IMG/VR virus record: IMGVR_UViG_3300038463_000730 | Location: 1-64,000 of that record | DNA: 64,000 nucleotides | Strand: one strand, 5' to 3' | In this document: positions 1 to 64,000 of the stretch, piece by piece | How the letters are laid out: each line of letters starts with the position of its first letter | Position numbering within the stretch: the stretch's first letter is position 1 | Translations under genes and position numbers: made by a program | Notes under the pieces: generated by a model | Seen by the model: the letters and a program-made list of their open reading frames with translations, nothing else | The model's database searches: none | Told to the model about the DNA's origin: nothing

Positions 1-252
1 TCATGAGATTCTCGATTCTGGAACGGTCTCACCCTCGAACATGACGTCCGGTCCCATGATCGATTCGGCGATATCTACTGCGTACTGTGGAATCTCCCAA
101 TCTCCCGGCCAACCGCCAACTCCCTCGGGACTGACGAGGTAGAGATCGTACACGCACGACACGGCGAAGTCGAACGCCGAGCCGAACGCACGGTCGTTTC
201 GATTCCGCGCCATCCACCGACGAACCAGCGCCTCGCGCTGGGCTTGGTTCAT
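1..252 (-). CDS. hypothetical protein
   Basis: ORF MNQAQREAL...; stop at 1-3; co-oriented with block. Confidence 0.6.
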   Translation of the reverse strand: MNQAQREALVRRWMARNRNDRAFGSAFDFAVSCVYDLYLVSPEGVGGWPGDWEIPQYAVDIAESIMGPDVMFEGETVPESRIS

Positions 253-317
253 TGCGTTCCGCTTATAATACACGCGCCGGAACCAACGTGCTCTCGGATT
301 GAATACTCGACGTTGGC

Positions 318-545
318 TCACAGCATCCTCCGACCATGGAAGTTGTTCGACATTCTCTTCAATGTCAACTTGGCTTGCTCGACCGGAACATTACCTCCGA
401 CGATAAACGAGCAACACGAACATTGCTCCTCGGGAAACTGCGTCGGAGGATCGGCAGCGGGTAACGCAACCCACTTGTGATCGCAATCGTAGGAGCGACG
501 AAGGAGAACAGTCTCTCGCACAAGGTGTCCAACGGTCGGATACAT
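318..545 (-). CDS. hypothetical protein (CSCC motif)
   Basis: 75 aa ORF tiling the minus-strand block. Confidence 0.55.
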   Translation of the reverse strand: MYPTVGHLVRETVLLRRSYDCDHKWVALPAADPPTQFPEEQCSCCSFIVGGNVPVEQAKLTLKRMSNNFHGRRML

Positions 546-550
546 GATTT

Positions 551-721
551 TTAGTTCTCCCGCATCGCCGCCTCCTCGGCGAGTGTGCGACCTAGTTGTT
601 TTTCGTAGGCTTCGAGTTTGTCCAGCATGATCCGTTCATCGATATGTAACGATGTAGCTTTACGAAGAGCTTGGAGATGCTCGTGCAACTCCCGCAACTC
701 GGCAGGACTTAGCCGGTGCAT
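551..721 (-). CDS. small hypothetical protein (not in ORF track)
   Basis: Hand-translated 56 aa MHRLSPAELRELHEHLQ...; start overlaps the stop of the upstream gene by 1 nt. Confidence 0.6.
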   Translation of the reverse strand: MHRLSPAELRELHEHLQALRKATSLHIDERIMLDKLEAYEKQLGRTLAEEAAMREN

Positions 722-999
722 TATTTCCTCTTGAACTCACCACGTGAGAAGCGTTGCCGGGCTTGCTCGATTGCTCGGGCCTCGACCTTTTTCATCTCTT
801 CGCGCCATGCCGTATCACCAGCTAACGCGCCATCCGCCGCGTAGATTGCGTTGATCTGGTCTTTACGAATCGAACTCATATCGACTGTCTCGTCGATATC
901 TGTTCCACGAACCCGGGCCGTAACGTAACCACGCCCGCTCATCTTGACGTCGAGCTGTTTGGTAAACGAAAGGCGGTTCTTATCGCGGTTCTTACTCAT
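721..999 (-). CDS. hypothetical protein
   Basis: 92 aa ORF, ATGA-type overlap with upstream gene. Confidence 0.65.
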   Translation of the reverse strand: MSKNRDKNRLSFTKQLDVKMSGRGYVTARVRGTDIDETVDMSSIRKDQINAIYAADGALAGDTAWREEMKKVEARAIEQARQRFSRGEFKRK

Positions 1000-1118
1000 G
1001 GATACTGATACTCAGGTTTGCTGATGTCCAAGTCGTATCGCCAAGCAATGTAAAAGCAGACTGCCATGACTAAAAGGGCCAGAACGAACCCGTTAACCGA
1101 TGCCTCTTTCCTAGCCAT
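996..1118 (-). CDS. small membrane protein
   Basis: MARKEASVNGFVLALLVMAVCFYIAW: single hydrophobic segment. Confidence 0.55.
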   Translation of the reverse strand: MARKEASVNGFVLALLVMAVCFYIAWRYDLDISKPEYQYP

Positions 1119-1158
1119 GGCAATCCTCACACGTCTACTACTCTCGTGGCGACTCGAT

Positions 1159-1689
1159 TCAGGCGTTCTTGCTGGCCTTGAACTCCGCCACCGCCTCGTC
1201 GTGACGAGGTAGCATCTCCGGGGCCGCTCCGTCCACCACGAGGATCGAACCGCCATAACTCCACACGGAACGCAGCACCTTCAGGAGCGCCTTCTTCTGC
1301 GCCACCGGAATGTACGTGCAGCCCTCGGCCTTCACGAAGTCGCGCTCGATGTTGGCCTCGGTGGCAAGCTTGAGAAAGCCCCCGGCGAACGGCGCTTCGA
1401 GACGGAGCACCTGGGCTCCGTTGCGCTCCACGGTGTCGAGCGTGAGGATCTTCCGCTCGGCCTTCTTCATCGTCTTCTCGACCGCCGCCTGCTCCTTCTT
1501 CGTGCCTCCCGTCGCCGCGACAGCCACCTTCGTCTCGCCGAGGAGCTGCGCGAGCAACCCCGTCACGATGGCCCGGCTGGCACCGGTACCGGCCGGAGCT
1601 GCCACGGTCGCGGGCGCCTCGACCGGCTTCGCCGCCACCTTCTGCTTCTTGTTGCTCGTCTTCTTCGCGTTCGTCTTCGTCGTGTTCAT
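1159..1689 (-). CDS. hypothetical protein, Lys/Ala-rich N-terminus
   Basis: ORF; start reassigned to MNTTKTNAKK. Confidence 0.65.
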   Translation of the reverse strand: MNTTKTNAKKTSNKKQKVAAKPVEAPATVAAPAGTGASRAIVTGLLAQLLGETKVAVAATGGTKKEQAAVEKTMKKAERKILTLDTVERNGAQVLRLEAPFAGGFLKLATEANIERDFVKAEGCTYIPVAQKKALLKVLRSVWSYGGSILVVDGAAPEMLPRHDEAVAEFKASKNA

Positions 1690-1853
1690 GTTGTCCGCAA
1701 TCCCTTCCATGTTCCTGATCTCGACTGGCTGCCTGATTGCTTCCAGCCGATTTCCTGAGCTGCGCTCCAGCATCTCACCGATCGATGCACTGAGACGCCC
1801 GCTACCTTCGTTCATCATGTTCGTGTGCTTTCTATTTAGGCTCCGGCACCTTC

Positions 1854-2036
1854 TCAATGAAGTAACCGAGGCATTGGTTGTGGGTAATCTCGTGATCCAA
1901 CATCAGTACACATGTATTGCCAGCGCTCACCATACTCGCTGTTGTAACAAGCAACGTCACCGTATTTGGCTTTGAGCTGTTCCCATGCCGCATTCCATTC
2001 TGGACTGTCCCGAACGATGATTGTGAAGTTGGTCAT
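1854..2036 (-). CDS. hypothetical protein
   Basis: 60 aa ORF. Confidence 0.55.
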   Translation of the reverse strand: MTNFTIIVRDSPEWNAAWEQLKAKYGDVACYNSEYGERWQYMCTDVGSRDYPQPMPRLLH

Positions 2037-2050
2037 GTTCTATCACCCAG

Positions 2051-2566
2051 TTAGAGCAGACTAGAACTTAACAATCTCACAATTCCACTATCCTCTTTGG
2101 AGGATGGGTATACGATGACGACGTTCATCAGATGCGATTTCCCGTCTTTAAGAACAGAGAAGAGTGCTTTAGCGTCGGTCTTTTTGATATAACCGTTTAG
2201 CTCTCCTTCTCCGGCACACATTCCATATTTGAATTCGTCTGCGTCACACAAGCGAATTGAGTAGTAGGCAGCTTTGCCCTCACTAAACTCGTAGTTGTAA
2301 TAGTCTGACAACTTACCAACCATTACGAAACTAGATTTCTCGGTTGGCATAGTTGCTTTGTAAACACTTACTGGCGAAGTGTTATACGTTTTGGGTACCG
2401 GATCGGGCTCCGGCACGGGATCCGCTACGGAAACTGCTGCAACGGTGCCATGATCGGCTTTGATGCTCGCTTCCGTCTTAGCATTCCCAATCACGATTCC
2501 AATTAGGATCACAAGTGGAATGATGTAGAACAAGTGCTTCGGATTTACCTTCGTGTCATTCGTCAT
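2051..2566 (-). CDS. membrane-anchored hypothetical protein
   Basis: N-terminal TM segment FYIIPLVILIGIVIG then Pro-rich linker. Confidence 0.7.
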   Translation of the reverse strand: MTNDTKVNPKHLFYIIPLVILIGIVIGNAKTEASIKADHGTVAAVSVADPVPEPDPVPKTYNTSPVSVYKATMPTEKSSFVMVGKLSDYYNYEFSEGKAAYYSIRLCDADEFKYGMCAGEGELNGYIKKTDAKALFSVLKDGKSHLMNVVIVYPSSKEDSGIVRLLSSSLL

Positions 2567-2570
2567 TACA

Positions 2571-3425
2571 TCACCATTGTGTTGTCGGGCCTGTAAATGG
2601 ACCGAGCTTCATCGCTTCGCGTGCCCAAGCGCAGTTGGCGTTGTGATAACCGATCCATGAATCGGTCTCACTATTCGGCAGCATCCGCATGTATTGCATT
2701 TGACGCCGAATCTTCTGAATCTTGCGAGCTTGTGTACCGATGATCTCGGCCATGTGCCCGACCATTCCGATTCTCGAATCGATCCGAAGGATGTTGTTCC
2801 GATCCTGCTCGCATTCCTTCTGAACCTTCCGAACATCATCGTAGGTTCGAGGGTCTTCCAACCGCTGCGACCAACGTGAATACGGAGGATGCGCCCGCTT
2901 CATCATGGCAAGCTCGTGCTCACCTGAACGATACTCGTTCCAGAACTCCGGAAGCCGATCGTAAGAACGATTCAACTCGCGCTCCGCTTCCCACAGCGGA
3001 ACGTGCCAGAACTCCGGCGCCATGTACCACTCGAACTTGCTCTCCGGACTCGGCGAACGACCGGTCTGTTCGATCGCTTCAACCAAGTCGATTCCGATCT
3101 TGATCTCCCGGGCCTCACCGATATGCTTCGGTTTGTATGGTTCGTTACTGATCGATACCCCGCACCACAAACCAGGGAACCAATCGTTCGTTACTTTGGC
3201 AGGCAGCGTCGCAACACAGCTCAAGTAGTGCGGATGAAACGGCGCCTGGGCCAAGCGGACCAGGAAGATACCCGTTTCACTGGTCCGCTCTTCCCACCAC
3301 GCCGCGCACTCGTATGAGTCGTTACGGTAAACGTGCGGTTGATTGACTCGCACGGCACCGATCACTGTTCCGACCACGACACTAGAATAGGATTCGGGAC
3401 GTAGCTCGGTAGGAATGTGGATCAT
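2571..3425 (-). CDS. hypothetical protein
   Basis: 284 aa ORF. Confidence 0.7.
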   Translation of the reverse strand: MIHIPTELRPESYSSVVVGTVIGAVRVNQPHVYRNDSYECAAWWEERTSETGIFLVRLAQAPFHPHYLSCVATLPAKVTNDWFPGLWCGVSISNEPYKPKHIGEAREIKIGIDLVEAIEQTGRSPSPESKFEWYMAPEFWHVPLWEAERELNRSYDRLPEFWNEYRSGEHELAMMKRAHPPYSRWSQRLEDPRTYDDVRKVQKECEQDRNNILRIDSRIGMVGHMAEIIGTQARKIQKIRRQMQYMRMLPNSETDSWIGYHNANCAWAREAMKLGPFTGPTTQW

Positions 3426-3437
3426 GTTGAACTCCGT

Positions 3438-3728
3438 TTATGCCTTCCATTGGCCGTAGCCATTAACGCTTCCGAGTTGATAGAAACCGGTGAACCAAAC
3501 TTGGCCCTGCCGTGGATCATCGTCGCTGCACTTCCAGCAAACGCTAATCTTATCGGCATCGGGAAACTCATCTACACTAGCGTGTGCTGCCTTGATCGCA
3601 TCCTCTTGCGTCGTGAAGGAACGCTCGTTGTTTCCGTCGATGTAGACCAGCCATTCGCCGGGGTATTCCACACACGGCTTCGTGCGATGCACCGTTCCGA
3701 GGTCAGCGTAGCGGGGAAGCGTGGTCAT
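3438..3728 (-). CDS. hypothetical protein
   Basis: 96 aa ORF. Confidence 0.65.
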   Translation of the reverse strand: MTTLPRYADLGTVHRTKPCVEYPGEWLVYIDGNNERSFTTQEDAIKAAHASVDEFPDADKISVCWKCSDDDPRQGQVWFTGFYQLGSVNGYGQWKA

Positions 3729-3730
3729 GT

Positions 3731-3785
3731 TCCGTCTTCCCGGACTCCGTCTTCCCGGACTCCGTCTTCCCGGACTCCGTCTTCC
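3731..3785. repeat. 15-nt tandem repeat (TCCGTCTTCCCGGAC)x3 plus partial
   Basis: Read directly; may encode (KTESG)x3 in a 55-aa minus-strand ORF at 3703-3870. Confidence 0.9.
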
Positions 3786-3866
3786 ACATCAATCGGTCCC
3801 CAGATCTGGTATTCGCAACCGATGCTTCCGGTATATTGAATGTCCAGTTCTTTGCATGCCGTGGGT

Positions 3867-4103
3867 TCATCGACATTGTTGGTCCAAGTATGCAACAACA
3901 TTGTTATTTACCGCATTGAGTGGAAGACCGTTCTTCATCAGCTCTTCCAATACATCGAGCTTCGCTTGTTGCGGTTTGCCTCGACCGTTCTCCCAGCGAT
4001 TGATCGTGACATAGTCAACGCCAATCAAGCTAGCGAGCGCCTTCTGTGTTATCGCATTCTTGCGTCGGAACTCGCGTAGCTTCCGAGGAAAGGCCTGATC
4101 CAT
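3867..4103 (-). CDS. XRE-family helix-turn-helix transcriptional regulator
   Basis: LREFRRKNAITQKALASLIGVDYVTINRWENGRGKP matches the HTH_3 pattern. Confidence 0.85.
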   Translation of the reverse strand: MDQAFPRKLREFRRKNAITQKALASLIGVDYVTINRWENGRGKPQQAKLDVLEELMKNGLPLNAVNNNVVAYLDQQCR

Positions 4104-4435
4104 TACCGCACCGTATACATCCGGACTCGGCCAGTATCGGAGTCTTCCCAAACGAGACCAAGTTCGAGAAGTTTCGCCACCGTGACTTCCATGATGTCGA
4201 GTGCCATCAAGGGTGGAACCGAATCACTCATCTCCGAAGCATAGGCAATCGGGCGAGCGATCCTGACCATCGTATGGATTCCGGGACGAACCAATGCGAT
4301 TTTCTCACCGATAGATGTAGTATTGGATGTGTCGATGATCGTTCCCATACTGTACGGGCCATCATCGAGCACTCCGAACATCCGAACCGGAACGCCGCGT
4401 TTGATCTCCTCAGCCTTGATTGCTCGCCACATCAC
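4103..4435 (-). CDS. hypothetical protein
   Basis: 110 aa ORF; TAATG coupling to downstream gene. Confidence 0.6.
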   Translation of the reverse strand: MMWRAIKAEEIKRGVPVRMFGVLDDGPYSMGTIIDTSNTTSIGEKIALVRPGIHTMVRIARPIAYASEMSDSVPPLMALDIMEVTVAKLLELGLVWEDSDTGRVRMYTVR

Positions 4436-5112
4436 GTATTCCTTTCGACCAGCTCCAACGCTTCTCCACCTGGAGCGTTATGGTTACGTGAAGGTTCAGA
4501 AACAACCTTCCGACTCACAAGTTCGGCATGTTCTCCGACCTTGATTACGAAACTGAATTCACCTCTGGTATCGTACTCGGCTTTCGGCACGAGAAAGATT
4601 CGTTCAGATGAGCGTTCGTAGTGACCACGTTCGTCACGTCCACCTTTGACCGCCGTACATTCCACCATTCCGGGGTGCATGGATGAGGTACTGGCGGCAA
4701 TGACGAGCATATCATTCAGGTGCTCGGAACGAAACTTGGCTTCGCGTTTCTTGAACGACTCGGCCAGCGGAATCTCGTAGTCCGGCTCCGGGTTTCGGCC
4801 GGTCCCGTCCTCACCTAGCATCCGCCGCCATGCTTCGTACAGATTCGGGTACCAAGTCTTGGCCGAACGATGCGCACGCTCGATTGCCTTGGCATCGAAG
4901 TGCTGTTGGAACACCAAGACAACCTTGGCATACTCACAGTCTTCTTCGTAATGTCGGTCTTCGTTATGGAAGCACGGAGCCTTGTTGAAAAGCTCACGAT
5001 TGCGACAAACCGACAAAACAAAACCGCCATGACTGGCCGTTGAGTATGACATGATACCACGCGCAATCTTTGTAGACTGTTGTGCTGGTCCCCATTTTGT
5101 TCTGGTTGACAT
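4432..5112 (-). CDS. DUF7007-like protein
   Basis: WGPAQ...GIMSYSTASHGGFVLS...YEEDCEYA resembles this family from memory. Confidence 0.6.
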   Translation of the reverse strand: MSTRTKWGPAQQSTKIARGIMSYSTASHGGFVLSVCRNRELFNKAPCFHNEDRHYEEDCEYAKVVLVFQQHFDAKAIERAHRSAKTWYPNLYEAWRRMLGEDGTGRNPEPDYEIPLAESFKKREAKFRSEHLNDMLVIAASTSSMHPGMVECTAVKGGRDERGHYERSSERIFLVPKAEYDTRGEFSFVIKVGEHAELVSRKVVSEPSRNHNAPGGEALELVERNT

Positions 5113-5148
5113 CGCAGTTTCCTTTCCACTGATATATAGTACCAGTAT

Positions 5149-5979
5149 GTGCCAAGAAGTAACAAAGCTGTAGTTAAAAAGAGCCTCGCCGGAAAACGTT
5201 TTGGAAAGCTAACCGTTGTCGCACCGATATTTCTAACCAAACGTAACCATTACGGATGGGAATGCAAGTGCGATTGCGGCGCTACCGTCTTGGCGTCAGC
5301 CTACGAACTGCGCTGCGGTAGCACAATCAGTTGCGGTTGCGCAAGACGAAAGCCAAAACCACCTCGAAAACCGCGAGTACTCAAAACCGATCCACCAATC
5401 AAACAACCAGATTCCTTTTGGGAAAAAGTTGATAAGACGGATGGATGTTGGCTTTGGGTCGCCGGAAAAGATTCGGGAGGATACGGTATATACCGTAAAC
5501 GTCCAGCTCATCGAGTTTCTTACGTTTTAGCGTATGGCAGCATCCCAGATGGACATATCATCTGTCACACGTGCGATCATCGTGGTTGCGTTAGACCGGA
5601 GCATCTATATGCCGGGACCGATGCTGACAATGCGCGCGACCGAAACATGTGTGGTAAGGGTGCGAGAAACTTCAGCGGTCCAGTAAAGAAAACTACACCG
5701 CTAGAGAAGTTTTGGGCGCGAGTAAATAAGAACCCTGATGGTTGCTGGGAATGGACAGCATCACTAAGTTCCAACGGTTACGGTCGTTTTAGTCCGACCT
5801 CTTGCTACCGTGATCGTGTTTTAGCTCACCGCTTCAGTTACGCACAATTCGTCGGAGCAATTCCAGACGGAATGATAATCTGCCATCACTGTGACAACAG
5901 AAAGTGCGTGCGACCAGATCACTTATTCGTTGGAACGAACGCTGACAATGCAAAAGATCGTATACTCAAAGGGCGATGA
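5149..5979 (+). CDS. HNH homing endonuclease with two HNH domains
   Basis: N-terminal GKRFGKLTV; two copies of FW.KV.K...CW.W...AHR.SY...ICH.CD...CVRP.HL..GT.ADNA.D; antisense to flanking genes. Confidence 0.9.
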   Translation: MPRSNKAVVKKSLAGKRFGKLTVVAPIFLTKRNHYGWECKCDCGATVLASAYELRCGSTISCGCARRKPKPPRKPRVLKTDPPIKQPDSFWEKVDKTDGCWLWVAGKDSGGYGIYRKRPAHRVSYVLAYGSIPDGHIICHTCDHRGCVRPEHLYAGTDADNARDRNMCGKGARNFSGPVKKTTPLEKFWARVNKNPDGCWEWTASLSSNGYGRFSPTSCYRDRVLAHRFSYAQFVGAIPDGMIICHHCDNRKCVRPDHLFVGTNADNAKDRILKGR

Positions 5980-6495
5980 TCAATTTCCCTTCAGCAAGTT
6001 GTGTTGACGAATGAACTTGCACGCAATCATGGCGCTGGTCCGGGCTTCTTCCGTTCCAGTATTGTGATGAAGCGCACGGTCCAGCAGGCTATTAACCTTA
6101 CCCATGGCTGCCGCATCGAATCGATGTGCGGCCGGAGAAGGACAGGCAGGTTGTGACGGGGCCTTCGGGGGCTTGGGCGTAGACTTGGGCTCGGCCTCGG
6201 GCTCGGCCTCGGGCTCGGCCTCGGGCTCGACCTCATGTTCGGGCTTTGCTTTCGGCTTTGGAGCACCGGGAGGGGTTTGGTTTCTTGCATGTGCCTTGGC
6301 TCGTTCACCGGGCGGACGACCACGCAACCGAACAAAGAGTTTCGGGTTACGTTCGGCATATCGATCGACTTCGTCGATTGACGGAAGCTGACGCCCCCAC
6401 CATTCTTTACGAATACGATTGACAGCTCGTTCGTCGGAACGGAAACCAAGTCGTTGCAGACACCACTTAAGGCGAACATTGAGTCCTGACGCCAT
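5980..6495 (-). CDS. protein with EAEP linker and C-terminal DUF2786-like helix pair
   Basis: KVNSLLDRALHHNTGTEEARTSAMIACKFIRQHNL; 12-nt repeat x4 at 6187-6234. Confidence 0.6.
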   Translation of the reverse strand: MASGLNVRLKWCLQRLGFRSDERAVNRIRKEWWGRQLPSIDEVDRYAERNPKLFVRLRGRPPGERAKAHARNQTPPGAPKPKAKPEHEVEPEAEPEAEPEAEPKSTPKPPKAPSQPACPSPAAHRFDAAAMGKVNSLLDRALHHNTGTEEARTSAMIACKFIRQHNLLKGN

Positions 6496-6524
6496 AGTTC
6501 ACCTCCCATCTCGGCATCCCATGT

Positions 6525-6770
6525 TCAGCTCGGCCCAGCGCTATCTACGGCTCGCATGGCGTAGACAATTACATATGCGAGATACTTCGCATCGTTCTCT
6601 TGTCCGAGCTTGCGATTGATCTCGGTGATGTTCGGTTCAATAACCTCTTTGGCAATCAGCTCGGCCCACTTGGCTTCGCCTGATTCCCAGTTCTGAACAA
6701 CGATGCGCTTGCACTGGGCAATCATATCGTCGGTCATGAAGTCGCCAATCGCTACTGTCTTGTTTGACAT
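6525..6770 (-). CDS. hypothetical protein
   Basis: 81 aa ORF. Confidence 0.65.
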   Translation of the reverse strand: MSNKTVAIGDFMTDDMIAQCKRIVVQNWESGEAKWAELIAKEVIEPNITEINRKLGQENDAKYLAYVIVYAMRAVDSAGPS

Positions 6771-6773
6771 GGT

Positions 6774-7163
6774 TTACTCCGGCAGCTTCTTGAAGCCAAC
6801 GCTATCGACCAGCCACAACACACCGGAGGCTCCGCCCATGATCTCGACAATGTCTCCCATACTCATGCTGGTATGAGTATCGAGCCTACGGATCATCATG
6901 TTGGCCTGGCCTTGCGGGCTCCACATCTCGCCTTGCATGGCGTGAAAAACGTCCTCGGGATGGTCCAGGTTGATCGTGCCGATCAAAACGTAGTTCTGAG
7001 TGAGCGTCGAACGGGTCGGAAGCAAGTTACGCTTGACCAACCAATCATGGCCCATCATGGCATCGGCAGCGAACGATCCTTTCCAGTAGTAGACCTTGGT
7101 TGTCCCGGCTCCGTAGACCGGGTTGCCTGTTACGATGGCGGCATCGGCGAGTGTCGTGTACAT
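6774..7163 (-). CDS. YodL-like domain protein
   Basis: EDVFHAMQ...HTSMSMGDIVEI...WLVDSVGF resembles the YodL HSLSVSDIV motif; GGAG RBS. Confidence 0.55.
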   Translation of the reverse strand: MYTTLADAAIVTGNPVYGAGTTKVYYWKGSFAADAMMGHDWLVKRNLLPTRSTLTQNYVLIGTINLDHPEDVFHAMQGEMWSPQGQANMMIRRLDTHTSMSMGDIVEIMGGASGVLWLVDSVGFKKLPE

Positions 7164-7330
7164 GATTATCTCCTTCGCTTAGGCTTCCAGCCAGGCCGGA
7201 GGCCGCTGAAAGATGCCACCTAGCCACGGGCTCGGTTCCCGGCTAACCACTACACCACGGTGCCGTTAGCTGAGCATTCGTGGTAGTGTATTTACCGTTT
7301 TAGGCTAGGTGACATCTTGCAACGAACGTT

Positions 7331-7792
7331 CTATTCCGGGTTCAATGCGTGAACCTTCCAGAACTCCGTGCAGCGGGCCAACTCTGAGCCGCCAGCCTTG
7401 ATCACATCCGGGTCGCCCGGCTCACGAGGGCTCGCAATCAATCCCCCGTATGCCGTGTAGAGAATGATTCCGCCTGGCCCGTCGGGTCCGGTAGGGCCAC
7501 TTTGTGGCCCCGCGATAACTACCATCTTCCGGACCATACGCGGGGCACGCCGAACCATTCTCGACACCCACGTCCGGGTGCCACGTCGCTCGTAGTAGAC
7601 CTCCGACTCCAGCACGGGCTCATCTCCCATTGTCGGACCATGCAACGCACTCGGAAGACTCGCCAAGTTCTCCGGGATGTCGATGACTTCCGCAAAGAAG
7701 CTGGTTCGTTCTCGGAAGGTTGACCGGATCAACTCCAAGTGACCGAGCGTCAGATTGTGATCGGTGTGACTCTCGCTAGTAATACGAAACAT
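7331..7792 (-). CDS. hypothetical protein
   Basis: 153 aa ORF with GGAG RBS. Confidence 0.7.
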   Translation of the reverse strand: MFRITSESHTDHNLTLGHLELIRSTFRERTSFFAEVIDIPENLASLPSALHGPTMGDEPVLESEVYYERRGTRTWVSRMVRRAPRMVRKMVVIAGPQSGPTGPDGPGGIILYTAYGGLIASPREPGDPDVIKAGGSELARCTEFWKVHALNPE

Positions 7793-7827
7793 TGTCTCGG
7801 CCCTCCGGGCTCCCCGCCCTTCAATGT

Positions 7828-8160
7828 CTATTCGTCTTCGCCGGTTGTCTCGAACCCGTCGTCACCGGCTGGATCATTACCAGCGGGACCGTCTTCTTCC
7901 TCCTCTTCCTCGTCTCGGTCCACCTCCCCATCCGACAGGACATCGAGCGGCTCGAACCCAACCAGCTTCCGCAGCTTGTTGTTCGATTCGACCGATACCG
8001 TGCCGCAATTCTGGCAACCTTCGGTCTCGAAGTCGTTGGCAACATCCGAGAGGATCGTTGGCAACTCGGTTGCCATGATGTTGGCGAGCGTGTTCCTGAG
8101 TAACTCGGGGTCCGTGATGGTCCGGGCTAGCGCGTCCTCAATCATGTCCTGAAGTTTCAT
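7828..8160 (-). CDS. hypothetical protein (CxxC, acidic tail)
   Basis: 110 aa ORF. Confidence 0.65.
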   Translation of the reverse strand: MKLQDMIEDALARTITDPELLRNTLANIMATELPTILSDVANDFETEGCQNCGTVSVESNNKLRKLVGFEPLDVLSDGEVDRDEEEEEEDGPAGNDPAGDDGFETTGEDE

Positions 8161-8399
8161 CCGGTCTCCTCGTTGCCATCTTGGAATTCACCAGTGAACG
8201 CACCGACGAGCATGAGGTTGGATTGAACCCGATCACTCATGTCATCCACGTCAGCCCAGAAGACGTTCTCACCCTTTGCCGGATCCATCTTGGCATACTC
8301 GGCCTTGGCAACTTCGTTGCGCTCCTTGAACGTATCGTACGGCCCGAGACTCTCCATCTCGCAACCGTTCACCAGACATAGAACGAAGTACTTTGCCAT
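8157..8399 (-). CDS. hypothetical protein
   Basis: 80 aa ORF; GGAGG RBS. Confidence 0.7.
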   Translation of the reverse strand: MAKYFVLCLVNGCEMESLGPYDTFKERNEVAKAEYAKMDPAKGENVFWADVDDMSDRVQSNLMLVGAFTGEFQDGNEETG

Positions 8400-8411
8400 G
8401 ATGTCCTCCTG

Positions 8412-8591
8412 TTAAAGACTGTTCCTCTTCCGGTGCTCGATCCATTCGATCGCTTCCTTGGCAACATCGTCGATCTGTTTCAGGTAAGCCTGCGCCGAGG
8501 TAACCTTCTGCCCTTCCTGAGCCAACTTCCGAATCTTCTCCAACGCTACCGTCAACCGTTCGACTTCCTTGATCTTGGCCGTGCTCACCAT
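8412..8591 (-). CDS. small helical protein (not in ORF track)
   Basis: Hand-translated 59 aa MVSTAKIKEVERLTVALEKIRK...; GGAGG RBS. Confidence 0.65.
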   Translation of the reverse strand: MVSTAKIKEVERLTVALEKIRKLAQEGQKVTSAQAYLKQIDDVAKEAIEWIEHRKRNSL

Positions 8592-8691
8592 TACCTCCGA
8601 CCTCCGGTTACCGGTCTGCCATGTCTTCCTGGCGCTTCTCTTCGTTCATTCGGGATATGGCATTCCCATATGCATATTCAGTCATCTTAGC

Positions 8692-9183
8692 ATGACCGAA
8701 GATGAAAGAAAAGAACGCCAACGGATCAGTAATCTCCGCTACAACAAGGAAAACAAAGCCAAACGTGCAGAACATCAGCGCAAGATTGCACCACAATTAC
8801 GGGCTTATCGCAAGGCTTGGCGTGCAAAGAACCGCGACAGATGCCACGCTGCGGAACAGAAACGAGCCACGAAGTTTGAGCGCAGACTCAACCACTCCAT
8901 TGGTGCGGCAAAAGTGCGTAACCTGGAATTTACTTTGAGCGAGGAGGAGTGCCGGAATCTTATCGAGATGCCCTGTTACTATTGTAATAATGAGCTTGGC
9001 GAGAAGACGATGACGAGTCTAGGGCTTGATAGGTTGGACCCAAAACTTGGCTATGTATCTGGAAACTGCGTTTCATGCTGTAAGATATGCAACTTCCTCA
9101 AGTCCGATCGGTTCACCCCCGAAGAGACAAAGGCTGCCGTTGATGCCATTTTGGCTCATCGTCGTTCTTGCATTGCCTCGTAA
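8692..9183 (+). CDS. HNH/His-Me finger endonuclease
   Basis: LEFTLS...PCYYC...GLDRLDPKLGYVSGNCVSCCKICNFLKS; antisense to block. Confidence 0.8.
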   Translation: MTEDERKERQRISNLRYNKENKAKRAEHQRKIAPQLRAYRKAWRAKNRDRCHAAEQKRATKFERRLNHSIGAAKVRNLEFTLSEEECRNLIEMPCYYCNNELGEKTMTSLGLDRLDPKLGYVSGNCVSCCKICNFLKSDRFTPEETKAAVDAILAHRRSCIAS

Positions 9184-9497
9184 CGAGCTTCCTCATTACT
9201 TTGGCACGTATCCCAGAACTCTTCGATCAACGCGGCATGAAGCAGCTTGTCATCTTTCAGCCGAAGCATGGCAGCCGGGTCCAGTACCCAATCTTGGACC
9301 GACTCGCTATACGTCTCGATCAACGTGATCTCGATCGATTCAGATCCGGCCTTCGGTACCGGAATCCCCTCATCGTCGAGCCGTTCCGGGATCGTAATGA
9401 CGCCGCAGATGTAGTAGTCCACGCCACCGAACTCGAACTCTTCGGCCTCGAAGTCACACTCGTCTCGGCTGGCACGGCTAGTCAGGTGCATGGTCAC
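9156..9497 (-). CDS. hypothetical acidic protein
   Basis: 113 aa ORF. Confidence 0.65.
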   Translation of the reverse strand: MTMHLTSRASRDECDFEAEEFEFGGVDYYICGVITIPERLDDEGIPVPKAGSESIEITLIETYSESVQDWVLDPAAMLRLKDDKLLHAALIEEFWDTCQSNEEARYEAMQERR

Positions 9498-9910
9498 GGC
9501 TCCTGTTCTACCTTGATCGTTTTGAGTGACTTGACGAACCGATTGTACGCGGCGATCGTCTGGGCATCAGTCAGTTCCAACGAAGATGAACCCTCGCGCA
9601 AACCAAGGTTGCCCCGCAGCCTACACAATGTTTCGTGCATCGCCTGTACGTGACTGTAAATATGCTGGACAGCCGTTGCTTCGGCCATGTTCTGCTCGGG
9701 ATATGTCGCGACGGTCACCTCGTCATCGGCATTCGTCTCGATCACTTTGAACCACCGACGCCTCGGAGCATTACCGTCAGGCCCCGTTCCATGACGCCAG
9801 CGCTGAAGGTTGGGGCAACGACAACCGCCAAGTTGAGGTTCGGTATATGGGTGAGCGATACCTTCGCAGTCACCGCATCGAACTATGTCAGGGTGATCAT
9901 TAGTAGTCAC
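9494..9910 (-). CDS. hypothetical protein with CxxC...CxC
   Basis: ORF; probable GTG start at MTTNDHP. Confidence 0.6.
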   Translation of the reverse strand: MTTNDHPDIVRCGDCEGIAHPYTEPQLGGCRCPNLQRWRHGTGPDGNAPRRRWFKVIETNADDEVTVATYPEQNMAEATAVQHIYSHVQAMHETLCRLRGNLGLREGSSSLELTDAQTIAAYNRFVKSLKTIKVEQEP

Positions 9911-10112
9911 GTTCCAGTCCTTCCAGTCCTTCCAGCACCGACTCCAGCGGCACGACCGTTTCGTTCTCGCAGCAGTTTTGGCGAGCATGTTTCTCGACCG
10001 TGAAGACCCGAGCCTTCTCCAGCTTGTCGGTATATGAATGTTCCTGGCCCGGTGGAGCGACGTACCGGCCTCGCTTCGTTTCTTTGTAGTCTTTCAGGAG
10101 GATGATGAACAT
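9900..10112 (-). CDS. hypothetical protein
   Basis: MFIILLKDYKETKRG...; GGAG RBS. Confidence 0.6.
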   Translation of the reverse strand: MFIILLKDYKETKRGRYVAPPGQEHSYTDKLEKARVFTVEKHARQNCCENETVVPLESVLEGLEGLERDY

Positions 10113-10114
10113 CG

Positions 10115-10336
10115 TTACTCCTTGCCGCTGTACCAATCCAAGATCGCTTGGAGCGTCTTGGGAGATACCTGAACGATGTTGTTCAAACCCGGCCTTGACG
10201 GGCAACCCTGCTCGATCTGGAGCGCCGGTTCGCCATCGTGCATCGAACCAGGGTCACGGTATGTCACGACCTCCACCCTTGGAGTCAGCTCACCGCCTCC
10301 GGTGATCATGATCTTGTCACCCGTTTTGCGCATCAT
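10115..10336 (-). CDS. hypothetical protein
   Basis: 73 aa ORF. Confidence 0.6.
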   Translation of the reverse strand: MMRKTGDKIMITGGGELTPRVEVVTYRDPGSMHDGEPALQIEQGCPSRPGLNNIVQVSPKTLQAILDWYSGKE

Positions 10337-10500
10337 CAGCTTCTATCCTCCAGTGAGAACCGGACCAGCATCTCTTGGAAGGTCTCGAAGTTGATTACCT
10401 TCGTCTTCACCCACTCGTAGACGATCTGGCGTCCCTTGATTTTGTTCAGCCGATAGTATTCGACTGCCGTGGCGACTCTGGTTAAGTCGAGGGTCATCAT
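10336..10500 (-). CDS. small hypothetical protein
   Basis: MMTLDLTRVATAVEYYRLNK... Confidence 0.5.
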   Translation of the reverse strand: MMTLDLTRVATAVEYYRLNKIKGRQIVYEWVKTKVINFETFQEMLVRFSLEDRS

Positions 10501-10507
10501 CGGACCG

Positions 10508-10720
10508 CTACTTCTCGTCGTTGAGTTTGGAATGCTGAACGAGCTGATGAAACTGCGTGTTGTCGCAGTTGTTTCCGAGGAGACGACGCCAAGCATCGGC
10601 AGCCGAGACAAGGTCACGACCGAACCGACGATAGACCAGCCACGCCATGTCGCAACTATCCTCGTAGGAGAAGCGCTCGCCCTTGGTTGTCGTGATGTCG
10701 ATGTCTTGCGCCATTGTCAT
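10508..10720 (-). CDS. hypothetical protein
   Basis: 70 aa ORF. Confidence 0.6.
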   Translation of the reverse strand: MTMAQDIDITTTKGERFSYEDSCDMAWLVYRRFGRDLVSAADAWRRLLGNNCDNTQFHQLVQHSKLNDEK

Positions 10721-10977
10721 ACCGCTCTCTTCCAGTTACCGTTGCGAACATCATCCGCCATCCCGGAATAGATACCCCGGCGCTCCGTCAGGGTAGCCCG
10801 CTCCTCCTTCGTAATGTTGAGACGAAGGGTTGACAGAAGAGTTGATTCGAGCCCGTCGAGATAGTCAGCAATCTTCTTGACGATCTCGGCCTCGGTCAAC
10901 TCACGAGGTCGGGTCACGAGACTCGGGTTGACTTGCGGAACGCGGAACATCGGTTTGACTCGAACTCGTTTCGGCAT
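10717..10977 (-). CDS. hypothetical protein
   Basis: 86 aa ORF. Confidence 0.6.
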   Translation of the reverse strand: MPKRVRVKPMFRVPQVNPSLVTRPRELTEAEIVKKIADYLDGLESTLLSTLRLNITKEERATLTERRGIYSGMADDVRNGNWKRAV

Positions 10978-11164
10978 CGTTTGCTCCAGATGTTCCTACC
11001 GGACCCGGCCCTGACGGGCAATGCTTCTCGGTGAAGTTGTTTTCCCGGTTTGACTTATCAGTCAGGATATGTAGCTCGTGGTCCGGGTAGAACCGGATGA
11101 TGAACGTGACATCTGCCACGTTGCATACGAACGGATTCCGAACCTCATCGCCCTTCTTACCCAT
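10901..11164 (-). CDS. hypothetical protein
   Basis: 87 aa ORF with GGAGG RBS; overlaps downstream gene. Confidence 0.5.
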   Translation of the reverse strand: MGKKGDEVRNPFVCNVADVTFIIRFYPDHELHILTDKSNRENNFTEKHCPSGPGPVGTSGANDAETSSSQTDVPRSASQPESRDPTS

Positions 11165-11187
11165 GACTGGCCTCCGCTACGACTCCC

Positions 11188-11871
11188 TTATGTTCCGTAC
11201 TCGAAGCAGTGAACGGTTGTCGCGGCGTTCGAGATGATCATCACGTCATCGTTGCGACGGTACAGTGACGAACCGTGGCTCCGATGGAAGTGACCACACA
11301 TGAGGAACTTGGGAAGGTACTCGTTATCGTAGTCGAGCCACGACGAGAGGTGCTGATTGCCAAGCTTCGAGCTAGGACGATTTGGATCCTCCTCGTCGCT
11401 CAGGATGCCGAACGGAGGACAGTGGGCGACCAGGATATCGACCTTGCTCTTCGGTATCTTCGCGACCGCTTCCCTCATCTGCTCGTGATCCAACTCACCA
11501 TTCCAATGACCTTGGATGCGGGGCACGTACGGGAACCCGTAGAATGCAATCCCGCAATACGTAGATAGGAACCCGTCGATGTTGATCGCTTGGATTCCGT
11601 TGGCCTGAAGTATCTCGGCCGTGTTGACGAAGGTATGGTTACCTCCCGATACAACATAGGTCCGGCCATCGAGCCATCGCTTGTAGTCTTCGATGTGCTC
11701 CCGAACCCATATCCGCTGAAACCGTTTCTCCTCTTCCACGTCCGCCGCGACCATGCTGGCCCGCGGTGCGTGATTCGGTAGGTCATCCCCCGAGTCGATG
11801 ACCATGATCGTGCGAGGAGAAAGGTCGGGGAACGAACCATGTCGGTCTGAACAATGATCAATACGAAACAT
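11188..11871 (-). CDS. calcineurin-like metallophosphoesterase
   Basis: Motifs SDRHG, SGDD, GGNH, AHCPP, CGHFH. Confidence 0.85.
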   Translation of the reverse strand: MFRIDHCSDRHGSFPDLSPRTIMVIDSGDDLPNHAPRASMVAADVEEEKRFQRIWVREHIEDYKRWLDGRTYVVSGGNHTFVNTAEILQANGIQAINIDGFLSTYCGIAFYGFPYVPRIQGHWNGELDHEQMREAVAKIPKSKVDILVAHCPPFGILSDEEDPNRPSSKLGNQHLSSWLDYDNEYLPKFLMCGHFHRSHGSSLYRRNDDVMIISNAATTVHCFEYGT

Positions 11872-11894
11872 GGTCGTCTCCTTTCTATTCCGGT

Positions 11895-12443
11895 TCACCC
11901 CGGTCCTTTGTAGACTTGGCTCATCCGCTCCTCCGCACCGAGCCGGAGGAAGTCCAACACCGTGCAACCCTGACCCGTTGCCGGGTTACGGTAGCGTTTT
12001 TCCGTACGAACGTAAAGCTCGCCGAGCCGTTCCCAGCTACCCAGGGCAGGAACGGACGCACTCCCGACGTAGAGCCGCTCAGGCGTCTTCGCCGCTACGA
12101 CCTCCGGTCCGGCTTGGCAACCCGGGAGCCCACGGTCGTTGGGCTCCGCCCCGACCAAAGGTCGCCACAGCTCGGCTCGGTAGAGAGCCCGGTGGTACCA
12201 ACCGGCAGCGTGCCAGAGATACTCCTCCGGCCCGGCCAGTGCGAACGGCGACATGCACGAGGCATAGTCAGAGTCTTTGGAACTGAACCGACCCAGGATC
12301 GAATCCTGGCACCAATAGATGTCGATCGTCCCGTACCCACCGAGGAATACGCAACACCGAGAGTCGTGGAGATGTTGTGAACCGGGGTAGTTCGGGTCAG
12401 GCTTCGCTACTGGATTGGGCTTGAAACTGAGTTGCTTGCTCAT
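11895..12443 (-). CDS. hypothetical protein
   Basis: 182 aa ORF. Confidence 0.6.
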   Translation of the reverse strand: MSKQLSFKPNPVAKPDPNYPGSQHLHDSRCCVFLGGYGTIDIYWCQDSILGRFSSKDSDYASCMSPFALAGPEEYLWHAAGWYHRALYRAELWRPLVGAEPNDRGLPGCQAGPEVVAAKTPERLYVGSASVPALGSWERLGELYVRTEKRYRNPATGQGCTVLDFLRLGAEERMSQVYKGPG

Positions 12444-12640
12444 TCGTCAACTGCCTTCTTGACCGACGTGATTCCCTCGAACGAATCGTCAATGACAAGG
12501 TCATCCCGGGCATCGAACGTCCCGGCCATGACTAGCTCACGGGCCTGCTCTTCCGACAGGAAACGTAGTTGTGTCGAAGGACTTGGCCAGAGGCTCGATC
12601 CCGTCACGCTTGTAGTCCTTGCAGTGCTACCGCTCCGCAA
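12440..12640 (-). CDS. hypothetical protein
   Basis: 66 aa ORF; start uncertain. Confidence 0.45.
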   Translation of the reverse strand: MRSGSTARTTSVTGSSLWPSPSTQLRFLSEEQARELVMAGTFDARDDLVIDDSFEGITSVKKAVDE

Positions 12641-12696
12641 GTCCTACCGGCACAACCACCCCGCATTCTCATACCTGGCCCGCGTTTGACCAGTTA

Positions 12697-12733
12697 GGAT
12701 GCGTTCGAGGTGGGACTCGAATCCCACGCATCC
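12697..12733 (-). ncRNA. degenerate tRNA T-arm-like hairpin
   Basis: Minus strand GGATGC-GTGGG-ATTCGAGT-CCCAC-CTCGAAC-GCATCC. Confidence 0.3.
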
Positions 12734-12788
12734 GGAACTTTCGGCCCGGCATGTCGGGCTACCTTTGAGGCGTTCGCTAGGGCGTTCG

Positions 12789-12980
12789 CTAGTGAACGTC
12801 TCTCGACTCTTCCAATCCCTTGCGATGACCACGGGCAAACCCGATGCTGAACGAACATCCCGAACAGGGACACTCGCAACATTCCTGCGGTTCGTCATCC
12901 GGGTTGCCACGCTCCTTGGCAGATAGATCCATCCGGTTACACCGGCCTCCGTCGCAATGATGCTTGTCTCGGCGTGCCAT
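12789..12980 (-). CDS. small Cys-rich protein
   Basis: 63 aa; HHC...C...CCECPCSGC. Confidence 0.5.
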   Translation of the reverse strand: MARRDKHHCDGGRCNRMDLSAKERGNPDDEPQECCECPCSGCSFSIGFARGHRKGLEESRDVH

Positions 12981-12986
12981 GCTTGC

Positions 12987-13109
12987 TTACTCCTCCTGCT
13001 CGGGCCGGGGCTCGGGTGGCTCCGGCGTCTCGAAGTCGATGATCGAACCGGGAGTGAATGCCCGAAACCATTGCTCGGCCGCTATCTCGATTACTTCGTG
13101 TGTTTGCAT
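12987..13109 (-). CDS. small hypothetical protein (not in ORF track)
   Basis: Hand-translated MQTHEVIEIAAEQWFRAF... Confidence 0.45.
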   Translation of the reverse strand: MQTHEVIEIAAEQWFRAFTPGSIIDFETPEPPEPRPEQEE

Positions 13110-13273
13110 GAGTCACACTGGTCTCCGGGGTTCTGCACCCCGAGATTGTTCTGGCACGTTCGACACTTGCGTCGAATCTCGACGGGAGGAAGTAACTCGT
13201 CCGAAACGAACGGGCGGCACGCAGGTCCGCGCCAAGGTTGGGTACAGGCGTCTTCGCCGCTAGGTTTGTTCAT
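13091..13273 (-). CDS. small Zn-ribbon-like protein
   Basis: CRTC...CDSC. Confidence 0.55.
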   Translation of the reverse strand: MNKPSGEDACTQPWRGPACRPFVSDELLPPVEIRRKCRTCQNNLGVQNPGDQCDSCKHTK

Positions 13274-13282
13274 CGTTTCCTC

Positions 13283-13633
13283 TCAGAACGCGGAGTTCGT
13301 TTCACCCCACGGCGTCTCGTTGTCCGAGCCCGACTCATCCGGCTCATCCGACTCGTTCTCATAGAAGCCGTTGGCAAACCCGACCAACGCACCTTCTACA
13401 ATGGCATGATCGTTCGGTGCCGGGCATTCGTTTCCCGATTCGATATCGAACCAGGTAAACCGGGGCGGACTTTCGACGGTCTTGCCTGGTTCGATATGTG
13501 TGAAGCCGATGTCGTCCAGGTTGCACCAACAGGTTCCCGTCTCCTCCCATGCCGAGAACCCTTCCGACATGATCCCGACGCCACGATCGGCAGGCTCGAC
13601 ACTGAAGACGATTCGTTTCTCCATCGGGCGCAT
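13283..13633 (-). CDS. hypothetical acidic protein
   Basis: 116 aa ORF; GGAGG RBS. Confidence 0.65.
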   Translation of the reverse strand: MRPMEKRIVFSVEPADRGVGIMSEGFSAWEETGTCWCNLDDIGFTHIEPGKTVESPPRFTWFDIESGNECPAPNDHAIVEGALVGFANGFYENESDEPDESGSDNETPWGETNSAF

Positions 13634-13636
13634 TGT

Positions 13637-13792
13637 CTACCTCCCTGATGCTTTGGATTCCGCTGCACCGATAGCGGCACAAGCCGCACATCCGACGCAA
13701 CTTGCAACAGGTAGAACAATGAAGAAAAAGACAACGGCTAACACGATGCCGAGAAATGTTCCTCCCGCACTCTTTACGACTTCGTTGCTCAT
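13637..13792 (-). CDS. small membrane protein (not in ORF track)
   Basis: MSNEVVKSAGGTFLGIVLAVVFFFIVLPVASCVGCAACAAIG; GGAG RBS. Confidence 0.6.
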   Translation of the reverse strand: MSNEVVKSAGGTFLGIVLAVVFFFIVLPVASCVGCAACAAIGAAESKASGR

Positions 13793-13887
13793 AACTTCTC
13801 CTGGTTACGGCTTGCGTTTGTTCTTTTCGTTTGCGGCAGCCATCCCGCAAACCACCAGGATGACGATGAAGATTAGCCAGCCCACCG

Positions 13888-14043
13888 TCAGACCTCCGTG
13901 TATGCAACAGAGATGTTTCGACCAGGGTTGGCCGGGCCGAGCTTCTTCTTCGCTTTGTCTTCCGCCGCGTTCTGACCAGCGGCCCGGACCCACTTGTCAC
14001 GGGGCTGCTCGACACCATCGACGTAGGTAATGTACGTTTTCAT
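13888..14043 (-). CDS. small hypothetical protein
   Basis: MKTYITYVDGVEQPRDKW...; GGAG RBS. Confidence 0.55.
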   Translation of the reverse strand: MKTYITYVDGVEQPRDKWVRAAGQNAAEDKAKKKLGPANPGRNISVAYTEV

Positions 14044-14189
14044 GTTGGTCTCCGGTTCGGATTGTTCTCGATCGCCACGACCACGCCGGTACGCTCGAAG
14101 ATCCGGCTCGCTGCTTTGGTCGCCTCCAGCATCGAGTCGAAGTATCGCCAACGTCGAGCCTTGACGACGTAGGGTTTCTTTGACTTCAT
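14040..14189 (-). CDS. small basic protein (not in ORF track)
   Basis: MKSKKPYVVKARRWRYFDSM...; ATGA overlaps on both sides. Confidence 0.6.
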   Translation of the reverse strand: MKSKKPYVVKARRWRYFDSMLEATKAASRIFERTGVVVAIENNPNRRPT

Positions 14190-14371
14190 CCCGCACCTCC
14201 GGTCTGAACTTTCGCGTTCTTGATACAGAAGCCAGTCTCGTCGCTAGCCTGGTCGATAGCTTCGTCTTCGCTTTCGGCCTCGACCGTCATGGTACTGGGG
14301 AGAGCCACGAGCTGAGTCACACCATCGGTCTCCCGGTCCCACTTGATGTTCGTGATTAGAAACTTGGGCAT
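14186..14371 (-). CDS. hypothetical protein
   Basis: MPKFLITNIKWD...AIDQASDETGFCI. Confidence 0.65.
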   Translation of the reverse strand: MPKFLITNIKWDRETDGVTQLVALPSTMTVEAESEDEAIDQASDETGFCIKNAKVQTGGAG

Positions 14372-14375
14372 AGCC

Positions 14376-14627
14376 TTACCCAGTCCTCTTCAGCGCAATC
14401 TTGGCAACCATCTCACGGCCCTTGTCCGTGATGGTCAAGAGATGGTTCGACTCTTCGATCAACTCGCCCGACTTGGCCAGGCTGATCAACATCTGGTACT
14501 CGTCCAGCGTCATACCTTTGCTGTTGAACGCGGCGTAGAGATACCCGTTCGGGGCTCCTGACTTGCCAGCCTTGGCAACCGTTTCGAGAATGACCGCGAG
14601 ATACTGGTTCGCTTCGTTCCTGGTCAT
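14376..14627 (-). CDS. winged-helix-like small protein
   Basis: 83 aa; ends LLTITDKGREM, a typical wHTH wing ending. Confidence 0.55.
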   Translation of the reverse strand: MTRNEANQYLAVILETVAKAGKSGAPNGYLYAAFNSKGMTLDEYQMLISLAKSGELIEESNHLLTITDKGREMVAKIALKRTG

Positions 14628-14630
14628 GGT

Positions 14631-14780
14631 TCAGCCCTCCTCCGCCTTCAACATGTAGCCCGACAACACCTTGCGGATCTGAGCCAGGTTCGCCTCGGTG
14701 AATCCGATCGTTCCATCCTGCGGAGTATCGTGACGACCGACGTTGTGAGGTTCGTTCGATTCGTTCGGATCATTTGACAT
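14631..14780 (-). CDS. small hypothetical protein
   Basis: MSNDPNESNEPH...; GGAG RBS. Confidence 0.5.
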   Translation of the reverse strand: MSNDPNESNEPHNVGRHDTPQDGTIGFTEANLAQIRKVLSGYMLKAEEG

Positions 14781-14800
14781 GATCGTCTCCGGGAAAAGGA

Positions 14801-14940
14801 AGCCCCTTGTCGGACTCGAACCGACATGATCTAATCCCACCAGAGTGCTCTGGAGCACCGAGGCTCTCGCCTTCGTTGCTTGTAGATTCGATCTCCCCCG
14901 TCTAGCACTCGACGGGTTGCCCGCCAACCGGGCAAGGGGC
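14801..14940 (-). ncRNA. tRNA-like RNA (acceptor stem plus T-arm, non-canonical 116-nt core)
   Basis: GCCCCTT...GTCGG-TTCGAGT-CCGAC-AAGGGGC-T; perfect 7-bp acceptor, no canonical anticodon arm, no CCA. Confidence 0.65.
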
Positions 14941-14949
14941 GTAGCGAAG

Positions 14950-15780
14950 GCGCCTGTATGTAAACTTACTACCACTATGAGAATTAGATGCGTGAGTTGG
15001 GTTCGACCCTAGCGTCTGTCCCAACGATGATCAGTCGTCGGTTCTGCGCCTCACGCAACGGCTTTCGGCCTGTGCATTGCCTGTCGCTCGGTCCCGTTAT
15101 GTTCGTTAGAAAGCCTTGCTTCTAACTATCGGCTACGCTTCTGAGAGGAACACGAAAGTCTACTGATCCGAGCTGGTCTCTGTTGCAACAGAGCCAGTCA
15201 CGTCAGCTAACGAGTGTTCAATCGTCATCGGCACGTGCCTAACCCGTTCGCTACTCGCCTTGCATCTCGGCGCAATGTTGAATCGGGCTGTTTGGTGGGA
15301 CGCAGGATACACTCAGGTTATGTAGGCTTCCCCGGAGCTACCTCTCATCACAATGAGAACTGGGTCGTAGTTGCAAAGGCGGTTCTTCTTTCCAGAGCGC
15401 TGGCCTTGCGGCGTTCTGGTAAAGCTAACCCGAGGCCCTTAGCAACGGGTCACGTCCTACTCACTATTCGGCGTGACCTTCTATAGACCGTTAGTAGCGT
15501 TGTATTACTACGGGGCCGTTGCCGCCTTACCGCGGCGCGGGCATACCCTTGGTCATTGGACACCTCTTTCGCTGCGAAGATGTTTGCCCGTTCACCCGCT
15601 GACCGTCATGGGTTAGTAGGGTCGCACTCTCTCACAAGGTTCGCGCAGACCATCATTGGGTATAAACTTAGTTCGCTGCTACACCATTGGAGCACCTCAC
15701 GTTTGAACCGGAGGATTCTTCGCGTCCTCCGTAGCTTGTACTGCCGAAAGGCACCGTGTCAACGGCGCCGGATCGGTAGA
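14950..15780 (-). ncRNA. candidate large structured ncRNA (~0.8 kb)
   Basis: No credible ORF; GNRA-capped hairpins on minus strand (15060, 15392, 15521); GAAUA/AGUA internal motif at 15448-15478. Confidence 0.6.
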
Positions 15781-15788
15781 GGTTCGTT

Positions 15789-16145
15789 TCACTCTCGTAG
15801 ACCACGCATCACGCCACGAACGAACGGGACAGTAAACGGAGCTGAGAGCAGCAGCCCTCCAAGTACACCCGGGTACATGGCGACGACAATCGCTGCGACG
15901 AATGCAACGATTGAACCAACACACTGAAAGGCAATGTTGCTGGCTTTCTCATTCGGTTGTTTGGTTGGTGGCTTTCGAGGTTGCACCGTAGGTGCTGGCC
16001 TAGGTGCTGGCCTGCTATCGGGAGAGAGCTTAGTCTCCTCGATCAATCTACACGCTTGGAAGGCAGCATTACGCGCTTCATCTTTTGGAGTATTAGGATG
16101 CGCGGCCAGAGCGATTAGCTTCCTTATCTTTTCGGCCTTATCCAT
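15789..16145 (-). CDS. DUF2786-like N-terminal domain protein with C-terminal TM segments
   Basis: MDKAEKIRKLIALAAHPNTPKDEARNAAFQACRLI. Confidence 0.65.
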   Translation of the reverse strand: MDKAEKIRKLIALAAHPNTPKDEARNAAFQACRLIEETKLSPDSRPAPRPAPTVQPRKPPTKQPNEKASNIAFQCVGSIVAFVAAIVVAMYPGVLGGLLLSAPFTVPFVRGVMRGLRE

Positions 16146-16186
16146 GTTTCAGCACACTCCGGGCCTAGGCCGATATATAGATCGGT

Positions 16187-16744
16187 ATGAAAGATTACGA
16201 TACCTGTCCAGGTTGCCGTGGAACGAAACGTAAAGTAGCGAAGCTATGTCGCCCTTGCCGCTACCCAGTCGGTAAAACTAAAGTATGCAAAGGCCCCTGC
16301 GGTCTCGACTTGCCTATTACGGCATTTCGTATCCGAACAAGGAAGACGCCAAAGCCTCGCTCACGTTGTATGGGATGTGAAAGTAAGGCAGAACGCAAGC
16401 GTTACAATGCCAGACCTATTGCAACCCGCAAGGTATCCACTCGCCGATGGGAGAAGAACAACCCAGAGAAGCATAAGGCGCAACTGCTACGCGCTCGGGT
16501 TCGCAAGCTCGGGTTAGCTTCTGATATGGATAGGATCATTGCGTTTGCCGCGCAGTATTCCGCCTGTCCATTGTGCGGCACTACTAAGAGTGACTTGGCT
16601 GGTTCTCGCATGTGCATTGACCACGACCACAAGACCGGCAAGTTTCGTGGTCTTATCTGCGAAGCATGTAACTTTGGCATCGGCCAATGCAAAGATAGCC
16701 CGGCAACATTACGTGCTGCGGCAGACTATCTCGAATCAGCCTAA
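16187..16744 (+). CDS. recombination endonuclease VII-like homing endonuclease
   Basis: CPLC...IDHDHKTGKFRGLICEACNFGIG...D...LRAAADYL; antisense to block. Confidence 0.9.
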   Translation: MKDYDTCPGCRGTKRKVAKLCRPCRYPVGKTKVCKGPCGLDLPITAFRIRTRKTPKPRSRCMGCESKAERKRYNARPIATRKVSTRRWEKNNPEKHKAQLLRARVRKLGLASDMDRIIAFAAQYSACPLCGTTKSDLAGSRMCIDHDHKTGKFRGLICEACNFGIGQCKDSPATLRAAADYLESA

Positions 16745-17199
16745 CGCCCGGCGCATTCTGGACCCAGGCCGATCAAAAGGCTGCTCGGGACGGTCAGAGC
16801 CCGACCACATCTCCCACACCGACCCTCATGCCATACCTCAACCTGAGGAGGCATCCGACCCGACACAAGATAGTTCCAAGCATATAAGAACGCTTGGATA
16901 CTCGGCGCTGTTACGGCGATCCTTGCTTTCCTACTATGACTGTAGGTTTGCCGATCGAAGATCGTTCCGACGAATTCGTATGCCGATTCATTATCAGGTC
17001 CGGTCAGGACCGATACAAAGTGCGGCGTTCGAGATCCAGGTTGTGAGCCGGGCCGGGTATCTTCCTTTTGCCGTAGTCGGTAAGTAAACCGAGTTCCGGT
17101 CTTCTCACTAACCAACGTGACCCGAGCGTTGCCAGCTAGGATGAAGTTGCGAGCCTGTTCGCCTTCCGTGATTCGAGACTCGCTTCCGGGCTTGGCCAT
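16741..17199 (-). CDS. DUF6011-like protein
   Basis: C-terminal WHEGRCGRCGRALTVPSSLLIGLGPECA. Confidence 0.75.
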   Translation of the reverse strand: MAKPGSESRITEGEQARNFILAGNARVTLVSEKTGTRFTYRLRQKEDTRPGSQPGSRTPHFVSVLTGPDNESAYEFVGTIFDRQTYSHSRKARIAVTAPSIQAFLYAWNYLVSGRMPPQVEVWHEGRCGRCGRALTVPSSLLIGLGPECAGR

Positions 17200-17474
17200 G
17201 TTCCGACTTCCTCCAGCGCAGTGAATGTCCGTTGCAAGATATCGAGCCGGTTCAGCATACGGACACGAGCCATACCGGCCCAACCCCACGCGTACCTGTT
17301 CTCCGGGCCAAGCTCGCCGTTCCAAACATCCAGGCAGTATACTAGACCGTAGACCAACATAGCTCGGTCAAACTGATCTCGGGTATGTTCCCCGGCCCAC
17401 CAACATAGCGCGGCTCGACTATCTCGATGCTCGGAGGCTCGGCTGAGCCATTCGATTGATTCGGCATTGATCAT
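17136..17474 (-). CDS. hypothetical protein
   Basis: 112 aa ORF. Confidence 0.55.
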   Translation of the reverse strand: MINAESIEWLSRASEHRDSRAALCWWAGEHTRDQFDRAMLVYGLVYCLDVWNGELGPENRYAWGWAGMARVRMLNRLDILQRTFTALEEVGTWPSPEASLESRKANRLATSS

Positions 17475-17496
17475 GTCGGGCCTCCTGCACTCGCCG

Positions 17497-17856
17497 CTAC
17501 CGAGCTATGTTGACAGGCTTGCCAGAGTCGAGACAAACCAATCGGTAAGATGAGTCCGGGCCACACAATCGCTTGCGAGGAACCTTGAATCGTTCGACAC
17601 CGATCATGAGGGTCGAACCTTGAAGCTGAGCATGCGGGCGTTCGAGCATGACCCACTGAGTATCATCATCGCTTCGGTCTTCGACGACAACGCAATCGGC
17701 GAACGCGGGAGAGATGGCGGTCCCGAACTTCGTTCCGGCATCAGCAGAGCGAACCTGGCCTTGACAGGCAACATAGCTAGACTTGCTGATCTCCCTCAGC
17801 ACGTTGCCAGGTTGAAAGTCGTCTTCCGTCAACTCGCACAACTTCCCATCCGGCAT
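17497..17856 (-). CDS. hypothetical protein
   Basis: 119 aa ORF. Confidence 0.6.
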   Translation of the reverse strand: MPDGKLCELTEDDFQPGNVLREISKSSYVACQGQVRSADAGTKFGTAISPAFADCVVVEDRSDDDTQWVMLERPHAQLQGSTLMIGVERFKVPRKRLCGPDSSYRLVCLDSGKPVNIAR

Positions 17857-17876
17857 GACTATGTTCCTTTCTTGAC

Positions 17877-18314
17877 CTACTTACGGAGCTGGTTGATCTC
17901 GTCCTTCGCGTCGTCGATGACGGTGCCGCCGAACTTCCGAGCGGCGGCGGCTTGCTCGGGCAGCTTATCCCGTTCTTGCTGCGCCGCCTCGCCCGTTTTG
18001 ATCGCCCCTTCGATCACGGCGTCTTTCGCGCTGGTCGCGAGACTCCGCACCTCTGCCGATGCGGCGTCGCAGTAGTGACGGAGACTCGGATGCTCCGTCG
18101 CGTCGATGCGAGAGCACGCCGGAAGCGGGATGACCAGCGTGGGCTGCTCGTTGCTCGGCTCGGGTTGAGCGGTTGACACGGGCTCGTTCGGTCGGGCCGG
18201 TTCTTCCTGGCTCGGAGCAATGCTACTCGGTCCCTTCGGTGCAAACTCGGAAGGGGTGCAGGCCAGACCGGCGACGGATGCGAGCGACACGGCGAGCAAC
18301 ATGATCAGCTTCAT
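17877..18314 (-). CDS. predicted lipoprotein
   Basis: Signal peptide ending in lipobox-like GLAC, then Pro-rich linker. Confidence 0.7.
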   Translation of the reverse strand: MKLIMLLAVSLASVAGLACTPSEFAPKGPSSIAPSQEEPARPNEPVSTAQPEPSNEQPTLVIPLPACSRIDATEHPSLRHYCDAASAEVRSLATSAKDAVIEGAIKTGEAAQQERDKLPEQAAAARKFGGTVIDDAKDEINQLRK

Positions 18315-18355
18315 TGTTCTAGTTCTCCTGGTTTGTTTCGTTCGTATTAGAAGAA

Positions 18356-18455
18356 TGGTGCCCGCCCAGGGGATCGAACCCCGGCATACTCCCGACCTTG
18401 TACTTCGGTAAGGGTACTTCCCAACCTATCCTACTCTACCTTCACCTGGCCAGGC
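18356..18455 (-). ncRNA. tRNA-like RNA with encoded CCA
   Basis: GCCTGGC...CGGGG-TTCGATC-CCCTG-GGCGGGC-A-CCA; interior is not a cloverleaf. Confidence 0.6.
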
Positions 18456-18536
18456 TTAGTAGAGTCCTTTCAAATTGGGTTCTCGGTAACTTGCCAGTCA
18501 CCGCCTGTTACGGGCTAACTTGGTCAACCAGTCGCG

Positions 18537-18833
18537 TTAGCCAGTGTACATGATACTGGCATCCGACATTGCTTTCTCGTACGAGTACGCCTTCTCGGGC
18601 TTGTCGGAATACCCGTATCGAAGACGCCACGTATCGGTCACGACGTTGTATTGGTAGATCGTGTCGAAGAACCGCTCGAAGTTATCCGAGACCTCGATCA
18701 CGTCTCCTTCCTGCCGTATGTATAGAAGCTTCTCGACGAAACCCTCGTCGTCCGGGCTATCCCACTTCGTTCGTGCGTTCGACAAGATTGCCTCGACGAA
18801 CGACTTGACCTGGGGCGATGTCTGCCAGTTCAT
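18537..18833 (-). CDS. hypothetical protein
   Basis: 98 aa ORF. Confidence 0.65.
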   Translation of the reverse strand: MNWQTSPQVKSFVEAILSNARTKWDSPDDEGFVEKLLYIRQEGDVIEVSDNFERFFDTIYQYNVVTDTWRLRYGYSDKPEKAYSYEKAMSDASIMYTG

Positions 18834-20120
18834 TCATCCCTCCGAATGGTTCTGGTTCGACTTGTTCGAACCGTTGATCAGCTTGTCGATGTCTTCGGCC
18901 GAACCTACCAGGCCCTTGCCGAACACCGCCTCCTGCAACATGGAAGCAAGCGACTTACCCTTACCCGAACGAGCGCCGGTCTTGGTGCTCTTCGTGTAGA
19001 CCCCGCTAGCCTTCGCTTCCTCACGAAGGATGTCACGAATCTCGTAAACGATCGGATCCTGGATCGTGAGGCCGAGCGCGGTCATGTTGACCACGTACCG
19101 CTTCGCGTCTTCGTAGGCGAGGAGCTTCTCCGTCGTCACGGCCCCCGGAATGGTACGCCGAGTCCAATCACGCACGTCCACCTTGTCTGCCAGCGGAACG
19201 CCGAGGAGATCCATGAACACCCGTCGAGCCGCTTCGATCATCTGGTACGCATTGATCTGGCAACGACGATACTGAAGCATGTAGCGAGTCGTGCCAGCGT
19301 GGGAGCTGAGTAGCTCGGAGTGAGTCTCGACGATGACCCGAGCGTCGATCCCACCCTTCTCGCGAGTCTGGCAGATCATCTGCCTACGAGCCTTGCGGTA
19401 CTCAGTAAGCAATGCGTTCGTGTCATCGACCTTGGCCTTGGAGTTACGACGCTGGCCGAGAACCGTATCACGATCCCCCGTGTTTGCCACGGCGCCGATG
19501 TTGCCACCGATCATCCTTCGCACATCGACGAAGAACGCTTCGATTGCCTGTTTCTGTTGAACCGTTCCCATGTGGACCGGCTTGACGTTGATCGTTGCGC
19601 TCGGCGTATACGCTTCGGGAACAATACCCTTTGCGTAGTTCAGCTCAGGGCGCGGAGCGATTTCCTTCGCTTGCGCCGCTTCGGCAGCTTTCGCCGCACG
19701 CCGCTCTTTACGTGACTTCGGTTGTTCCTCTTCCTTCAGCTTCGCGTTGACCTCCTTGATCAACCCGATCGCCTTGCGGAAGTTGCGACGCTCTTCCTGG
19801 TTGATCTGGCGATCACCGGGTTGCGCCGGGATCAGCTTGATCCGAACATTCTCACCGATGCGAACCGGCTCCGGCGTGGCCCGACCAGAGATCGGTTTGG
19901 CAGACTTCAGCAAGTCATCCAAGTCCATCCGCACGACCACGGCCAACGCCGTGTAGGCCGCTCTGATCTGATCGTTCGACTTCCCGGTCAAGATGCCGTT
20001 GATATACGGCTGGGCCTTGGGAAGCTGAGCCAACTCGTCCGCGTGTTCCTCAACGAACTTCCTCGCGGGCATGAACGTCGCGGCCTTCTGCAATTCCCTC
20101 AACATATCCGGTTTGAGCAT
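18834..20120 (-). CDS. hypothetical protein (428 aa, basic)
   Basis: Long ORF, GGAG RBS, no recognised domain. Confidence 0.8.
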   Translation of the reverse strand: MLKPDMLRELQKAATFMPARKFVEEHADELAQLPKAQPYINGILTGKSNDQIRAAYTALAVVVRMDLDDLLKSAKPISGRATPEPVRIGENVRIKLIPAQPGDRQINQEERRNFRKAIGLIKEVNAKLKEEEQPKSRKERRAAKAAEAAQAKEIAPRPELNYAKGIVPEAYTPSATINVKPVHMGTVQQKQAIEAFFVDVRRMIGGNIGAVANTGDRDTVLGQRRNSKAKVDDTNALLTEYRKARRQMICQTREKGGIDARVIVETHSELLSSHAGTTRYMLQYRRCQINAYQMIEAARRVFMDLLGVPLADKVDVRDWTRRTIPGAVTTEKLLAYEDAKRYVVNMTALGLTIQDPIVYEIRDILREEAKASGVYTKSTKTGARSGKGKSLASMLQEAVFGKGLVGSAEDIDKLINGSNKSNQNHSEG

Positions 20121-20225
20121 GTGATTGTCTCCCGTTGTGATTGACTACCATCGGTCCCGATCAATGCGGGATGATAGTCGGTTTGATAAGGAGAGTAAGT
20201 GTAACTAAGCTATGTTGCACGTGAA

Positions 20226-20279
20226 ACATTGGGTAGGGACTTATTGACATTGCCATCTTTACCGAACCGACCCCAATGT
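20226..20279 (-). promoter_or_regulatory. structured RNA motif, copy 1 (GGTAA...GTCAATAAGTCCC inside a stem)
   Basis: Stem ACATTGGGGT/ACCCAATGT enclosing a core shared with 21127-21186. Confidence 0.5.
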
Positions 20280-20286
20280 CGAAGCA

Positions 20287-20301
20287 CAATGGAATGGAGC
20301 C
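20287..20301 (-). promoter_or_regulatory. 15-nt motif copy 1 (GGCTCCATTCCATTG on minus strand)
   Basis: Exact repeat, five copies. Confidence 0.7.
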
Positions 20302-20315
20302 GTTACGTTGACCCG

Positions 20316-20651
20316 TTACTCCGCGGCCTTGTCTCCTGTACCGGCCAGGTTCTCCCAATGAGGAGATATATCCTCCGGATCAGCGAACATGGAGAACGCG
20401 CCGCCGTATCCGTACTGCGCATTGAGCGCCTGGCTCACCTCCGTCATCGCGTGCTCTTTCGACACCGTGTCACGCACGCTGAATGGTAGGTAGTCGATCT
20501 GAACCATCTCGATCGATTCCCTAACCATCAGCCGATCGATGTCACGTCGGAGCTTGTTGACTCGCCGCTTCTCCGTTCTGCGCTGGAGCATTCCTCCGCC
20601 GCTAGGTAGTTGGATCATGGCGTGCTTGTGTGCTTGACGGAGCTTGATCAT
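20316..20651 (-). CDS. hypothetical protein
   Basis: 111 aa ORF. Confidence 0.65.
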   Translation of the reverse strand: MIKLRQAHKHAMIQLPSGGGMLQRRTEKRRVNKLRRDIDRLMVRESIEMVQIDYLPFSVRDTVSKEHAMTEVSQALNAQYGYGGAFSMFADPEDISPHWENLAGTGDKAAE

Positions 20652-20654
20652 CGC

Positions 20655-21092
20655 TCAGTGAACCTCCTCAGTCGTTTCGATCTTCGTCTCTTCCTTCTTG
20701 GGCCAGCCGAATGCCACCTCCTCGATGTGAAGCCGGAAGTCCTCGTCCCACGAATGGCGAACGAGCGGCTCGATGTCGCCGAGGATCTTGATCAATCGGG
20801 CCTCCTCCTCATCCCGGAGCACGTGCCAGGCATCCGTCGCCCGACGATACTGCTCGCGCACAACATTGTGCGCCTCCTCTTCCGGTGACTCGGGGCGAGG
20901 GTTGGACTTGTACCACTCCTCGATCATCGCGTTCAGTGCATCACGCTTGCCGATTTCTCGACCGAGCCGCACGTACTCATGATCGCGGAAGTTCTCCGCG
21001 TCACGCTCTTCCTCGAACGCACGAAGCGTCTTCTCGAAACGATCGCAGCAACGACAACCCGAAACGAACGTAACAACGTGAATCGTCTTCAT
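20655..21092 (-). CDS. hypothetical protein
   Basis: 145 aa ORF; GGAG RBS. Confidence 0.7.
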   Translation of the reverse strand: MKTIHVVTFVSGCRCCDRFEKTLRAFEEERDAENFRDHEYVRLGREIGKRDALNAMIEEWYKSNPRPESPEEEAHNVVREQYRRATDAWHVLRDEEEARLIKILGDIEPLVRHSWDEDFRLHIEEVAFGWPKKEETKIETTEEVH

Positions 21093-21126
21093 GGTTGCAC
21101 TCCTGCGGGTTAGAGTAACTCGATAT

Positions 21127-21186
21127 GATTCGCAGGCGGGGACTTATTGACTTGGCCCTCTTACCTATGTATCGACTCTGCGAATC
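21127..21186 (-). promoter_or_regulatory. structured RNA motif, copy 2
   Basis: Stem GATTCGCAG/CTGCGAATC enclosing GGTAA...GTCAATAAGTCCC. Confidence 0.5.
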
Positions 21187-21193
21187 CCATTAG

Positions 21194-21235
21194 AGCGCGC
21201 CGGGGGAATCGAACCCCCGTATACCATAGCGCGCT
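21194..21235 (-). ncRNA. 42-nt tRNA minihelix-like element
   Basis: AGCGCGC-TATGGTATA-CGGGGG-TTCGATT-CCCCCG-GCGCGCT-C. Confidence 0.6.
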
Positions 21236-21246
21236 TGGCCGTATTA

Positions 21247-21696
21247 CTACGCGGCCTTCGTGATCGCTTCGAGACTCTTCTTCGCGTTCGCCACGAACGA
21301 CTTACCCATCGGCGTCTCCAGCACCGATCCGTACACGGCGAGGTAATCCTCGGCGAGCTTGAGGTAGTACCCGCTGAGCGGCGCACCCTCGACCGCATCG
21401 ATCCAACGCACCGGACCCTTGCCGCCGCGCCCCTTGGACTTGAACCCCTCCTTGCCGGTGAGCTTGTCCAGCGCCGAGTTGATTCGCCACGAAGTCACGG
21501 CGAGGAAGGTCTTGGACTTCACCCCGTTCGCATCGGCCTTCTGCGGAACGAGGCCCGACGCCATCATTCCGGCGAGCGCGGTGAACAGGATCTCCGTCGT
21601 CGTGAATACACGCGGTCCCGGCTTCGGAGCCGCAACCTTGGCAGGCGTGGTGTTGGTCTTGATCGAAATCGCAGCGAGAACCTTGTTCGTGTGCAT
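21247..21696 (-). CDS. hypothetical basic protein
   Basis: 149 aa from MHTNKVL; GGAG RBS. Confidence 0.7.
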   Translation of the reverse strand: MHTNKVLAAISIKTNTTPAKVAAPKPGPRVFTTTEILFTALAGMMASGLVPQKADANGVKSKTFLAVTSWRINSALDKLTGKEGFKSKGRGGKGPVRWIDAVEGAPLSGYYLKLAEDYLAVYGSVLETPMGKSFVANAKKSLEAITKAA

Positions 21697-21750
21697 GACT
21701 TGTTTCTCTCCTGGTTTGAGTAACCGTAACTCGCAACTACCGGCCCTCCA

Positions 21751-21765
21751 CAATGGAATGGAGCC
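21751..21765 (-). promoter_or_regulatory. 15-nt motif copy 2
   Basis: Exact CAATGGAATGGAGCC on plus strand. Confidence 0.7.
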
Positions 21766-21847
21766 GCTTGTGACATTGGATCGCACGACTGGATTCGATC
21801 CGTAGGAACATAGTCGCGTTGACTACTTCCGTCGTGCGAAGACTTGC

Positions 21848-22648
21848 TCAGCCACGTGAGAACGTGACACGGGTTTCCGAGACCTTGACTCCGAATCCCA
21901 AGGTAGCCCTCGGATTGTGAGTCTGGTGTGTGATCGGTCCCTTCTTCTCGCGGCTCGTTTGACTTGCCGCCGCCGATGCTGCTTCGACGTAGGTGACATG
22001 GATCACCTTCGGATTACCGCTCGGATAGTTCTGGCAGACGCGGATCGTACCCTCGTCCGTCTCCACGGGTTCCTGCTCTTCGTAACGAACCCGCATACCC
22101 TGATGCTGGCCTCGTTCGGACTTCAGGACCCACCAACGGCAACCCGCACGGTGAGCCTCGAACGCCTTGTCATAGTTCGCCGTACGAGTCTCCTCGCCCG
22201 GAATCTCGACAATGAGCTGAAACGGCTTGAATGCGCCGGAGTGTTTCACGACACGCTTCGCCGTGAAACCGCCGATGAAGTACACACCCCACTTCTCCCA
22301 GAGATCCGTATCGACGTTCTCTTGGAAGATAGCGGACTTCTCGTTCCGCTTCGCCGCCTCATAGGCAACGGCCACGTCCGGGTCTCCGAGCCCGATATCA
22401 CGAGCGAGTTTCCCGCATGAGAACACGGCCTTGTTCCGCGTCTCCAGATCCGTCTCGCACAACGCATTGTGCAGTTTGAACGCCAGGGTCTCCCCTTCGC
22501 TCGCATCCTTCGGAACGCTCACGCGCCCTTCGGGCTTTGCCTTCGCCGGAGCCTTTGCAGGTTTCGGCGCTTCTTTCGCGACGGGCTTACCGATCACCTT
22601 GATCGGGGTGATCGTACCCGTTTCACGGTTTCGCTTGATCACTTGCAT
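21848..22648 (-). CDS. hypothetical protein
   Basis: 266 aa from MQVIKRN; GGAGG RBS. Confidence 0.75.
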   Translation of the reverse strand: MQVIKRNRETGTITPIKVIGKPVAKEAPKPAKAPAKAKPEGRVSVPKDASEGETLAFKLHNALCETDLETRNKAVFSCGKLARDIGLGDPDVAVAYEAAKRNEKSAIFQENVDTDLWEKWGVYFIGGFTAKRVVKHSGAFKPFQLIVEIPGEETRTANYDKAFEAHRAGCRWWVLKSERGQHQGMRVRYEEQEPVETDEGTIRVCQNYPSGNPKVIHVTYVEAASAAASQTSREKKGPITHQTHNPRATLGFGVKVSETRVTFSRG

Positions 22649-22673
22649 TCGCGTCACCTCCGTTGTTGTTTCG

Positions 22674-22688
22674 CAATGGAATGGAGCC
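22674..22688 (-). promoter_or_regulatory. 15-nt motif copy 3
   Basis: Exact repeat. Confidence 0.7.
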
Positions 22689-22689
22689 A

Positions 22690-23955
22690 ATTGCTTAAGT
22701 TGCGAGTTTCCTCACATTCAAACCCACGTATCTAACACGGAGTCGTCATCATCGAACGGTAACTCCCATACTACAGCAATCAAGCGTAGATATGTTGTGT
22801 AGCAGATTCGTAGGCTTGAATGCGAAGGCCAGGGTTCTCACCGTATGGTTTAGCCGATACAGGAAAACCCTGGCTTCGCAAGTTTATGCTTAGAGACCAA
22901 CCTACCAACTAACCCGCTCGGTTCACATACACTTTACCCCATATGACACTGATAGGCGTCCGGCATTGCTCGCCGATGACTCTCTCCTACCTATGGCCGT
23001 GTTGAGATTACCACTAGACCTAGACGCCTGGCATTATCCCGCCAATGGCTTTCTTCTCGGTTTCGTGATCCGATGCACACATTCAAGTGTGACACTGGTA
23101 TCTAGTAACACGATGCAACCCGTAACAGCGAATTAGTAACTCACGTATCACCCGGCACAACCCACTAGGCTTGCGTACCTACTTCCTTTCACACGGCGTT
23201 TTTACACGCCTCACCATGTATGTAGCCTTTCGGCATCACGGCGAGTTTTCATGTTACTCGCTTTCGGCCCCTACACACTTACCCGGTCAACGATTCCAAT
23301 TCACGCTCAACCTACACACCAGGCCAAGGCCAAGTTTTCAGCTAATCATGTTTCGGTTTCTCGCGGGTTAGCATGTAGCTTTGCGCGCCCCTAGCAGATT
23401 GCGAAGACAATACGCTTTCGGTACGGCGCTTCGCATACGAAGAGCTATCTCCTGTCCCTTAGCGATACGGCTTACAAGGCCATACGGTATACCCCAATGT
23501 CAAAGGCGCCCGGTACTAACTCACCGATAGCTTTCTCCTTTGACCTTTCGGTCACTCCGCACCCTCTAACACTGGACTAGTCGCGACCCCTTGGCATCGC
23601 AACCCTATCCCGTAGAGTGAGAGTCATGGTTACTGTCCCTTTCGGAACGCCAACTAGTTAGCTGGCCCGACCTACTCGTTTCGGATATACTATCTCGCCT
23701 ACTCTAGGGAGACAGTCTCTCCGTTTCTTATAGTCGTCCTACTTGCAACGGGTTCCCATTCCCGATGCGTTCAGCATTAGCCCACCTCTCCCGTCAAGGA
23801 GCGAGGTCATATGATGGGCGCCACGTTATGCCCTAGAGGCTAGACTTACTCCGAGGACCCCGTAGGGTAGGCATACCGCCCGGAGGGAACTAGCCACCCT
23901 ACCAGCGAGCGGCTGATAGGTGGGTCGTGGGAGTCGGATTCGGCTCCACCCACTG
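22690..23955 (-). ncRNA. candidate giant structured ncRNA (~1.3 kb)
   Basis: ORF-free; many minus-strand GAAA/GNRA hairpins (23225, 23541, 23410s) and long stem at 22822-22879. Confidence 0.65.
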
Positions 23956-23959
23956 CAAG

Positions 23960-23974
23960 CAATGGAATGGAGCC
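23960..23974 (-). promoter_or_regulatory. 15-nt motif copy 4
   Basis: Exact repeat. Confidence 0.7.
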
Positions 23975-24059
23975 TAGTCATCTCGCGGAACCGAATCGCG
24001 AGACCGCGGCAACCCCGCTTTTCAGCGGGGCGGCATCGCTGCGGCTCAAACCCGGACCA

Positions 24060-24074
24060 CAATGGAATGGAGCC
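24060..24074 (-). promoter_or_regulatory. 15-nt motif copy 5
   Basis: Exact repeat; preceded on minus strand by palindrome GAGCCTACCGATCGGTAGGCTC. Confidence 0.7.
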
Positions 24075-24124
24075 TACCGATCGGTAGGCTCTGATTCTTG
24101 TGAGAGTAGATCGCGCGCCCGCGT

Positions 24125-24351
24125 TGCACGTACCATGCCAGCCCAATTTGACGCGAGACAGCAATGAGACGACGCGCTGCGTTATGGCATGTTTCGAGCT
24201 ATATAATGCATAAAAGATACCTACAATGTCTTTACAATAACATTGTAATTGATCTGGTATGATCTAAGCTATATATTGCACGGAACATACCAATCATACT
24301 CCAGGCCTGGCACGGAACTTGCCTGCCACCCGCCGCTGGCACGAATCTTGC
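24125..24351. promoter_or_regulatory. cluster of sigma54 (-24/-12)-like sites, both strands
   Basis: TGGCACG-N4-TTGC exact at 24308 and 24337 (+); GG-N10-GC variants at 24185 and 24255 (+), 24125 and 24277 (-). Confidence 0.6.
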
Positions 24352-24368
24352 CTGGATAGAGCGACAAA

Positions 24369-24442
24369 CTGGTGAAAACTCTGGCAGATAACCTGGCAGA
24401 TAACCTGGTGAAACTCTGGCGGTAAAACTTGGCGAAACTGGG
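24369..24442. repeat. phased 10-12-nt CTGG repeats
   Basis: CTGGTGAAAACT, CTGGCAGATAAC x2, CTGGTGAAACT, CTGGCGGTAAAA, CTTGGCGAAA, CTGGG. Confidence 0.75.
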
Positions 24443-24693
24443 ATCAACCCAGCTACGACTCCGATATTCCCCGGCATTGCCCAGCGCTACTGAATCAAAA
24501 CCAGATTAAGCACATCGGTTATTTCAATTTCTTTTGGGAAACTAAAGATCTGGACATAATTCTTGGTCTGGAACGGATCTCTAACCTCGTTTCTAGCCAG
24601 AAGCCAAACCGTTTCCAGTACTTAGCCGATAAAAAAGAAATTTTACGTATCTAGCTGGCCGTTCCTGCTCCCGAATCAGCATACCTTTGAGGA

Positions 24694-24936
24694 TTGATGA
24701 GTAAAGCTCAGGACAGGAGAATACGGCAGAAAAGGCTGCGATCGAAGCAGCTGGAAGAAGCTTTGATTCGCGGTGAGATTCGTTTCTATTCCTTCATGAC
24801 TGCGCGAGTTCTCAATACTATCGTCGGAATCGTTATCGGCTTTTTAGTCGTGACATTTCTCATCCTTCTATTCGTAAAAGGAATCGAATTAGAGAAGCTT
24901 CTAGAGTATATCTTTGACATCGATCCGGATGATTGA
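24694..24936 (+). CDS. small membrane protein
   Basis: Basic N-terminus and one TM segment; GAGG RBS. Confidence 0.6.
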   Translation: MMSKAQDRRIRQKRLRSKQLEEALIRGEIRFYSFMTARVLNTIVGIVIGFLVVTFLILLFVKGIELEKLLEYIFDIDPDD

Positions 24937-24966
24937 AACGTAGTTCGAAACGTAGTTCGAAACGTA
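24935..24966. repeat. 12-nt tandem repeat (GAAACGTAGTTC)x2 plus partial
   Basis: Read directly. Confidence 0.8.
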
Positions 24967-25284
24967 TTAGTCTGGTCATTACATTTGTTATCATTTGATA
25001 TTTGGATTCCTTCCTATTCTTTGATCTCCGGGCTTTGTTTTTGGGACGCCAGGAGAGGCAGCCGGAATCTAATCCTGGCTCCAATCCAATCCTCGCGGCA
25101 GGAACGTGGCAAAGAATAATGGTTCGGATCGGCTCTTGATAGGCCAGAACTAGATATTTCAGTCGAGCCAGCTCAATCTCCCGTTTAATAGAGCAAAACC
25201 TGAATCATTCGGGTCGTTCCGGTAGTCGAGTTCCCGGGCCGGTACAACAGGAGGGGAACGTGGAATCACGGGAAAAGATCTGGA

Positions 25285-26202
25285 ATGAAGTCCCTCCTAA
25301 AAGGCATGCCACCCGGAATCGTCGGGAAACCTATATTTGAAAACGGTCAGACTCGTTACAGGACAGCCGGGCCGGAGGGACCGGGATATTGGACCCGCAC
25401 GGAACAAGGCTATATGATCTGGGAAGGTGACCCGGCAAAACCTCAAGGAGAACTAAACCGAGCTAGTTTAGAAGACGCTCATCAGGAATTGATCCGGATG
25501 AAGCAACTACTTGATGAAAATTCTCCGCTTCCTCCTCTCCCGCCCATTCCACCGCTTCCAGTCTTGGATATGGATCCGATCCGGCCCACTCCTTACTTTG
25601 CGGAAGTTCTCCAGGCCAATCAGAATCGACTTAAAGAAGACCAGACGAACATGGAAAGGTTGGCTCGGAGCTATGAAAATTCTAGGCCTGAAATGAAATT
25701 GGAAGAAAACCCAAAACGTTTTTGCGAAACATGTTCGCAAGAATTACCAGTCTTGTTTACCGGTTCGTATCGAGATAATGCCAACCTGAATGCCAATCTG
25801 AATATTCGCGCAGTTAAAGAGTTAAAATCCATGTACCTGAAAAGTCTAGCACGAACCATCGGATTAACATTCCAGAAACGGATCATGATTCTCGGGCCAA
25901 ACGTTTGGTATTTTTTGATTGGGTTGTGGTTGTTGCTTCGTTGGGTATTTGTTCTCACGGTAGGAATTTGGTGCGCTGGAGATCTGGCGAACCAATTCTA
26001 CTTCCATTGGAACGTATCAGTATGGCATGAGGGAAACCTATCCATGCCGTATCTAGCTTGGTTTAGAACTTGGCTTCTTGGTTTGCCGGTTGTTGTTTTG
26101 TTCTTTGCCGGTTGGGGAATTTTCGGAGCCATTCATCATTTCGGGATGATGCATGTAAAATATCGGCACATCCAACTTCCGCCCGGACCGCCTCCCGGAT
26201 GA
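25285..26202 (+). CDS. membrane protein, Pro-rich N-terminal half, CxxC, two to three TM segments
   Basis: 305 aa ORF. Confidence 0.7.
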   Translation: MKSLLKGMPPGIVGKPIFENGQTRYRTAGPEGPGYWTRTEQGYMIWEGDPAKPQGELNRASLEDAHQELIRMKQLLDENSPLPPLPPIPPLPVLDMDPIRPTPYFAEVLQANQNRLKEDQTNMERLARSYENSRPEMKLEENPKRFCETCSQELPVLFTGSYRDNANLNANLNIRAVKELKSMYLKSLARTIGLTFQKRIMILGPNVWYFLIGLWLLLRWVFVLTVGIWCAGDLANQFYFHWNVSVWHEGNLSMPYLAWFRTWLLGLPVVVLFFAGWGIFGAIHHFGMMHVKYRHIQLPPGPPPG

Positions 26203-26639
26203 AGCCGGAACTTGACGAATGGGAAATTCCCGAGTCCGAACAGGTTAGACAATTGTTATCATTCCTTCAGTTTACCTCCGGTAAAAGTGCTCCAGTAATT
26301 AAGAAAATCGAGCGAGCCTTTTATTTACTAGGACATCGTATTCGATTCAACGAAGAAACCGTTCAAGCTAGTGGATGGTTCGGGTTTGAATTCGTTTGCG
26401 ATCGTTGTCATGTTTGGTTTTTCGTGCCGAGTTCGACATTGGAAAGTGACACGTTTAAAGGCAATAAGGTTTACTCCATCTATGCTTTGAATCGTTCGAT
26501 TCTTTCCGACGATCGTTCATTCGGCCCGCGAGTCTTTCGGGTTACGGATAAAGAAGAGGTCCTGACTCGTATTCCTCATCACAACATTGATTTCTTGAAA
26601 CCAAATTGGGTCTGTCATAAGTATCAGGTTATGGTATGA
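26199..26639 (+). CDS. family A (H-CxxC-C) paralogue
   Basis: LLGH...CDRC...CHKYQVMV-stop. Confidence 0.8.
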   Translation: MKPELDEWEIPESEQVRQLLSFLQFTSGKSAPVIKKIERAFYLLGHRIRFNEETVQASGWFGFEFVCDRCHVWFFVPSSTLESDTFKGNKVYSIYALNRSILSDDRSFGPRVFRVTDKEEVLTRIPHHNIDFLKPNWVCHKYQVMV

Positions 26640-26643
26640 TGGT

Positions 26644-26967
26644 ATGAGCGACGTTCCGATAAAAGTTCAGGAGCTATTCACAGCCAGATTACGAACCCTT
26701 GGTCATCGGGTCAACACATTCTATGAGTACGGTTATCATGATTTAATTGGTCAATGTTCTATTTGTTTGGCCAATTTTGCAATCGTACCGGGTGCCTCGA
26801 ATCGGCCCGGCATCCGTCATTTGTATTCTTTGCGCGAATTGCATCGACCTAGTTATCCTCGTTCTCTGGATATTTGGGGTTGTCGCGTTGAAGAAGGAAT
26901 CATAACCCGCGATATCAAGCTTCATTTCGCTCCATTGGTTTGTCCAAAGTTTGCGGCTTTTCTTTAG
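26644..26967 (+). CDS. family A paralogue
   Basis: TLGH...CSIC...CPKFAAFL-stop. Confidence 0.8.
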   Translation: MSDVPIKVQELFTARLRTLGHRVNTFYEYGYHDLIGQCSICLANFAIVPGASNRPGIRHLYSLRELHRPSYPRSLDIWGCRVEEGIITRDIKLHFAPLVCPKFAAFL

Positions 26968-26978
26968 ATAAGGTTCGG

Positions 26979-27361
26979 ATGCATCCCGAGTTCGTCATCT
27001 ATCGTCACGTCGGAGGAAAAAGTATCGTTCCGAAAGTTGAGCGGATCTTTCGTTTGCTCGGGCACCAAATCGAATGGAGTCCGTACATTCGTCATTTGCA
27101 TGTCGATGGTTACGATTTTCTTTGTAACCGGTGTTACGAGCGATTCTTTATGCCGAGTAAGAATTTCGCTCCTTTCTCGGTAGACATCGAGTATCCTCTT
27201 TATTTTGTTTGCGAATGAAATGGTCTTTCGATATCGGTGACTTCAAACTTGGGAATTGGATGTTCCAGGTCACGGATTTTGTTGGAGAGGATCTGACTTG
27301 GGATGGTCTAGCTTTTCTTCGGCCTCAGTATCTTTGCAAACGGTTTCATGTTCTTCTTTGA
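26979..27361 (+). pseudogene. family A paralogue split by a frameshift
   Basis: LLGH...CNRC ends at 27218; C-terminal ...YLCKRFHVLL-stop is in the -1 frame and ends at 27361. Confidence 0.7.
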
Positions 27362-27364
27362 CGA

Positions 27365-27805
27365 TTGCGCCGGATTTACATTTATAACCAGATCATGACT
27401 CCGGTTTTTCGCGCCTCTCAGATTGTTCTGGAGATCAACCGACATCTTCGAGTGTTTGGTCATCGGATTTCTCGTCTCGTAACCGATTCTGGAAAAGAGC
27501 TTGGAAGTCGTGGAGCACGGCGTTGGCGTCCCGGAACGGGCAGTCGCTTTGCCAATTGCGTTCATTGTCATGTTCGACTCGAAGCATTTTTGTTTCATTC
27601 CGGTTCTGGTGATGGAATTTCGAATATGTTTTGGGTTAGTAAAGTGGAGAAAGTTTATCGGCCCGGTGGATATATTACTCGATTCTTCCAGATAAAAGAA
27701 ACATCTTCCGGATTTGCTTTGGATGAACCGTATGCCAAATTACTAGAGCGACGTCAGAAGTATCCTGAGATATTGGTTTGTACCAGGATTGCTGCGTTCT
27801 TATGA
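27365..27805 (+). CDS. family A paralogue
   Basis: VFGH...CVHC...CTRIAAFL-stop. Confidence 0.8.
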   Translation: MRRIYIYNQIMTPVFRASQIVLEINRHLRVFGHRISRLVTDSGKELGSRGARRWRPGTGSRFANCVHCHVRLEAFLFHSGSGDGISNMFWVSKVEKVYRPGGYITRFFQIKETSSGFALDEPYAKLLERRQKYPEILVCTRIAAFL

Positions 27806-27966
27806 TCAGTACAATTCATGTTAGGTCGAACACATCGCATACTGGTTAAGCATCGGCCCGAGTTGGACTCAATCCATTGGAGTTTATTTGTTTTCGGAAT
27901 CAAATGTTCGATAGCGATCTGTCGAGATCTGCTTAGTGTCTTCTCCTACCGGTACCGAGGTGATGC

Positions 27967-28179
27967 ATGGCTCAAGATAGCGAAGAGGTTCTTGCGGCTC
28001 GATATCGGAGAGAAATAGACGCTTGGAAACGAATTCTGGAAGCTGGTGAGAAAACAATTGATCCGGATCGGGAACACGATTGGGAGGATATGTGTTACGG
28101 ATTCTTTCTTGCTTTAGCGCCGAATCAACAAGTCGCTGAAGAGTTGACGGTATATTGTTACGATCATAACTTACTGTGA
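27967..28179 (+). CDS. hypothetical protein
   Basis: 70 aa ORF; GAGG RBS. Confidence 0.6.
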   Translation: MAQDSEEVLAARYRREIDAWKRILEAGEKTIDPDREHDWEDMCYGFFLALAPNQQVAEELTVYCYDHNLL

Positions 28180-28198
28180 GGACCGAGGCGAAGCCAAG

Positions 28199-28483
28199 AT
28201 GAACGAATGTAAATACTGTTCTCCTACAGGTGCCGGAACGACTCGCTGCGATAATCCAAATTGTCGTGCTCCGACACTGGATGAGCTGAATCAGATGAAT
28301 GGGATCAGTCCTTATCGAAGTCCTCATGTTCCTGAGTACAAACTTCTCTCCAGCCATCACAGCATGAAAGACCTGGAGGAACATGTCAATTCTGCCTCCG
28401 GCGAAGGATTCGAGCCGCTCATGATGACCGGAACCGGTTCGGGCCACGGTGGGTACGTTTTCGTATTGATGGTTCGACGGTAA
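28199..28483 (+). CDS. Zn-ribbon plus DUF4177-like protein
   Basis: CKYC...C...C then EYKLL...LEEHVN...EGFE. Confidence 0.6.
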   Translation: MNECKYCSPTGAGTTRCDNPNCRAPTLDELNQMNGISPYRSPHVPEYKLLSSHHSMKDLEEHVNSASGEGFEPLMMTGTGSGHGGYVFVLMVRR

Positions 28484-28490
28484 CGAAGTC

Positions 28491-29108
28491 ATGATCGACG
28501 GGTTAACTTACATTCCCGGGTTCATCACGCCGGAGATCGAATCAGATCTGCTGACCGCGATCGATATGATGCCTTGGGATATGAGCTTGAAGCGTCGTAC
28601 CCAACATTATGGTTACCGTTACGATTACACTCAGAAGTCGATTGATCGATCTCAGTTTTTGGGTCCGTTTCCTTCTTCCTTTGATGATGTGGTCCGGTTA
28701 CTTAAACCGTACGGAACGTTTGATCAATGCATTATCAATGAATACATGCCTGGTCAAGGTATCGCGGCCCACGCCGATTGTATTCCGTGTTTCGGGCCAG
28801 TCATTTGTTCGGTTAGTCTCGGATCGACATGTACGATGGACTTTGCTAATTTTCGTAACGAGAAGCCTTACCGTCGAGCCGCGATCGAATCGTTGTTCCT
28901 CGATGCTCGTAGCTTGATCATTCTTGATGGTTCGGCTCGATACGATTGGACTCATGCCATTCCGGCTCGGAAGCACGACGAGATGATTGAGCGCGGTCGT
29001 CGGGTCTCGTTAACATTTCGCTCGGTCATACCCACGGTCATACCCACGGTCATACCCACGGTCATACCCACGGTCATACCCACGGTCATGCCTTCGGTAC
29101 AGAAATGA
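28491..29108 (+). CDS. alkB: AlkB-family 2OG-Fe(II) dioxygenase
   Basis: RRTQHYGYRYDY, NEYMPGQGIAAHAD (HxD), WTHAI, RVSLTFR. Confidence 0.9.
   Translation: MIDGLTYIPGFITPEIESDLLTAIDMMPWDMSLKRRTQHYGYRYDYTQKSIDRSQFLGPFPSSFDDVVRLLKPYGTFDQCIINEYMPGQGIAAHADCIPCFGPVICSVSLGSTCTMDFANFRNEKPYRRAAIESLFLDARSLIILDGSARYDWTHAIPARKHDEMIERGRRVSLTFRSVIPTVIPTVIPTVIPTVIPTVMPSVQK
29023..29090. repeat. 12-nt tandem repeat (CGGTCATACCCA)x5 encoding (VIPT)x5
   Basis: Read directly. Confidence 0.95.
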
Positions 29109-29114
29109 ACTCCG

Positions 29115-29474
29115 ATGAAATCCGATATCAAGAACCTTAAGCGCTTCCGAAGTCGGGTTAACAAAATGGCCAACCAATATGAGCTGGATAAAGCTCGCGA
29201 GTTGTTAACCATGTTCGAATGTGAAAGTTTGATTGACGTCGTATCTGCTTCATTGCCGCGATATCTTCTTCGTAACTGGAGGCTGGTCGAGTTTAAACAG
29301 CAAGAGACAGCGTACGATTCAACATCGTTTTGGAAGTTTCGTTATGGTCGTCGGAGGTTCTTTTGTCACTTAACCGTTAATTGCTACGATATTGTATCGT
29401 ACGTCAACTTCGAAGACCCGGAAAAGTACGAAGAAATCGAACGCCAGATTAAACGTTACGCGCAATACATGTAA
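29115..29474 (+). CDS. hypothetical protein
   Basis: 119 aa ORF. Confidence 0.65.
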   Translation: MKSDIKNLKRFRSRVNKMANQYELDKARELLTMFECESLIDVVSASLPRYLLRNWRLVEFKQQETAYDSTSFWKFRYGRRRFFCHLTVNCYDIVSYVNFEDPEKYEEIERQIKRYAQYM

Positions 29475-29481
29475 GCAACGT

Positions 29482-29778
29482 ATGAGTAATCAAGCTACCA
29501 AACTCGCGACCGTTCTTCTAGAACGCCTCGGCCACAAACCATCAGCTTGGACCGTGACCTCGCTCGGGTTCGATATTACGACTTGTACCGTATGCGATGC
29601 GCCGTTTCTCGTCGATAGCCGTGGTACTAAGATCATTCTCTCAACAACCGGCTTAATGAGTATTAGTGGTTGGGAGAAGACTTATACATTTAAACCAGAA
29701 GACGTTACATACTTTATTCGCCAGGTTGCTCGCCGGTTTCCTTGGGCTTTTTGCTTGAAGTTTCAGGTTATGGTATGA
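29482..29778 (+). CDS. family A paralogue
   Basis: RLGH...CTVC...CLKFQVMV-stop. Confidence 0.8.
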   Translation: MSNQATKLATVLLERLGHKPSAWTVTSLGFDITTCTVCDAPFLVDSRGTKIILSTTGLMSISGWEKTYTFKPEDVTYFIRQVARRFPWAFCLKFQVMV

Positions 29779-30152
29779 AACGCGATTCGATCAGCTTCTT
29801 TATTGAGAGGGACTCGGATCCATCTCATCAGAAATATGCCGAGCAGTTCATCCGTTTACTCGGCCATCGAACCAGTCCGTGGATCCTGGAACGCGCTCAT
29901 CCGAACTATGGTTCGTATTCCGGTATGTATCATCTTACTCGTTGCGCTCATTGTGACATGTTGTTCGACGTCAAGATCTATCATGATTCGGCCGATGTAA
30001 ATGCTGCCGATGGCTTAATGATATATTGGCGTAAGCACGAATATTCTGGCGAGAACGATGCCGATTTGGTCACTCGAATCAATAAAACGGCCAAAATGAT
30101 GCGCCAGCACCGAACCCAAGTCATCTGCCCGAGATTAACGGTATTGCTATAG
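29775..30152 (+). CDS. family A paralogue
   Basis: LLGH...CAHC...CPRLTVLL-stop. Confidence 0.8.
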   Translation: MKRDSISFFIERDSDPSHQKYAEQFIRLLGHRTSPWILERAHPNYGSYSGMYHLTRCAHCDMLFDVKIYHDSADVNAADGLMIYWRKHEYSGENDADLVTRINKTAKMMRQHRTQVICPRLTVLL

Positions 30153-30164
30153 AGTAGGTTACGC

Positions 30165-30575
30165 ATGAACATCAAGCCCGAAGCACTATTTAAGAAGTTT
30201 CTCGAACGAATGCAACACACATATTCGATTCAGAAGAAGAAACCGACATCAAAACCAAACATCCACTTTGATGATGCGGAACTTCGTTTCGAAGAGATCG
30301 TTCGTGCTCGGTGCCATACTTGTCTTCGTGAGTACCGCCTGCTACTTACGAAAGAGACCAACTATACCAAAGTAGGTAAGGTAGGTCACACGTACGAAAT
30401 CCGTGTCAACGGTAATAAACAAGACAATGTATCGTACAACCGTTTGTTGTTTGGATTCGAGGGAGAGTTCGTCGATAACGAGATCATCATCCCGGAAGAT
30501 TGGTTTACTTCGGCTTACAAGATTGCGATGGAAAAGAAGCTATCTACCTGTACTAAATTCGATGTGATGAAATGA
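30165..30575 (+). CDS. family A paralogue
   Basis: RMQH...CHTC...CTKFDVMK-stop. Confidence 0.75.
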   Translation: MNIKPEALFKKFLERMQHTYSIQKKKPTSKPNIHFDDAELRFEEIVRARCHTCLREYRLLLTKETNYTKVGKVGHTYEIRVNGNKQDNVSYNRLLFGFEGEFVDNEIIIPEDWFTSAYKIAMEKKLSTCTKFDVMK

Positions 30576-31030
30576 GAAAACCGACTCATCTTCAAGAACT
30601 TCGCGCTTGGGCTCACGAACGAGCTAGATTGATCGGGCATTCAATAACTATTCCGAACCGATATTCTTTTGAGCCCGGAAGGCATCTTGGTTATTTAAGT
30701 TCTTGCGCTCATTGTCCACAGAAGTTTGTATTGTGTTTGGAACGGCGCCAACTTCAAAAAGACATATCCTATTCCGGCAAGTTCTCGCTTGAGACCGGTC
30801 ATCTCCTGTACCTGACCGATCAATATACCGAGGTTAGGAATGTCACGGGTTACCTTCGATCGATCTTTGGGCAAGAACTAAACAAGAAACGTTTCTCCGA
30901 TCTGCCGAGCTACTTTCATATCATCGGTGTCCACTGCTATCATTTGGATCGAACCATATCGATGGATGAACCGATGAAGAAACCGAGGACGAAGAAGTTC
31001 TTGTGTCCTCGGTTGAAGACGTTTTTATGA
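30572..31030 (+). CDS. family A paralogue
   Basis: LIGH...CAHC...CPRLKTFL-stop. Confidence 0.8.
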   Translation: MRKPTHLQELRAWAHERARLIGHSITIPNRYSFEPGRHLGYLSSCAHCPQKFVLCLERRQLQKDISYSGKFSLETGHLLYLTDQYTEVRNVTGYLRSIFGQELNKKRFSDLPSYFHIIGVHCYHLDRTISMDEPMKKPRTKKFLCPRLKTFL

Positions 31031-31500
31031 AAAACTACCCTGAGTCATTTTCTCATTATCCATGGTACATGGCATTCGAATACATCATCAACATGATGCG
31101 AATTGCGTGCCATCATCGGATGCAAATAGACGATACACCGCTTGTACGCACGATCGGAACCGACCAAGCATTTCTTGCCAATTGCATTGCTTGTGAAGCA
31201 ACGTTTATTATTATGTATCGCGCTTATTCTGGTGGAGCGGCTTCCATATGGGTTATGCAAACAATGGATTACGAAACTTTACAAACCAAAACTGATGTAA
31301 ACTTGATGTCTATTAACGGAATAACCGATATACGTAACGCATTCGGCACAGATGTCGTGAATAGTCTGCCGAATCCATTAGATGGACATTGGGTTGTTCC
31401 GGTAATGGTTCTTTACCAAGATGGTCTGGTTATTACACGACGAGAGCAAGATTATACGGACCAGATCAACTGGTGTTCGAGATTCAAATCATTCTGGTAA
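31027..31500 (+). CDS. family A paralogue
   Basis: ACHH...CIAC...CSRFKSFW-stop. Confidence 0.75.
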   Translation: MKNYPESFSHYPWYMAFEYIINMMRIACHHRMQIDDTPLVRTIGTDQAFLANCIACEATFIIMYRAYSGGAASIWVMQTMDYETLQTKTDVNLMSINGITDIRNAFGTDVVNSLPNPLDGHWVVPVMVLYQDGLVITRREQDYTDQINWCSRFKSFW

Positions 31501-31589
31501 TCCGAAAACTATCTTGCATGAATTTAGTCGAGATCCATCGGAGTTATTCGTATAACCGAACTAACGTGTAAACCGCTGATAACACTCCG

Positions 31590-31880
31590 ATGTCATATTC
31601 CTACACAAATTCCGTTATACCGAGCAAGTCACGGCGTTATGCTTTGCCTTGGGAGTTGAAAAACGGTCAATATATCCGCAGACTTTTTGCCGGAGAGACC
31701 GAATTAACTCCAATTATTTTGACGTTTGATTCTTTCCGTTGTTCATGGACGAGTCGCCCCGAATCCGCCTATTACGTTGGAATGTGTACCAGTCTTGAAG
31801 GAGCCAAATCAACGGCCGAGCGGCGTTTGAAGAAAATGGGGTTCCTATTCATAAGCAAACGTTTGGTTTGTATGTTGTGA
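31590..31880 (+). CDS. family B (PW...AK...L..xG) paralogue
   Basis: YALPW...EGAKSTAERRLKKMGF...KRLVCML-stop. Confidence 0.75.
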   Translation: MSYSYTNSVIPSKSRRYALPWELKNGQYIRRLFAGETELTPIILTFDSFRCSWTSRPESAYYVGMCTSLEGAKSTAERRLKKMGFLFISKRLVCML

Positions 31881-31895
31881 TGACGTGAGGATCTG

Positions 31896-32084
31896 ATGTA
31901 CCGTTATCGCCAAATTGAAAACGTCGTTCCAACCGAACTTGAAAACTTACTGAATAAAGAAGCAAAGGATGGCTGGGAACTTGCCAGTACGTACAATATC
32001 ATGCAACGTGACCCGTGGTCTCACTACCACAATAAATTGAATGTCGTTCTGCGCCGTGATCGACGGTTAGATTCATTCGGATGA
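31896..32084 (+). CDS. DUF4177-like small protein
   Basis: YRYRQI...ELENLLNKEAKDGWELAS...VVLRR. Confidence 0.7.
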   Translation: MYRYRQIENVVPTELENLLNKEAKDGWELASTYNIMQRDPWSHYHNKLNVVLRRDRRLDSFG

Positions 32085-32404
32085 AGAACAGAGTTGCTTA
32101 TCCATGGGTAACCAATCCAATACCTTTGTTGCGCATGATTGTTATGTATCGTGACCTTTATTGCAATTGGCATGAAGAACCAGTTCATAAGTTTGCCACG
32201 ATAGCTATCTACTATGAAGAAGCGGGTACGTTCATTATCGAAGGTCCGATCGAACAATTTATTCACGGAGAAGAGAAGAATCTTTTCGGCCAATATATCC
32301 CGGAATCCGAGATGACGTGGGACGTTGGCAAAGCATACGTTGACCGATATCTCGTATTGAACGGATTTCGCCTGGTAGATCAACGAGCCGCAATCTTCGG
32401 ATGA
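32081..32404 (+). CDS. family B paralogue
   Basis: VAYPW...GKAYVDRYLVLNGF...RAAIFG-stop. Confidence 0.7.
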   Translation: MKNRVAYPWVTNPIPLLRMIVMYRDLYCNWHEEPVHKFATIAIYYEEAGTFIIEGPIEQFIHGEEKNLFGQYIPESEMTWDVGKAYVDRYLVLNGFRLVDQRAAIFG

Positions 32405-32436
32405 CGACCGGCGCTTCCTGACTTCCATCGAGTCTG

Positions 32437-33042
32437 ATGATCAAAGAAGGAACCCGAATCACAGACGATCAGCCCCGAACACCGCTCATCGGTCAGTACA
32501 AGCTTCGCCAGGATGTCGTTCGTGTCTCAAAACGAATCGTGCGTCGTCTTGGGCATCTCATGCCGAAAGGAGCATGGCTCGAAACCTTCTCCTATCCTGG
32601 CTCGAAACTAACGGCGCGGTGTCGTCATTGTTCTCGCATTTTCGTTCTCTCGGGGCGCCCCGATGTCGGGCAAGGTAAGTGGAAGGTCGCGCCACAGTAC
32701 ACGACATCCGACGAACCAGGATTCATTGCGCGCTTCGAGCTTGACCCGTGGATTATGTTTGAAGTTATTTCAAACGCGGCAGAGATCGAGACGTCAACGG
32801 CGTTTCAAAGCGGTCGCGCGGCAACTTCTTCCGAACGGATCACGGATGTTGGCCCGAGGGATTGGGAACTGAACGCTTTTCAGCGCAGTTTTCATACGCT
32901 CGTGCAATTAGCAGGCGGAACACCTCCAACGTTCGAGGACGAATCTCTTGACGAAGAGACGAAGGAAGCTCGGCTCATTGAAAAGAAGCTCAAACCAATC
33001 GATAAACGTTTTTACTGCGCGAAGGTAAAGACCTGGTTGTAG
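32437..33042 (+). CDS. family A paralogue (long insert)
   Basis: RLGH...CRHC...CAKVKTWL-stop. Confidence 0.8.
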   Translation: MIKEGTRITDDQPRTPLIGQYKLRQDVVRVSKRIVRRLGHLMPKGAWLETFSYPGSKLTARCRHCSRIFVLSGRPDVGQGKWKVAPQYTTSDEPGFIARFELDPWIMFEVISNAAEIETSTAFQSGRAATSSERITDVGPRDWELNAFQRSFHTLVQLAGGTPPTFEDESLDEETKEARLIEKKLKPIDKRFYCAKVKTWL

Positions 33043-33082
33043 TCGGAAGTCGAGAGTCCGGTTGGGGAATCGTCTACTCGGG

Positions 33083-33478
33083 ATGATCGATGACTCGAAT
33101 GAGAGTGCTTATCGCTCGTACATGTTGCTGACGCATTTGGTTCTGCGTGTCATGGGCCATCGAATCGGTCCGTTCGCAAAACTTCGGGATGGAACCAGCA
33201 CACCGGGCGAGGGGCTCGTAGTCACGGATGAAGCGAAGTGTTCCGCTTGTGGCCGTTATTTTCGAGCGACCATGACAAACCGAACGTATTTTCAGATTCG
33301 CATTTCTCACGTTCATAACAATGTCATGTATTCGCCTCGCTCGTTCTACTTCGTAGCCAGCTTTGAGCCAACCAGCCGGGAATTGCTCGATGCACCGGTC
33401 AGCCATGTTCGTCGGTTCTTAGCAGCGGAGTCAAACTACAAGGAATCTATCTGTACACGTTTTAAGGTGATGGCTTAA
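33083..33478 (+). CDS. family A paralogue
   Basis: VMGH...CSAC...CTRFKVMA-stop. Confidence 0.8.
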   Translation: MIDDSNESAYRSYMLLTHLVLRVMGHRIGPFAKLRDGTSTPGEGLVVTDEAKCSACGRYFRATMTNRTYFQIRISHVHNNVMYSPRSFYFVASFEPTSRELLDAPVSHVRRFLAAESNYKESICTRFKVMA

Positions 33479-33497
33479 AAAAGGTTCGGGCATTATT

Positions 33498-33809
33498 ATG
33501 AAAATTCTTTCCATTTTACCTTGGAACTCTTTCGGTAAGCTTAAGGCATTCAAGATTTTTCATACTCGTTCGTCGATGTACCCGACCCATACCCATTTCG
33601 CTCGGGCCGGTGTGATTCGTTCCTCTTCTTGGAAGAATAAAGTTGCCTACGTTTGCGAAGTGAAACGCTTTCGAAAGGAGAAGGTTGTTCTCTTTGGCAT
33701 CGCCTATTCGCTCAAAGCGGCGAAAGACAAAGTGGATGAGTTTCTGCGCCAGAATAACGTTCGCATCAAAACCCGTAAACAGATCGAGCGACTCCAGGTG
33801 ATGAAATGA
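33498..33809 (+). CDS. family B paralogue
   Basis: SILPW...AAKDKVDEFLRQN...ERLQVMK-stop. Confidence 0.75.
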   Translation: MKILSILPWNSFGKLKAFKIFHTRSSMYPTHTHFARAGVIRSSSWKNKVAYVCEVKRFRKEKVVLFGIAYSLKAAKDKVDEFLRQNNVRIKTRKQIERLQVMK

Positions 33810-34096
33810 ATCGTAAGACTGCTTTCCCTTGGCGTAAAGTGTTTGCTGTTTCGGAAGTCTATGCCAGGTTCGATCCGAAAGGCGTTAAGATTGCGCAGAT
33901 CATCGTTCGAAAAAGTGACGATGGTTCGTTCGCAATCTGGAATATCCTGGCGACCGAGATGATCGACGGTGATGCGATCACCGGGCGTTGCGAGACGTTG
34001 GACTACGCATTCGAATTAGTGGATGACACGTTAGAGATGCACGGCTGGACTCTTCTTTGCACGGATATGAAGTCGGAAACAGCAATCCGTTTGTAG
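33806..34096 (+). CDS. family B paralogue
   Basis: TAFPW...YAFELVDDTLEMHGW. Confidence 0.7.
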   Translation: MNRKTAFPWRKVFAVSEVYARFDPKGVKIAQIIVRKSDDGSFAIWNILATEMIDGDAITGRCETLDYAFELVDDTLEMHGWTLLCTDMKSETAIRL

Positions 34097-34097
34097 C

Positions 34098-34442
34098 ATG
34101 ATTACTCGGTATGTACTTCCTTGGACCGCCATTCCGAAGGCTCTACGAGCCCCGGATTATCGGTACTATTACTCACGAACAATCGTTTCCCCAACCATTC
34201 CGTATGGCATGGGGTTGTCTGCTGGTTCGGTTCATCTTCTTAATGGGAAATACAAAGGACAATGTGGTCCGAATGATTGGCAATGGGCCGTATGGAACTG
34301 GCAAGAGGAACCTCTTCGGCATTCAGTTGATTCATGGTCTGGAGTCGGTTGCACGGAAGAACAAGCTCGTCGTTATGTAGATAAAAAGCTACGTAAGCTT
34401 GGATTCAAATTCGTTACAAAAAAGTGTTTGGTGTTCCTATGA
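34098..34442 (+). CDS. family B paralogue
   Basis: YVLPW...QARRYVDKKLRKLGF...KKCLVFL-stop. Confidence 0.75.
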   Translation: MITRYVLPWTAIPKALRAPDYRYYYSRTIVSPTIPYGMGLSAGSVHLLNGKYKGQCGPNDWQWAVWNWQEEPLRHSVDSWSGVGCTEEQARRYVDKKLRKLGFKFVTKKCLVFL

Positions 34443-34891
34443 GCGAAGCTGCAACCAAACGCCCGGATGAAAACGACATCCTACGAATCGTACATAATAC
34501 CATTACAGGAGCTATTCGTCGGATTGGTCACCAGCTCGCCGAAAACAAATGGAAAGAAGGACCGGTCATTTACGGATATCATCACGGTCATGCGTGGTGG
34601 CAGGATTGTGCCCGTAAATGTAAATGGCGATTCGCAATCGAGAAACAGCTTGATATTGCCGGTCGCACCCGTTTCGATATACGAGCGGTCGTCGTTCATA
34701 ACGAGAATCCGTTCATGCAAGAGATCCTGGAAAGCCACTCGCTATTTGAAATCGTTCTAGGACCGGACTTGAACCTCATCGGAGATTACACAAAACAGAA
34801 CGTCATCATTCCACTAGACGAGAACGTGATGAGAACGTTTGTTCTCGGCAGTAAAGATTGTCTATGCAGTCGTTTAACAAATTTCATCTAG
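34439..34891 (+). CDS. family A paralogue
   Basis: RIGH...CARKC...CSRLTNFI-stop. Confidence 0.8.
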   Translation: MSEAATKRPDENDILRIVHNTITGAIRRIGHQLAENKWKEGPVIYGYHHGHAWWQDCARKCKWRFAIEKQLDIAGRTRFDIRAVVVHNENPFMQEILESHSLFEIVLGPDLNLIGDYTKQNVIIPLDENVMRTFVLGSKDCLCSRLTNFI

Positions 34892-35265
34892 AGTTCCCGC
34901 TCGTCACGGATGAAATCGTTGCGAAGGCGACGCTTATCCTGACCATGCTAGGACACAAAATTGATGAAACGTCATGGGAGATCGAATCATACGGCCACAC
35001 GTTTAAAGCAGCGGCTCCACGAGTGCGTTGCTTGATTCAGAACTGCACTCACGTTTTTGGATTGATGGAAATGAGGTTTCCACGAAGTGTCAAACTGATT
35101 CGATACTTTGAACTAAACAGTGATAAAATACCAGACATACTTCTACTTATTCCAGGTCCGAGCGTTTCGCTAGATCAACTTCGAGCTACGGTAAAAACGC
35201 ACCCTGACTTTAATACTAGAGAAGTAGAACAAGCTTATTGTGTTCGGTACCGGAACCTGAGATGA
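34858..35265 (+). CDS. family A paralogue
   Basis: MLGH...CLIQNC...CVRYRNLR-stop. Confidence 0.8.
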   Translation: MSMQSFNKFHLEFPLVTDEIVAKATLILTMLGHKIDETSWEIESYGHTFKAAAPRVRCLIQNCTHVFGLMEMRFPRSVKLIRYFELNSDKIPDILLLIPGPSVSLDQLRATVKTHPDFNTREVEQAYCVRYRNLR

Positions 35266-35540
35266 ACCGTGACCTGAGCAAAATGTTGTTTCCTTGGCAA
35301 CAGCTTCCACGTCATCGGCACGCCAACTACTCTGCTCGTTACGTTAGACGCGATCGTTACGGTGAAAATATCGCTTGGATTTGGTTAAGATCGGACAGGA
35401 AGGACTGGTTATGGGAAATCTCATCAACGGGCTTAACGGGTTTCGATATGGACTTGCAGGTAGCGATGACGAAAGTGAATATCTTGCTGATCTCCGCAGG
35501 GTATACGGAACTACCAAACCGACTAAAGGTTCTCCTATAA
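35262..35540 (+). CDS. family B paralogue
   Basis: MLFPW...VAMTKVNILLISAGY...NRLKVLL-stop. Confidence 0.75.
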   Translation: MNRDLSKMLFPWQQLPRHRHANYSARYVRRDRYGENIAWIWLRSDRKDWLWEISSTGLTGFDMDLQVAMTKVNILLISAGYTELPNRLKVLL

Positions 35541-35551
35541 TTCGGATCGCC

Positions 35552-35857
35552 ATGCCATGGCATCGCGACTATTGGGAGAATGGTTGGCCAGCACCGAGTC
35601 AACCGTGCAACGATAAACGAGTTCGTATGATGTCGATGCGGATGAATCCGGAACGATACATGCTCGGAACGATTGTTCAGAACCTCGGGCAGAAAGATTT
35701 CTCTTGGGAAGTTAACAGTCAGGTATTGACGGAGAATATACTAGACGAATGGAAAGGACGATGCCGTTCCGAACTCGACGCCACTTTAACGGTCGAACGT
35801 ATTCTCCGAGAGAATTGCTTCAAACTACTAGAAGAGAAGCACTTGTTACTAGGATGA
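35552..35857 (+). CDS. family B paralogue
   Basis: MPW...DATLTVERILRENCFKLL. Confidence 0.65.
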   Translation: MPWHRDYWENGWPAPSQPCNDKRVRMMSMRMNPERYMLGTIVQNLGQKDFSWEVNSQVLTENILDEWKGRCRSELDATLTVERILRENCFKLLEEKHLLLG

Positions 35858-36642
35858 AACCTGTCAGCACAAAGATGTCTCGAATCCAAGATCAGCTGAC
35901 CATTCTCAAAGAATGGAGAGCGTTCGAGTTCTTTGGCATTCGATTGATGGATAAACTTGCTCACGACATCTATCCGATGGAAGTGAAGCTTGAAGCTCGT
36001 CCAACCGACATCAATGCTTACACCGAATGTAGGCGTTGTCTCAAGAGCTTTCGCTTCCGTCTTATGCAAATGGCGAATGGTGACAAGTTCTGGCGACTGA
36101 CTGGCCGAGCCACAACTAATTCTCATCATTCATACGAACTACCTTGTTACGATCTTGACTATGATAGTCCGCAAGCCGGGATCGAGCTGTTAAGCGACAT
36201 CGATGACAACGGATTGTTCTGTTCAGAGGTTCGTGAATGTCACATCGATCGTAAAGAGTTCAAGAAGAAGCTCTATAAACTTGCGAAACTATCCTCTAAA
36301 TACTTCGAGCATTGTTTTTTGCATAAGGCTACGTTCAAACGGATCGTAGCCGGTTACATGACTCAAGGTGACATCACGTACACTCGGGCCCGAACTGCCG
36401 CGTTCGAGGGTCGATGCCGCGTTTGTAACATGACCTTCGGTATTCGTGTGGATGATCAGATTCACACATTCTTTCTTGGTGGGCCGAGCGGTAAATCGAT
36501 TCTGATTGAGAAAGCCGATGTACTAAATGTTGACGATTGGCTGGTCGATGCATCAAAACGCATAAGAAATGAAACGAACATCACCTTCAAAAACCAAGAC
36601 TATGCTCATTTCGCCTGTACTCGTCTCGAAATTCTTAAGTGA
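35854..36642 (+). CDS. family A double-domain protein
   Basis: KLAH...CRRC...LFC; then YFEH...CRVC...CTRLEILK-stop. Confidence 0.75.
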   Translation: MKPVSTKMSRIQDQLTILKEWRAFEFFGIRLMDKLAHDIYPMEVKLEARPTDINAYTECRRCLKSFRFRLMQMANGDKFWRLTGRATTNSHHSYELPCYDLDYDSPQAGIELLSDIDDNGLFCSEVRECHIDRKEFKKKLYKLAKLSSKYFEHCFLHKATFKRIVAGYMTQGDITYTRARTAAFEGRCRVCNMTFGIRVDDQIHTFFLGGPSGKSILIEKADVLNVDDWLVDASKRIRNETNITFKNQDYAHFACTRLEILK

Positions 36643-37075
36643 TCCAGATGAACCCGATTACTACAAAGCGGCTCGGATCGTTGCCAACTTAATGAAGCAT
36701 GACTTGGCTGAAAAGAATCCTTGGAAGAAACTGCAAGGGGAATACGGAACAGTCGTGGATGGCCACTGCCAATGCCTCTACCCAACGTGTCAACGGCATC
36801 TCTTTGTTTGCAAGGTGAATCTCCCGATCGATCCGACCTTCCTTAATAAACTAGGAATCATCGAGGAGAAAACAACCCACGCCTACTATCTCATTCAGCA
36901 GCATGAAGGACGGGAACAGACACTCTGCACGCTCGGCTACGGTCGCACGGATCGCCGGTATGCTAAATACCGACAGTATCATGCGTACGTATCGATCCCC
37001 AGGTTGTTAGCTGGTAAACAAATCATTCAAACTGACGATAAGTACTTGTGCGGTAGATTTAACATTCTCCGGTGA
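36569..37075 (+). CDS. family A paralogue (start uncertain)
   Basis: LMKH...CLYPTC...CGRFNILR-stop. Confidence 0.75.
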   Translation: MKRTSPSKTKTMLISPVLVSKFLSDPDEPDYYKAARIVANLMKHDLAEKNPWKKLQGEYGTVVDGHCQCLYPTCQRHLFVCKVNLPIDPTFLNKLGIIEEKTTHAYYLIQQHEGREQTLCTLGYGRTDRRYAKYRQYHAYVSIPRLLAGKQIIQTDDKYLCGRFNILR

Positions 37076-37078
37076 ATT

Positions 37079-37426
37079 ATGTCAGATTTTGACTTGGTAT
37101 TTCGAGACTCGATGTCGTTTATCAAACGATTGGGTCATCGTATCCCGCTCGGAGAATGGCGGGACATACGTGGTGGCACATTAGGATGGTGCTCGGCCTG
37201 TGAACGCGGATTCATGTTCAAACGTATTCCGGTAGAACAATTCATACTATTTGAGTGTACCGATTCGTACAATCATGGTGCATCTGCTGCGATAGCTTAT
37301 TGGTCCAGCAAATTACATTCTTTTCAAAAAGGTTACTACAAGATATTTAAAATTGGTGACCCCGTTGATTTCGTTTCTGCTACTCATACCAAATTCATGT
37401 GCTCCAGACTACGGGTAATGATGTAA
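37079..37426 (+). CDS. family A paralogue
   Basis: RLGH...CSAC...CSRLRVMM-stop. Confidence 0.8.
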   Translation: MSDFDLVFRDSMSFIKRLGHRIPLGEWRDIRGGTLGWCSACERGFMFKRIPVEQFILFECTDSYNHGASAAIAYWSSKLHSFQKGYYKIFKIGDPVDFVSATHTKFMCSRLRVMM

Positions 37427-37755
37427 TGCACCTAGAATATTTCTCTGCGTTCCTTCGTCATCTCGGTCATGAACTGGCTGACTGGAGAATGATCGAGTCC
37501 AAATATTGGAAAGAGTTCCATACCTATTGTCCGAAAGTTGGTTGTGGCAAAATGTTCAAGATCCACAACCACTCTAGTCAATGGACAATGGATCGAATCA
37601 TGGTTAATCAATACGGCCATGACCGTGAAGAGAAAGTTATGGATTTCCATGATCGTGAACTGAGCGCATGGAATGGTGAGCCGCTTAATTATCATCGGGA
37701 GAAAGCTACCATATACAAGCAACATCTGTGTTCGAAAGTGAAGGCTTTTCTATGA
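37426..37755 (+). CDS. family A paralogue
   Basis: HLGH...CPKVGC...CSKVKAFL-stop. Confidence 0.8.
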   Translation: MHLEYFSAFLRHLGHELADWRMIESKYWKEFHTYCPKVGCGKMFKIHNHSSQWTMDRIMVNQYGHDREEKVMDFHDRELSAWNGEPLNYHREKATIYKQHLCSKVKAFL

Positions 37756-38069
37756 GTTTCTATCACAACAAACGAGTTATCCTGATCACAACCAAACTAC
37801 TCCAGCATTTCGGCCATGAGCTTGACCCGGTCAACTGGCAGCCTGGGGAGGACTCGGATCTGGTCAACGCTTGCACGAATATGGAGTGTCGGAATCGGTT
37901 TACTTTGTTCACACCTTTTCCACACAACTACTCGGCCGATCGTATCTGGCGTATGATGAACATCGAATCATTCGAAGGCTTCCACTTCAATGAGAGCATG
38001 GAGTATCAGGAAGTAAAGAATCGTGTATTGCGCATTCGTAATAAGAACCTGTATTGTGGCTGTCACTAA
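37752..38069 (+). CDS. family A paralogue lacking the C-terminal tag
   Basis: HFGH...CTNMEC...LYCGCH-stop. Confidence 0.75.
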   Translation: MSFYHNKRVILITTKLLQHFGHELDPVNWQPGEDSDLVNACTNMECRNRFTLFTPFPHNYSADRIWRMMNIESFEGFHFNESMEYQEVKNRVLRIRNKNLYCGCH

Positions 38070-38398
38070 TGGCCCGTTCTTTGTACCATAGGAAAGCTGA
38101 ATCTGGCTTGCGTACCCTAGGTCATAAGATCGAGGTACGTGAGGTCATCCCGACTCTCAACGAATTGAACGCGCGAGCCGTGTTTACCGACTATGTGGTA
38201 AAACTGTGGGTATGTTTAAAATGCAAAAAAGTATTCATGCTACACAAAACGCCCAGCTCGCAGTACGTTACCAAGCACGTTGAACAATTCTACTCAACAT
38301 TCATGTTTACTGTCCTGCGTGGCGAGGTGTATGGTCAGACCTTCCTAAACAAGGTTGACAGGTATTTCATATGCGACCGACTGAAGAATCTAGCGTAG
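38069..38398 (+). CDS. family A paralogue
   Basis: TLGH...CLKC...CDRLKNLA-stop. Confidence 0.8.
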   Translation: MARSLYHRKAESGLRTLGHKIEVREVIPTLNELNARAVFTDYVVKLWVCLKCKKVFMLHKTPSSQYVTKHVEQFYSTFMFTVLRGEVYGQTFLNKVDRYFICDRLKNLA

Positions 38399-38772
38399 AA
38401 GAGTCCGGCATAAGAGAAGCTGAAATCGTCAGCTTCAATCTGGACTGGAGCATTTGCGAATCGAACGTGGCGAAGATTCTTACGAGCTGGGGTCACCAGA
38501 TCGACGAGCAATCCTGGGTCAAAAACAAAGCCGATGAAGGCCGATTAATTTGGTGCTCGAACGAATCTTGTCGAAAACTTTTCCAGGTCACTTTAATCGG
38601 TGGCACAAACATCGCCTGGAACATCGGACAGCTTATCGTGAAGGAAGATGAAGAGCATCTTTATCGACGCGGAATCATCATCTTGTTCAACGACATTTAC
38701 TACAATGTCAGCCACTTAAAACGGGGAGTTAAACCCGAATTCTTTTGTTCTCGGTACATTAACTTCAGGTGA
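38371..38772 (+). CDS. family A paralogue
   Basis: SWGH...CSNESC...CSRYINFR-stop. Confidence 0.8.
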   Translation: MRPTEESSVEESGIREAEIVSFNLDWSICESNVAKILTSWGHQIDEQSWVKNKADEGRLIWCSNESCRKLFQVTLIGGTNIAWNIGQLIVKEDEEHLYRRGIIILFNDIYYNVSHLKRGVKPEFFCSRYINFR

Positions 38773-38835
38773 CTTTCGCCATCCGCCGTAGTAAGCTGTC
38801 GGTGCTTCGGAAGAGCCGTTTAGAGCCTGGCGATA

Positions 38836-39267
38836 ATGAGACATTTTCTAAAGAGCAGAACAGTTTCTCGCGTCGAGATCCCGAATAAGGATCGTCTTCA
38901 GCTCTTTAGGATGGACTCTTTGACTAAAAACAAATCAATTGCACTCGACAGTGGTGATGATTCTTGCACCAGAATAAAAATTGCCGAACCGGAAGATACT
39001 CGGCATTGTGTCGCGCCACCGGCTCCGACAGAAAAAGAATCGGATGAAATGTTCGGGCTCGAAGCTGGATTGATTCGGCTGCCCGTCATGTCTGCGATTT
39101 CGGACCCGTACGTGCTGGAGGAACTAGTTCTATTCACACGTAGCGAGAAGCTTCATGAGATGGCGGAGGATTTAGGACTCTTTGACGAAGAGGAAGAAAA
39201 GTCCACCGTTGACAGCCACACGATCGCTCCCGGCAGGATTCGTCGGAAGCTTGATGACATTGCCTAA
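38836..39267 (+). CDS. hypothetical acidic protein
   Basis: 143 aa ORF. Confidence 0.6.
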   Translation: MRHFLKSRTVSRVEIPNKDRLQLFRMDSLTKNKSIALDSGDDSCTRIKIAEPEDTRHCVAPPAPTEKESDEMFGLEAGLIRLPVMSAISDPYVLEELVLFTRSEKLHEMAEDLGLFDEEEEKSTVDSHTIAPGRIRRKLDDIA

Positions 39268-39533
39268 TGGACGAGTGCCCTCTATGTGGGTCGTGCGTTC
39301 CGTCGCTGTGTGATTGCTCGGCAACCCTGAAACAAATTCACAACGATCTAGTCGAGATCAATCGGCGAATCGAAAGTGAACGACCTCGGAATACACCGAT
39401 CACGATCCTTCCAGTCCCGGATAAGAAAATCAAATACTCACCCGACCTCAGAACTCCTGCGGAACCAACCTCGAAACTAGCTCAGTTCTTTAGACGTATA
39501 AAGGATTGGTTTCGTGGTATATGGTCGTGGTGA
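39267..39533 (+). CDS. hypothetical protein (N-terminal CxxC...CxC)
   Basis: 88 aa ORF. Confidence 0.6.
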   Translation: MDECPLCGSCVPSLCDCSATLKQIHNDLVEINRRIESERPRNTPITILPVPDKKIKYSPDLRTPAEPTSKLAQFFRRIKDWFRGIWSW

Positions 39534-39904
39534 CATTAGCAGCAATTCAAGCGCCAATAATCAAACGAGCCGTTCGAGTCTTCCAGCACTTCGGTCATCA
39601 TTTCGATCTTCAGCGGGTCAAACTAAAACCAAACTTCCGTCCTATCTCTCGCTTTCCTGACCCGAACATCAATCTAGCTGTCGGACCGAACAAAGGACAG
39701 AAAGTCTATTGCGCAGGGTACGCTTCGGTTTGTACGGTGTGCAGCGTTAATCTAGGCATGCAAGAAAGCCCATTCGAACATGAGTGGGCTTTTTCAATTA
39801 ACGAGTTGGTACTTCGGGATTACTCAGAAGACGAGCAGCTAAACACCGAACTACACCGTAGATACCCAGGTCTGGTTTGTCCCCGTCTTAGGAATTTCTT
39901 ATGA
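39521..39904 (+). CDS. family A paralogue
   Basis: HFGH...CTVC...CPRLRNFL-stop. Confidence 0.8.
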   Translation: MVVVTLAAIQAPIIKRAVRVFQHFGHHFDLQRVKLKPNFRPISRFPDPNINLAVGPNKGQKVYCAGYASVCTVCSVNLGMQESPFEHEWAFSINELVLRDYSEDEQLNTELHRRYPGLVCPRLRNFL

Positions 39905-40284
39905 TCGTCAACACCGAGCAACAAGCCAAACTTCACAAAGTTGTCAGTGATTGTGTTACGGCTTTCGACTTCATTGACCATTCGTTCCCATTTAGACTTC
40001 TACGGCAAGCATCGATGGTAGCAGCCCACATTCCTGAGGTCAAAGAATATCCTCGAACAACTACAACACGATTCGTTGGTTATTGCCGAAACTGTTCTAT
40101 TGAAATAATGTTAACTGTCGGATCATTCCCAATGCGTACGTACACTCACTATGATTTGTTTTTCAATCGAGAACGGTCTTTCAATCTCGTTCTAGACCGC
40201 ACGTTCATTAAAGACCTGGGGTTTCGTACACACTCGAATGGTTTCACAATACCGATTTGCAAAAAGTTCGAGGCTTTCGTATGA
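39901..40284 (+). CDS. family A paralogue
   Basis: FIDH...CRNC...CKKFEAFV-stop. Confidence 0.75.
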   Translation: MIVNTEQQAKLHKVVSDCVTAFDFIDHSFPFRLLRQASMVAAHIPEVKEYPRTTTTRFVGYCRNCSIEIMLTVGSFPMRTYTHYDLFFNRERSFNLVLDRTFIKDLGFRTHSNGFTIPICKKFEAFV

Positions 40285-40619
40285 GAACGAAGATTCAGAT
40301 TGAACTGGAGACGTTAGCCCGAGCCATGAGTAAACGTTTTCTACACAAATTCTGGGGCAAAGAATACATCGGCTTAATCAAACGAGTCAAAGGGTACTGT
40401 AGTCACTGCGGCATTCAAATTCTATTGGTCAAAGGAAAGGGTGCCGAGCATTCGTTATTCCTTGGGACACGACACTTTCGCGTGGGCAATGAGCGGTTCG
40501 CTTCATCCGGAACTTATCCTAGCTTGATCGTTTCAAAAATGCTGATCATGCCATCAGATCCGATATCGAGAGAATTGCTTCTTGAGCACGGCTGTAAAAA
40601 GTTCGTAGCTTTACTATGA
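40281..40619 (+). CDS. family A paralogue
   Basis: RFLH...CSHC...CKKFVALL-stop. Confidence 0.75.
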   Translation: MRTKIQIELETLARAMSKRFLHKFWGKEYIGLIKRVKGYCSHCGIQILLVKGKGAEHSLFLGTRHFRVGNERFASSGTYPSLIVSKMLIMPSDPISRELLLEHGCKKFVALL

Positions 40620-40634
40620 CGAGAGATCCGGGTC

Positions 40635-40991
40635 ATGACAGCTGTAATTGGAATGGCGGAATTGAACCTGGAAACAAAGCAAACATTTGAGGAGCTGGTC
40701 CAGATTGCCCGTCCCTACGTTCGTAAATTAGGCCACACGATTGGCGAGTGGGAGCTTGGGCCTCGACCTCACATCAGCTTCCACATCTTCACAATTTGCA
40801 AAGCGTGCAAGAAGAAAATCAAATGCCAGAAGTGCCTTGTCGTTGGGACTGAAGACGAGATCACGTATCGCTGGGAGATTATCGTTGGTAACTACATAAG
40901 TGTCTCGTTGAGCCGTGAAGCCGAACTAGTCGAAAACATTAAAGACACGTGGGAACGATGTCTCTGTACTAGACTATCGGTGATGCTGTAA
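40635..40991 (+). CDS. family A paralogue
   Basis: KLGH...CKAC...CTRLSVML-stop. Confidence 0.8.
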   Translation: MTAVIGMAELNLETKQTFEELVQIARPYVRKLGHTIGEWELGPRPHISFHIFTICKACKKKIKCQKCLVVGTEDEITYRWEIIVGNYISVSLSREAELVENIKDTWERCLCTRLSVML

Positions 40992-40992
40992 C

Positions 40993-41319
40993 ATGAAATA
41001 TCTTACGGAAGATAAACTACAGGTCATCCACACTGGCCTCCGAAAGATGGGACATCGCATCGATTGGAAATCTCCAGATGAACCGGTGTTCAATCTAAAT
41101 GGGGAACTGATCCTGGTCGGAACATGCCAGAATTGTCATCAACTGCTTGAATGTTTTTATTCTGGAATGAGTTCGGTCTGTAACGTCTACGTTGACAAGG
41201 TTCGAACGATATACATTTCGAAAAAGGGTGACGTTCGAATAAGTGGGATGAATGGGATGAAATATTACCCCGTGAGTTACGGCTCGATTCAATGCCCGAA
41301 GCTTGTTGTCATGCTTTAG
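40993..41319 (+). CDS. family A paralogue
   Basis: KMGH...CQNC...CPKLVVML-stop. Confidence 0.8.
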   Translation: MKYLTEDKLQVIHTGLRKMGHRIDWKSPDEPVFNLNGELILVGTCQNCHQLLECFYSGMSSVCNVYVDKVRTIYISKKGDVRISGMNGMKYYPVSYGSIQCPKLVVML

Positions 41320-41327
41320 GATAATCT

Positions 41328-41606
41328 TTGGCAAATCCACAGACTCAATCAATCGCCAGCATTTTCGCAGCGATAAAAAAGAAAACGGGGCATAAAGTCG
41401 ATAGGCTCGATAATGAATTCGTTCGCGGTTGGCTCGTTTATACGGCCAGGTGTCGATACTGCAATTCAGAAATTGAGCTTTACACAGAGGGAAATCTAGT
41501 CGCGATCAATAAATTCATTGCCGGTTCGTTTGAAAACAATCGATGGCGAATCAATCCATTGGTCACGAAGATGCTCTTGTGTAAAAGATTGAAGGTGATG
41601 TTGTGA
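41328..41606 (+). CDS. family A paralogue
   Basis: KTGH...CRYC...CKRLKVML-stop. Confidence 0.8.
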   Translation: MANPQTQSIASIFAAIKKKTGHKVDRLDNEFVRGWLVYTARCRYCNSEIELYTEGNLVAINKFIAGSFENNRWRINPLVTKMLLCKRLKVML

Positions 41607-41929
41607 TGCCGCTGATCATTTGGCCGTTGATTCCAAAGCCTGTCCCATCCGGGACAATCGAACAAAAGACCGAGTGGTTTTTAGCAATGCTTTGCGAGGT
41701 CCGCCGCCGTGCAGGACATCGCTGGGCACCTCTAAAGGAGGGAGCCTTTGACGTGCCGAGGGTCATTTGCCTCTACACATTCTGCCTCTCGTGTGGCATA
41801 TACATTCACATGTACCCGGAGGAACCACACCTTTACTTCCAGAATGGAACTGGAGGCTTACAGTTCGGTTTTGACATCCCAGACGGTTGGAAACCAAAGG
41901 TTTGCGACAAGCTGGCGTCATTCGTTTAG
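41603..41929 (+). CDS. family A paralogue
   Basis: RAGH...CLSC...CDKLASFV-stop. Confidence 0.8.
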   Translation: MMPLIIWPLIPKPVPSGTIEQKTEWFLAMLCEVRRRAGHRWAPLKEGAFDVPRVICLYTFCLSCGIYIHMYPEEPHLYFQNGTGGLQFGFDIPDGWKPKVCDKLASFV

Positions 41930-42203
41930 TACCGGGTGACTTTCTCTCAATGCCACTTTTCTCGCTTCGAGTTCGGCCAATTCCATTGACTCTGGTCGTG
42001 CAGAATACATACTGACTACAGACACGACTTGAAAAGGTGGGGTATTCAACCACCAAGGACCGATGGTAGCGCTCCTTTGCGGCCGATGGCAAAGCTCTCG
42101 CTTTCGAGCCTCAGACCAGCCTATCGTCAGGTGTTTTCAACCAGTTGTAAGTTGTTGAATTCACACAGGATCTAACCGCTACTACGAGTACACGCCGGAC
42201 CTT

Positions 42204-42219
42204 TGGCACCCGGTTTGCA
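42204..42219 (+). promoter_or_regulatory. sigma54-type promoter
   Basis: TGGCACCCGGTTTGCA fits TGGCAC-N5-TTGCA; intergenic, about 80 nt upstream of a gene. Confidence 0.65.
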
Positions 42220-42301
42220 AAGTGTTTTCGTAGGCAGCCCGATAAGAGTTGGATCTCCGTTCCTCACGAACTCAACCAAGGGAGCCCAGGCCAAACCCCA
42301 A

Positions 42302-42724
42302 AGGATGGATCAGATGACAACGACTCGTAACACAGCCAGTACTTCGCCCCCTGTGACGCCGATGACTCCTGCAACTCCTGGATTGGCCGATGCAAATGCG
42401 CTGATCAAGAGGGTGTTCGACGCCACGGAACACGCGATCGAAAACCTCACGATCGGCGAACGCATCTCCTTGAAAGGCTTGACCGAAAGGGTTTCGGCCT
42501 TTCTAGCTCTACCGCAGTCAACTGTTTCACCTTTCGTCTCGCTCTGGACGAAAAACAACAGTGACAAATGCACAGTGATGAAAGGACGAAAAGGAGGAAT
42601 CTATCGCGGCAAGCCCGTGAGAAAAGAAGACCTCGTCCCACGTTGCTCGCATTGCGGTCAAAAGCTACGCGCTGGAAAAGGCGCGGCAGCGAAGAAGCAG
42701 GAAACGACGCCGAAGGCTGCGTAA
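42302..42724 (+). CDS. basic, putative DNA-binding protein (wHTH-like core plus CxxC)
   Basis: LKGLTERVSAFL...VMKGRKGGIYRG...CSHC; Lys-rich tail. Confidence 0.65.
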   Translation, partial: RMDQMTTTRNTASTSPPVTPMTPATPGLADANALIKRVFDATEHAIENLTIGERISLKGLTERVSAFLALPQSTVSPFVSLWTKNNSDKCTVMKGRKGGIYRGKPVRKEDLVPRCSHCGQKLRAGKGAAAKKQETTPKAA

Positions 42725-42760
42725 CCATTCGTCAAATCATCATCTGTCCGGCCTAGAACG

Positions 42761-42797
42761 AGGCCCGGCGCGAAAGCGTTCGGGCCTTTTTCTTTTG
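42761..42797 (+). terminator. Rho-independent terminator
   Basis: AGGCCCGGCGC-GAAA-GCGTTCGGGCCT followed by a T-tract. Confidence 0.85.
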
Positions 42798-42906
42798 TCA
42801 CAAATGTACGCCATTACCGCCTCACACTGGCAAAACGCCACGCCTCAAGCGAAAGCTACGACTCATCGTTTGACGATGGACTGAGAACGAATCGATCCCC
42901 GTTGGC

Positions 42907-43362
42907 ATGGTTGATCACACCGTACCGCGCTTCGTCGAGCTGGCATTCGGCAAACTTCAGCCCTTCGATCGATGCCCGCTGTGTGAGTCGAAAGCTCCGG
43001 CATGCTTTTATCTTCGAGAGTCGAACAGCACACGGTATTTTATTGATCCGAAGGATGACTCCCGAACCATCATCTCGGATCAAATCCTGCACTTTAGCTG
43101 CCGTACTCAGTCAATCCAGATCGTTCAGAAGGTTGAAGCAAATAGAAGACTTGTTACCTCGTCATGTCAGGTAGAACGTAATGGTTCCCTGTACATAGCG
43201 GTGATCGACTTCGCACAAAACAACACTTCTTTTCGGAAGACACGCGCAAAGCATGAAGATGGCTACCAGTTCAGTGTAACGGGGTGCCGCAAACGCCTGT
43301 TCCTCTCTGAGAGCGTAGATGAATGGTGTGACTCACTAGACCGCTTCTTTAACTTCGCATGA
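42907..43362 (+). CDS. hypothetical protein (CPLC)
   Basis: 151 aa ORF. Confidence 0.6.
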   Translation: MVDHTVPRFVELAFGKLQPFDRCPLCESKAPACFYLRESNSTRYFIDPKDDSRTIISDQILHFSCRTQSIQIVQKVEANRRLVTSSCQVERNGSLYIAVIDFAQNNTSFRKTRAKHEDGYQFSVTGCRKRLFLSESVDEWCDSLDRFFNFA

Positions 43363-43431
43363 TCTCAATGCTTAGCGACTTTCGGTGGTCGGGCCATTGA
43401 CACGAGCTACAGGTGAGCTACTGTAATAGAC

Positions 43432-44043
43432 ATGATACCGGACCTGACCCAAGCGCTCGCCAATGCCGCGATCGGCATGAAACGCATTCATTTCACGCCC
43501 GGTGACGAAAACTCGTACCAGAAGTCGTACGTCGAGGGAGAAGAGTTGATCATCAACGATGATCGAAATCGCGCTCATAATGGATTCCGGATGAACATCC
43601 GAACATTGGTTTTTACCGAACTCGCGAAGGTTCGTAACGAAACCAAACTATTCAGGCCAACGTTCGAGCCTGCAACACGAGCCACTGGGATCCGACCGAT
43701 CGCTATTCAAATCAATGACAGCTCGGTCATGAACGATCATTGGGAAGCTAGTTTGATCTATCGCTGCGCATTGAACTTGGAGCGGCGGTACTTGATGGAC
43801 ACCGTACTCTATTACATGTCGCGGCGAATCAAAACTGCCAACTCTGAACTGCGGATTGAATGGGAAGCACACAACCATAACTGCCGCATTACAGAGTACC
43901 CGATTCTCACAGAGGAGAACCCGAGCGTCGAAGCAATTCGGGCGGCACGGACCGGGAAACTAAAGCACACGTTTAAAAACGTGAATCGTGAATTCTTTGA
44001 AACGATCGGTTCAAAAATCGAGCGATTACAAACGTGGCTCTAA
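43432..44043 (+). CDS. hypothetical protein with C-terminal tag ERLQTWL
   Basis: 203 aa ORF. Confidence 0.7.
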   Translation: MIPDLTQALANAAIGMKRIHFTPGDENSYQKSYVEGEELIINDDRNRAHNGFRMNIRTLVFTELAKVRNETKLFRPTFEPATRATGIRPIAIQINDSSVMNDHWEASLIYRCALNLERRYLMDTVLYYMSRRIKTANSELRIEWEAHNHNCRITEYPILTEENPSVEAIRAARTGKLKHTFKNVNREFFETIGSKIERLQTWL

Positions 44044-44194
44044 CGGTCTAATGGTTTCCAGTCGCCAAAATCATTGGTTTCTGCACTATCAAACATCGTC
44101 CTTTTCTGGTACACTTCCGTGATAAATCAGTGGTTACGGCCACTTGAGGGTTTGTTCAGAGTTCAGCCGTACGCTGAAATAAAAGGGGGATTCA

Positions 44195-45256
44195 ATGCTC
44201 AGTGCATTCATCTTGAGCAATCGACGTGAAATCATTGCAAATTCGTGTAGAACGATCGCATTGAGATCTGGTTTGATTCCAGACGAAACTCCTGCCGCAG
44301 TGCCGGTATTCCTGAATTTTTTTCTCAGCCAATTGGTCAATATTCTTTCGTATTCGTGTCCTGATGACGGAATGAAACGAACGGCTGCCATCCACGGCGG
44401 CTCGATGCTGGGTCTCGGTTATTCCGTTTCACATGTCGTCCACGACTATGGAGACATTGGTAAGGCTATTATCTGTTTGGCTTTGAAATGTGAAATAGTC
44501 TTCACTGTCCAAGACTTTTACCAGCTATGTCGATGCATCGATTCAGCAGTTTCGGCAGCCGTTACAGAATACGAACGTCTTCGAGACCAGAACGTTGCTC
44601 GGGCCGAGACAGAGCGCATCGGTATATTCGCCCACGAATTACGAAACAAGATGAGTGCCGCAACACTCGCCTACCAATCCATCGTTTCGGGACGCTCACC
44701 TGTTAAAGGCGGAGTCTCGGCAGTCGTTACAAGGAACCTGATCAACGTTAATGATCTGATCGAACGAGAAATCAATCAGGTTCGAGTTGACTCGGGGAAT
44801 TGTCACCAGAAACGAATCCATCTTTACCAGTTTATGGAAGAAGCCGGATCGGATGGAATGGTTTCGGCAAATGCTCGCGGTATCTCGCTTAAGGTAAGCC
44901 CGACTCCACGCGAGATCGACATCGACGTCGATCAACAGATTCTTGCTGGAGCTGTTTCGAATCTATTGCAGAATGCATTCAAATTCACACCTCAAGGCGG
45001 ACAAGTGCTGCTGCGTACGTCTGTCTTGGACCACCGCGTTTTGATCGATGTGGCGGATGAATGCGGCGGTTTGCCAATTGGCAAGAATGAGGAATTGTTT
45101 CGAGCGTTCGAGCAACGCGGAACGAATCGCTCCGGACTCGGGCTCGGATTGTTCATCAGCCGAAAAGGCGTTGAGGCTAATAATGGCTCGATCCATGTTC
45201 AAGACATTCCCGGATCAGGATGCGTTTTCACGATCGATTTGCCATTGGCTTCGTAG
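44195..45256 (+). CDS. orphan cytoplasmic sensor histidine kinase
   Basis: H-box FAHELRN, N-box NLLQNAFKFT, DECGG, F-box LFRAF, GLGLGL, G2 GSG; no TM segments. Confidence 0.9.
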   Translation: MLSAFILSNRREIIANSCRTIALRSGLIPDETPAAVPVFLNFFLSQLVNILSYSCPDDGMKRTAAIHGGSMLGLGYSVSHVVHDYGDIGKAIICLALKCEIVFTVQDFYQLCRCIDSAVSAAVTEYERLRDQNVARAETERIGIFAHELRNKMSAATLAYQSIVSGRSPVKGGVSAVVTRNLINVNDLIEREINQVRVDSGNCHQKRIHLYQFMEEAGSDGMVSANARGISLKVSPTPREIDIDVDQQILAGAVSNLLQNAFKFTPQGGQVLLRTSVLDHRVLIDVADECGGLPIGKNEELFRAFEQRGTNRSGLGLGLFISRKGVEANNGSIHVQDIPGSGCVFTIDLPLAS

Positions 45257-45304
45257 CACTGTTCTGATTTGTCGAGGCGTTCATTCGGCGGTCATTCCTC
45301 ATGA

Positions 45305-45841
45305 ATGGCCCAAGGTAATTACGATCCGAATGTCACCGACGTCGATAAGCTCGAAGGTATCCGGCTTCATGAGGCTGCCGAGACCGAACGCAAACTCATC
45401 TCCGAACGCGAGCTGACCAAACGCGAAGAGTTGAAACAACGAGACACGGGCGGATTCATTGCCGGTCGTGTCGGAATGATTATCGTTGGCGTCGGAGCAA
45501 TCATTGCGATTGCGATCAGCGCAAACAGTTACATCGACAAGATCCCGCCTGGCGGCGCCCGTAGTCCGATCGTGCTCGAACCAGCGAAGATCATTACGCC
45601 TCCAGCACCGGAGAAGATGAAATGCGCAGATGAATTCTGGCGTGTCTCGGGAGCCCAGGCTTACATGCATGCCTCGTGTTCGCACGAGACACACCAGGCT
45701 CGCACGGAGCACATGATCGGTAACGGTGAGCCGATGGACATTATGTTCTGTCTATGTCCGGGTAATCCGATGGCAAAGGCTCCAGAACCAACACCAGCAG
45801 TGCCCGCACCGACTCCGACAGCTACAACAGAGAAGAAATAA
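45305..45841 (+). CDS. single-pass membrane protein with Cys-containing exported domain
   Basis: TM segment GMIIVGVGAIIAIAI; Pro/Thr-rich tail. Confidence 0.7.
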   Translation: MAQGNYDPNVTDVDKLEGIRLHEAAETERKLISERELTKREELKQRDTGGFIAGRVGMIIVGVGAIIAIAISANSYIDKIPPGGARSPIVLEPAKIITPPAPEKMKCADEFWRVSGAQAYMHASCSHETHQARTEHMIGNGEPMDIMFCLCPGNPMAKAPEPTPAVPAPTPTATTEKK

Positions 45842-45967
45842 GTTTCGAGGGTGCATAAGCTCAGGGGTCCAGTCCCGCCGATGTTGTATGTAGCGCTGCT
45901 ACAACGTTGGAAGGTAGAGCTAGGTCGTCAAAGGCCTGGTCGTCGGTCCGAATCCGGCTGCATCCAC

Positions 45968-46678
45968 TTATTCTCCAGCTTCACGCTCAGTATCGGGGAC
46001 AGGTTCTCGCCTCGTTTGAGGTTGAATCTCGAACGGCTCCGCTGGTAACTCGGGAGGTTCGGCCTCACCGTAATTCCATTGCTGTTCGTATGGCTCTGGT
46101 TCTTCTTTTGGTTCCGTTGGTAAGACGGGTGCAATATCAACTGCGGCAACCCCGTTCTCCTGAATACGAGCCAACCTATGAAGCTCCTTAATTGAGAATA
46201 ACGACTGAAACAGTATTCGTACATTGTGACGGTCAGCTTGCGAATCGATCGCATCTAGTTCGTAGATGATCTTCGCTACATCCAATCGCGCCTTCGTCAC
46301 CGGATTATCCGGGATTTCGAATTCCGGATCAATATCGAGCGGAGGAGCCTCGGTTTGCAGATCTGCAATCAGATCATCAAGCCATGGCTTATAGTAGTTC
46401 GGAATGAACGAATCAGCAAGATAACGGTACTGACTAAGTGATCTAGTAACCTGCTTTCTTGCTTCCGGCCTTCCGCCAACTTCTAGGTATTCAGATTCAT
46501 ATCGAGCGATCATTACCTGGATATTGGCTAGGTCATTAGGAATCGAATCTCGAATACCTTCAAGAGCCGAGATCATTTGTTCCTTCGACAGCAAAGGAGC
46601 TCGAACGGCTGAGTAATCCTGACCTCGTTTAATTGCCAAGCGATTGGCTAATTCGAATGTTTTTGTGAATCTAGACAT
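45968..46678 (-). CDS. hypothetical protein, Pro/Glu-rich C-terminus
   Basis: 236 aa ORF. Confidence 0.7.
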   Translation of the reverse strand: MSRFTKTFELANRLAIKRGQDYSAVRAPLLSKEQMISALEGIRDSIPNDLANIQVMIARYESEYLEVGGRPEARKQVTRSLSQYRYLADSFIPNYYKPWLDDLIADLQTEAPPLDIDPEFEIPDNPVTKARLDVAKIIYELDAIDSQADRHNVRILFQSLFSIKELHRLARIQENGVAAVDIAPVLPTEPKEEPEPYEQQWNYGEAEPPELPAEPFEIQPQTRREPVPDTEREAGE

Positions 46679-46774
46679 ATCAAATACATGCTATAACAGT
46701 GGCATCTAAATTGTTCGAACGATCGCCGATGTCGAGCTGTACTTTGGCTTGTTCTTTTCTCTAAAGGTATTTGT

Positions 46775-47308
46775 GTGCATATCTTCCTTAGCGTAATTGG
46801 TTTGCTTTGTTCGATCGGGACAACCATCCTGTTCAACCAAATCATTCTTCCAGGTTACTTTCGGACACGAAAGTTTAACTACATTCTGGAAGACATAATT
46901 AACGAGGACGTTGCATCCATTATCTTTCGATTGGAAATGAACAATTGGTATGAAGCATTCGATCGTATGGCTACGAAGAACGTTCGTAATCAACTTCTGC
47001 GAACTCTTCAGCGCGGGTTTCGCCTGGGCAGCTCGGTCGAGCAAAGACCGCTCATCGTCGGTCAGGCGCTCGGCAATCTAGCCCGTATGAGCGGCAAGGC
47101 CCGGCAACGTGCAATCAAGATAACGATCATGCTTTCACTTCGCCATCAGAACTACGATTTCATCGTTGGATTATTGGACCGTAACAAAACGATCAAGACT
47201 AAGATCTTTCTTTCTACGATCAAAACAATCAACAACCCGAACCGTGAACTTGTATTCAAATACATGAACCGAGATCACGATACAGCAAAGCTATTAGTCA
47301 TGCTTTAG
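46775..47308 (+). CDS. membrane-anchored helical protein with C-terminal tag KLLVML
   Basis: N-terminal hydrophobic segment; 177 aa. Confidence 0.65.
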   Translation: MHIFLSVIGLLCSIGTTILFNQIILPGYFRTRKFNYILEDIINEDVASIIFRLEMNNWYEAFDRMATKNVRNQLLRTLQRGFRLGSSVEQRPLIVGQALGNLARMSGKARQRAIKITIMLSLRHQNYDFIVGLLDRNKTIKTKIFLSTIKTINNPNRELVFKYMNRDHDTAKLLVML

Positions 47309-47310
47309 TT

Positions 47311-47733
47311 ATGATTAACATTACAGATAAAGAATTCAAACTGTTTCGGGCTGCGTGTCCGAAATGCAACAACTCACTTTTCCCCACAAGGCTTGAGGCG
47401 AATTACGATCGGTATTGCAAGAAGTGTAATTACCGCGCCGCATTCTATCTTGACACGAGCAAGCGTACCACCTTCCTGAACTACGAGCAAATCTACGGCA
47501 CCCGGGAACACGGTATCAAAACTGTATTGGTCCGAATCGATTACACCGAACAAGCCGCGATAATCACCGTGTTGAATAAAGGATTGTTCATTCCCTCTTC
47601 TCTGGATCGAGAGTCTCGTGAGGAATACAAAATGCCATTGAAAGATGAGTACTTTGACGACAACTGCTTGATACGAATGGACGCATTAGACGAGATCGTA
47701 ACCAGATTCAAAAAATTGGGTATCATGCGCTAA
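47311..47733 (+). CDS. Zn-ribbon protein with C-terminal tag KKLGIMR
   Basis: CPKC...CKKC. Confidence 0.7.
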   Translation: MINITDKEFKLFRAACPKCNNSLFPTRLEANYDRYCKKCNYRAAFYLDTSKRTTFLNYEQIYGTREHGIKTVLVRIDYTEQAAIITVLNKGLFIPSSLDRESREEYKMPLKDEYFDDNCLIRMDALDEIVTRFKKLGIMR

Positions 47734-47763
47734 ACATGCGGATGGCCCGTTATATCGAGGAAT

Positions 47764-48150
47764 ATGAGTAAGTCTAATTCTGCCACCCGCTTAGAATCTT
47801 TGAAATGCTTGCTTCGGAATTCGCTTCCGAAAAAAGACGCCTCAGCAAAAGCTTCAGTTGCTCCATTGTTGTCAGATGACGATCTGAAGGTCTTTCTTGA
47901 ACACGGAGAGAACGCAACCAAAACTGCGATGAACATCTCGGAAGTGCCGGACCACTATTCTGATCTAGTCATCGAGTACGCGATGTATATGGCATTGATG
48001 TCTAACTCTCTTATTGAGAAGGGTCGCGAGTTTGCGTTCCTCGACAGCGGAGTGACGTTTACTCCTCCCGCTCTCGCAGACCACATGATGCAAGTAGCTC
48101 GTGCGGTGATCGACGGTTGGTTCAAGAAGGTCGCGTTCTACAAGAGCTAA
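47764..48150 (+). CDS. conserved-looking phage protein, possibly head-tail adaptor-like
   Basis: LIEKGREFAFLDSGVTFTPP motif recalled from large-phage proteins; function is a guess. Confidence 0.5.
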   Translation: MSKSNSATRLESLKCLLRNSLPKKDASAKASVAPLLSDDDLKVFLEHGENATKTAMNISEVPDHYSDLVIEYAMYMALMSNSLIEKGREFAFLDSGVTFTPPALADHMMQVARAVIDGWFKKVAFYKS

Positions 48151-48151
48151 G

Positions 48152-48691
48152 TTGTACATACCGTACAACAATTTCTATCTGAAGAACGTCTTCATCGTAG
48201 ATAACGTGCCATACGGCGCGATGGCGTCCTACCCTGGTGATCCCGGGTTACCACGAGTCTTGGTCACGCGAAACCTTCGACAGACCAACCATCTCATTGG
48301 AGGTCCGCAGATCGAGATTCAGGACTTCGGTGACCATTTCTACATCGAACCATTCGAGATGGAATCGGAAGACCAGTTCAACAAACTGGCCCTACTCGCT
48401 ATTTGTGAAGCTCACAAACTAACACGTCAAACGGCAGATAATCACAAAGATGCCGAGTACATGCTACTGCGATGGGACATGGATATCGGTGTTTCGGTCC
48501 CGGATCCACATAATCTCAACGACTACTTTCTCTTAGCTAACAAAGAATACTTCGGCTGCGTAGCTATTCGTGACCTATCTAACTTTGACCAGCTGTACGC
48601 TCTCGCGATAGCCAATCCACGTGGCGTAGTCAAAGTGACAAACCGGTCCGTGCCAACGTGCGAATCTCATTTAGGCCCGTTGAAGTTTTAG
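48152..48691 (+). CDS. hypothetical protein
   Basis: 179 aa ORF (TTG start). Confidence 0.6.
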   Translation: MYIPYNNFYLKNVFIVDNVPYGAMASYPGDPGLPRVLVTRNLRQTNHLIGGPQIEIQDFGDHFYIEPFEMESEDQFNKLALLAICEAHKLTRQTADNHKDAEYMLLRWDMDIGVSVPDPHNLNDYFLLANKEYFGCVAIRDLSNFDQLYALAIANPRGVVKVTNRSVPTCESHLGPLKF

Positions 48692-49104
48692 TACATCACT
48701 GGATAAACTACACGCCCACCATCTAGGTCGATCGTAGTTACAGGCTTGTTCATACCGAGCATGTACTTCACCGTATTCTCGCTGCCACCCGTTCGGTCGG
48801 GCATGACCAGCGCGTACAGATGATCCGAGTCACGCGCAATCTTCTTATTCCGAGCGTAGAACCGCTTCGTTGCTTCAGAGTACGATGCAGCCTTCGGTTC
48901 CTTTGCAGGGTAATGGACCAGCATCGACACACCGAAGTAATCGGCAGCTTGCTCGGTGAAACCATCTGCCCCTTGCGGACACCCGCCCGACACCAGGACC
49001 AGTTCGTCCCCGTGCTTCGCGATCATCTCTTTCACGAGATCGAATACGAGTTGACGATCGACTGCACTGGTACGCCTTCTGCTTCCTACGATACCGATTT
49101 TCAT
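48688..49104 (-). CDS. SLOG-family (DprA/YspA-like) nucleotide-binding protein
   Basis: IGIVGSR, VSGGCPQGAD, RNKKIA, GGSENT. Confidence 0.8.
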   Translation of the reverse strand: MKIGIVGSRRRTSAVDRQLVFDLVKEMIAKHGDELVLVSGGCPQGADGFTEQAADYFGVSMLVHYPAKEPKAASYSEATKRFYARNKKIARDSDHLYALVMPDRTGGSENTVKYMLGMNKPVTTIDLDGGRVVYPVMY

Positions 49105-49277
49105 TCGTGTTCCTCTTCCTTACGTACAGGGTGTACATAGCCAGAACGTGCGACCGGCTTCTTCTCTATCGGAAAGCACTTGACCGGATGGATCGGTCTC
49201 GACTCGTTCTCCAGCTCAGTATAAGGGTAGTACAAATTTCGGTGGATAGCAAAGTCTTTCGGGTCGATCACGTTCAC
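49101..49277 (-). CDS. small hypothetical protein (not in ORF track)
   Basis: Hand-translated 58 aa; 4-nt overlaps with both neighbours. Confidence 0.5.
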   Translation of the reverse strand: MNVIDPKDFAIHRNLYYPYTELENESRPIHPVKCFPIEKKPVARSGYVHPVRKEEEHE

Positions 49278-49537
49278 TCCATAATGTGTCCGATTAGCTC
49301 GGTCTCTTCAACATCCAATCGAAATACTTCTTTGGCAAATTTGATTGCCAGCTCGTCTTTACCACTACGTACAAGTTCCTCAAGAACTTCGAGGTAGATT
49401 TTCTCGGGAGAGTATCCGATCAATTCCTGTGTATTTCCACCACAAATAGAAAGGATGAATCGATCCGCAGCCTGATTGTTACAAAACGATTTACTTTTGC
49501 CGCTGTAACCTCGGCACTTAACAGTAATGATCTTCAT
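49274..49537 (-). CDS. family C paralogue
   Basis: MKIITV...ELIGHIME-stop. Confidence 0.75.
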   Translation of the reverse strand: MKIITVKCRGYSGKSKSFCNNQAADRFILSICGGNTQELIGYSPEKIYLEVLEELVRSGKDELAIKFAKEVFRLDVEETELIGHIME

Positions 49538-49538
49538 C

Positions 49539-49802
49539 TTATTCCATCACATGTCCAGTAAGATCGGAGGCCATGATATCAACGTTCTTTTTGAAATGCC
49601 GATAAAGCGCTAGTGCAATATCGTATTGCTTTAGCTCAACCAACTTCTTGTAAGCTAGTTCAGCTGCTTGCGGCATGAAGTCGCCATAGCTAGTGAGATG
49701 GTTGTTAATAAACTTGATTGCTCGTTTCTGAGCAAGAAGTTCAGTTGAAAACGACTCAACGTTATGACACGGTTCCCCGAAAACAACTGTCCAGATTTTC
49801 AT
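49539..49802 (-). CDS. family C paralogue
   Basis: MKIWTV...DLTGHVME-stop. Confidence 0.8.
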   Translation of the reverse strand: MKIWTVVFGEPCHNVESFSTELLAQKRAIKFINNHLTSYGDFMPQAAELAYKKLVELKQYDIALALYRHFKKNVDIMASDLTGHVME

Positions 49803-50062
49803 TCGAGTGCATGCCCGGTCAAATCTGATTCGTGGATTGTTCCGACCTCTATCTCAAGGTTGGCCAACCTCAATGCCTCGCGATACTCCTCATGTTGCAT
49901 CAGAATATCAAACGTAGGTTTCAACCGCCCCATACTTGGGGCGCATGTAAGAACATGCTTCAGCGCTTCTTTCTCTGTAGCAAACGAAGTCACTCGCTTT
50001 ATCTTAGCCGAACCACTTGAGTTACTTCTATAGTCCCAAACGATAGCTGTCCAGATTTTCAT
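49799..50062 (-). CDS. family C paralogue
   Basis: MKIWTA...DLTGHALE-stop. Confidence 0.8.
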   Translation of the reverse strand: MKIWTAIVWDYRSNSSGSAKIKRVTSFATEKEALKHVLTCAPSMGRLKPTFDILMQHEEYREALRLANLEIEVGTIHESDLTGHALE

Positions 50063-50328
50063 TCCATCACATGACCGAGTAGGTCATTCTCCTTGATACT
50101 AATTCCTGAGTGTGACTTATACTTCTCATAGAACTCATAAGCCAGTTTGTATTCTTTCTCGCGGACAAGAATGTTTAGCACGAGATTGAACGGATCTTTT
50201 GGATCATACCGATAGGCGCTACGATCATTGATTAGCTCGATCAGCAGCGTTGCTACGTACTGGTAAGCCAGTTGTTCAGTCGCGTACGAGACTATCTTTG
50301 CCCTGTGCTCTATTGTCCATATCTTCAT
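50059..50328 (-). CDS. family C paralogue
   Basis: MKIWTI...DLLGHVME-stop. Confidence 0.8.
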   Translation of the reverse strand: MKIWTIEHRAKIVSYATEQLAYQYVATLLIELINDRSAYRYDPKDPFNLVLNILVREKEYKLAYEFYEKYKSHSGISIKENDLLGHVME

Positions 50329-50591
50329 TCTAGCGGATGTCCTTTCAGGACAGTGGACTCAACACAAATCTGAGCATCCTTATTGGATGAGTTAAACAAA
50401 TCCAACATGAATTTGTACTGTTCCTCGTCCTTTAAGTAATGAAGGAGCCCAAGAAGTCGCCTTGGGACATTATGGCGTCGAATCATAACTAGTTCGGCCG
50501 CTCGCTTCAGCGCAATGGCCTCGGTCGCATAAGCCTCGACTTCAGGAGAATCTTCTTCATGCTGGGAAAACACGACAGACCAAATCATCAT
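50325..50591 (-). CDS. family C paralogue
   Basis: MMIWSV...VLKGHPLE-stop. Confidence 0.8.
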   Translation of the reverse strand: MMIWSVVFSQHEEDSPEVEAYATEAIALKRAAELVMIRRHNVPRRLLGLLHYLKDEEQYKFMLDLFNSSNKDAQICVESTVLKGHPLE

Positions 50592-50602
50592 GAAACGTTG
50601 AT

Positions 50603-51034
50603 TTGACGATCGAACCGGATCTCGTCAAGTTCTCGTTAGACTGGCTGCCAATAAAATCGAATCGATATATGCTAAAAGTTTCTGTTATGCTAGACGTATG
50701 GGAAAAGATGCTCTCCAAAGCCCAGATGCCATCTGCTCAATCTGGAGACATTGAAGATGTCCTAAAATCTTCTGGGCTATTCGATGTAGCCCAGCAGGTA
50801 TCTCCATTACTGGATCAGGCTGGGGTTCCTGGAAACGCATCGGTTGAAATCGGATTAACAATAGATCGTGGTCTTAACCCGAGTTTTCCCGTTATAACAA
50901 ATCCTCCGAGCCCGACAGCCAGGGCATTATCCGGGCTGCTAAAACAGCACTTTGCGGGTCCGATCAAGAAAGCGTTAACAAACGCTAAACTGAACGTAAC
51001 GGATACGGTCAGCCTAAAATGGCTGAAGTTCTGA
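50603..51034 (+). CDS. hypothetical protein
   Basis: 143 aa ORF, start uncertain. Confidence 0.55.
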   Translation: MTIEPDLVKFSLDWLPIKSNRYMLKVSVMLDVWEKMLSKAQMPSAQSGDIEDVLKSSGLFDVAQQVSPLLDQAGVPGNASVEIGLTIDRGLNPSFPVITNPPSPTARALSGLLKQHFAGPIKKALTNAKLNVTDTVSLKWLKF

Positions 51035-51136
51035 GAGATCCAGTAGTTAACTGATCTTAACAGATCAAGATCTAATCCCTCCCCCTAATATCCCCCTCAG
51101 TGAGAGACGATATCGTCAGAGATCGATCCTGGCTAT

Positions 51137-52393
51137 TTAGTACGTGCCAGAAGAATTGATCAGTTCGTTAATCTGCTGTAAGAACTGGGCTGCCTTTGGA
51201 TTCTGGCGACCATTTCCTTCGTAGAATTTCTTCCGCCATTGAAGTGCCGGTAGATAAGTTTTGTTCCACTTGTCCTGCGACTGCTTCCGTTTCGGATCTT
51301 GACTCTGTCGAGAGTTCTGAAGGTATTGAACGAGCTTCTTTGAAGCATCGATAATGTTCTGTGCGATCTGATCGTCACTCTGTGTATTTTGTTTTGGCGC
51401 CTGAGTAGCTGCTTCACCGACGTTTTTGTTTTTGATCGCGGTAGCAACGTCCGGCATCAGCCGGATAGCTTGAATCAATGGCTCAACTTTGACAGCTTGC
51501 TCACTTAGACGTTTATCTGTATCGACTGCCTGCGGAGACTGACCGGCCTGTACGAGCTGGTTAGCGAGTTTCTCTGCATTCTGAAGGCCCAAGGCCAGGG
51601 CCGAACCAAACTGTTCTTTCGGCAACTGATTGGCTTCGTAAATAGTTTGAGCCAAATCATTTGCTGTATCGGTGATGTCTTTTTTACCAAGAACATTTGC
51701 CAAGACGCCGATCTGCTTCAGCAAATCTTTCAAGCTAACAATGTTGTTCCACTCATTCGTACCACCGGCCTCTTGCGCTTTCTTGCGCAACTTCAAATCA
51801 GCCAACTTATTGAATGTTGCGGCCAACGATGCGACGTTCGAAATAGGTTTCGAAACCGGACTCGATGGGCTTGGAGTCGGAGCCTGTTTTTGTTTTGGTG
51901 ATTGAATAACCGGTGTCGAATCAATAATTCGAACGACTTCAGGATCGGTCAAGATACCGTTGATGTACGATATGTTTACCAGAGCGTTCGGATCCTGTGC
52001 TCCGGCCGTTGCATAGTAATGCTGACGCCATTGAAGTGCCGGTAGCCACTTACGTACGAATTGATCGTAGAGTGGTTTCTGAGCTGCCGTGAGTCGGGTC
52101 GGGTCTGCGCCTTGTAGATTGGCAAGAATCTTTTTCGATTCATCGATGATGTGCTGCACAATCCGATTTTCACCCGCCGAGTCAACCGTTTTTGGAGCAA
52201 GACGATTGGTAATATTCGGATCTACCGGTCCACCGGTACCGGCCGATTCAGACGGTCCACCGCGAGTCTGCGTAGGAATGCTGTGTTCAGCTTTTTCCTG
52301 AGCGATAGTCTTGTTCGTATGCTCGTAGCCAGGCTGAATCGGTCCGCCCGTACCGGCAGCCGGAGAGACAACATCAGAACGCTGACTTAGTAC
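51137..52393 (-). CDS. Gln/Ala-rich repeat-domain protein; -1-frame continuation of 52387..53028
   Basis: Frame is open from 52435 to 51137; two PAL(Q/V)WR domains; no strong independent start. Confidence 0.7.
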   Translation of the reverse strand, partial: VLSQRSDVVSPAAGTGGPIQPGYEHTNKTIAQEKAEHSIPTQTRGGPSESAGTGGPVDPNITNRLAPKTVDSAGENRIVQHIIDESKKILANLQGADPTRLTAAQKPLYDQFVRKWLPALQWRQHYYATAGAQDPNALVNISYINGILTDPEVVRIIDSTPVIQSPKQKQAPTPSPSSPVSKPISNVASLAATFNKLADLKLRKKAQEAGGTNEWNNIVSLKDLLKQIGVLANVLGKKDITDTANDLAQTIYEANQLPKEQFGSALALGLQNAEKLANQLVQAGQSPQAVDTDKRLSEQAVKVEPLIQAIRLMPDVATAIKNKNVGEAATQAPKQNTQSDDQIAQNIIDASKKLVQYLQNSRQSQDPKRKQSQDKWNKTYLPALQWRKKFYEGNGRQNPKAAQFLQQINELINSSGTY

Positions 52394-53028
52394 TTTTTTT
52401 TTACGTTGAGTCTTCCAGCTTTTTGCTGAGCTGCTTCACCCGTATTTGTCGGTGGCGCTGCGGGACCAGGCTTTGGTGCCGTGCCGTTCGGCATCGGAGC
52501 CGGTGTACCAGATCCCATATTCTTGTAACCATTGGTGATGGTGTAGAAAGTCTTGTCATCAGCCATGATGCCGTTAATTTCAGACATCAACAGAATCGCG
52601 TCCTGATCGTTCAATCCGGCCGCACCCTTAGCAAGCCAGTTACGACGCCAAACGAGAGCTGGATATAATTTCTTCATGAACTCATCAATCTGTTTACGCT
52701 GAGCATCCGTGACGCTCTGCATATTGATGCCGCTCAAGCTAGCCAAGATACTCTTAGACTGGCTGATGATGTTCTCGGTGATCTGTTTCTCACGAGCCCA
52801 ATCTTGTTTTGGCTGTGGCTTCGCTTCACCCGTGCCAGGTTCGGCGTGACCAGATGGTGTTGGTCGGAAACCAGAATCAATATTTACATTGGTCGGGTCA
52901 ATAGACTGTGCCGCGACCGGGTCAGTTGGGGTTGCATTTGGTTCAGCAGGCGTTTGCTGTGCCAGAACCCGACGCAAACGTTGCTCGGCCATTTTTTCAA
53001 ACACGTTAGCTTTTTCAAGAATTTTCAT
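52387..53028 (-). CDS. repeat-domain protein, N-terminal part
   Basis: 213 aa; NIISQSK...LYPALVWRR domain. Confidence 0.8.
   Translation of the reverse strand: MKILEKANVFEKMAEQRLRRVLAQQTPAEPNATPTDPVAAQSIDPTNVNIDSGFRPTPSGHAEPGTGEAKPQPKQDWAREKQITENIISQSKSILASLSGINMQSVTDAQRKQIDEFMKKLYPALVWRRNWLAKGAAGLNDQDAILLMSEINGIMADDKTFYTITNGYKNMGSGTPAPMPNGTAPKPGPAAPPTNTGEAAQQKAGRLNVKKKY
52393..52402 (-). other. slippery site A_AAA_AAG (A9G run), candidate -1 frameshift
   Basis: GTA AAA AAA AAG TAC TAA in frame 0; -1 frame continues V-L-S-Q-R... Confidence 0.65.
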
Positions 53029-53079
53029 TTTACCTTATCCCAAGTTGATATCGAATTATTGCCACGGCTTTACAACGAA

Positions 53080-53832
53080 TTATGGTAGAGGACCCTTTTT
53101 CCACCAAGGAATGAATGGATCATGGAATTGAGCTGCCGAACCAGAAGGAGGTCCGATATTTCCATTAAGTGCCATTTTCTGATGATAATATAGCGTCCCC
53201 ATTGTTAATCGTTCCAAAGGAAATGTAGGACCGGCATGATGGTGGTCTGGCGTCATGATCCCGGCTTGCCCGAACGGGCTCAAGGCCGAGCCTCCTTGCC
53301 AAGCCGATTGCCATGGATATGTGCGAACAATGTGATGATCCCAGTCCCATTGCTCAATCATCTCCCGATGAAAAGGCCCGAACGGCGGTGCTCCCTCAGG
53401 AATATGATCGATGAACGGGTTTTCTCTTGGCCCTTCCTCAATTAGTACGTGAGGGCGAACGTCTCTCTCTGGTTTGAAATGAAGCCCTGGTTCATGCCAG
53501 CAGCCATGTTCTGCGCGATAGCCATCGTAACCGTCAACTCGTTGCGCATACGGATCCGATTCGCTACGACGAACATAATTTACCGAAACCAAACCATTTC
53601 GTAAATCCAGGATAAAATCTACGTTTTTACGATCACATGAATAGATATCCTGGCGAATTACAAGTACACGACGACCTAACATATACACTTGACGATGGTA
53701 GGTCGGGTCCACTGTGACTCGATCATCGAATTCTTCGCCTGTAATGATCTCTGATAGATCAAGCTGAGTCTTCAAAGACAACAAATCTTGCTGAGTCATT
53801 TCAGGATTGATAACAATGATGCCAGGAATCAT
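53080..53832 (-). CDS. hypothetical protein, His/Pro-rich C-terminal half
   Basis: 250 aa ORF. Confidence 0.7.
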   Translation of the reverse strand: MIPGIIVINPEMTQQDLLSLKTQLDLSEIITGEEFDDRVTVDPTYHRQVYMLGRRVLVIRQDIYSCDRKNVDFILDLRNGLVSVNYVRRSESDPYAQRVDGYDGYRAEHGCWHEPGLHFKPERDVRPHVLIEEGPRENPFIDHIPEGAPPFGPFHREMIEQWDWDHHIVRTYPWQSAWQGGSALSPFGQAGIMTPDHHHAGPTFPLERLTMGTLYYHQKMALNGNIGPPSGSAAQFHDPFIPWWKKGPLP

Positions 53833-53840
53833 GTCGTTCC

Positions 53841-54062
53841 TTATGGGATCGGAGTAGTAGCGCCGAGGACCGCAGCTATACGGTCAATAGCTTCTTGAAC
53901 AGTCTTTGGTGGAGTTCCGGCCCATTTCGTATGATCGGCAGGAGTGTAACAAATATCAATTGGAGGTGGTTCGACAACAATCACCTTCTTCGGATCCCTA
54001 TCAAACAATGGATAGGGGGACGGGTAGTGATGTCTATGATCATAATCGTCTCGGTCAGTCAT
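53841..54062 (-). CDS. small hypothetical protein
   Basis: YTP...W...P.TVQEAIDRIA motif of the kind seen in phage virion/fibre proteins. Confidence 0.6.
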   Translation of the reverse strand: MTDRDDYDHRHHYPSPYPLFDRDPKKVIVVEPPPIDICYTPADHTKWAGTPPKTVQEAIDRIAAVLGATTPIP

Positions 54063-54167
54063 ACCGGTATGTCTTTTTATGGCTAACCGGGCTTGTCGAG
54101 ATCGACGGTTTCGTCTGTTTCGTATCTCACACCAGCTATTTCTTACGAATTACATGGAGCACAAATC

Positions 54168-54689
54168 ATGAGCGACTGGAATCCTCCGACATATCGGTTC
54201 GCCTTACGTGAAGGTCTTAAGGACGAGAAGATTTTCCTTCCCCGAAAAGGGGAGCCGTTGGCTACAGGGTGGGATGTTCGGGCTGCTTTTAAGTTTCCTA
54301 CAGGGGAAACAGATCGGGAACCGCTTAAACTGCGCCCGGGACAGTTCTTTAAGATACCGCTCGGATTCCGAGTCTTTTGCCCACCGGGCTGGTGGTACAG
54401 CCTTCACCCTCGATCTAGTTCGTTCATTAAGAAGTCGATGCACTGTCTTATCGGAGTGATTGATGAGACGTATCCTGACGAACTTGTTTTCGCTGGTCAA
54501 TATATTCCGGATGTCAGTTCGTTAGGAAACGATCTAGTTATTAACTTCGGGGATGCGATCGGGCAAATCATTCCGGTGCGCAGACAAGAAATGGTGATCG
54601 AGGAAATCTCGAACGAAACGATGGAGCAGATGCTCGTCAACAGAAATGCCGTACGCCAGGGCGGGATCGGCTCGACGGATAAGAAATGA
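54168..54689 (+). CDS. dut: dUTPase (trimeric type)
   Basis: ATGWDV, PLG, PRSS, GVIDETY, QII, C-terminal RQGGIGSTD. Confidence 0.9.
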   Translation: MSDWNPPTYRFALREGLKDEKIFLPRKGEPLATGWDVRAAFKFPTGETDREPLKLRPGQFFKIPLGFRVFCPPGWWYSLHPRSSSFIKKSMHCLIGVIDETYPDELVFAGQYIPDVSSLGNDLVINFGDAIGQIIPVRRQEMVIEEISNETMEQMLVNRNAVRQGGIGSTDKK

Positions 54690-54967
54690 ATAAGACTGGA
54701 AACTTCGAAACTACAGATGAAAAGGTGTCAGAGGCCAAGCAAAAACCTTTGCACGTTTACGAAATAAAGATCGAGGCAGATGTTCCGTCGATCTTGACGT
54801 ACCGAATTACCGCCGAGTCGCCAGAGAAAGCGCTTGAACGAGCGCTCAAAAGCCAACCTTCGGGGGTTCGACCGAATCTTGCGCGTAGACGGAACCTCAA
54901 AGCCTCGGTTGTTGAAGCCGGTACTTCAATCATTCGGCTTGTGCGTGACCTTAAGAAATCTTGGTGA
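54686..54967 (+). CDS. hypothetical protein
   Basis: 93 aa ORF. Confidence 0.65.
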   Translation: MNKTGNFETTDEKVSEAKQKPLHVYEIKIEADVPSILTYRITAESPEKALERALKSQPSGVRPNLARRRNLKASVVEAGTSIIRLVRDLKKSW

Positions 54968-54973
54968 GGCCTG

Positions 54974-55615
54974 ATGTCAGACATTGAATTCTATATTCTC
55001 GACACTGAAACGAACGGACTTAGAGTAAACTATCACGAGTTGACACAAATCTGTGTCATTCGACGACGTGATCGAATGCGTTATGATTGCACGATTCGTG
55101 CGTTATTCCCCCAGCGTTCGGAGCCGATGGCGCTAAGGATCACAGGTAAAACGCATGACGACCTCCGCAAAGGTGTCGAGCAGATCGAAGCAGTCGATAC
55201 CTTCGAAAAGTTTCTAGCAACGGATGGTTCGAAACCCTCACACCGATGCATCGTCGCTCATAACCGATCATTCGATCAACGCTTCATGCATGCACTATGG
55301 ATTCAACATAAACGGGATTTTCCAGCGGATTTGTGGGTCGATACGATTCCAATGTTCAAATCGTGGGCAAAGAAACAAGGGATGGTTAAACCATCGGCCA
55401 AGCTAGAAGCCGTAGCGGCAGCGATCGGAGCACGTAAGGTTCCGGGCCTGCACAATGCTGTTGATGATTCGAAGAACCTTTACTTCATCTTTCAAAAACT
55501 AGAAGAGCTTGGCGAAGATTTTTTGAGCTTTGCAAAACTGATCCCTTGTCGTTCATCCATCTCTAAAGGAGATGAGGAGAACGATCTGATGAAAGAAGCT
55601 GCCGAGGATGAATAA
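54974..55615 (+). CDS. DEDDh 3'-5' exonuclease (Pol III epsilon-like)
   Basis: LDTETNG, VAHNRSFD, WVDT, HNAVDD. Confidence 0.9.
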   Translation: MSDIEFYILDTETNGLRVNYHELTQICVIRRRDRMRYDCTIRALFPQRSEPMALRITGKTHDDLRKGVEQIEAVDTFEKFLATDGSKPSHRCIVAHNRSFDQRFMHALWIQHKRDFPADLWVDTIPMFKSWAKKQGMVKPSAKLEAVAAAIGARKVPGLHNAVDDSKNLYFIFQKLEELGEDFLSFAKLIPCRSSISKGDEENDLMKEAAEDE

Positions 55616-56009
55616 CGTATTCTGGGTTTCGCTTATCTATACATGTTTTTGGGTCGTGATGATCTTCGTTACGAAGATCGCAATGCAATCTTTCAAGATT
55701 AAGGTCTCGTTCAAGAGTGTCGTGGCGATCATTGTTCAGAACGTCATGACCGCTTTTGGCTGGGTCGTACTGGTAGCGTTGATCAAAACGTATGCGCTGG
55801 CTGCCTGTATTAACGCGGCCTATTTCATTACGAAAGAGTTGCTTTTTACCAAAGCATACCAGAAGCAAACGACCTCTGCCATGATCGGCACACTGACAAT
55901 TGCTTGGCTTTTCTGGCCCCAGTATTTGGGGTTCAATCTATTCTCATCTTTTCATACGAAAGAATTTGACGCAGTTCGGACTGCGGCCCAGTCCGGATCG
56001 GATGAATAA
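55608..56009 (+). CDS. multi-pass membrane protein
   Basis: Several hydrophobic segments. Confidence 0.65.
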   Translation: MNNVFWVSLIYTCFWVVMIFVTKIAMQSFKIKVSFKSVVAIIVQNVMTAFGWVVLVALIKTYALAACINAAYFITKELLFTKAYQKQTTSAMIGTLTIAWLFWPQYLGFNLFSSFHTKEFDAVRTAAQSGSDE

Positions 56010-56718
56010 GGTCGGGATAGATAAGTTTTACGATCGACATCGTGGCTACGTCAATGTCACAGCGGGCTATCTCAGTGAAAAACGTATTCCGTTTATTCTC
56101 AAGTCTTGTAGATTGCGGCCTTATGCTTCTCTTAGTGCTCCTCTACCAACTACTCCGCAACTCGAAAGGTGGTGGGTGGATGAATTCGGTAATTCGTTTA
56201 TGGTTGGTAAGAATAAGCGAGTATCGCTCCGATACGGAGATTTGAAAATTGAGCGCTCCAAGCTACAGACTACAGATCTATACGCGAATGTCAGCATTAG
56301 AGACCTATACACGATCAGTAGGTTTCTTTACATATGTGTGGCTGAGTTTGACGTGGTCAGAGATGCGTTGGTTCAAACGATTCCATCGCCAGTTACTTCA
56401 GGAAATGGGCAAGGCAATAACCTGATATATATTTTGAGCTTCCTTGGTCGGGATAATTTTTTTCGAACCAGACTCCTATACCGGGACCAGGAAGACAAGA
56501 TTTCTACGTTGTATCTAGGCTACAAACTTCTGAAGATGATCGCTACTTACACAGACATTCGTTACTATCACAAGTTGACTGCTAGATCTATACTACCGAA
56601 CCTCCCGCTGGTGAATGTGCGCCAGTGGGTTTCTTTTTTACCATCACATACCAAGTTGGCATCTGAAATAGAATCCGAGTGCCCGCTTGCAACAAAAATC
56701 ATCGGGTTGGAGAAATAA
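55900..56718 (+). CDS. hypothetical protein
   Basis: 272 aa ORF; true start probably near 56002. Confidence 0.65.
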   Translation: MLGFSGPSIWGSIYSHLFIRKNLTQFGLRPSPDRMNKVGIDKFYDRHRGYVNVTAGYLSEKRIPFILKSCRLRPYASLSAPLPTTPQLERWWVDEFGNSFMVGKNKRVSLRYGDLKIERSKLQTTDLYANVSIRDLYTISRFLYICVAEFDVVRDALVQTIPSPVTSGNGQGNNLIYILSFLGRDNFFRTRLLYRDQEDKISTLYLGYKLLKMIATYTDIRYYHKLTARSILPNLPLVNVRQWVSFLPSHTKLASEIESECPLATKIIGLEK

Positions 56719-56724
56719 CAGATA

Positions 56725-56949
56725 ATGGTTTCGAACAAGCGTGATCGATTGGAATTTGAAGGCGAAGTGGTTGAGGAGAACAAGGGCAAATTCCTTGTGA
56801 AGGTTACGGAGACCCACTCCGTGCGTTGCACTCTGGCCGGGAAGGTCCGTCAGAATCAGGTGCATATCCTACCCGGTGACAAAGTAAAGATTGAAGTTAG
56901 TCTTTACGATACGACTCAGGGTCGTATCACGTTCCGTATGAAGAAGTAA
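56725..56949 (+). CDS. infA: translation initiation factor IF-1
   Basis: LEFEGEVVE...F.V...CTLAGKVRQN.VHILPGDKVKIEVS.YD...GRITFR. Confidence 0.92.
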   Translation: MVSNKRDRLEFEGEVVEENKGKFLVKVTETHSVRCTLAGKVRQNQVHILPGDKVKIEVSLYDTTQGRITFRMKK

Positions 56950-56955
56950 AACCGA

Positions 56956-57096
56956 ATGTCAAGCTGGTCGAAGCTGCGAAAGTTTACTTTCGTCGAGATA
57001 GATCTGTGCAAGAAGTGCTACCGCGCTATCTTCGTCCATGCGTCAGACGAAATGGATGCGCGGAACCAACTTAAGGTATCGTGGGCTGTGGATTGA
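56956..57096 (+). CDS. small protein with CxxC (not in ORF track)
   Basis: Hand-translated 46 aa MSSWSKLRKFTFVEIDLCKKCY... Confidence 0.4.
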   Translation: MSSWSKLRKFTFVEIDLCKKCYRAIFVHASDEMDARNQLKVSWAVD

Positions 57097-57116
57097 TCAA
57101 TGTTTCCACCTCGAAA

Positions 57117-57150
57117 GCAAAAAAGCGCGGATACAAATACGCGCTTTTGC
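57117..57150. terminator. hairpin between convergent genes, possible bidirectional terminator
   Basis: GCAAAAAAGCGCG...CGCGCTTTTGC. Confidence 0.55.
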
Positions 57151-57237
57151 GAACACAAGTTGAACTTGATAATCTGCTAGACCGATTCTTGTTGACCAAG
57201 AAAGATCTTGATATTCTGATTAACCTATCGTATTAGT

Positions 57238-58047
57238 TTATGGAACGAGCGCTTCGACCCGCGTCGGAACCCATAAGTCGTTGGTCATATCGGCAGCAAT
57301 ATAGGCCGAACTAAACCATGCGTGTCCTGGGTAGTTCGTATCTCCCCATCCCGTTCCCCACGAATTACGAACGAGGAACTGAATGTCCGGGTTACGACGA
57401 ACACCAACGATGCACTGCGCGTGGCCACCGGCCGGATTGGTTGGTGGTTGCCACACATTCGTGCCACCGGTCCAGCTTTCATACTGTTGCGAAACCTGAG
57501 TTCCGAACACGACCGGGTGATTGGCGCGAATCGCCATTTCAACATCGGCAATTCTCTGGTCACCGGTTGAGTCGATTCGGTAGAAGTTCGACAATGGAAC
57601 TTCGTTATCGCTGGCTACTTTGTAAGCCTGTGTTGGTGGTTGGGTAAATACAGCAGCTTCGACATACGGCCACTCCGACTCCGGACAAATACCGAAGCGC
57701 ATTAGAGAGTCAAAAGCATTGTGAATGAATGTGCCCTGGTCTACATTCGTATCATGATCGTATGAACGAGCATTCCAATAAACGAACAAACGTGACAACG
57801 GTGTAATCGTTACGCCTTCGACACCCTGTAGAATCTCCAACGCGCCACATGTTGAGTTGGCAACACACGAGCCGAGCTGACCCTGATCAAAACATGGAAC
57901 CTTTTCAGAGATGATGTACGGGTTGGCTGCTGGAGTCGCGGCCATCCTAGCAAACGCGAGCTTCGTCATGCCGCCGCGCATGACTGAGAATTTGTTGTAA
58001 GGAACCCAGCTTGGTGTTGGTCGGTATCCATTGATATTGTAAGGCAT
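57238..58047 (-). CDS. papain-like C1 family cysteine peptidase
   Basis: DQGQLGSCVAN, GGHA, VRNSWGTGWGD. Confidence 0.9.
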   Translation of the reverse strand: MPYNINGYRPTPSWVPYNKFSVMRGGMTKLAFARMAATPAANPYIISEKVPCFDQGQLGSCVANSTCGALEILQGVEGVTITPLSRLFVYWNARSYDHDTNVDQGTFIHNAFDSLMRFGICPESEWPYVEAAVFTQPPTQAYKVASDNEVPLSNFYRIDSTGDQRIADVEMAIRANHPVVFGTQVSQQYESWTGGTNVWQPPTNPAGGHAQCIVGVRRNPDIQFLVRNSWGTGWGDTNYPGHAWFSSAYIAADMTNDLWVPTRVEALVP

Positions 58048-58059
58048 CGTATCCCCTAG

Positions 58060-58368
58060 TTACTTAGTTGGTTTGTTACAAAGATTTGCCGATTCACAAT
58101 CCGTGATTCCGGCGAGACATTTCGGATCGATTTCGATGCCGTTGTTTTGCGTCTGACGACAAAAATCTCCGAATGACAGGCCCTTCGCGGTTGGCTGACC
58201 CAACGCGCAATTGAGCTTCAATAGGTTCTTTTGGGCCGCATCACAGGAATCTGTATCGGTTACGAGCGGCGTCGGATGTGGCGGCGCATACGAACTACCG
58301 CAATGAATCGATGACAACGCAATCGAGCCAACAATCACAACGAATATCCCTTTAAGTAGTTTACTCAT
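58060..58368 (-). CDS. secreted/lipoprotein, Cys-rich
   Basis: Signal peptide ending IHC; five further Cys residues. Confidence 0.65.
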   Translation of the reverse strand: MSKLLKGIFVVIVGSIALSSIHCGSSYAPPHPTPLVTDTDSCDAAQKNLLKLNCALGQPTAKGLSFGDFCRQTQNNGIEIDPKCLAGITDCESANLCNKPTK

Positions 58369-58440
58369 AACAATAAGATGTATGAAAAATGATAGAAGGA
58401 TCAGGTGTCGATATCCTGCTTGTTTTACCCTTCGAACGAT

Positions 58441-59451
58441 ATGCTTCCTCTGATTAAAGAAGGGCTTACGTTCGATGATGTTCTGTTGGTACCGAGGCAT
58501 TCGAAAGTGAAAAGCCGATCGGATATCAAACTGAACGTGAATCTGTCCGGTTTCAGATTCAACACGCCAATCATCCCGGCAAACATGAAGAGTGTTTCGG
58601 GAGAAGCGATGCTCCACACCATGCAAGCTCGTGGAGGAATGGGACTACTTCACCGGTTCATGCCATTCGGCGAACAACTAACGATCATGAGTCAACCGAA
58701 TGTATTGTTCGGTCACGTTGGTGTTTCACTAGGTGTGAATGAAATCGACCTGATTCACCTGGAACAGTTCTATAAGATCGGTGTTCGGATCTTCTGTATC
58801 GACGTTGCTCATGGCGACTCGGATGCTTGTATCGAGATGACTAAGGCGGTCGCGGCCAAAACCGGAACATTGGTCATCTCAGGTAATGTAGCGACAGGAG
58901 ACGGAGCGAGCCGTTTGTGGGCGGCTGGTGCGGATGTTGTAAAGGTTGGGGTCGGACCAGGAAGCCTTTGTACGACCCGGATTGAGACCGGAAACGGTGT
59001 CCCGCAACTTACTGCATTGATGGAAATAGCGGCGGTTCGCGACCACATGAATTACAAAGGTCGTAAATTCATCATCGCGGATGGCGGTATCAAAAACGCT
59101 GGCGATTGTGTCAAGGCTCTCTGTTTCTCAGATATGGTGATGGTCGGTAATCTGCTGGCTGGAACAGACGAGACGCCTGGCGACTTCATCAAACTTACCG
59201 GCGCAAACTACAAACGATATGATGGTAGCTCGACGCACAAAACTAATCGTGTTGAGGGCGTTACAGCCCTTGTTCCATCGAAGGGTCCGGTGGAACATAT
59301 TCTTACCAAATTGGAAGAAGGAATACAGTCAGGATGTTCCTACCAAGGCGCGAGTAATCTAGCCGAGCTGAAACTGTACGTACATATGATTCGCATTACC
59401 AATGCTGGGCTGCAAGAGAGTCATCCTCATGATGTGGCGGTCATCAAATGA
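58441..59451 (+). CDS. IMP dehydrogenase / GMP reductase family protein (no CBS subdomain)
   Basis: [41 protein letters not shown]. Confidence 0.9.
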
Positions 59452-59834
59452 AGGTTATTGATCCGGGACACGAGTATGAGTTGAAAACGTTGGATGTTCC
59501 TGAGAACACGATCTCAGATCCGCTTTTAATAGCGTTTGTTAAACGCACCGGGGATAACTATCCCGGCAACATCGAGCCTGCTCATTCCGGAACGACTTCG
59601 CAAGAAGTCATGCGCATGTTGATTGAACGGGCAAAATACGTCAACCATCAGAAACCGCACGAAGCTAATGAGCTTATCATCAAGCATCTGCGCGACTGCA
59701 TTTGGATGTTGGAAGAACGAGCTGCTCAACAACACAATCGCAAACTGCCAGAGCGGCACACGGTTCGATATGCAATCGAGTATATTGAAACGTGTCCACA
59801 GTGTGGCCACATCTACTGTGAGCATGCGGAGTGA
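59448..59834 (+). CDS. conserved phage hypothetical protein
   Basis: FVKR.G..YPGN...GTTSQEV.R.LI.R pattern; CPQC near the end. Confidence 0.65.
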   Translation: MKVIDPGHEYELKTLDVPENTISDPLLIAFVKRTGDNYPGNIEPAHSGTTSQEVMRMLIERAKYVNHQKPHEANELIIKHLRDCIWMLEERAAQQHNRKLPERHTVRYAIEYIETCPQCGHIYCEHAE

Positions 59835-59969
59835 GACAGCATTTCATTATCATTCAGCTGATCATTCTGACTCTGATGGTTGCTAAAACAGAGTTCAGCT
59901 CTGACTACGGACTAGGTCAGAAGGTCAGTACTACTATATGTGCTTTGTTCATCTTCCATGCACTGATTT

Positions 59970-60347
59970 ATGTGTTCCATAAAATCAACTATGAACCTAT
60001 CAAAAGAAACGATCGATATCGGCATCCATCGCGGGAAGAGAATTATCGAAGGAGTTGGGCATCGGATTCCTTGGATTGAAGCGTATCAAGATGCTTTTCA
60101 GAAATACGAAGGCAATCAGGTACTAATCAACGGGTTATGCAAACATTGCTCACAGCGATTCAAAGTAGTTCATTGGGGTTCACAGGCCATAATCGTCTAC
60201 TATACCGATCGCTGGAACCAATTATGTAAGTTCGATTTGAACGAACGTTGGTTTTCGAATCGAACGGCAAACAAAAAAGAGGACCAAGAACGGATTCGGG
60301 CGTTGTTAAAAACAAACGTCTGTAGACGTCTTCAGGTCATGTTATAA
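59970..60347 (+). CDS. family A paralogue outside the main array
   Basis: GVGH...CKHC...CRRLQVML-stop. Confidence 0.8.
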   Translation: MCSIKSTMNLSKETIDIGIHRGKRIIEGVGHRIPWIEAYQDAFQKYEGNQVLINGLCKHCSQRFKVVHWGSQAIIVYYTDRWNQLCKFDLNERWFSNRTANKKEDQERIRALLKTNVCRRLQVML

Positions 60348-60515
60348 ATGGCCCGTTTATCGTGGTTTCGATACAGAATAACGATTATGAATAGTAAACG
60401 ACGTGTGGAGTACAACTATTTCTACGACCATTTGTATGAAGCACTGATTGCGATCGGGCTCTATGGAGCAATGGGTAATGTCATACGTATAGGTATGAAC
60501 AGAAATGAATACTGA
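60348..60515 (+). CDS. small protein, paralogue of downstream gene (not in ORF track)
   Basis: 55 aa; FYDHLYEALIAIGLYGAMG. Confidence 0.55.
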   Translation: MARLSWFRYRITIMNSKRRVEYNYFYDHLYEALIAIGLYGAMGNVIRIGMNRNEY

Positions 60516-60732
60516 GGCTATCACTAGGCTGCCTAGATTCGCAAGAATCACGGTCGAACATTGGCGTCGGTACGATGGTAGGCGGTTCAAATACCGAATC
60601 TGTTACTACAGTAATCAAGAAGATGATGGGGATGGTGGGTTTGTCGGATTGATCTATCAGAATTTGTTCGAGGCGCTTTTGGCCGTTGCGATCTTTGGAA
60701 TGTTCGGAAGGGTAAGAATAGGTAACAAATGA
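60505..60732 (+). CDS. small protein
   Basis: 75 aa; IYQNLFEALLAVAIFGMFG. Confidence 0.6.
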   Translation: MNTEAITRLPRFARITVEHWRRYDGRRFKYRICYYSNQEDDGDGGFVGLIYQNLFEALLAVAIFGMFGRVRIGNK

Positions 60733-61049
60733 ATATCAATGTCATTACTTCACGTATCATCTTGGCTTGTTTTGTTGGCCCGATGCTTTTCGCATTGGCA
60801 TGCGAGGATTCTCCCAAGACAACAGATGGAAAACCGAATCTGGATTGGGCCGGTGATGCTTCGAAAGAATGGGTGAAAGACGTAAAGACCGAAATCCGTG
60901 GCGTTAGCTGTATGTACCACAGCTCGTACGCACTCTGTGATCTTCTTTACCCGAGTGGTGCGACGGATCAGCTAAAATGTTATCCTGGAAAGAATGACGA
61001 GACGCCTCGTGGTTGTTTCCGTGTAGAACCGGTGAAGGCATCAGAATGA
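60729..61049 (+). CDS. predicted lipoprotein
   Basis: Signal peptide with ALAC lipobox. Confidence 0.6.
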   Translation: MNINVITSRIILACFVGPMLFALACEDSPKTTDGKPNLDWAGDASKEWVKDVKTEIRGVSCMYHSSYALCDLLYPSGATDQLKCYPGKNDETPRGCFRVEPVKASE

Positions 61050-61570
61050 GAATATTACTAGGATCGGAACTGGACGCGACGAACAAGTGGTTCGAAATGG
61101 TTCGTCAAGAAGCGATCAAATCACCCTGCAAACGAGCCAGATGTGGAACGGTGATCGCTCGGATGTATGGCGACGAAATTGCGCTCGGCTGGGGCTGGAA
61201 TCAACCGGCCGGTGGAGTCAATCCGCGTTGTGAAAACCTAGCTCTTCGATCAGGTTTCAAGTCAGACAAGACTTGCTGCATTCATGCCGAGCAAGTCGCG
61301 ATCATGCACGCTCTCTCCCGTGGGCGAGAGTATGATTCACATTATGCCAGACTCTATTTCGCACGAGTTGATGACGATGGTCAGCTGAAACCATCGGGAC
61401 AACCCTATTGCACGATCTGTAGCAAAATGGCTTTGCATGCTGGAATCAAAGAATGGTGTTTGATTCATAAAGCAGGCGTGACGGTTTACGATGCAACAGA
61501 ATACAATGAACTAAGTTATGATTACGGTGACCCGGTTACGACCGGCCCAATGGGAGCGTACAATGGCTAA
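61046..61570 (+). CDS. dCMP deaminase-like (cytidine deaminase fold)
   Basis: GWNQP, IHAEQ, PYCTICSK. Confidence 0.85.
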   Translation: MRILLGSELDATNKWFEMVRQEAIKSPCKRARCGTVIARMYGDEIALGWGWNQPAGGVNPRCENLALRSGFKSDKTCCIHAEQVAIMHALSRGREYDSHYARLYFARVDDDGQLKPSGQPYCTICSKMALHAGIKEWCLIHKAGVTVYDATEYNELSYDYGDPVTTGPMGAYNG

Positions 61571-62129
61571 ACGAATCAGCATGATTGCGGCAGTGGCTCA
61601 GAATGGTGTCATGGGGGACGCGGATACAAACAAGCTTCCGTGGCATTACCCCGAGGACTTCAAGCGTTTCAAGGCTGTTACGACAGCCGGATTCGAGCCA
61701 GAGGTTCAGGGCACGATCATCATGGGTCGTAAAACATGGGAATCGATCGGTTCGCGTCCGCTTCCGAAGCGTCGCAATATCATTGTGTCCAGCACAATGG
61801 GTCGCCTCGGTAATGACCCGGCCAAGCCGGATGTCGTCTACGTCAGTACGCTCGAAGACGCGATCGAGAACGGCACAGACAATATCTGGATCTGCGGAGG
61901 TTCGTCAGTTTACGAGCAATCGATGAAGTATGCCGGGTTGATCGACTTGACGATCGTTCCGGATGCTCCGCAGCTAAAGAATCCTGTGCGGTTTCCGTGG
62001 ATCAATCCTCTTCTGTTCAAGCTCGTGTCAGAAGAATCGACTTCATACACGAAAGGTGACATAACGGGTAAATTGATTCATGTACAGTATGAACGCATCG
62101 ACGATACATTGGAAGCGTTTACTCATTGA
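61563..62129 (+). CDS. folA: dihydrofolate reductase
   Basis: MIAAVAQNGVMG, LPW.YPED...F, IMGRKTWESI, PLPKRRNIIVS, ICGGSSVY. Confidence 0.92.
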   Translation: MAKRISMIAAVAQNGVMGDADTNKLPWHYPEDFKRFKAVTTAGFEPEVQGTIIMGRKTWESIGSRPLPKRRNIIVSSTMGRLGNDPAKPDVVYVSTLEDAIENGTDNIWICGGSSVYEQSMKYAGLIDLTIVPDAPQLKNPVRFPWINPLLFKLVSEESTSYTKGDITGKLIHVQYERIDDTLEAFTH

Positions 62130-62572
62130 GCACTGTGATGTTGATCGGCCAGGCTGCTGTTGGGTATGATACCGGCATGCTGACTATGAACGTGAAGCTA
62201 TGCTCAGTAATCATCGTGACCGATTCAATCTGTCAACTGATAGGTGAGCCGGATAACGTAACTATTCCAGGCCCACCGAGAACAATACTCGCTCATGGTG
62301 ATGGTGGCGTCATTGCTGCGTTCTACGATGACGGTAGATTAGAACTGGTCGATACAGCAAGAGAAACCGGGCTTGCTTTGTATCGGCTAACGAAACAATT
62401 CAAGATATCATCAATGAGTGAGAGCCCGGTTGTCATTCGTATCTCGATGGCTCAACACACCATCACGATCATGGATGACATGAAGCTAAGTTGGACTGGT
62501 AACCAATCTCTAGAGTTAAAACTAGTACAAGATTACATGAAGCATTTTGCTAACGCGGAGGTGATGGCATGA
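62126..62572 (+). CDS. hypothetical protein
   Basis: 148 aa ORF. Confidence 0.6.
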   Translation: MSTVMLIGQAAVGYDTGMLTMNVKLCSVIIVTDSICQLIGEPDNVTIPGPPRTILAHGDGGVIAAFYDDGRLELVDTARETGLALYRLTKQFKISSMSESPVVIRISMAQHTITIMDDMKLSWTGNQSLELKLVQDYMKHFANAEVMA

Positions 62573-63000
62573 GCGCAAGTGAAACAGATGCGGCAAACGA
62601 GGAAATCAAAGCTCTTCAGGCTCGGGTCATAGACTTGGAGACAAAGTATTCCTATGCGATCGAACAGATTCATGATCTAGGTGTTCGGTGCAAACTTAAC
62701 CGAGACAATGATCATCCTTCGTTCAAGATCGATCCTGAACATGTCTTCAAAGTAGAAGAGGCGCTTACGAAGATCTATAAGGGACCGACCAGCCCGTCTC
62801 GGTTCCGGCTTAGTCCAGAGGCCGAAGCGAAGGCCGGTGCATTCATTACGAAACATAACGAGTTGCACCGGGGTAAATACCAAGGCGCGATCGGCGGAGC
62901 GCTAACATTTACTTTCACCGATACAAGCATCGGCCAGATCCAAAACGTCGAATGCTATTGTGGCGATAAAGAGTGCATCAACGCCGATGAGGTATGGTAA
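62569..63000 (+). CDS. hypothetical protein
   Basis: 143 aa; GAIGG.LTFTF..TSIG...C.CG. Confidence 0.65.
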   Translation: MSASETDAANEEIKALQARVIDLETKYSYAIEQIHDLGVRCKLNRDNDHPSFKIDPEHVFKVEEALTKIYKGPTSPSRFRLSPEAEAKAGAFITKHNELHRGKYQGAIGGALTFTFTDTSIGQIQNVECYCGDKECINADEVW

Positions 63001-63299
63001 TGGCTGCTAGAAAAACAGCCAAGCCTGAGAAACGGTATGTTGTAATATGTATGCATGATGGTGGATTGCGCCAGGTCTATACACAGAAGTCTTACGATTA
63101 CGCTATCGCCATTGCCGGGCTCTATTGGATGAGCCGTGACCTGATGTTCGATCCGAATTCAAAAGAAGTATTTTTAGTGGACCCAAAATACTTCGATCCT
63201 GACGATCTCGTTCTAACTCGTAAGAGAGGCAAAATCGCTTACGTATCTTACAGCGATACTCAGATCTGGATTGTTCAGGAAGGTAACCACTGCCTATGA
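63000..63299 (+). CDS. hypothetical protein
   Basis: 99 aa ORF. Confidence 0.6.
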   Translation: MAARKTAKPEKRYVVICMHDGGLRQVYTQKSYDYAIAIAGLYWMSRDLMFDPNSKEVFLVDPKYFDPDDLVLTRKRGKIAYVSYSDTQIWIVQEGNHCL

Positions 63300-63724
63300 A
63301 GGCTACGTTTCATCCCAACGGTTTCTTCGTTCGTGTACTGCACCAGTTCAGTAACGGGATGCGACTTCGTCTACACACATGGCCCGCAGATCGCTCGGAC
63401 AGATCGGATCCACATGACCATCGCACGTGGTTCATATCACTCCCACTCTGTGGCAGATTCATTGAACATCGTTATCGGGAGGTTCCGGGCTCGATACCTA
63501 TTTACAAATGTCGCGTTACAACTGGAGCTGAACGATTGGATGTTCATCGTGATGGGCAGTCCGGTCTTGAACGTATCGAGACGAAAATTCGGTATCCCGG
63601 TATTCCGTATTATTGTTCGAAGGAAGTGATTCACTCGTACAGCCCAGCACGGAAGCGATTCGCTGCATCACTTGTGTTGTTTGGACCAACGATCGGAAAG
63701 ATACCGAAGGCTTGGATTATTTGA
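63296..63724 (+). CDS. cupin-like protein
   Basis: LRLHTW, PHDHRTWFISLPLCG.F.E, IHS: His-rich double-stranded beta-helix motifs. Confidence 0.65.
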   Translation: MKATFHPNGFFVRVLHQFSNGMRLRLHTWPADRSDRSDPHDHRTWFISLPLCGRFIEHRYREVPGSIPIYKCRVTTGAERLDVHRDGQSGLERIETKIRYPGIPYYCSKEVIHSYSPARKRFAASLVLFGPTIGKIPKAWII

Positions 63725-64000
63725 AACTTATTAGTTTTTCAATGCTTAGAAGGCTAGTTCGCGCACGTCTTAATGCATCATCAAATGAGATAGTATCTCA
63801 ACATTACAATGTCTCATTGAGCTAAATGTAATTGACGTGCTGTTGCCATGAATTTTGGCATGCTCCATCAGTCTATTTGTTGGTACGAACAATTGAATAG
63901 TTTCGTTAACTACGCTGGTCCCAAGCATAGTTACACAATATTCGCACTTTAAACATCCATAAAGTTTATATGGAGCGGGTAGCCAACTTCACTTAATTCT

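Follow-up and report, generated by a model that had tools for sequence, protein, structure and literature searches.

The region examined is a 64,000-nucleotide stretch (hereafter the window; positions 1 to 64,000 of IMG/VR record IMGVR_UViG_3300038463_000730) of a roughly 435-kb phage genome. Between 26.2 and 47.7 kb, a block of co-oriented small genes is found on the + strand, many of which overlap their neighbors as ATGA or lie 1-20 nt apart. Within this block, and at one further gene near 60 kb, 35 ORFs end in the pattern [KR]-[LFVIY]-x-[VANIST]-[MLFW]-x-stop, whereas the − strand of the window has one such ORF. Coordinates of the tagged genes, and of informative untagged or degenerate relatives, are collected in Table 1.

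Most of the tagged ORFs (about 27) belong to a new and very divergent family, termed A, which has an invariant His, a CxxC motif and an invariant Cys at position −8 from the C-terminus. The Cys co-varies with the His and CxxC, and together these residues probably form a zinc site. In this family the conserved tail is longer than six residues (hydrophobic-hydrophobic-Cys-x-[KR]-...), such that the tag directly follows the last Cys. The same tail also ends members of a second family (B), a zinc-ribbon family (C), a membrane protein and two other singletons, giving at least six classes.

Family A gave no significant match to known zinc-finger or zinc-ribbon families in any library searched. In Pfam, no family recurred among members, and only isolated weak hits were observed (best E of 9e-4, in 1 of 25). 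A search of PHROG gave one isolated hit (E of 7.5e-4, in 1 of 56), and the best E values were 0.13 for PDB by sequence, 0.24 for PDB by fold and 0.2 for BFVD by fold.

Table 1. Tagged genes and selected untagged relatives in the window. Gene starts are approximate. L001, L006 and L007 denote three diverged genomes that encode relatives of these genes.
Positions	Strand	Class	C-terminus	Remarks
26199..47733	+	Gene block		Holds 34 of the 35 tagged ORFs
26199..26639	+	Family A	KYQVMV	
26644..26967	+	Family A	KFAAFL	
26940..27361	+	Family A	RFHVLL	Apparently split by a frameshift; 26940-27218 carries GH and CxxC, 27209-27361 carries Cys-x-RFHVLL; the two pieces were analysed separately
27365..27805	+	Family A	RIAAFL	
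29392..29778	+	Family A	KFQVMV	
29775..30152	+	Family A	RLTVLL	
30165..30575	+	Family A	KFDVMK	
30572..31030	+	Family A	RLKTFL	
31003..31500	+	Family A	RFKSFW	
31590..31880	+	Family B	RLVCML	N-terminal L-P-W motif, no zinc ligands
31896..32084	+		RLDSFG	62-aa ORF; matches the pattern, but the gene is uncertain
32437..33042	+	Family A	KVKTWL	L006 orthologue has the same tail
33062..33478	+	Family A	RFKVMA	
33498..33809	+	Family B	RLQVMK	
33806..34096	+	Family B	TAIRL	No tag; L006 orthologue also lacks it
34098..34442	+	Family B	KCLVFL	Loose match
34424..34891	+	Family A	RLTNFI	
34858..35265	+	Family A	RYRNLR	
35262..35540	+	Family B	RLKVLL	Protein modelled for family B
35412..35857	+	Family B-like	KHLLLG	Degenerate variant of the tag; L006 orthologue ends KHLLLA
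35854..36642	+	Family A	RLEILK	Tandem two-domain protein; only the C-terminal domain carries the tag; internal domain aligns to the profile only up to position 72 of 107
36569..37075	+	Family A	RFNILR	
37079..37426	+	Family A	RLRVMM	
37399..37755	+	Family A	KVKAFL	
37728..38069	+	Family A		Keeps the last Cys but stops 2-3 residues later, no tag; L001 orthologue does the same
38054..38398	+	Family A	RLKNLA	
38371..38772	+	Family A	RYINFR	
39506..39904	+	Family A	RLRNFL	L001 orthologue has an identical tail
39901..40284	+	Family A	KFEAFV	
40257..40619	+	Family A	KFVALL	
40635..40991	+	Family A	RLSVML	Protein modelled for family A; predicted helix 12-31, four strands, helix 103-109, tag helix 112-117
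40993..41319	+	Family A	KLVVML	
41328..41606	+	Family A	RLKVML	
41603..41929	+	Family A	KLASFV	Last gene of the array
42907..43362	+	Singleton	RFFNFA	L001 orthologue ends KFFNFA
43432..44043	+	Singleton	RLQTWL	L001 orthologue is 29% identical overall and ends KVQAWL
46775..47308	+	Membrane protein	KLLVML	One N-terminal membrane helix; tag follows a polar linker; L001 orthologue ends RLLNLL
47311..47733	+	Family C	KLGIMR	N-terminal CxxC...CxxC; L001 orthologue ends KVSIMS; L007 has an array of relatives, several of them tagged
59970..60347	+	Family A	RLQVML	Outlying gene

Enrichment and conservation of the C-terminal tag

A sequence-only reading of the window had noted that proteins of three otherwise unrelated classes share this C-terminal pattern. 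That observation was confirmed and is far beyond chance, and all of the termini it listed are present at the genes named. When the + strand was divided into stop-to-stop ORFs of at least 40 codons, 35 of 440 matched the pattern, all at 26.0-47.7 kb except for the outlying gene near 60 kb, as compared with 1 of 469 on the − strand. The background rate of the pattern among internal 6-mers is 0.32%. Of the + strand genes in the block that do not belong to family A, 8 of 18 carry the pattern exactly at the C-terminus, against 0 of 96 other non-A genes in the window (binomial, 4e-16; Fisher, 8e-8).

To avoid circularity, a weight matrix was trained only on the last six residues of 23 family A proteins. 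With this matrix, 8 of 16 non-A genes in the block exceeded the 99th percentile of internal 6-mers and 6 of 16 exceeded the 99.9th, whereas the corresponding counts for other non-A genes in the window were 1 of 88 and 0 of 88. The matrix trained on family A alone thus picked out B, C and the singletons in the block. None of 13 genes in the next 10 kb of the genome carries the tag.

The sequence-only reading required correction in several respects. The tagged proteins fall into at least six classes rather than three, and, given that about 27 of the 35 are one family, the more than 30 different cargo domains it proposed are mostly variable inserts of one scaffold. It had also listed core genes that lack the tag. 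AlkB, the histidine-kinase-like ATPase, IF-1 and DHFR are indeed present without it; a dCMP deaminase was found, but a dUTPase was not seen.

Profile comparison with hhalign of family A against family B aligned only the last 16 columns, at a probability of 0.6%, and the singletons were not hit by the family A profile at E ≤ 1. The tag is retained in the diverged relatives L001, L006 and L007 through class-conserving changes such as K/R, V/N and M/L. Orthologous pairs are 50-70% identical over the last 10 residues, as compared with 15-40% over the 20 residues before them. Codon use at conserved positions is highly varied, with 8 codons at −6, 13 at −5 and 10 at −2, and no general DNA repeat was detected at gene ends; this is therefore a protein-level motif, kept by selection on the protein, and not a DNA repeat. 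Only four genomes of one rare lineage contribute to these comparisons (31 hits among 1.84 billion representative proteins), which limits the independence of the examples.

The tag is separable from the family A fold. The internal domains of three tandem family A proteins keep the His and CxxC but lose the tag, and one family A gene, together with its orthologue, stops just after the Cys. All tags end at the stop codon.

Read from the stop codon, the tail consists of a basic residue at −6 (K or R in 87 of 100 tails, with no other residue exceeding 4 of 100), a hydrophobic residue at −5, a free position at −4, a small or β-branched residue at −3, a large hydrophobic residue at −2 and a free last residue (L in 43%, then R, T, V, K, A, I, S and G), the last being the least conserved position. 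It is usually preceded by two hydrophobic residues and a turn. Positions −3 and −2 are coupled in the same way in different families: V, I or C at −3 goes with M, L or I at −2 (43 to 3), and F or W at −2 goes with a small residue at −3 (32 of 35; Fisher, 1.4e-8 overall and 2e-6 for the window alone). Such coupling fits one binding pocket of fixed size, although it could also reflect inheritance of two tail subtypes or a self-contained local packing rule.

AlphaFold2 predicted the tag as a short ordered helix, with pLDDT of about 94 in family A and 78-87 in family B, rather than as the terminal β-strand envisaged in the sequence-only reading or as a floppy tail. Families A and B were predicted with different topologies. 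That the motif might simply be a strand of one common fold had been named beforehand as a condition that would refute the idea, and the models did not bear this out. In family A the tag is joined to the fold through the presumed zinc-ligand Cys at −8 and may be packed on its own domain rather than free.

Interpretation of the shared tail

Taken together, these data partly support the interpretation offered by the sequence-only reading, namely that many different domains dock on one partner, either a phage hub protein or a host protease or PDZ protein, through a shared terminal element. The favored explanation, which is held tentatively and at somewhat less than even confidence, is that the tail is a portable C-terminal docking peptide at the very end of small cytoplasmic proteins with otherwise unrelated bodies. 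It would present one conserved face to a single common partner, so that each variable body is brought to the same place. In this view, the most likely outcome is recruitment to a cytoplasmic proteolytic or unfolding machine, such that the tagged proteins would be either adaptors that deliver whatever their variable body binds or proteins that are themselves removed on schedule; packaging into the virion is a less likely variant. The presence of the tag on a membrane-anchored protein, after a polar linker, and its absence from housekeeping-type enzymes in the same block are in line with this explanation. The analysis itself establishes the motif, its enrichment, its protein-level conservation, its presence on unrelated families, its separability from fold A and its restriction to the true C-terminus. 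By contrast, the existence of a common partner is inferred, no partner having been identified, and its identity, including any binding to the ClpX N-terminal zinc-binding domain, and the events that follow docking are conjecture.

A possible but less likely alternative is that the tail is an intramolecular structural cap, a short C-terminal helix that closes a hydrophobic patch on each small domain (in family A, together with the zinc site) and has no common partner. Families A, B and the others would then share it through very old common ancestry, exchange of 3′ ends inside the array or convergence on a good capping sequence. The confident helical models, the start of the tag one residue after the invariant Cys in family A, and a conserved Trp near the N-terminus of both A and B that could pack against the tail are consistent with such a cap. 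However, family A domains exist without the tag, the tag ends proteins with unrelated architectures, including one where it follows a polar linker, and the motif and the −3/−2 coupling are the same across folds; moreover, high pLDDT does not show burial. An alternative in which the tail acts through composition rather than through a specific partner is considered unlikely. Here, it would be a membrane-targeting amphipathic helix of the MinD/FtsA kind, or a generic chaperone-binding or instability element, i.e. a hydrophobic core flanked by a basic residue or a non-polar C-terminus. The tail is indeed basic and hydrophobic, predicted helical and at the extreme C-terminus; non-polar C-terminal pentapeptides destabilize proteins in Escherichia coli, and DnaK prefers Leu-rich cores flanked by basic residues. 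Nevertheless, only 6-7 residues lie beyond the folded part in family A, which is short for a membrane anchor, one tagged protein already has its own membrane helix, and the position-specific preferences at −6 and −3, with the −3/−2 coupling, argue for specific recognition.

A by-product of nucleotide-level signals at gene junctions, either the ribosome-binding site and start codon of the next gene in a translationally coupled operon or a recombination junction for gene cassettes, is very unlikely and already largely refuted as the main cause. At −4 the third codon base is G in 19 of 35 tags (background of 25%), and AAG outnumbers AAA 7 to 1, against 258 to 344 overall, which gives AGG/AAGG-like strings. 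At −1 the third base is A in 16 of 35 (background of 22%), 14 of 35 stops are ATGA overlaps, and a few tails share 27-34 nt at 70-80% identity. However, the conserved positions (−6, −5, −3 and −2) are encoded by many synonymous and non-synonymous codons within one residue class, orthologues change residues within class and not silently, and untagged genes in the same block are coupled equally tightly. The tag is also kept where the next gene is 60-200 nt away, or at the end of the array (35540, 38772, 41929 and 44043). This overlay, by which the two free positions carry the ribosome-binding site and ATGA start of the next gene, explains only those two positions.

A more far-reaching possibility, which remains speculative and is considered unlikely, is that a huge phage encodes an array of about 35 modular adaptor proteins, each with a different target-binding body and all with one universal docking peptide that plugs them into a single hub, for example an unfoldase-protease. 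If so, the phage could remove or relocate dozens of host proteins, such as defence proteins, with one machine. This would be a natural bacterial-virus counterpart of F-box/PRANC adaptors and of engineered XB-bait degraders.

Comparison with known terminal elements

The one concrete candidate considered for a host-protease docking site was the XB tail of SspB, which tethers this adaptor to the N-terminal zinc-binding domain of ClpX (PMC3983244; PMC12373786). XB is likewise a short peptide at the extreme C-terminus with a Leu, a basic residue, β-branched or aliphatic residues and a variable or basic end (E. coli SspB ends RPALRVVK), and it is modular: fused to a bait peptide, it delivers an untagged target to ClpXP (PMC12373786), which is the mechanism proposed here. 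The resemblance is compositional. The mean BLOSUM62 score of the tagged set against XB was 2.0, as compared with a background of −5.0, but 47 of 200 shuffles of XB scored as well, in a comparison for which only Enterobacterales SspB tails were collected and no family-wide XB profile was built. XB follows a long flexible linker, whereas in families A and B the tail directly follows ordered structure in the models, a polar linker being seen only in the membrane protein at 46775-47308.

The analogy drawn in the sequence-only reading with poxvirus ankyrin-repeat proteins carrying a C-terminal PRANC/F-box-like domain is only conceptual. In both cases a virus expands families of variable binding domains that share one C-terminal element, which in poxviruses plugs them into a host degradation hub. 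PRANC, however, is a folded helical domain of tens of residues (about 30-40) on one protein family, whereas the present element comprises 6-10 residues on at least six families. No Pfam family reached significance for A, B or the singletons, and the part shared by A and B is at most 16 alignment columns.

Encapsulin cargo-loading peptides and bacterial microcompartment encapsulation peptides are short terminal peptides by which unrelated cargo proteins dock into one shell protein, and, given that encapsulin shells have the same fold as phage capsids, head packaging is conceivable. The tag consensus nevertheless lacks their Gly-Ser-Leu type core, the tagged genes lie among small non-structural genes next to nucleotide-metabolism genes, and no capsid-like or shell family appeared in Pfam and PHROG scans of the window's ORFs. 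The capsid targeting sequence of phage T4 internal proteins (its use is mentioned in PMC10229621) is also a phage-encoded short terminal peptide that sorts several unrelated proteins to one destination, but it is N-terminal and cleaved by the prohead protease, whereas the present motif is C-terminal and nothing suggests cleavage.

As with ssrA-type and other C-terminal ClpXP/FtsH degrons, the C-terminus is hydrophobic and the position at the very end matters. Those signals, however, depend on the last two or three residues, small and non-polar in ssrA-like degrons, and on the free carboxylate, whereas here the last residue is variable and −2 is large. A β-clamp-binding motif of the Gln-Leu-x-Leu-Phe type requires a conserved Gln at its first position, but the corresponding position (−6) is K or R in most tails and Gln was not among the residues recorded there. 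Similarly, a CaaX prenylation box has its Cys at the fourth position from the end, whereas the Cys associated with this tag is at −8 and is found only in family A.

Genomic context and enrichment of the C-terminal motif

The source record, IMGVR_UViG_3300038463_000730, comprises 434,688 bp and shares its coordinates with the 64-kb window. The same sequence lies in a 502,994-bp JGI contig, and pieces identical at 100% occur in three other sequencing runs. The gene content is that of a phage. Here, searches against Pfam identified an HNH endonuclease, endonuclease VII, DHFR, dCMP deaminase, RNase T-like exonucleases, an AlkB-like oxygenase, an IF-1 homologue, GMP reductase/IMPDH and a papain-like protease. 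Nothing similar was found in the INPHARED phage collection, and no PHROGs hit was obtained for ten test proteins. The source is a rare, very large phage. Coordinates of the features discussed are collected in the table below.

Features of the window and of its diverged relatives L001 and L007 (nucleotide positions; gene starts are approximate)
Sequence	Position	Strand	Feature
Window	22700-24690		Region of about 2 kb with no long ORF that separates the − strand and + strand gene blocks; holds several short direct repeats, for example CAATGGAATGGAGCC three times
Window	24376-24429		CTGGCAGATAACCT-like repeats within this region
Window	24308-24322, 24337-24351	+	Exact sigma-54-type −24/−12 motifs (TGGCAC-N5-TTGC), in tandem upstream of the + strand block
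Window	26940-27361		Family A gene apparently split by a frameshift; N-terminal part with GH and CxxC in one frame, tagged C-terminal part in another
Window	28491-29108		AlkB-like 2OG-Fe(II) oxygenase gene
Window	29011-29106		Six tandem copies of a 12-nt unit encoding repeated Thr-Val-Ile-Pro, at the end of the AlkB-like gene
Window	35262-35540		Family B gene, modelled
Window	35854-36642		Tandem two-domain family A protein
Window	37728-38069		Family A gene ending two or three residues after the Cys
Window	38836-39533		Two untagged, better-conserved genes in the middle of the family A array
L001	1094-1731		Two untagged, better-conserved genes in the middle of the family A array
L007	12200-12526		Likely counterpart of the first of these two genes
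Window	40635-40991		Family A gene, modelled
Window	42204-42218	+	Exact sigma-54-type motif (TGGCAC-N5-TTGC), about 85 nt upstream of the conserved gene starting near 42305
L001	4146-4160		One-mismatch copy (TGGCAT-N5-TTGC), at the equivalent place upstream of the orthologue of that gene
L007	14425-14439		One-mismatch copy (TGGCAT-N5-TTGC), at the equivalent place upstream of the orthologue of that gene
Window	42907-43362		Tagged singleton
Window	43432-44043		Tagged singleton
Window	46775-47308		Tagged singleton, membrane-anchored
Window	47311-47733		Tagged family C gene, N-terminal CxxC...CxxC
Window	44195-45256, 56725-56949, 57238-58047		Histidine-kinase-type ATPase domain protein, translation initiation factor IF-1 homologue and papain-family cysteine protease; the kinase gene is absent from the syntenic part of L001
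Window	49274-50591	−	Second paralogue family, five genes of 87-89 aa, with its own conserved C-terminus, Gly-His-[Val/Pro]-[Met/Leu]-Glu-stop
L001	9054-9858		The second paralogue family in the relative, which keeps this C-terminus
Window	59970-60347	+	Tagged gene outside the 26.0-47.7 kb block

The observation made in the sequence-only reading, that otherwise unrelated proteins end in one shared pattern, held, and every terminus that it quoted is present in the sequence. A pattern for the motif hit 35 of 440 + strand ORFs and 1 of 469 − strand ORFs, and all of the + strand hits lie at 26.0–47.7 kb with the exception of 59970–60347. The pattern occurs in 0.32% of internal 6-mers. Among genes outside family A, 8 of 18 in the block carry it exactly at the end, against 0 of 96 elsewhere (binomial 4e-16). 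Given that this pattern was written after the data had been seen, the test was repeated without circularity, using a log-odds matrix built only from the last six residues of 23 family A proteins. With this matrix, 6 of 16 non-A genes in the block scored above the 99.9th percentile of internal 6-mers, against 0 of 88 other non-A genes in the window. The next 10 kb of the genome contained no tagged gene among 13.

Signals outside the coding sequence were also sought. Scans of the block for sigma-70 promoters and for terminators were not above shuffles. The sigma-54-type motifs listed in the table suggest that RpoN-type promoters drive parts of this block. Rfam gave no match in the whole window, including the region of about 2 kb with no long ORF.

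Proteins that carry the tag and their relatives

Family A comprises about 27 genes in the window and is extremely divergent, with a mean column identity of 11–14%. Across 56 sequences from four genomes, four residues are invariant: a His at the end of an N-terminal helix (Gly-His), the two Cys of a CxxC and a Cys eight residues from the end. This is the signature of a His-Cys3 zinc site, as inferred from sequence alone. The two pieces of the family A gene that appears to be split by a frameshift, which may reflect a pseudogene, a sequencing error or a programmed shift, were analysed separately.

An exhaustive profile search of 1.84 billion representative proteins with family A returned only 31 hits. 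All but one are small proteins of the same kind (95–256 aa), 18 of which are encoded in the window itself. The top hit, a 1068-aa protein (P0001), matched the central CxxC part of the profile 15 times and is probably an unrelated repetitive zinc-knuckle protein. No significant relative of family A was detected in Pfam, PHROG, PDB or BFVD. A word-indexed homologue search with the family A alignment returned only the window's own proteins, and further remote family A hits were traced to contigs of about 1 kb. Scans of IMG/VR with two tagged singletons recovered only the source genome itself, and a metagenome scan with the conserved neighbour gene recovered one unrelated small phage contig, with no family A gene and no tag.

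Family B has five or six genes in the window, with an N-terminal Leu-Pro-Trp motif and no zinc ligands. Profile–profile comparison of A and B aligned only the last 16 columns, at a probability of 0.6%, and the singletons were not hit by the family A profile at E ≤ 1. The tag is therefore shared by at least six otherwise unrelated classes.

Three diverged contigs carry syntenic arrays, namely L001 (10 kb), L006 (3.9 kb) and L007 (17 kb and more distant). Their orthologues keep the tag through class-conserving changes, for example KLLVML/RLLNLL, KLGIMR/KVSIMS, RFFNFA/KFFNFA and RLQTWL/KVQAWL, the last in a pair only 29% identical overall. Over 20 tagged orthologous pairs, identity is 50–70% at each of the last ten positions, and 95% at the Cys, whereas it is 15–40% at all but one of positions −11 to −30 (55% at −17). 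Given that only four genomes of one lineage were available, the independence of these examples is limited. L007 adds further tagged classes, and tagged genes on both strands, and 7 of its 35 non-A ORFs passed the 99.9th percentile with the family A matrix. The two untagged, better-conserved genes in the middle of the array have no Pfam match and may be considered as candidates for a partner of the tag.

Coding, predicted structure and separability of the tag

The conserved positions of the tag are encoded very diversely, with eight codons at −6, thirteen at −5 and ten at −2. No DNA repeat is common to the gene ends. Only three small subgroups share 27–34 nt at 70–80% identity, and a DNA repeat was rejected as the cause. 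By contrast, the two positions that are free at the protein level carry nucleotide signals. At −4, the third base is G in 19 of 35 tags (background 25%), and AAG is strongly preferred over AAA, which makes AGG/AAGG strings like the AAGGTT seen upstream of spaced starts. At −1, the third base is A in 16 of 35 tags (background 22%), because 14 stops are ATGA overlaps with the next start. The tail is therefore dual-coded, in that a peptide motif occupies positions −6, −5, −3 and −2, while the ribosome-binding site and start codon of the next gene are threaded through −4 and −1. This overlay accounts only for positions −4 and −1 and was rejected as the cause of the motif. Tagged genes that are followed by gaps of 60–200 nt, or that end the array, keep the motif, and untagged genes in the block are coupled just as tightly.

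AlphaFold2 prediction of the family A protein encoded at 40635–40991, with the 56-sequence alignment, gave a mean pLDDT of 85.5. The model has a helix at 12–31 that ends at the His, four strands with the CxxC between the first two, a helix at 103–109, the Cys at 111 and the tag as a helix at 112–117, and the last block has a pLDDT of about 94. The model of family B (35262–35540) gave a mean pLDDT of 86.1, with four strands, a helix at 65–78, a short strand and the tag as a helical turn at 86–89, where pLDDT is 87 and then 78. The order of elements differs between the two models, and fold searches of both against PDB and BFVD gave nothing significant. The tag is thus predicted as an ordered short helix, whose hydrophobic side chains may be either buried or exposed, and not as a free tail or as the terminal beta-strand proposed in the sequence-only reading.

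Three observations indicate that the family A fold does not need the tag. Three tandem two-domain proteins (35854–36642 in the window, and the proteins P0020 and P0027) have an internal domain that keeps His and CxxC but whose alignment to the family profile stops before the tag columns, whereas the C-terminal domain aligns through the tag. In addition, 37728–38069 and its L001 orthologue both end two or three residues after the Cys, and one family B gene and its orthologue lack the tag. So the tag is kept only at true C-termini and can be lost without loss of the gene.

A further rule was observed inside the tag. In 100 non-redundant tails, a beta-branched or Cys residue at −3 goes with Met, Leu or Ile at −2 (43 to 3), while Phe or Trp at −2 goes with a small or polar residue at −3 (32 of 35). 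Fisher's test gave 1.4e-8 overall and 2e-6 for the window alone, where the counts are 19:1 and 4:15. The same tendency holds in the non-A tails. Such volume-compensating coupling fits two neighbouring side chains sharing one pocket of fixed size, and its recurrence on unrelated bodies is easier to explain by one external pocket than by six different internal ones, although inheritance of tail subtypes is not excluded.

Possible docking role and comparison with known systems

The interpretation of the sequence-only reading, that many different domains dock on one partner through the tag, was partly supported. On evidence that is computational throughout, the best-supported reading is a portable docking peptide that would bring variable bodies to one common cytoplasmic partner. 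The distribution of the motif, its protein-level conservation and its absence from internal domains were observed directly, whereas the partner, docking on it and the binding of zinc by family A are inferred. The cytoplasmic location is likewise an inference, based on the presence of Arg-Thr-Arg-Lys just after the helix of the membrane-anchored member, which by the positive-inside rule places the tagged end in the cytoplasm.

One concrete candidate was examined, namely the XB tail of the adaptor SspB, which ends RPALRVVK and tethers SspB to the ClpX N-domain (PMC3983244), and whose sequence was confirmed from a paper and from the E. coli genome. Fused to a bait peptide, XB is sufficient to send an untagged protein to ClpXP (PMC12373786). 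Some tags look very similar to XB. As a set, however, the tags score no better against XB than against 47 of 200 shuffles of XB, so the resemblance appears compositional. A protein search and a genome scan for further XB sequences returned only Enterobacterales with an invariant tail. ClpX remains one candidate among several, which include other unfoldases, chaperones, or a phage hub or capsid protein. The main rival reading is that the tag is an intramolecular cap. This is favoured by the ordered prediction and by adjacency to the presumed zinc ligand, but the separability of the tag and its spread across families count against it.

If the tag does dock on one partner, it would give a direct handle on the function of a large set of orphan megaphage genes, could serve as a portable tag for tools, and would show that megaphages organise host takeover through a hub-and-adaptor design. 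There is a real, if small, chance that the tag marks a system of this type. Even if the tag turns out to be structural, families A and B are new predicted folds restricted to one rare lineage.

Short terminal peptides that send unrelated proteins to one destination are known from encapsulins, T4 internal proteins and protease adaptors. Literature searches for a comparable phage tag found nothing relevant, and no report was found of one that marks dozens of small proteins of several families in a phage. The concept of a terminal peptide shared by unrelated cargo is known from SspB XB, for encapsulin and microcompartment peptides, from the T4 capsid targeting sequence and from poxvirus PRANC. 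Families A and B are new. The tag does not conform to the defining sequence or architecture of the encapsulin and microcompartment peptides, of the T4 capsid targeting sequence or of PRANC, and it differs from SspB XB in architecture, in that in the models of families A and B it directly follows ordered structure and not a flexible linker.

What the first reader, a model, noticed from the sequence alone, without database searches (positions are those of the whole stretch)
31590..35857. Second Cys-poor paralogue family (family B) interleaved in the same array
Seen: seven ORFs of 92-115 aa (31590, 32081, 33498, 33806, 34098, 35262, 35552). They start with a hydrophobic-P-W motif (LPW/YPW/FPW/MPW) and end with an amphipathic helix of the type A(K/R)xxV(D/E)xxLxxxG(F/W/Y), mostly followed by the shared tag. 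They lack the GH/CxxC ligands. Inference: a second scaffold independently recruited to, and amplified in, the same tag-dependent system.
Basis: partly seen in the sequence, partly recalled or inferred. Interest (0 to 1): 0.62.

Follow-up and report, generated by a model that had tools for sequence, protein, structure and literature searches.

The report
AP2-like small protein family with shared tail
The seven small genes are a real, fast-evolving, unannotated phage protein family: each has a distant AP2-like (probably DNA-binding) fold, and most end in a short tail also found on about a tenth of this 435-kb phage's genes; what reads that tail is unknown.

Summary
All seven ORFs exist. A profile built from them finds 8 further ORFs in the same 434,688-bp virus record (E 6e-7 to 3.5e-4) and no decoys. 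The family has 18-19 copies in this genome. A profile search found 308 relatives (E<=1e-3), all from metagenome data plus one MAG; Pfam, PHROGs and NCBIfam have no model for it. An orthologous syntenic array in a related phage contig shows purifying selection (dN/dS 0.17-0.49).

An AlphaFold2 model (pLDDT 88.8) gives a five-stranded sheet, one helix and a short terminal helix. Three lines tie the C-terminal two-thirds to the AP2 DNA-binding domain:
- the profile hits true AP2-repeat proteins in register with their Pfam AP2 stretches;
- hhalign gives 94.8% probability, P 5e-8;
- AP2 structures appear among the structural matches, and an AP2 factor is the top PDB sequence hit.

Pfam's own AP2 model does not match, so this is a remote relative, not a member.

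Family B is not detectably homologous to the Zn-binding family A. The C-terminal tail [KR]-hydrophobic-x-[VIA]-[MF]-L is shared (a family-A-trained matrix scores B tails at p 1e-11). It also sits on 25 or more other ORFs and is selected at the amino-acid level. Its partner and function are unproven, so a "tag-dependent system" remains an inference.

The parts
31590..31880 (+). Family B member 1 (96 aa). LPW at residues 19-21. Canonical tail (last six residues encoded at 31860-31877).
   Evidence: leave-one-out E 8e-4; tail scores 11.3 and 7.2
31896..32084 (+). Interposed 62-aa ORF, not family B. Weak DUF4177-like match. Ends in a tail-like R-L-x-x-F-G and overlaps the next start by ATGA.
   Evidence: PF13783, E 5.6e-5, 23.7 bits, below the 25-bit cut-off
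32081..32404 (+). Family B member 2 (107 aa). YPW at residues 7-9. Marginal tail.
   Evidence: (leave-one-out E 4e-3)
32437..33478 (+). Two interleaved family A genes (32437-33042 and 33062-33478). Zn-type H-C-C-C ligands and a C-x-[KR]-led tail.
   Evidence: orthologues in L014
33498..33809 (+). Family B member 3 (103 aa). LPW at residues 7-9. Canonical tail (33789-33806). Very basic (net charge +18).
   Evidence: E 3e-3; tail score 13.8
33806..34096 (+). Family B member 4 (96 aa). FPW at residues 7-9. No canonical tail, but its own ending is conserved in the orthologue P0008 (62% identity, dN/dS 0.17).
   Evidence: (E 8e-4)
34098..34442 (+). Family B member 5 (114 aa), the member that was modelled. 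LPW at residues 7-9. Five strands, helix 87-100, strand 103-105, tail helix 108-111 (tail encoded at 34422-34439).
   Evidence: E 3e-8; pLDDT 88.8, pTM 0.82; orthologue 44% identity, dN/dS 0.27
34424..35265 (+). Two interleaved family A genes (34424-34891 and 34858-35265).
35262..35540 (+). Family B member 6 (92 aa). FPW at residues 10-12. Canonical tail (35520-35537).
   Evidence: BLAST 1e-8 to the copy at 332 kb; leave-one-out only 0.29; dN/dS 0.49; tail score 12.5
35552..35857 (+). Family B member 7 (101 aa if it starts at the M of MPW). Non-canonical tail, conserved in the orthologue. The start codon is uncertain: the orthologue has no ATG there.
   Evidence: E 2.5e-4; 49% identity, dN/dS 0.21
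35749..36642 (+). Family A gene with two A modules in one 297-aa ORF. It overlaps the 3' end of member 7.
   Evidence: E 2e-147 to the family A profile

Best explanation
**Shown.**
- The seven ORFs are true paralogues of one protein family.
- The family has 18-19 copies in this 434,688-bp virus record and at least 300 relatives elsewhere.
- It evolves fast but under purifying selection.
- It has no entry in Pfam, PHROGs or NCBIfam.

**Shown on a predicted model and by profile comparison.** Each protein is one small alpha+beta domain.
- An N-terminal strand carries the hydrophobic-P-W motif.
- A five-stranded antiparallel sheet carries an invariant Arg and a W-x-W strand.
- One helix follows (A...D..L...G-aromatic).
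- The last two sheet strands plus the helix are a remote relative of the AP2 DNA-binding domain. The hallmark positions align: Arg in strand 1, Trp in strand 2, Gly in strand 3, and Ala and Asp of the RAYD-type helix.

**Inferred.**
- The proteins are small nucleic-acid-binding modules, most likely sequence-specific DNA binders.
- They are encoded in accessory gene arrays that look early-expressed (inferred from genome position only) and have diversified by tandem duplication to act on different host or phage targets.
- Relatives in other sequences string 2-7 copies of the same domain in one chain, which is what DNA-reading modules often do.

**The tail.**
- Single-domain phage copies add 7-9 residues after the domain, [KR]-hydrophobic-x-[VIA]-[MF]-L at the free C-terminus.
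- It is a separate, amino-acid-selected motif. It is dispensable for the fold, since the multi-repeat relatives lack it.
- It is shared with the unrelated Zn-binding family A and with 25 or more other small ORFs.
- I infer that one common trans-acting partner reads it, for docking, sorting or turnover. That partner was not identified.
For: **Family is real.** (profile hits outside the training set, leave-one-out recovery, no decoy hits).

**Copies elsewhere in the genome.** 270, 332, 369-372 and 375 kb.

**Relatives.** 308 proteins at E<=1e-3 among 1.84 billion representatives. No Pfam, PHROGs or NCBIfam family.

**Real genes.** The syntenic array in L014 has 34-62% amino-acid identity, saturated dS and dN/dS 0.17-0.49.

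**Fold.** pLDDT 88.8, pTM 0.82.

**AP2 link.**
- The B profile, at positions 39-78, hits the AP2 units of P0051, P0059, P0071 and P0095; for P0051, P0059 and P0071 the hits coincide with the Pfam AP2 stretch reported.
- hhalign of 186 B domains against 20 AP2 units gives probability 94.8%, P 5.3e-8, 41 columns.
- The top PDB sequence hit of the 87-sequence profile is the AP2 factor WRI1. Both of its AP2 domains align, and B's invariant Arg falls on AP2 strand 1 (E 0.23, not significant alone).

**Charge.** Median pI is 9.1.

**Tail.**
- Matrix score >=8 at the C-terminus of 25 non-A/B ORFs, against 1.2 expected.
- The A-trained matrix on B tails gives p 1e-11.
- Synonymous codon use at positions -6 and -5 matches the genome.
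- 45 of 70 external single-domain relatives keep the tail.
- The four multi-repeat relatives read in full end right after G-aromatic-x-L, and profile matches in the repeat proteins stop before the tail positions.
Against: - Pfam's AP2 model does not match any of the seven at E<=1, nor anything in the genome at E<=10.
- The AP2 units used in hhalign were chosen because the B profile had hit them. That biases the result upward.
- Seven of the 18 paralogues are neutral or acidic (pI 4.5-6.4), which is odd for DNA binders.
- No DNA target, no expression data and no partner for the tail were found.
- AlphaFold2 models the tail as a confident short helix in both families. That fits a structural cap as well as a free motif.
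Confidence: 0.6

Rival explanations
1. Family B proteins are protein-binding inhibitors or decoys, for example anti-defence or host-takeover factors. They use a generic sheet-plus-helix scaffold and do not bind nucleic acid. The AP2 resemblance is ancient or convergent and says nothing about function.
For: - Seven of 18 copies are neutral or acidic.
- Divergence between paralogues is extreme (about 20% identity), and they sit in accessory gene arrays.
- Pfam's AP2 model does not match.
Against: - The invariant Arg and the conserved Trp lie on sheet strands that align to AP2's DNA-contacting strands.
- Tandem 2-7-repeat architectures are typical of DNA-reading modules.
- Most copies are basic.
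Confidence: 0.22
2. The tail is a C-terminal degron. Tail-bearing accessory proteins would be cleared on schedule by a Clp-type protease built on the phage's own ClpP homologues and a host unfoldase.
For: - The phage encodes two adjacent ClpP homologues (170.6 and 161.2 bits) and a third (87.4 bits).
- The motif is tied to the free C-terminus. It is far commoner there than expected from its frequency inside proteins (25 observed against 1.2 expected at score >=8).
- It is basic then hydrophobic.
- It marks about 10% of genes, all small, in the accessory arms and never in the 120-260 kb core.
- Hydrophobic C-termini correlate with proteolytic susceptibility in bacteria (statement in PMC10862746).
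Against: - No phage ClpX/ClpA-type ATPase or ClpX zinc finger was found.
- Strong E. coli ClpXP degrons end in Ala-Ala. Bulky hydrophobic tags such as LVLFL were not degraded by ClpXP or ClpAP in vitro (PMC10862746).
- The tail is modelled as an ordered helix.
- The third ClpP-like gene may simply be a prohead protease.
Confidence: 0.15
3. The tail is an assembly element. It lets single-domain proteins of families B, A and others form homo- or hetero-oligomers, so that they functionally replace the covalent tandem repeats of the tail-less relatives.
For: - Multi-repeat relatives lack the tail and single-domain ones have it.
- A and B genes are interleaved and probably co-transcribed, since starts and stops overlap.
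Against: - The homodimer prediction gave no support.
- Six residues is very short for a stable interface.
- No pairing pattern of A with B is seen in the gene order.
Confidence: 0.1
4. The shared ending is only a shadow of nucleotide signals at gene junctions (a Shine-Dalgarno site and an ATGA overlap for the next gene). It is not a protein motif.
For: - The third base of the last codon is A in 26 of 47 cases, against 20% genome-wide.
- CTA and TTA are enriched among final Leu codons.
- The third base of codon -4 is G in 25 of 47 cases, and GTG is enriched at -3. Together these give AGG(TG), a Shine-Dalgarno-like string about 7 nt before the overlapping ATG.
Against: - Positions -6 and -5 use synonymous codons as the genome does.
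- The M/F alternation at -2 needs 2-3 base changes.
- The tail is present where the next gene does not overlap, and on a gene followed by a terminator-like hairpin.
- The same amino-acid motif is kept in 45 of 70 distant relatives.
Confidence: 0.04
5. Families A and B are one superfamily, for example circular permutants. The tail would then be inherited, not independently acquired.
For: - The helix ending L..lG(H/F)-x-hydrophobic is similar in both. It is N-terminal in A and C-terminal in B (hhalign 22 columns, P 0.006).
- Both models hit the same Mediator Med17 chain and 3cxj.
Against: - hhalign probability is 4-6%.
- Permuted B against A does not extend the match.
- The topologies differ.
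- A has invariant H-C-C-C ligands and B has none.
Confidence: 0.05

Closest known systems
AP2/ERF DNA-binding domain (Pfam PF00847), including the bacterial and phage AP2 modules of HNH and LAGLIDADG homing endonucleases
   Same: - Antiparallel sheet packed on one C-terminal helix.
- Profile-profile match over strands 2-3 and the helix.
- Aligned hallmark residues: Arg in strand 1, Trp in strand 2, Gly in strand 3, Ala and Asp of the RAYD-type helix.
- Occurs singly and in tandem repeats.
- Common in phages.
   Different: - Pfam's model does not match.
- Family B has two extra N-terminal strands with an almost invariant P-W.
- The helix ends in G-aromatic-x-hydrophobic.
- Phage copies carry a C-terminal tail.
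- No endonuclease partner domain.
- A third of the copies are acidic.
WGR domain (Pfam PF05406; PARP1/PARP3 WGR)
   Same: - Five-stranded sheet plus one helix, followed by a G-aromatic.
- Also a nucleic-acid-contacting module.
   Different: - No Pfam WGR hit on the seven or on 59 multi-repeat relatives.
- The family B consensus has no W-G-R signature.
- rmsd is 4.2-4.7 A.
- A profile-profile test against WGR could not be run, because no WGR sequences were obtainable with the tools.
CasPR anti-CRISPR proteins of Bacillota phages (CapR zinc module plus AP2 module; bioRxiv 10.64898/2026.02.23.707548)
   Same: - Phage-encoded AP2-type DNA binders that have diversified to silence different target genes.
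- A Cys-rich zinc module and an AP2 module work together. Here a zinc family (A) and an AP2-like family (B) are interleaved in one array.
   Different: - CasPRs carry both modules in one chain and match Pfam AP2.
- No sequence relationship to A or B was tested or claimed.
- This is a functional analogy only.
Family A of the same array (alpha-beta protein with H-C-C-C ligands)
   Same: - Same array, same size class, same C-terminal tail.
- The tail is modelled as a short terminal helix in both.
   Different: - No detectable homology outside the tail.
- Family A starts with a long helix and has invariant His and three Cys.
- The word search found family A only in this genome and one close relative (low sensitivity).
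Extreme-C-terminal short motifs: ssrA-like ClpX degrons, bacterial clamp-binding motifs (QL[SD]LF / QLxLxL), encapsulin cargo-loading peptides
   Same: - Position-specific at the free C-terminus.
- Short and hydrophobic.
- Portable between unrelated folds.
   Different: - It does not end in Ala-Ala (PMC10862746).
- Position -6 is K or R in 44 of 47 cases, not Gln (the clamp-motif consensus is from my own knowledge).
- No clamp gene was found in the phage.
- No receptor is known.

Membership tests
AP2 domain (PF00847) | Match to the curated Pfam model above the gathering score (33.3 bits) | tested here: not met
   No AP2 hit on the seven at E<=1. No hit in a six-frame search of the whole genome at E<=10.
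AP2 domain (PF00847) | Three-stranded antiparallel sheet packed against a following alpha helix | tested here: met
AP2 domain (PF00847) | Hallmark residues of the YRG element (Arg in strand 1, Trp in strand 2) and of the RAYD element (Ala..Asp in the helix) | tested here: inconclusive
   hhalign aligns W, G, A and D (probability 94.8%, P 5e-8, 41 columns). However, the AP2 set was pre-selected by the B profile. The invariant Arg aligns to AP2 strand 1 only in a non-significant HMMER alignment to WRI1 (E 0.23).
AP2 domain (PF00847) | Sequence-specific binding of double-stranded DNA through the sheet | not testable with these tools
   Needs EMSA, SELEX or a complex structure.
WGR domain (PF05406) | Pfam model match and the W-G-R signature | tested here: not met
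Family A of this array | Invariant His plus three Cys (G-H ... C-x-x-C ... C-x-[KR]) | tested here: not met
   Family B has no conserved Cys or His, whereas family A has H22, C42, C45 and C85 invariant. hhalign probability is 4-6%.
Tail-bearing proteins of this phage ([KR]-hydrophobic-x-[VIA]-[MF]-L at the C-terminus) | Tail score above the background of other C-termini, with a matrix trained on another family | tested here: met
   16 of 19 B copies lie at or above the 95th percentile, p 1e-11. Among the seven in the window, 31590, 33498, 34098 and 35262 score positive, 32081 is marginal, and 33806 and 35552 fail.
ssrA-like ClpXP degron | Terminal Ala-Ala preceded by Leu | tested here: not met
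   The last two residues are mostly M/F/L then L. The degron rule is from PMC10862746.
Bacterial sliding-clamp-binding motif | Gln at the first position of QL[SD]LF / QLxLxL | tested here: not met
   Position -6 is K or R in 44 of 47 cases. The consensus is from my own knowledge. No DnaN-type clamp was found in the phage.

The most novel reading that the evidence does not exclude
The tail is a phage-specific protein address label. It would be a six-residue signal at the free C-terminus, carried by about 10% of the genes of a 435-kb phage on at least three unrelated folds. One dedicated receptor would read it to sort, dock or destroy a whole class of accessory proteins, for example through the phage's own ClpP pair. 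Family B would then be the most widespread cargo of a previously undescribed phage proteome-management system.
Probability: 0.25. Interest if true: 0.8.

Novelty: new variant of a known kind. Interest (0 to 1): 0.58.

Why it matters
**Dark matter gets a handle.** Huge phages carry hundreds of small genes of unknown function. This work shows that one large block of them is a coherent family:
- it has at least 300 members in public metagenome data;
- no database has a model for it;
- it has a confident fold and a testable link to the AP2 DNA-binding domain.

That gives a concrete first hypothesis: diversified DNA-binding regulators or silencers.

**A portable tail.** The same short C-terminal motif sits on unrelated folds and on a tenth of the genome. 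If one partner reads it, that partner would be a new way for a phage to organise its own proteome. It would also be an experimental handle: tag a reporter and follow where it goes.

Tried and rejected
**Searches that found nothing or could not run.**
- PHROGs and NCBIfam scans of the 18 copies: only three single-member PHROG hits of no known function, and no NCBIfam family.
- Foldseek against the PDB and BFVD: no match at E<=0.001.
- ESM Atlas by shape: only unnamed small, mostly viral clusters. By features: scores <=0.78, uninformative.
- tblastn of three family members against 50,697 GenBank phage records: no match. Megablast of the array: no match.
- The search for related loci with the family alignment failed because no conserved stretch was available.
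- Single proteins or a 2-sequence alignment in viral, metagenome and genome collections found nothing.
- The genome search 'relatives' and 'handles' are not available for this virus record or for the MAG locus. An unbiased WGR or AP2 sequence set therefore could not be fetched.

**Hypotheses tested.**
- Circular permutation between families A and B was rejected.
- The homodimer prediction for the 34098 protein gave no verdict (score 0.01 against a mark of 0.42). It is no evidence either way.
- The word search with family A found only this genome and L014, which is too insensitive to draw a range from.
- Promoter and terminator scans of 24-43.5 kb were at or below shuffle expectation.
- Looking for a phage-encoded reader of C-termini: no PDZ, no S41 protease above cut-off, no ClpX-type ATPase and no clamp. 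Only ClpP homologues were found.
- Pfam scan of ten other tail-bearing proteins: nothing.

**Conditions of the work.** No genetic code other than table 11 was used.

Full report
**Setting.**
- The window is the first 64 kb of a single 434,688-bp contig with 48% GC.
- The tools class the contig as an IMG/VR virus record ('provirus', CheckV completeness 100%).
- It encodes a DnaE-type polymerase, and most of its genes have no known family.
- From about 25 kb to 42 kb, the + strand carries an almost gap-free run of small genes whose stops and starts often overlap.

**The observation.**
- All have a hydrophobic-P-W motif within the first 21 residues. Only 0.75% of the other ORFs of the genome do.
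- All end their domain with the helix pattern A...(V/A)D..L...G-aromatic.
- Pairwise BLAST links are weak, but profile tests are clear.
  - Leave-one-out profiles recover six of the seven at E 3e-8 to 4e-3 among 2,431 ORFs.
  - The seventh (35262) is tied in by a 1e-8 BLAST hit to a copy at 332 kb.
- A profile of the seven finds eight ORFs it was not trained on, at E 6e-7 to 3.5e-4. It finds no reversed or shuffled decoy at E<=10.
- Iteration converges on 18-19 copies. Seven are in the window, three at 270 kb, one at 332 kb, seven at 369-372 kb and one at 375 kb.
The family is real.

**They are genes.** A 3.9-kb contig from an unrelated sequencing run (L014) carries the same gene order: A, A, A, B, B, A, A, B, B.
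- The orthologues are 34-62% identical.
- Synonymous sites are saturated (dS 1.4 or more).
- dN/dS is 0.17-0.49 for the four B pairs.
- Even the two non-canonical endings (33806 and 35552) are kept in the orthologues.
- A second contig (L015) is syntenic with the 372-378 kb region.

**Relatives elsewhere.**
- The word-index search found only the genome's own proteins and two orthologues.
- I then ran the exhaustive profile search, because the novelty claim rests on it. It returned 308 proteins at E<=1e-3 and 21 at E<=1e-10.
- Among the 150 listed there are two architectures.
  - About 70 external single-domain proteins of 78-133 aa. P-W lies near the start in 61, and the same C-terminal tail is present in 45.
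  - Proteins with 2-7 tandem copies of the domain. Each copy starts with G-P-W and ends at G-aromatic-x-L, with no tail. One is a 1,298-aa protein of a Polyangiales MAG that sits among genes of unknown function next to a phage-family gene.
- Fifty-nine multi-repeat relatives and the 18 paralogues have no meaningful Pfam, PHROGs or NCBIfam match.
- Three representatives have no tblastn hit in 50,697 GenBank phage records.
- The family is thus widespread but so far seen only in uncultivated sequence. None of the family libraries scanned (Pfam, PHROGs, NCBIfam) has a model for it.

**Fold.** With only the 18 paralogues as alignment, AlphaFold2 gives a confident model of the 34098 protein (pLDDT 88.8, pTM 0.82).
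- The order of elements is: short N-terminal strand with P-W, four long antiparallel strands, helix 87-100, short strand 103-105, then a four-residue helix in the tail.
- Foldseek finds nothing significant in the PDB or BFVD.

**The AP2 link from sequence.**
- Four of the library hits are true AP2-repeat proteins by Pfam. Two also carry a homing-endonuclease-associated domain (LAGLIDADG in P0095; a weak NUMOD1 hit in P0071).
- The B profile hits each of their repeats with positions 39-78. For three of the four proteins these hits coincide with the Pfam AP2 stretch reported.
- hhalign of 186 B domains against the 20 AP2 units gives probability 94.8%, P 5.3e-8, over 41 columns. These cover AP2 strands 2-3 and the helix, with W, G, A and D aligned.
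- The caveat is that those AP2 units were selected by the B profile.
- As an unbiased check, I searched an 87-sequence profile against all PDB sequences. The top hit was the AP2 factor WRI1, with both AP2 domains aligned and B's invariant Arg on AP2 strand 1. At E 0.23 this is not significant alone.
- Pfam's own AP2 model sees nothing in the seven or in the genome.
- My reading is that family B is a remote AP2-superfamily domain with an added N-terminal P-W strand pair. It is not a member of PF00847.
- WGR remains a fold-level alternative that I could not test by sequence.

**Family A and the tail.** Family A has 28 copies, 21 of them in the window.
- It has invariant His and three Cys. The last Cys sits just before the tail.
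- Its model has a different topology: long helix, six strands, two short helices. It has no clear structural match.
- hhalign between A and B aligns only the tail, or one helix ending in G-(H/F), at 4-6% probability. A permutation test adds nothing. The two are separate scaffolds.
- The tail is shared. A matrix trained on A alone puts 16 of 19 B tails in the top 5% of C-termini (p 1e-11).
- The tail is not confined to A and B.
  - 25 other ORFs score 8 or more where 1.2 are expected.
  - About 67 of 658 crude genes carry it. All are small. All lie in the 20-60 kb and 260-420 kb arms, apart from a few at 80-120 kb, and none lies in the 120-260 kb core.
  - Ten of these other proteins have no Pfam family.
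- Codon analysis separates two layers.
  - Positions -6 and -5 use synonymous codons as the genome does. That points to amino-acid selection.
  - The last codon is NNA in 26 of 47 cases, from ATGA overlap.
  - Codons -4/-3 tend to spell RGG(TG), a Shine-Dalgarno-like site for the next gene.
- The tail also occurs where there is no overlap, and before a terminator-like hairpin.
- It is kept in distant relatives. On another phage contig (L017) it occurs with at least 8 B-like genes, with a further tail-bearing family, and without family A.

**What the tail does.** This is unknown.
- It is dispensable for the fold, because the repeat proteins lack it. It is nevertheless modelled as an ordered short helix.
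- I looked for a phage-encoded reader of C-termini. I found no PDZ, no S41 protease above cut-off, no ClpX/ClpA-type ATPase and no clamp.
- I did find two adjacent ClpP homologues and a third. This keeps a degron reading alive.
- However, the motif does not resemble the Ala-Ala degrons that dominate in E. coli, and bulky hydrophobic tags were not ClpXP or ClpAP substrates there (PMC10862746).
- A homodimer prediction gave no verdict.

**Most likely mechanism.** Family B proteins are small AP2-like nucleic-acid-binding modules.
- They have been multiplied by tandem duplication and diversified.
- A functional analogy is the phage AP2-plus-zinc CasPR silencers.
- Their tail is a portable, extreme-C-terminal motif read by a common partner.
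- Shown: the family, its spread, purifying selection, the separateness from A, and the statistical reality and amino-acid nature of the tail.
- Inferred: AP2 homology (about 0.75), DNA binding (about 0.5), a trans-acting reader of the tail (about 0.5), and a Clp degron (about 0.15).

**Verdict.** This is a new, unannotated variant within a known superfamily, carrying an unexplained shared tail that deserves an experiment.

Noticed in passing
Whole genome G000:C1; in the window e.g. 30165-30575, 39901-40284, 40257-40619, 43432-44043, 46775-47308, 47311-47733: The C-terminal tail [KR]-hydrophobic-x-[VIA]-[MF]-L also ends 25 or more ORFs that belong to neither family A nor family B (1.2 expected). 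About 67 of 658 crude genes carry it. They cluster at 20-60 kb and 260-420 kb, and none lies at 120-260 kb.
   Followed up: partly
G000:C1:256758-257966 and 330385-330786 (outside the window; loci L022-L024): Two adjacent ClpP homologues (170.6 and 161.2 bits; one match spans a TGA) and a third ClpP-like gene (87.4 bits). No ClpX/ClpA-type ATPase was found.
   Followed up: partly
window 26070-41929 and 59970-60347: Family A has invariant His and three Cys (a likely Zn site), and the last Cys opens the tail. There are 28 copies in the genome. One ORF (35749-36642) holds two A modules. The model has pLDDT 84 and no clear structural match.
   Followed up: partly
window 28491-29108 (3' end, about 29030-29105): The 2OG-Fe(II) oxygenase gene ends in a run of V-I-P-T repeats, a 12-nt tandem repeat inside the coding sequence.
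   Followed up: no
window about 24000: GC drops from about 55% (1-24 kb, mostly - strand ORFs) to about 46-48% (24-64 kb, mostly + strand small genes).
   Followed up: no
window, gene junctions of the array, e.g. 33470-33500 and 41595-41610: Many genes are joined by ATGA overlaps. An AGG(TGAT)-like Shine-Dalgarno string is embedded in codons -4 to -2 of the upstream gene, about 7 nt before the overlapping ATG.
   Followed up: partly
P0010 (L020:1074-4970), P0017, P0018, P0021, P0024: Tail-less relatives string 2-7 copies of the P-W domain behind a conserved N-terminal A-L...P-x-L segment. One is in a high-GC (67%) Polyangiales MAG contig that looks phage-like.
   Followed up: partly
L017:3301-7576 and 8278-9480: A different phage contig (72.7 kb, 41% GC, with a Kyano_Gp96 gene) has arrays of 84-93-aa genes. 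These include a second tail-bearing family that starts M-K-L-Y-Y instead of P-W. An IS605-type TnpB gene sits inside the array.
   Followed up: no
window 5149-5979, 11188-11967, 44195-45256, 58405-59451: The few recognisable genes are an HNH endonuclease, a calcineurin-like phosphoesterase, a histidine-kinase-type ATPase domain protein and an IMP dehydrogenase/GMP reductase family protein.
   Followed up: no
window 31896-32084: A 62-aa ORF wedged between two B genes resembles DUF4177 (just below Pfam's cut-off). It ends in a tail-like R-L-x-x-F-G.
   Followed up: no

What the first reader, a model, noticed from the sequence alone, without database searches (positions are those of the whole stretch)
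49274..50591. Third tandem paralogue array: five 87-89 aa proteins, MKIWT...GHxME
Seen: five adjacent minus-strand ORFs of nearly identical length. They have conserved ends (M-K/M-I-W/I-T/S at the start; L-x-G-H-x-M/L-E-stop at the end), a common (S/A)(F/Y)(A/S)TE..A motif in four copies, and divergent middles. The array sits next to a SLOG-family gene. Inference: the same constant-ends/variable-middle logic as family A but with a different, acidic C-terminal tag, which suggests a second addressing channel.
Basis: partly seen in the sequence, partly recalled or inferred. Interest (0 to 1): 0.6.

Follow-up and report, generated by a model that had tools for sequence, protein, structure and literature searches.

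The report
Small phage protein family beside SLOG gene
Five neighbouring genes in a 434-kb peat phage encode diverged copies of one new ~87-residue protein of unknown function, always found just upstream of a small DprA-like (SLOG) gene; the shared ends belong to the protein itself and are not a genome-wide address label.

Summary
Five tightly coupled minus-strand ORFs (88, 89, 87, 87 and 87 aa; 49274-50591) are true paralogues. Each is retrieved by an HMM of the other four (E 9e-6 to 1e-16); the best unrelated ORF scores E >= 0.085.

They form a very small, undescribed family with no Pfam, PHROG or NCBIfam match and no significant PDB fold match. A search of 1.8 billion proteins found members in only four other phage lineages. 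These carry 1, 1, 3 and 5 copies. Wherever DNA could be read, the copies lie directly upstream of an orthologous minimal DprA/YAcAr-type SLOG gene.

AlphaFold models of two paralogues (pLDDT 85 and 80) give the same topology: beta-beta-alpha-alpha-alpha-beta. MKIW(T/S)V is the first core strand. L-x-G-H-x-(M/L)-E-stop is a fixed-length tail after the last strand.

The GHxME-stop motif occurs nowhere else in the 434-kb genome, so a wider "addressing channel" is not supported. Synonymous codons vary at the conserved residues, so the constraint acts on the protein.

Best reading, inferred: these are tandemly expanded binding modules that share one conserved pole and differ elsewhere. They probably work with the co-translated SLOG protein in host takeover or counter-defence. 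The complex prediction gave no verdict and function remains untested. Interest is moderate.

The parts
50325..50591 (-). Copy 1 (W1), 88 aa, MMIWSV...KGHPLE-stop. First gene of the array; positional orthologues are R1 in L006 and S1 in L053.
50059..50328 (-). Copy 2 (W2), 89 aa, MKIWTI...LGHVME-stop. Its start overlaps the copy 1 stop (ATGA).
   Evidence: 55% identical to its L006 orthologue, dN 0.29, dS saturated
49799..50062 (-). Copy 3 (W3), 87 aa, MKIWTA...TGHALE-stop. Has a longer beta1-beta2 loop and no counterpart in L006.
49539..49802 (-). Copy 4 (W4, P0001), 87 aa, MKIWTV...TGHVME-stop. Modelled at pLDDT 85: b1 2-8, b2 14-18, a1 21-35, a2 45-56, a3 60-70, b3 74-80, tail 81-87.
   Evidence: 61% identical to its L006 orthologue
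49274..49537 (-). Copy 5 (W5, P0003), 87 aa, MKIITV...IGHIME-stop. The most divergent copy: it lacks W4 and the ATE motif, but the model has the same topology (pLDDT 80).
   Evidence: (leave-one-out E 9e-6; not found by middles-only profiles)
49101..49277 (-). 58-aa ORF (GTG start, GTGA overlap with copy 5). It is conserved in L053 (51 aa) and absent from L006 and L054. It is not a family member.
48688..49104 (-). 138-aa minimal DprA/YAcAr-type SLOG (Rossmann-only) protein. It is the last gene of the coupled operon and is single-copy in the genome.
50592..51136 (.). 545-nt stretch upstream of the array with no conserved gene and no degenerate sixth copy. It is the presumed promoter/leader region of the operon. 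A terminator-like hairpin for the upstream gene lies at 50986-50971 (-).

Best explanation
SHOWN.
- The five ORFs are real, purifying-selected paralogues of one previously undescribed ~87-residue alpha/beta domain: b1-b2-a1-a2-a3-b3 plus a 7-residue C-terminal tail.
- The family is confined to a small lineage of huge tailed phages (peat is on record only for the window's own phage).
- It is present in 1, 1, 3 or 5 copies. In the four lineages whose DNA could be read (L006, L053, L054 group and the window), it lies directly upstream of, and translationally coupled to, an orthologous minimal DprA/YAcAr-type SLOG gene.
- The conserved ends are parts of the protein. MKIW(T/S)V is core strand b1. 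L-x-G-H-x-(M/L)-E-COOH is a fixed-length tail after b3.
- The constraint on them acts at the protein level.

INFERRED.
- With a b1-b2 hairpin, three helices and then b3, the last strand should run antiparallel to b1. The tail would then emerge next to the N-terminus, and W4, L81, G83, H84, E87 and the terminal carboxylate would form one conserved pole.
- The array grew by tandem duplication (1 to 3 to 5 copies), followed by long divergence.
- The copies are binding modules that use the shared pole for one common partner or ligand and present different loop and helix surfaces.
- The most likely common partner is the co-translated SLOG protein. Published comparative work predicts phage SLOG proteins of this kind to sense or degrade ADP-ribose-derived immune signals, or to bind ssDNA.
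- The operon would therefore act in early host takeover or counter-defence.
For: - Real genes and paralogy.
- Purifying selection: orthologue dN 0.29-0.56 with dS saturated.
- Family size and membership.
- Same layout in relatives. L006 has 3 copies then SLOG. L053 has 5 copies, a 51-aa ORF, then SLOG. L054-L056 have 1 copy then a SLOG that is 54% identical, with a 4-bp overlap. The P0011 contigs have 1 copy then a 126-aa gene with a 4-bp overlap.
- Two concordant AlphaFold models. The ESM Atlas also holds a confident model.
- The motif is absent elsewhere in the genome.
- Protein-level constraint: Leu uses 5 codons, Gly 4, His 2, Glu 2; all three stop codons occur; stop/start spacing varies from -4 to +5.
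- Indels fall only in loops.
- SLOG classification and its predicted roles in phages; PMC9503650; PMC7824862.
Against: - No direct evidence of binding. The complex prediction gave no verdict.
- All loci carrying the pair are syntenic relatives of one phage lineage. The conserved adjacency may therefore be inherited gene order rather than selected linkage.
- None of 126 more distant phage SLOG loci (<= 47% identity) has a family member or a conserved small upstream gene. Such SLOG proteins therefore do not generally need this partner.
- In the window and in L053, an unrelated small ORF separates the array from the SLOG gene.
- The spatial proximity of the two termini was deduced from topology.
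- There is no expression evidence.
Confidence: 0.45

Rival explanations
1. Independent accessory proteins. The copies are stand-alone host-takeover or anti-defence binders, of the kind exemplified by small phage inhibitors. They diversified by tandem duplication under an arms race. They sit next to the SLOG gene only because gene order is inherited in this phage lineage, and they share transcription but not a complex. The conserved pole would bind a host target or mediate self-association.
For: All carriers are syntenic relatives. SLOG genes elsewhere lack such a partner. Copy number varies from 1 to 5. The copies diverge at the same rate as neighbouring accessory genes (41-47% vs 45-57% identity), while the SLOG protein stays at 81%. 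Weak recurrent structural resemblance to AcrIIC5 (Z 3.6-3.8) and to ERH adaptors (Z 3.0-3.7) appears in both models.
Against: The 4-bp coupling to SLOG, or to the ORF before it, persists down to relatives whose SLOG is only 54% identical, and synteny breaks immediately downstream there. The structural matches are below the tool's stated noise level. The proteins are near neutral, not DNA mimics.
Confidence: 0.3
2. The conserved termini are sorting or address signals (for example for packaging into the virion or delivery to a compartment) attached to variable cargo.
For: The tail is sequence-invariant, has a fixed length and low model confidence (pLDDT 60-65), as expected for an exposed linear motif.
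Against: No other ORF in 434 kb carries either motif. The N-terminal motif is a buried-type core strand in both models. The 'cargo' middles are homologous and fold alike. The genes lie among small accessory genes, not structural genes. The large structural and replication genes tested lie at about 94-327 kb.
Confidence: 0.06
3. A small enzyme or metal/ligand-binding protein. The invariant His together with the terminal Glu/carboxylate and Trp4 would form a catalytic or metal site. The copies would act on variants of a small molecule related to the SLOG protein's nucleotide ligand.
For: The invariant G-H and near-invariant terminal E sit at a fixed distance from the C-terminus in all 15 members. 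The family is associated with a nucleotide-binding-type domain.
Against: There is only one invariant polar side chain, no match to any enzyme fold or family, and the tail is modelled as disordered.
Confidence: 0.1
4. Not separate folded proteins. The array would be a set of RiPP-like precursors (leader / variable core / follower), or a polyprotein read through the junctions and cleaved at ...GHxME|MKIW...
For: The conserved sequence on both sides of each junction superficially resembles a processing site.
Against: Every junction has a stop codon. Stop type, frame offset and spacing vary. Each unit is confidently modelled as a compact domain. Single-copy members have the same ends. No maturation enzyme was detected among the neighbours.
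Confidence: 0.02

Closest known systems
Tandem paralogue expansions of small accessory genes in large DNA viruses and jumbo phages ('accordion'-type gene family growth; from my own knowledge of the literature)
   Same: Head-to-tail copies on one strand. Copy number differs between related genomes (1, 3, 5). The genes lie in an accessory-gene region, where the neighbouring 213-aa and 340-aa genes have also duplicated.
   Different: The copies are old and diverged (17-30% identity in the multiple alignment; 29-42% pairwise). BLAST at E < 1e-5 does not even cluster them. Three copies pre-date the split from L006. This is a stable multi-paralogue set, not a recent amplification.
ERH (enhancer of rudimentary homologue) small dimeric adaptor fold
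   Same: Similar size. A strand starts at residue 2, followed by a hairpin, helices on one face and a C-terminal strand. It is the only whole-domain PDB match that recurs for both paralogue models (Erh1 6s2w Z 3.6/3.7; ERH-2 7o6l Z 3.4/3.0; Foldseek TM 0.40).
   Different: All scores are below the tool's noise level (typical best Z 7-8). There is no Pfam or other sequence match. ERH is eukaryotic, and has (from memory) four strands and no GHxME tail. This is a lead only.
Small phage anti-defence proteins (e.g. AcrIIC5, PDB 8f3k)
   Same: Small, phage-encoded alpha+beta proteins, clustered with other accessory genes. A weak match recurs in both models (Z 3.8 and 3.6, 64 residues aligned).
   Different: Sub-noise Z. 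These proteins are near neutral (pI 5.4-8.0), whereas AcrIIC5 is described as a DNA mimic. There is no link to CRISPR here.
Two-gene modules with a DprA-like protein, such as the ShosTA defence pair (PDB 9vzo 'DprA-like antitoxin protein ShosA')
   Same: A small gene overlaps a DprA-like Rossmann gene in one operon. The SLOG profile matches ShosA at E 2.9e-4.
   Different: From my own knowledge, ShosA's partner is a phosphoribosyltransferase-type toxin, which is unrelated to this family. Here the DprA-like protein is Rossmann-only (138 aa) and phage-encoded. Toxicity was not tested.
Pfam DUF7336 and other uncharacterised small phage proteins (BFVD A0A6J5RSZ1)
   Same: Nearest neighbours by language-model features (0.78) and by shape (TM 0.5-0.75) are uncharacterised small phage proteins.
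   Different: The DUF7336 HMM finds nothing in this genome even at E <= 10, and the Pfam scan found no match. None of these neighbours has a known function.

Membership tests
The new MKIW...GHxME family itself (all five window copies) | Full-length profile match, b-b-a-a-a-b topology, MxIW start, L-x-G-H-x-x-E-stop end | tested here: met
   Leave-one-out E 9e-6 to 1e-16. Two models share the topology. Copy 5 lacks W4 and is not found by middles-only profiles, so it is the weakest member.
Pfam DUF7336 (PF24024) | HMM match at or near the gathering score | tested here: not met
   No match in the genome at E <= 10 and none in the Pfam scan at E <= 1.
ERH family | Sequence-profile match, or a structural match clearly above background | tested here: not met
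   No Pfam hit. Z 3.0-3.7 and TM 0.40 are below the noise level.
Anti-CRISPR AcrIIC5-like DNA mimics | Strongly acidic surface and a significant fold match | tested here: not met
   pI 5.4-8.0, net charge +1 to -4. Z 3.6-3.8.
Shared targeting tag (address signal carried by unrelated proteins) | The same terminal motif on several non-homologous proteins of the genome | tested here: not met
   GHx[MLIV]E-stop and M[KM]I[WI][TS] occur only in the five paralogues among 3350 ORFs >= 40 aa. One further stop-to-stop frame hit is not an ORF.
RiPP precursor array | Conserved leader, hypervariable unstructured core, adjacent maturation enzymes | tested here: not met
   Each unit is a confident compact fold. 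The middles are homologous. The neighbours have no recognised maturation-enzyme domains.
Type II toxin-antitoxin-like pair (small protein + SLOG) | Physical neutralising complex; toxicity of one partner | not testable with these tools
   Only the gene arrangement (4-bp overlaps) is seen. The complex prediction gave no verdict.
SLOG superfamily, DprA / YAcAr / cpYpsA families (for the neighbouring 138-aa gene) | Rossmannoid core with a Gly-rich loop after strand 1 and the SGG...G.D and R-N...S/T-G-G/S motifs; Pfam gathering score | tested here: inconclusive
   The superfamily level is met: the profile matches solved DprA at E 1.2e-7 over the whole length, and G7, S8, S39, G40, G45, D47, R85, N86 and G107 are invariant. 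Every single Pfam family is below its cut-off: DprA 21.7 vs 29.6, cpYpsA 20.2 vs 26.2, YAcAr 26.3 vs 28.2 in the L053 orthologue.

The most novel reading that the evidence does not exclude
One enzyme, many adaptors. The five paralogues would be interchangeable specificity subunits. Each would dock through the invariant N-terminus/C-tail pole onto the single minimal SLOG protein, retargeting it to different host immune nucleotides or nucleic-acid substrates. That would make a combinatorial phage counter-defence module that grew from a 1:1 pair to a 5:1 set.
Probability: 0.12. Interest if true: 0.65.

Novelty: new member of a known kind. Interest (0 to 1): 0.38.

Why it matters
Huge phages carry hundreds of small genes of unknown function, and most cannot be grouped at all. 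Here a cleanly defined new domain family has three useful properties:
- an unusual conservation pattern, with both termini conserved and a tail of fixed length;
- a consistent genomic partner, a minimal SLOG/DprA-like protein;
- a natural copy-number series (1, 3, 5).

Together these give a concrete, testable handle on what phage SLOG proteins do. Published work so far offers only predictions: degrading or sensing ADP-ribose-type immune signals, or binding ssDNA. If the small proteins prove to be SLOG adaptors or inhibitors, that would add a new layer to phage counter-defence. If they do not, this remains a well-documented ORFan family. The result also removes the more exotic 'address tag' reading.

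Tried and rejected
- Complex prediction of SLOG with copy 4, using my own alignments: ipSAE 0.00 in both runs, controls not run. The tool's verdict is 'no answer', so this counts neither for nor against binding.
- DUF7336 and T4 Y07C leads from the Atlas feature search (0.78): DUF7336 has no HMM match in the genome. Y07C was not pursued beyond the negative Pfam scan.
- blastn of 48-52 kb against 50,697 phage records: no match.
- Classical dN/dS: synonymous sites are saturated, so only 'dN well below a saturated dS' can be stated.
- Accelerated evolution of the array: rejected. The copies diverge like their non-SLOG neighbours.
- RBS or DNA-level explanation of the conserved C-terminus: rejected by codon, stop and spacing variation.
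- Mobile two-gene module: rejected. The carriers are syntenic relatives.
- Marginal long hits of the big search (P0013, P0015-P0017; E 2-4e-4): three of them (P0013, P0015, P0017) are TPR-repeat or multi-GAF histidine-kinase proteins that match only parts of the helical region through summed repeats. P0016 has no Pfam family. None carries a SLOG domain, so there is no Rosetta-stone fusion.
- Degenerate sixth copy in the 545-nt gap upstream: none.
- Strain variation and expression: contigs of other peat runs are identical low-coverage fragments, and the one metatranscriptome held nothing.
- Family tree: too poorly resolved (no starred branch) to order the duplications.
- Literature search on tandem paralogues in jumbo phages: nothing relevant.
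Full report
**What is there.** The window is the first 64 kb of a 434,688-bp IMG/VR virus record. The record is a huge tailed phage: it encodes a DNA polymerase, tail sheath, head maturation protease, ribonucleotide reductase, SbcC and an NAD-dependent ligase. The stretch occurs in peat metagenomes from several studies.

On the minus strand, 49274-50591 holds five ORFs of 88, 89, 87, 87 and 87 aa. Three of the four junctions within the array are 4-bp ATGA overlaps and one is a 1-nt spacer. The fifth copy overlaps (GTGA) a 58-aa ORF, which in turn overlaps (ATGA) a 138-aa SLOG-type gene at 48688-49104. The seven genes therefore form one tightly coupled operon. It converges on the plus-strand gene at 48152-48691.

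**Is it more than chance?** Yes.
- The five proteins align over their full length, with M1, I3, A, L, L, G, H and E invariant.
- An HMM built from any four copies retrieves the fifth from all 1864 ORFs of the genome at E 9e-6 to 1e-16. The best unrelated ORF never scores better than E 0.085.
- The copies are very diverged: 17-30% identity in the multiple alignment and 29-42% in pairwise alignments. An all-against-all BLAST at E < 1e-5 does not link them.
- The middles are not unrelated. A profile built only from the middles of members from other phages finds copies 1-4 at E <= 5e-6. Copy 5 is the exception and depends on its ends and full-length match.

**The family.**
- Pfam, PHROGs and NCBIfam give no match.
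- The word-indexed search of 5.8 billion proteins found only the window's own proteins plus members from L006, L053 and the P0011 contigs.
- The exhaustive profile search of 1.84 billion representatives found 16 proteins at E <= 1e-3. Five are the window's own, seven are true members, and four are long-protein hits that are not members (three carry TPR or GAF repeats, one has no Pfam family).
- Fifteen distinct members are known in total.

The members lie in four further places:
- L006, a 10-kb Logan contig, has three copies (orthologues of copies 1, 2 and 4) followed directly by the SLOG gene.
- L053, a 3.8-kb contig, has five copies, a 51-aa ORF homologous to the window's 58-aa ORF, then the SLOG gene.
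- L054-L056, contigs of up to 134 kb, have a single 139-aa copy with a Gly/Ser-rich insertion. It overlaps by 4 bp a 126-aa SLOG protein that is 54% identical to the window's (E 6e-48).
- Two ENA contigs have a single copy (P0011) overlapping a 126-aa gene by 4 bp. Their DNA could not be fetched.

Orthologue pairs show dN 0.29-0.56 with synonymous sites saturated, so the genes are under purifying selection.

**The conserved ends.** Across all 15 members the invariant columns are M1, L81, G83 and H84. I3, W4 and E87 are nearly invariant. Secondary conservation is found at S17-F18-A19-T20, A24, K26, L54 and I76. Insertions occur only between b1 and b2, between a1 and a2, and before b3.

AlphaFold models of copy 4 (pLDDT 85, pTM 0.74) and of the most divergent copy 5 (pLDDT 80) share one topology. 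b1 spans residues 2-8, b2 14-18, followed by three main helices, b3 at 74-80, and a 7-residue tail without secondary structure at pLDDT 60-65. The ESM Atlas also holds a fairly confident model of copy 4.

The N-terminal motif is therefore the first core strand. The C-terminal motif is a tail whose length is identical in every member.

The constraint acts on the protein. At the conserved positions Leu uses five codons, Gly four, His two and Glu two. All three stop codons occur, and the distance to the next start varies from -4 to +5. This excludes an embedded ribosome-binding site or a recombination sequence as the cause.

From the topology (hairpin, three helices, last strand) I infer that b3 runs antiparallel to b1. 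The tail and the N-terminus would then lie at the same pole. I could not measure this, because model coordinates are not exposed.

**Is it a wider tag?** No. Among 3350 ORFs of 40 aa or more in the whole genome, GHx[MLIV]E-stop and M[KM]I[WI][TS]- occur only in these five. The only other stop-to-stop occurrence is not an ORF. The family profile finds exactly five places in the genome. There is no decayed sixth copy upstream.

**Fold comparisons.**
- Foldseek against the PDB gives nothing at E <= 1e-3.
- Exhaustive VIA-align gives best Z 5.2 for copy 4 and 3.8 for copy 5. The tool states a noise level of about 7-8.
- The only whole-domain matches that recur in both models are ERH-family adaptors (Z 3.0-3.7) and AcrIIC5 (Z 3.6-3.8). 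I treat these as leads only.
- The nearest predicted structures are uncharacterised small phage proteins: BFVD A0A6J5RSZ1 (TMq 0.75, E 9e-3) and Atlas entries at TM about 0.6.
- DUF7336 surfaced weakly in three searches but fails a direct HMM test.

**The partner gene.** The 138-aa protein is a Rossmann-only SLOG protein.
- Its profile matches solved DprA structures over the full length (E 1.2e-7), and more weakly the DprA-like antitoxin ShosA.
- Individual Pfam families (DprA, cpYpsA, YAcAr) all fall just below their cut-offs.
- It is single-copy in the genome.
- Similar SLOG genes are common in phages. However, none of 46 viral and 80 metagenomic loci with SLOG proteins at <= 47% identity has a family member or any conserved small upstream gene.
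- The small family is therefore tied to one narrow SLOG subclade (>= 54% identity).
- All carriers of the pair are syntenic relatives of the window's phage. The conserved adjacency is therefore only moderate evidence of functional linkage. What speaks for linkage is the retained translational coupling in the most distant relative, where synteny ends right after the SLOG gene.
- Published comparative work predicts that viral SLOG domains sense or degrade ADP-ribose-derived immune signals, or act as extra ssDNA-binding proteins in the DprA case (PMC9503650; PMC7824862). Neither paper's SLOG passages, as I read them, describe a small partner.

**Evolution.** Positional orthology (copy 1 with R1 and S1; copy 2 with R2 and S2; copy 4 with R4) shows that at least three paralogues pre-date the divergence of these phages. 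The tree is too weak to order the other duplications. Against L053, the small proteins are 41-47% identical, much like the neighbouring 179-aa (45%) and 58-aa (57%) genes, whereas the SLOG protein is 81% identical. The array evolves at the ordinary pace of accessory genes and is not exceptionally fast.

**Interpretation.** The best-supported account is a lineage-specific small domain family expanded by tandem duplication. Its members keep one conserved pole (N-terminal strand plus C-terminal tail) and diversify elsewhere. That is what one expects of binding modules with a common partner and different second specificities.

The co-translated SLOG protein is the most economical candidate partner. 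I put about 0.3 on that specific step and 0.45 on the account as a whole. The complex prediction returned no verdict. No RNA or strain-variation evidence was obtained.

The main rival is that these are independent accessory or anti-defence binders linked to SLOG only by inherited gene order (0.3). The address-tag reading is unlikely (0.06). An enzyme or metal-site reading (0.1) and precursor or polyprotein readings (0.02) are less likely still.

**Verdict.** The 'constant ends, variable middle' description is right, but the 'addressing channel' inference is not supported. The family is new to the databases, but the phenomenon is familiar: a tandemly expanded small ORFan family in a huge phage. 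Interest is moderate. No step needed referral.

Noticed in passing
window 51137-52159 (-) and 52387-53028 (-): The adjacent 340-aa and 213-aa proteins are paralogues that share an ~80-residue module (…LPALQWR… / …YPALVWRR…). The module occurs twice in the 340-aa protein (E 3e-15 and 2e-8). The relative L053 has only the 213-aa type. This is another tandem or internal duplication right beside the array, with no Pfam match.
   Followed up: partly
window 1-24000 versus 24001-64000: G+C falls from 0.51-0.59 to 0.44-0.51 at about 24 kb. IMG/VR labels the record 'provirus', and the same proteins are recorded on a 502,994-bp contig. The boundary and the nature of the first 24 kb were not examined.
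   Followed up: no
window 56725-56949 (+): A 74-aa phage-encoded IF-1/eIF-1A-like translation initiation factor (Pfam PF01176, E 4e-13, above the cut-off). It is conserved at 60% identity in the distant relative L054.
   Followed up: partly
window 54974-55615 (+); genome 67461-68111 (-): An RNase T/DEDD-type exonuclease (PF00929, E 1e-13) with a diverged second copy about 12 kb away in the genome.
   Followed up: partly
window 49101-49277 (-): A 58-aa ORF is wedged between the array and the SLOG gene. It is conserved in L053 (68% over 41 aa) but absent from L006 and L054. It has no family match, and its role in the operon is unknown.
   Followed up: partly
window 50592-51136: A 545-nt stretch upstream of the array has no gene conserved in relatives. 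The plus-strand ORF 50603-51034 (TTG start, 143 aa) has no homologue in L006, L053 or L054. No sigma-70-like promoter lies there. The three promoter-like hits all lie inside the array and number fewer than expected by chance.
   Followed up: partly
L054:5001-5420 (P0014): The single-copy relative carries a Gly/Ser/Thr-rich low-complexity insertion of about 50 residues exactly in the b1-b2 loop. The same loop is lengthened in window copy 3.
   Followed up: no
genome-wide (G000): BLAST clustering found 23 paralogue families in the 434-kb genome. They include dispersed families of 4-5 members, for example at 42203, 299087, 310596, 311309 and 432519. Very diverged arrays like the one studied here escape this clustering, so the true number is higher.
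   Followed up: no
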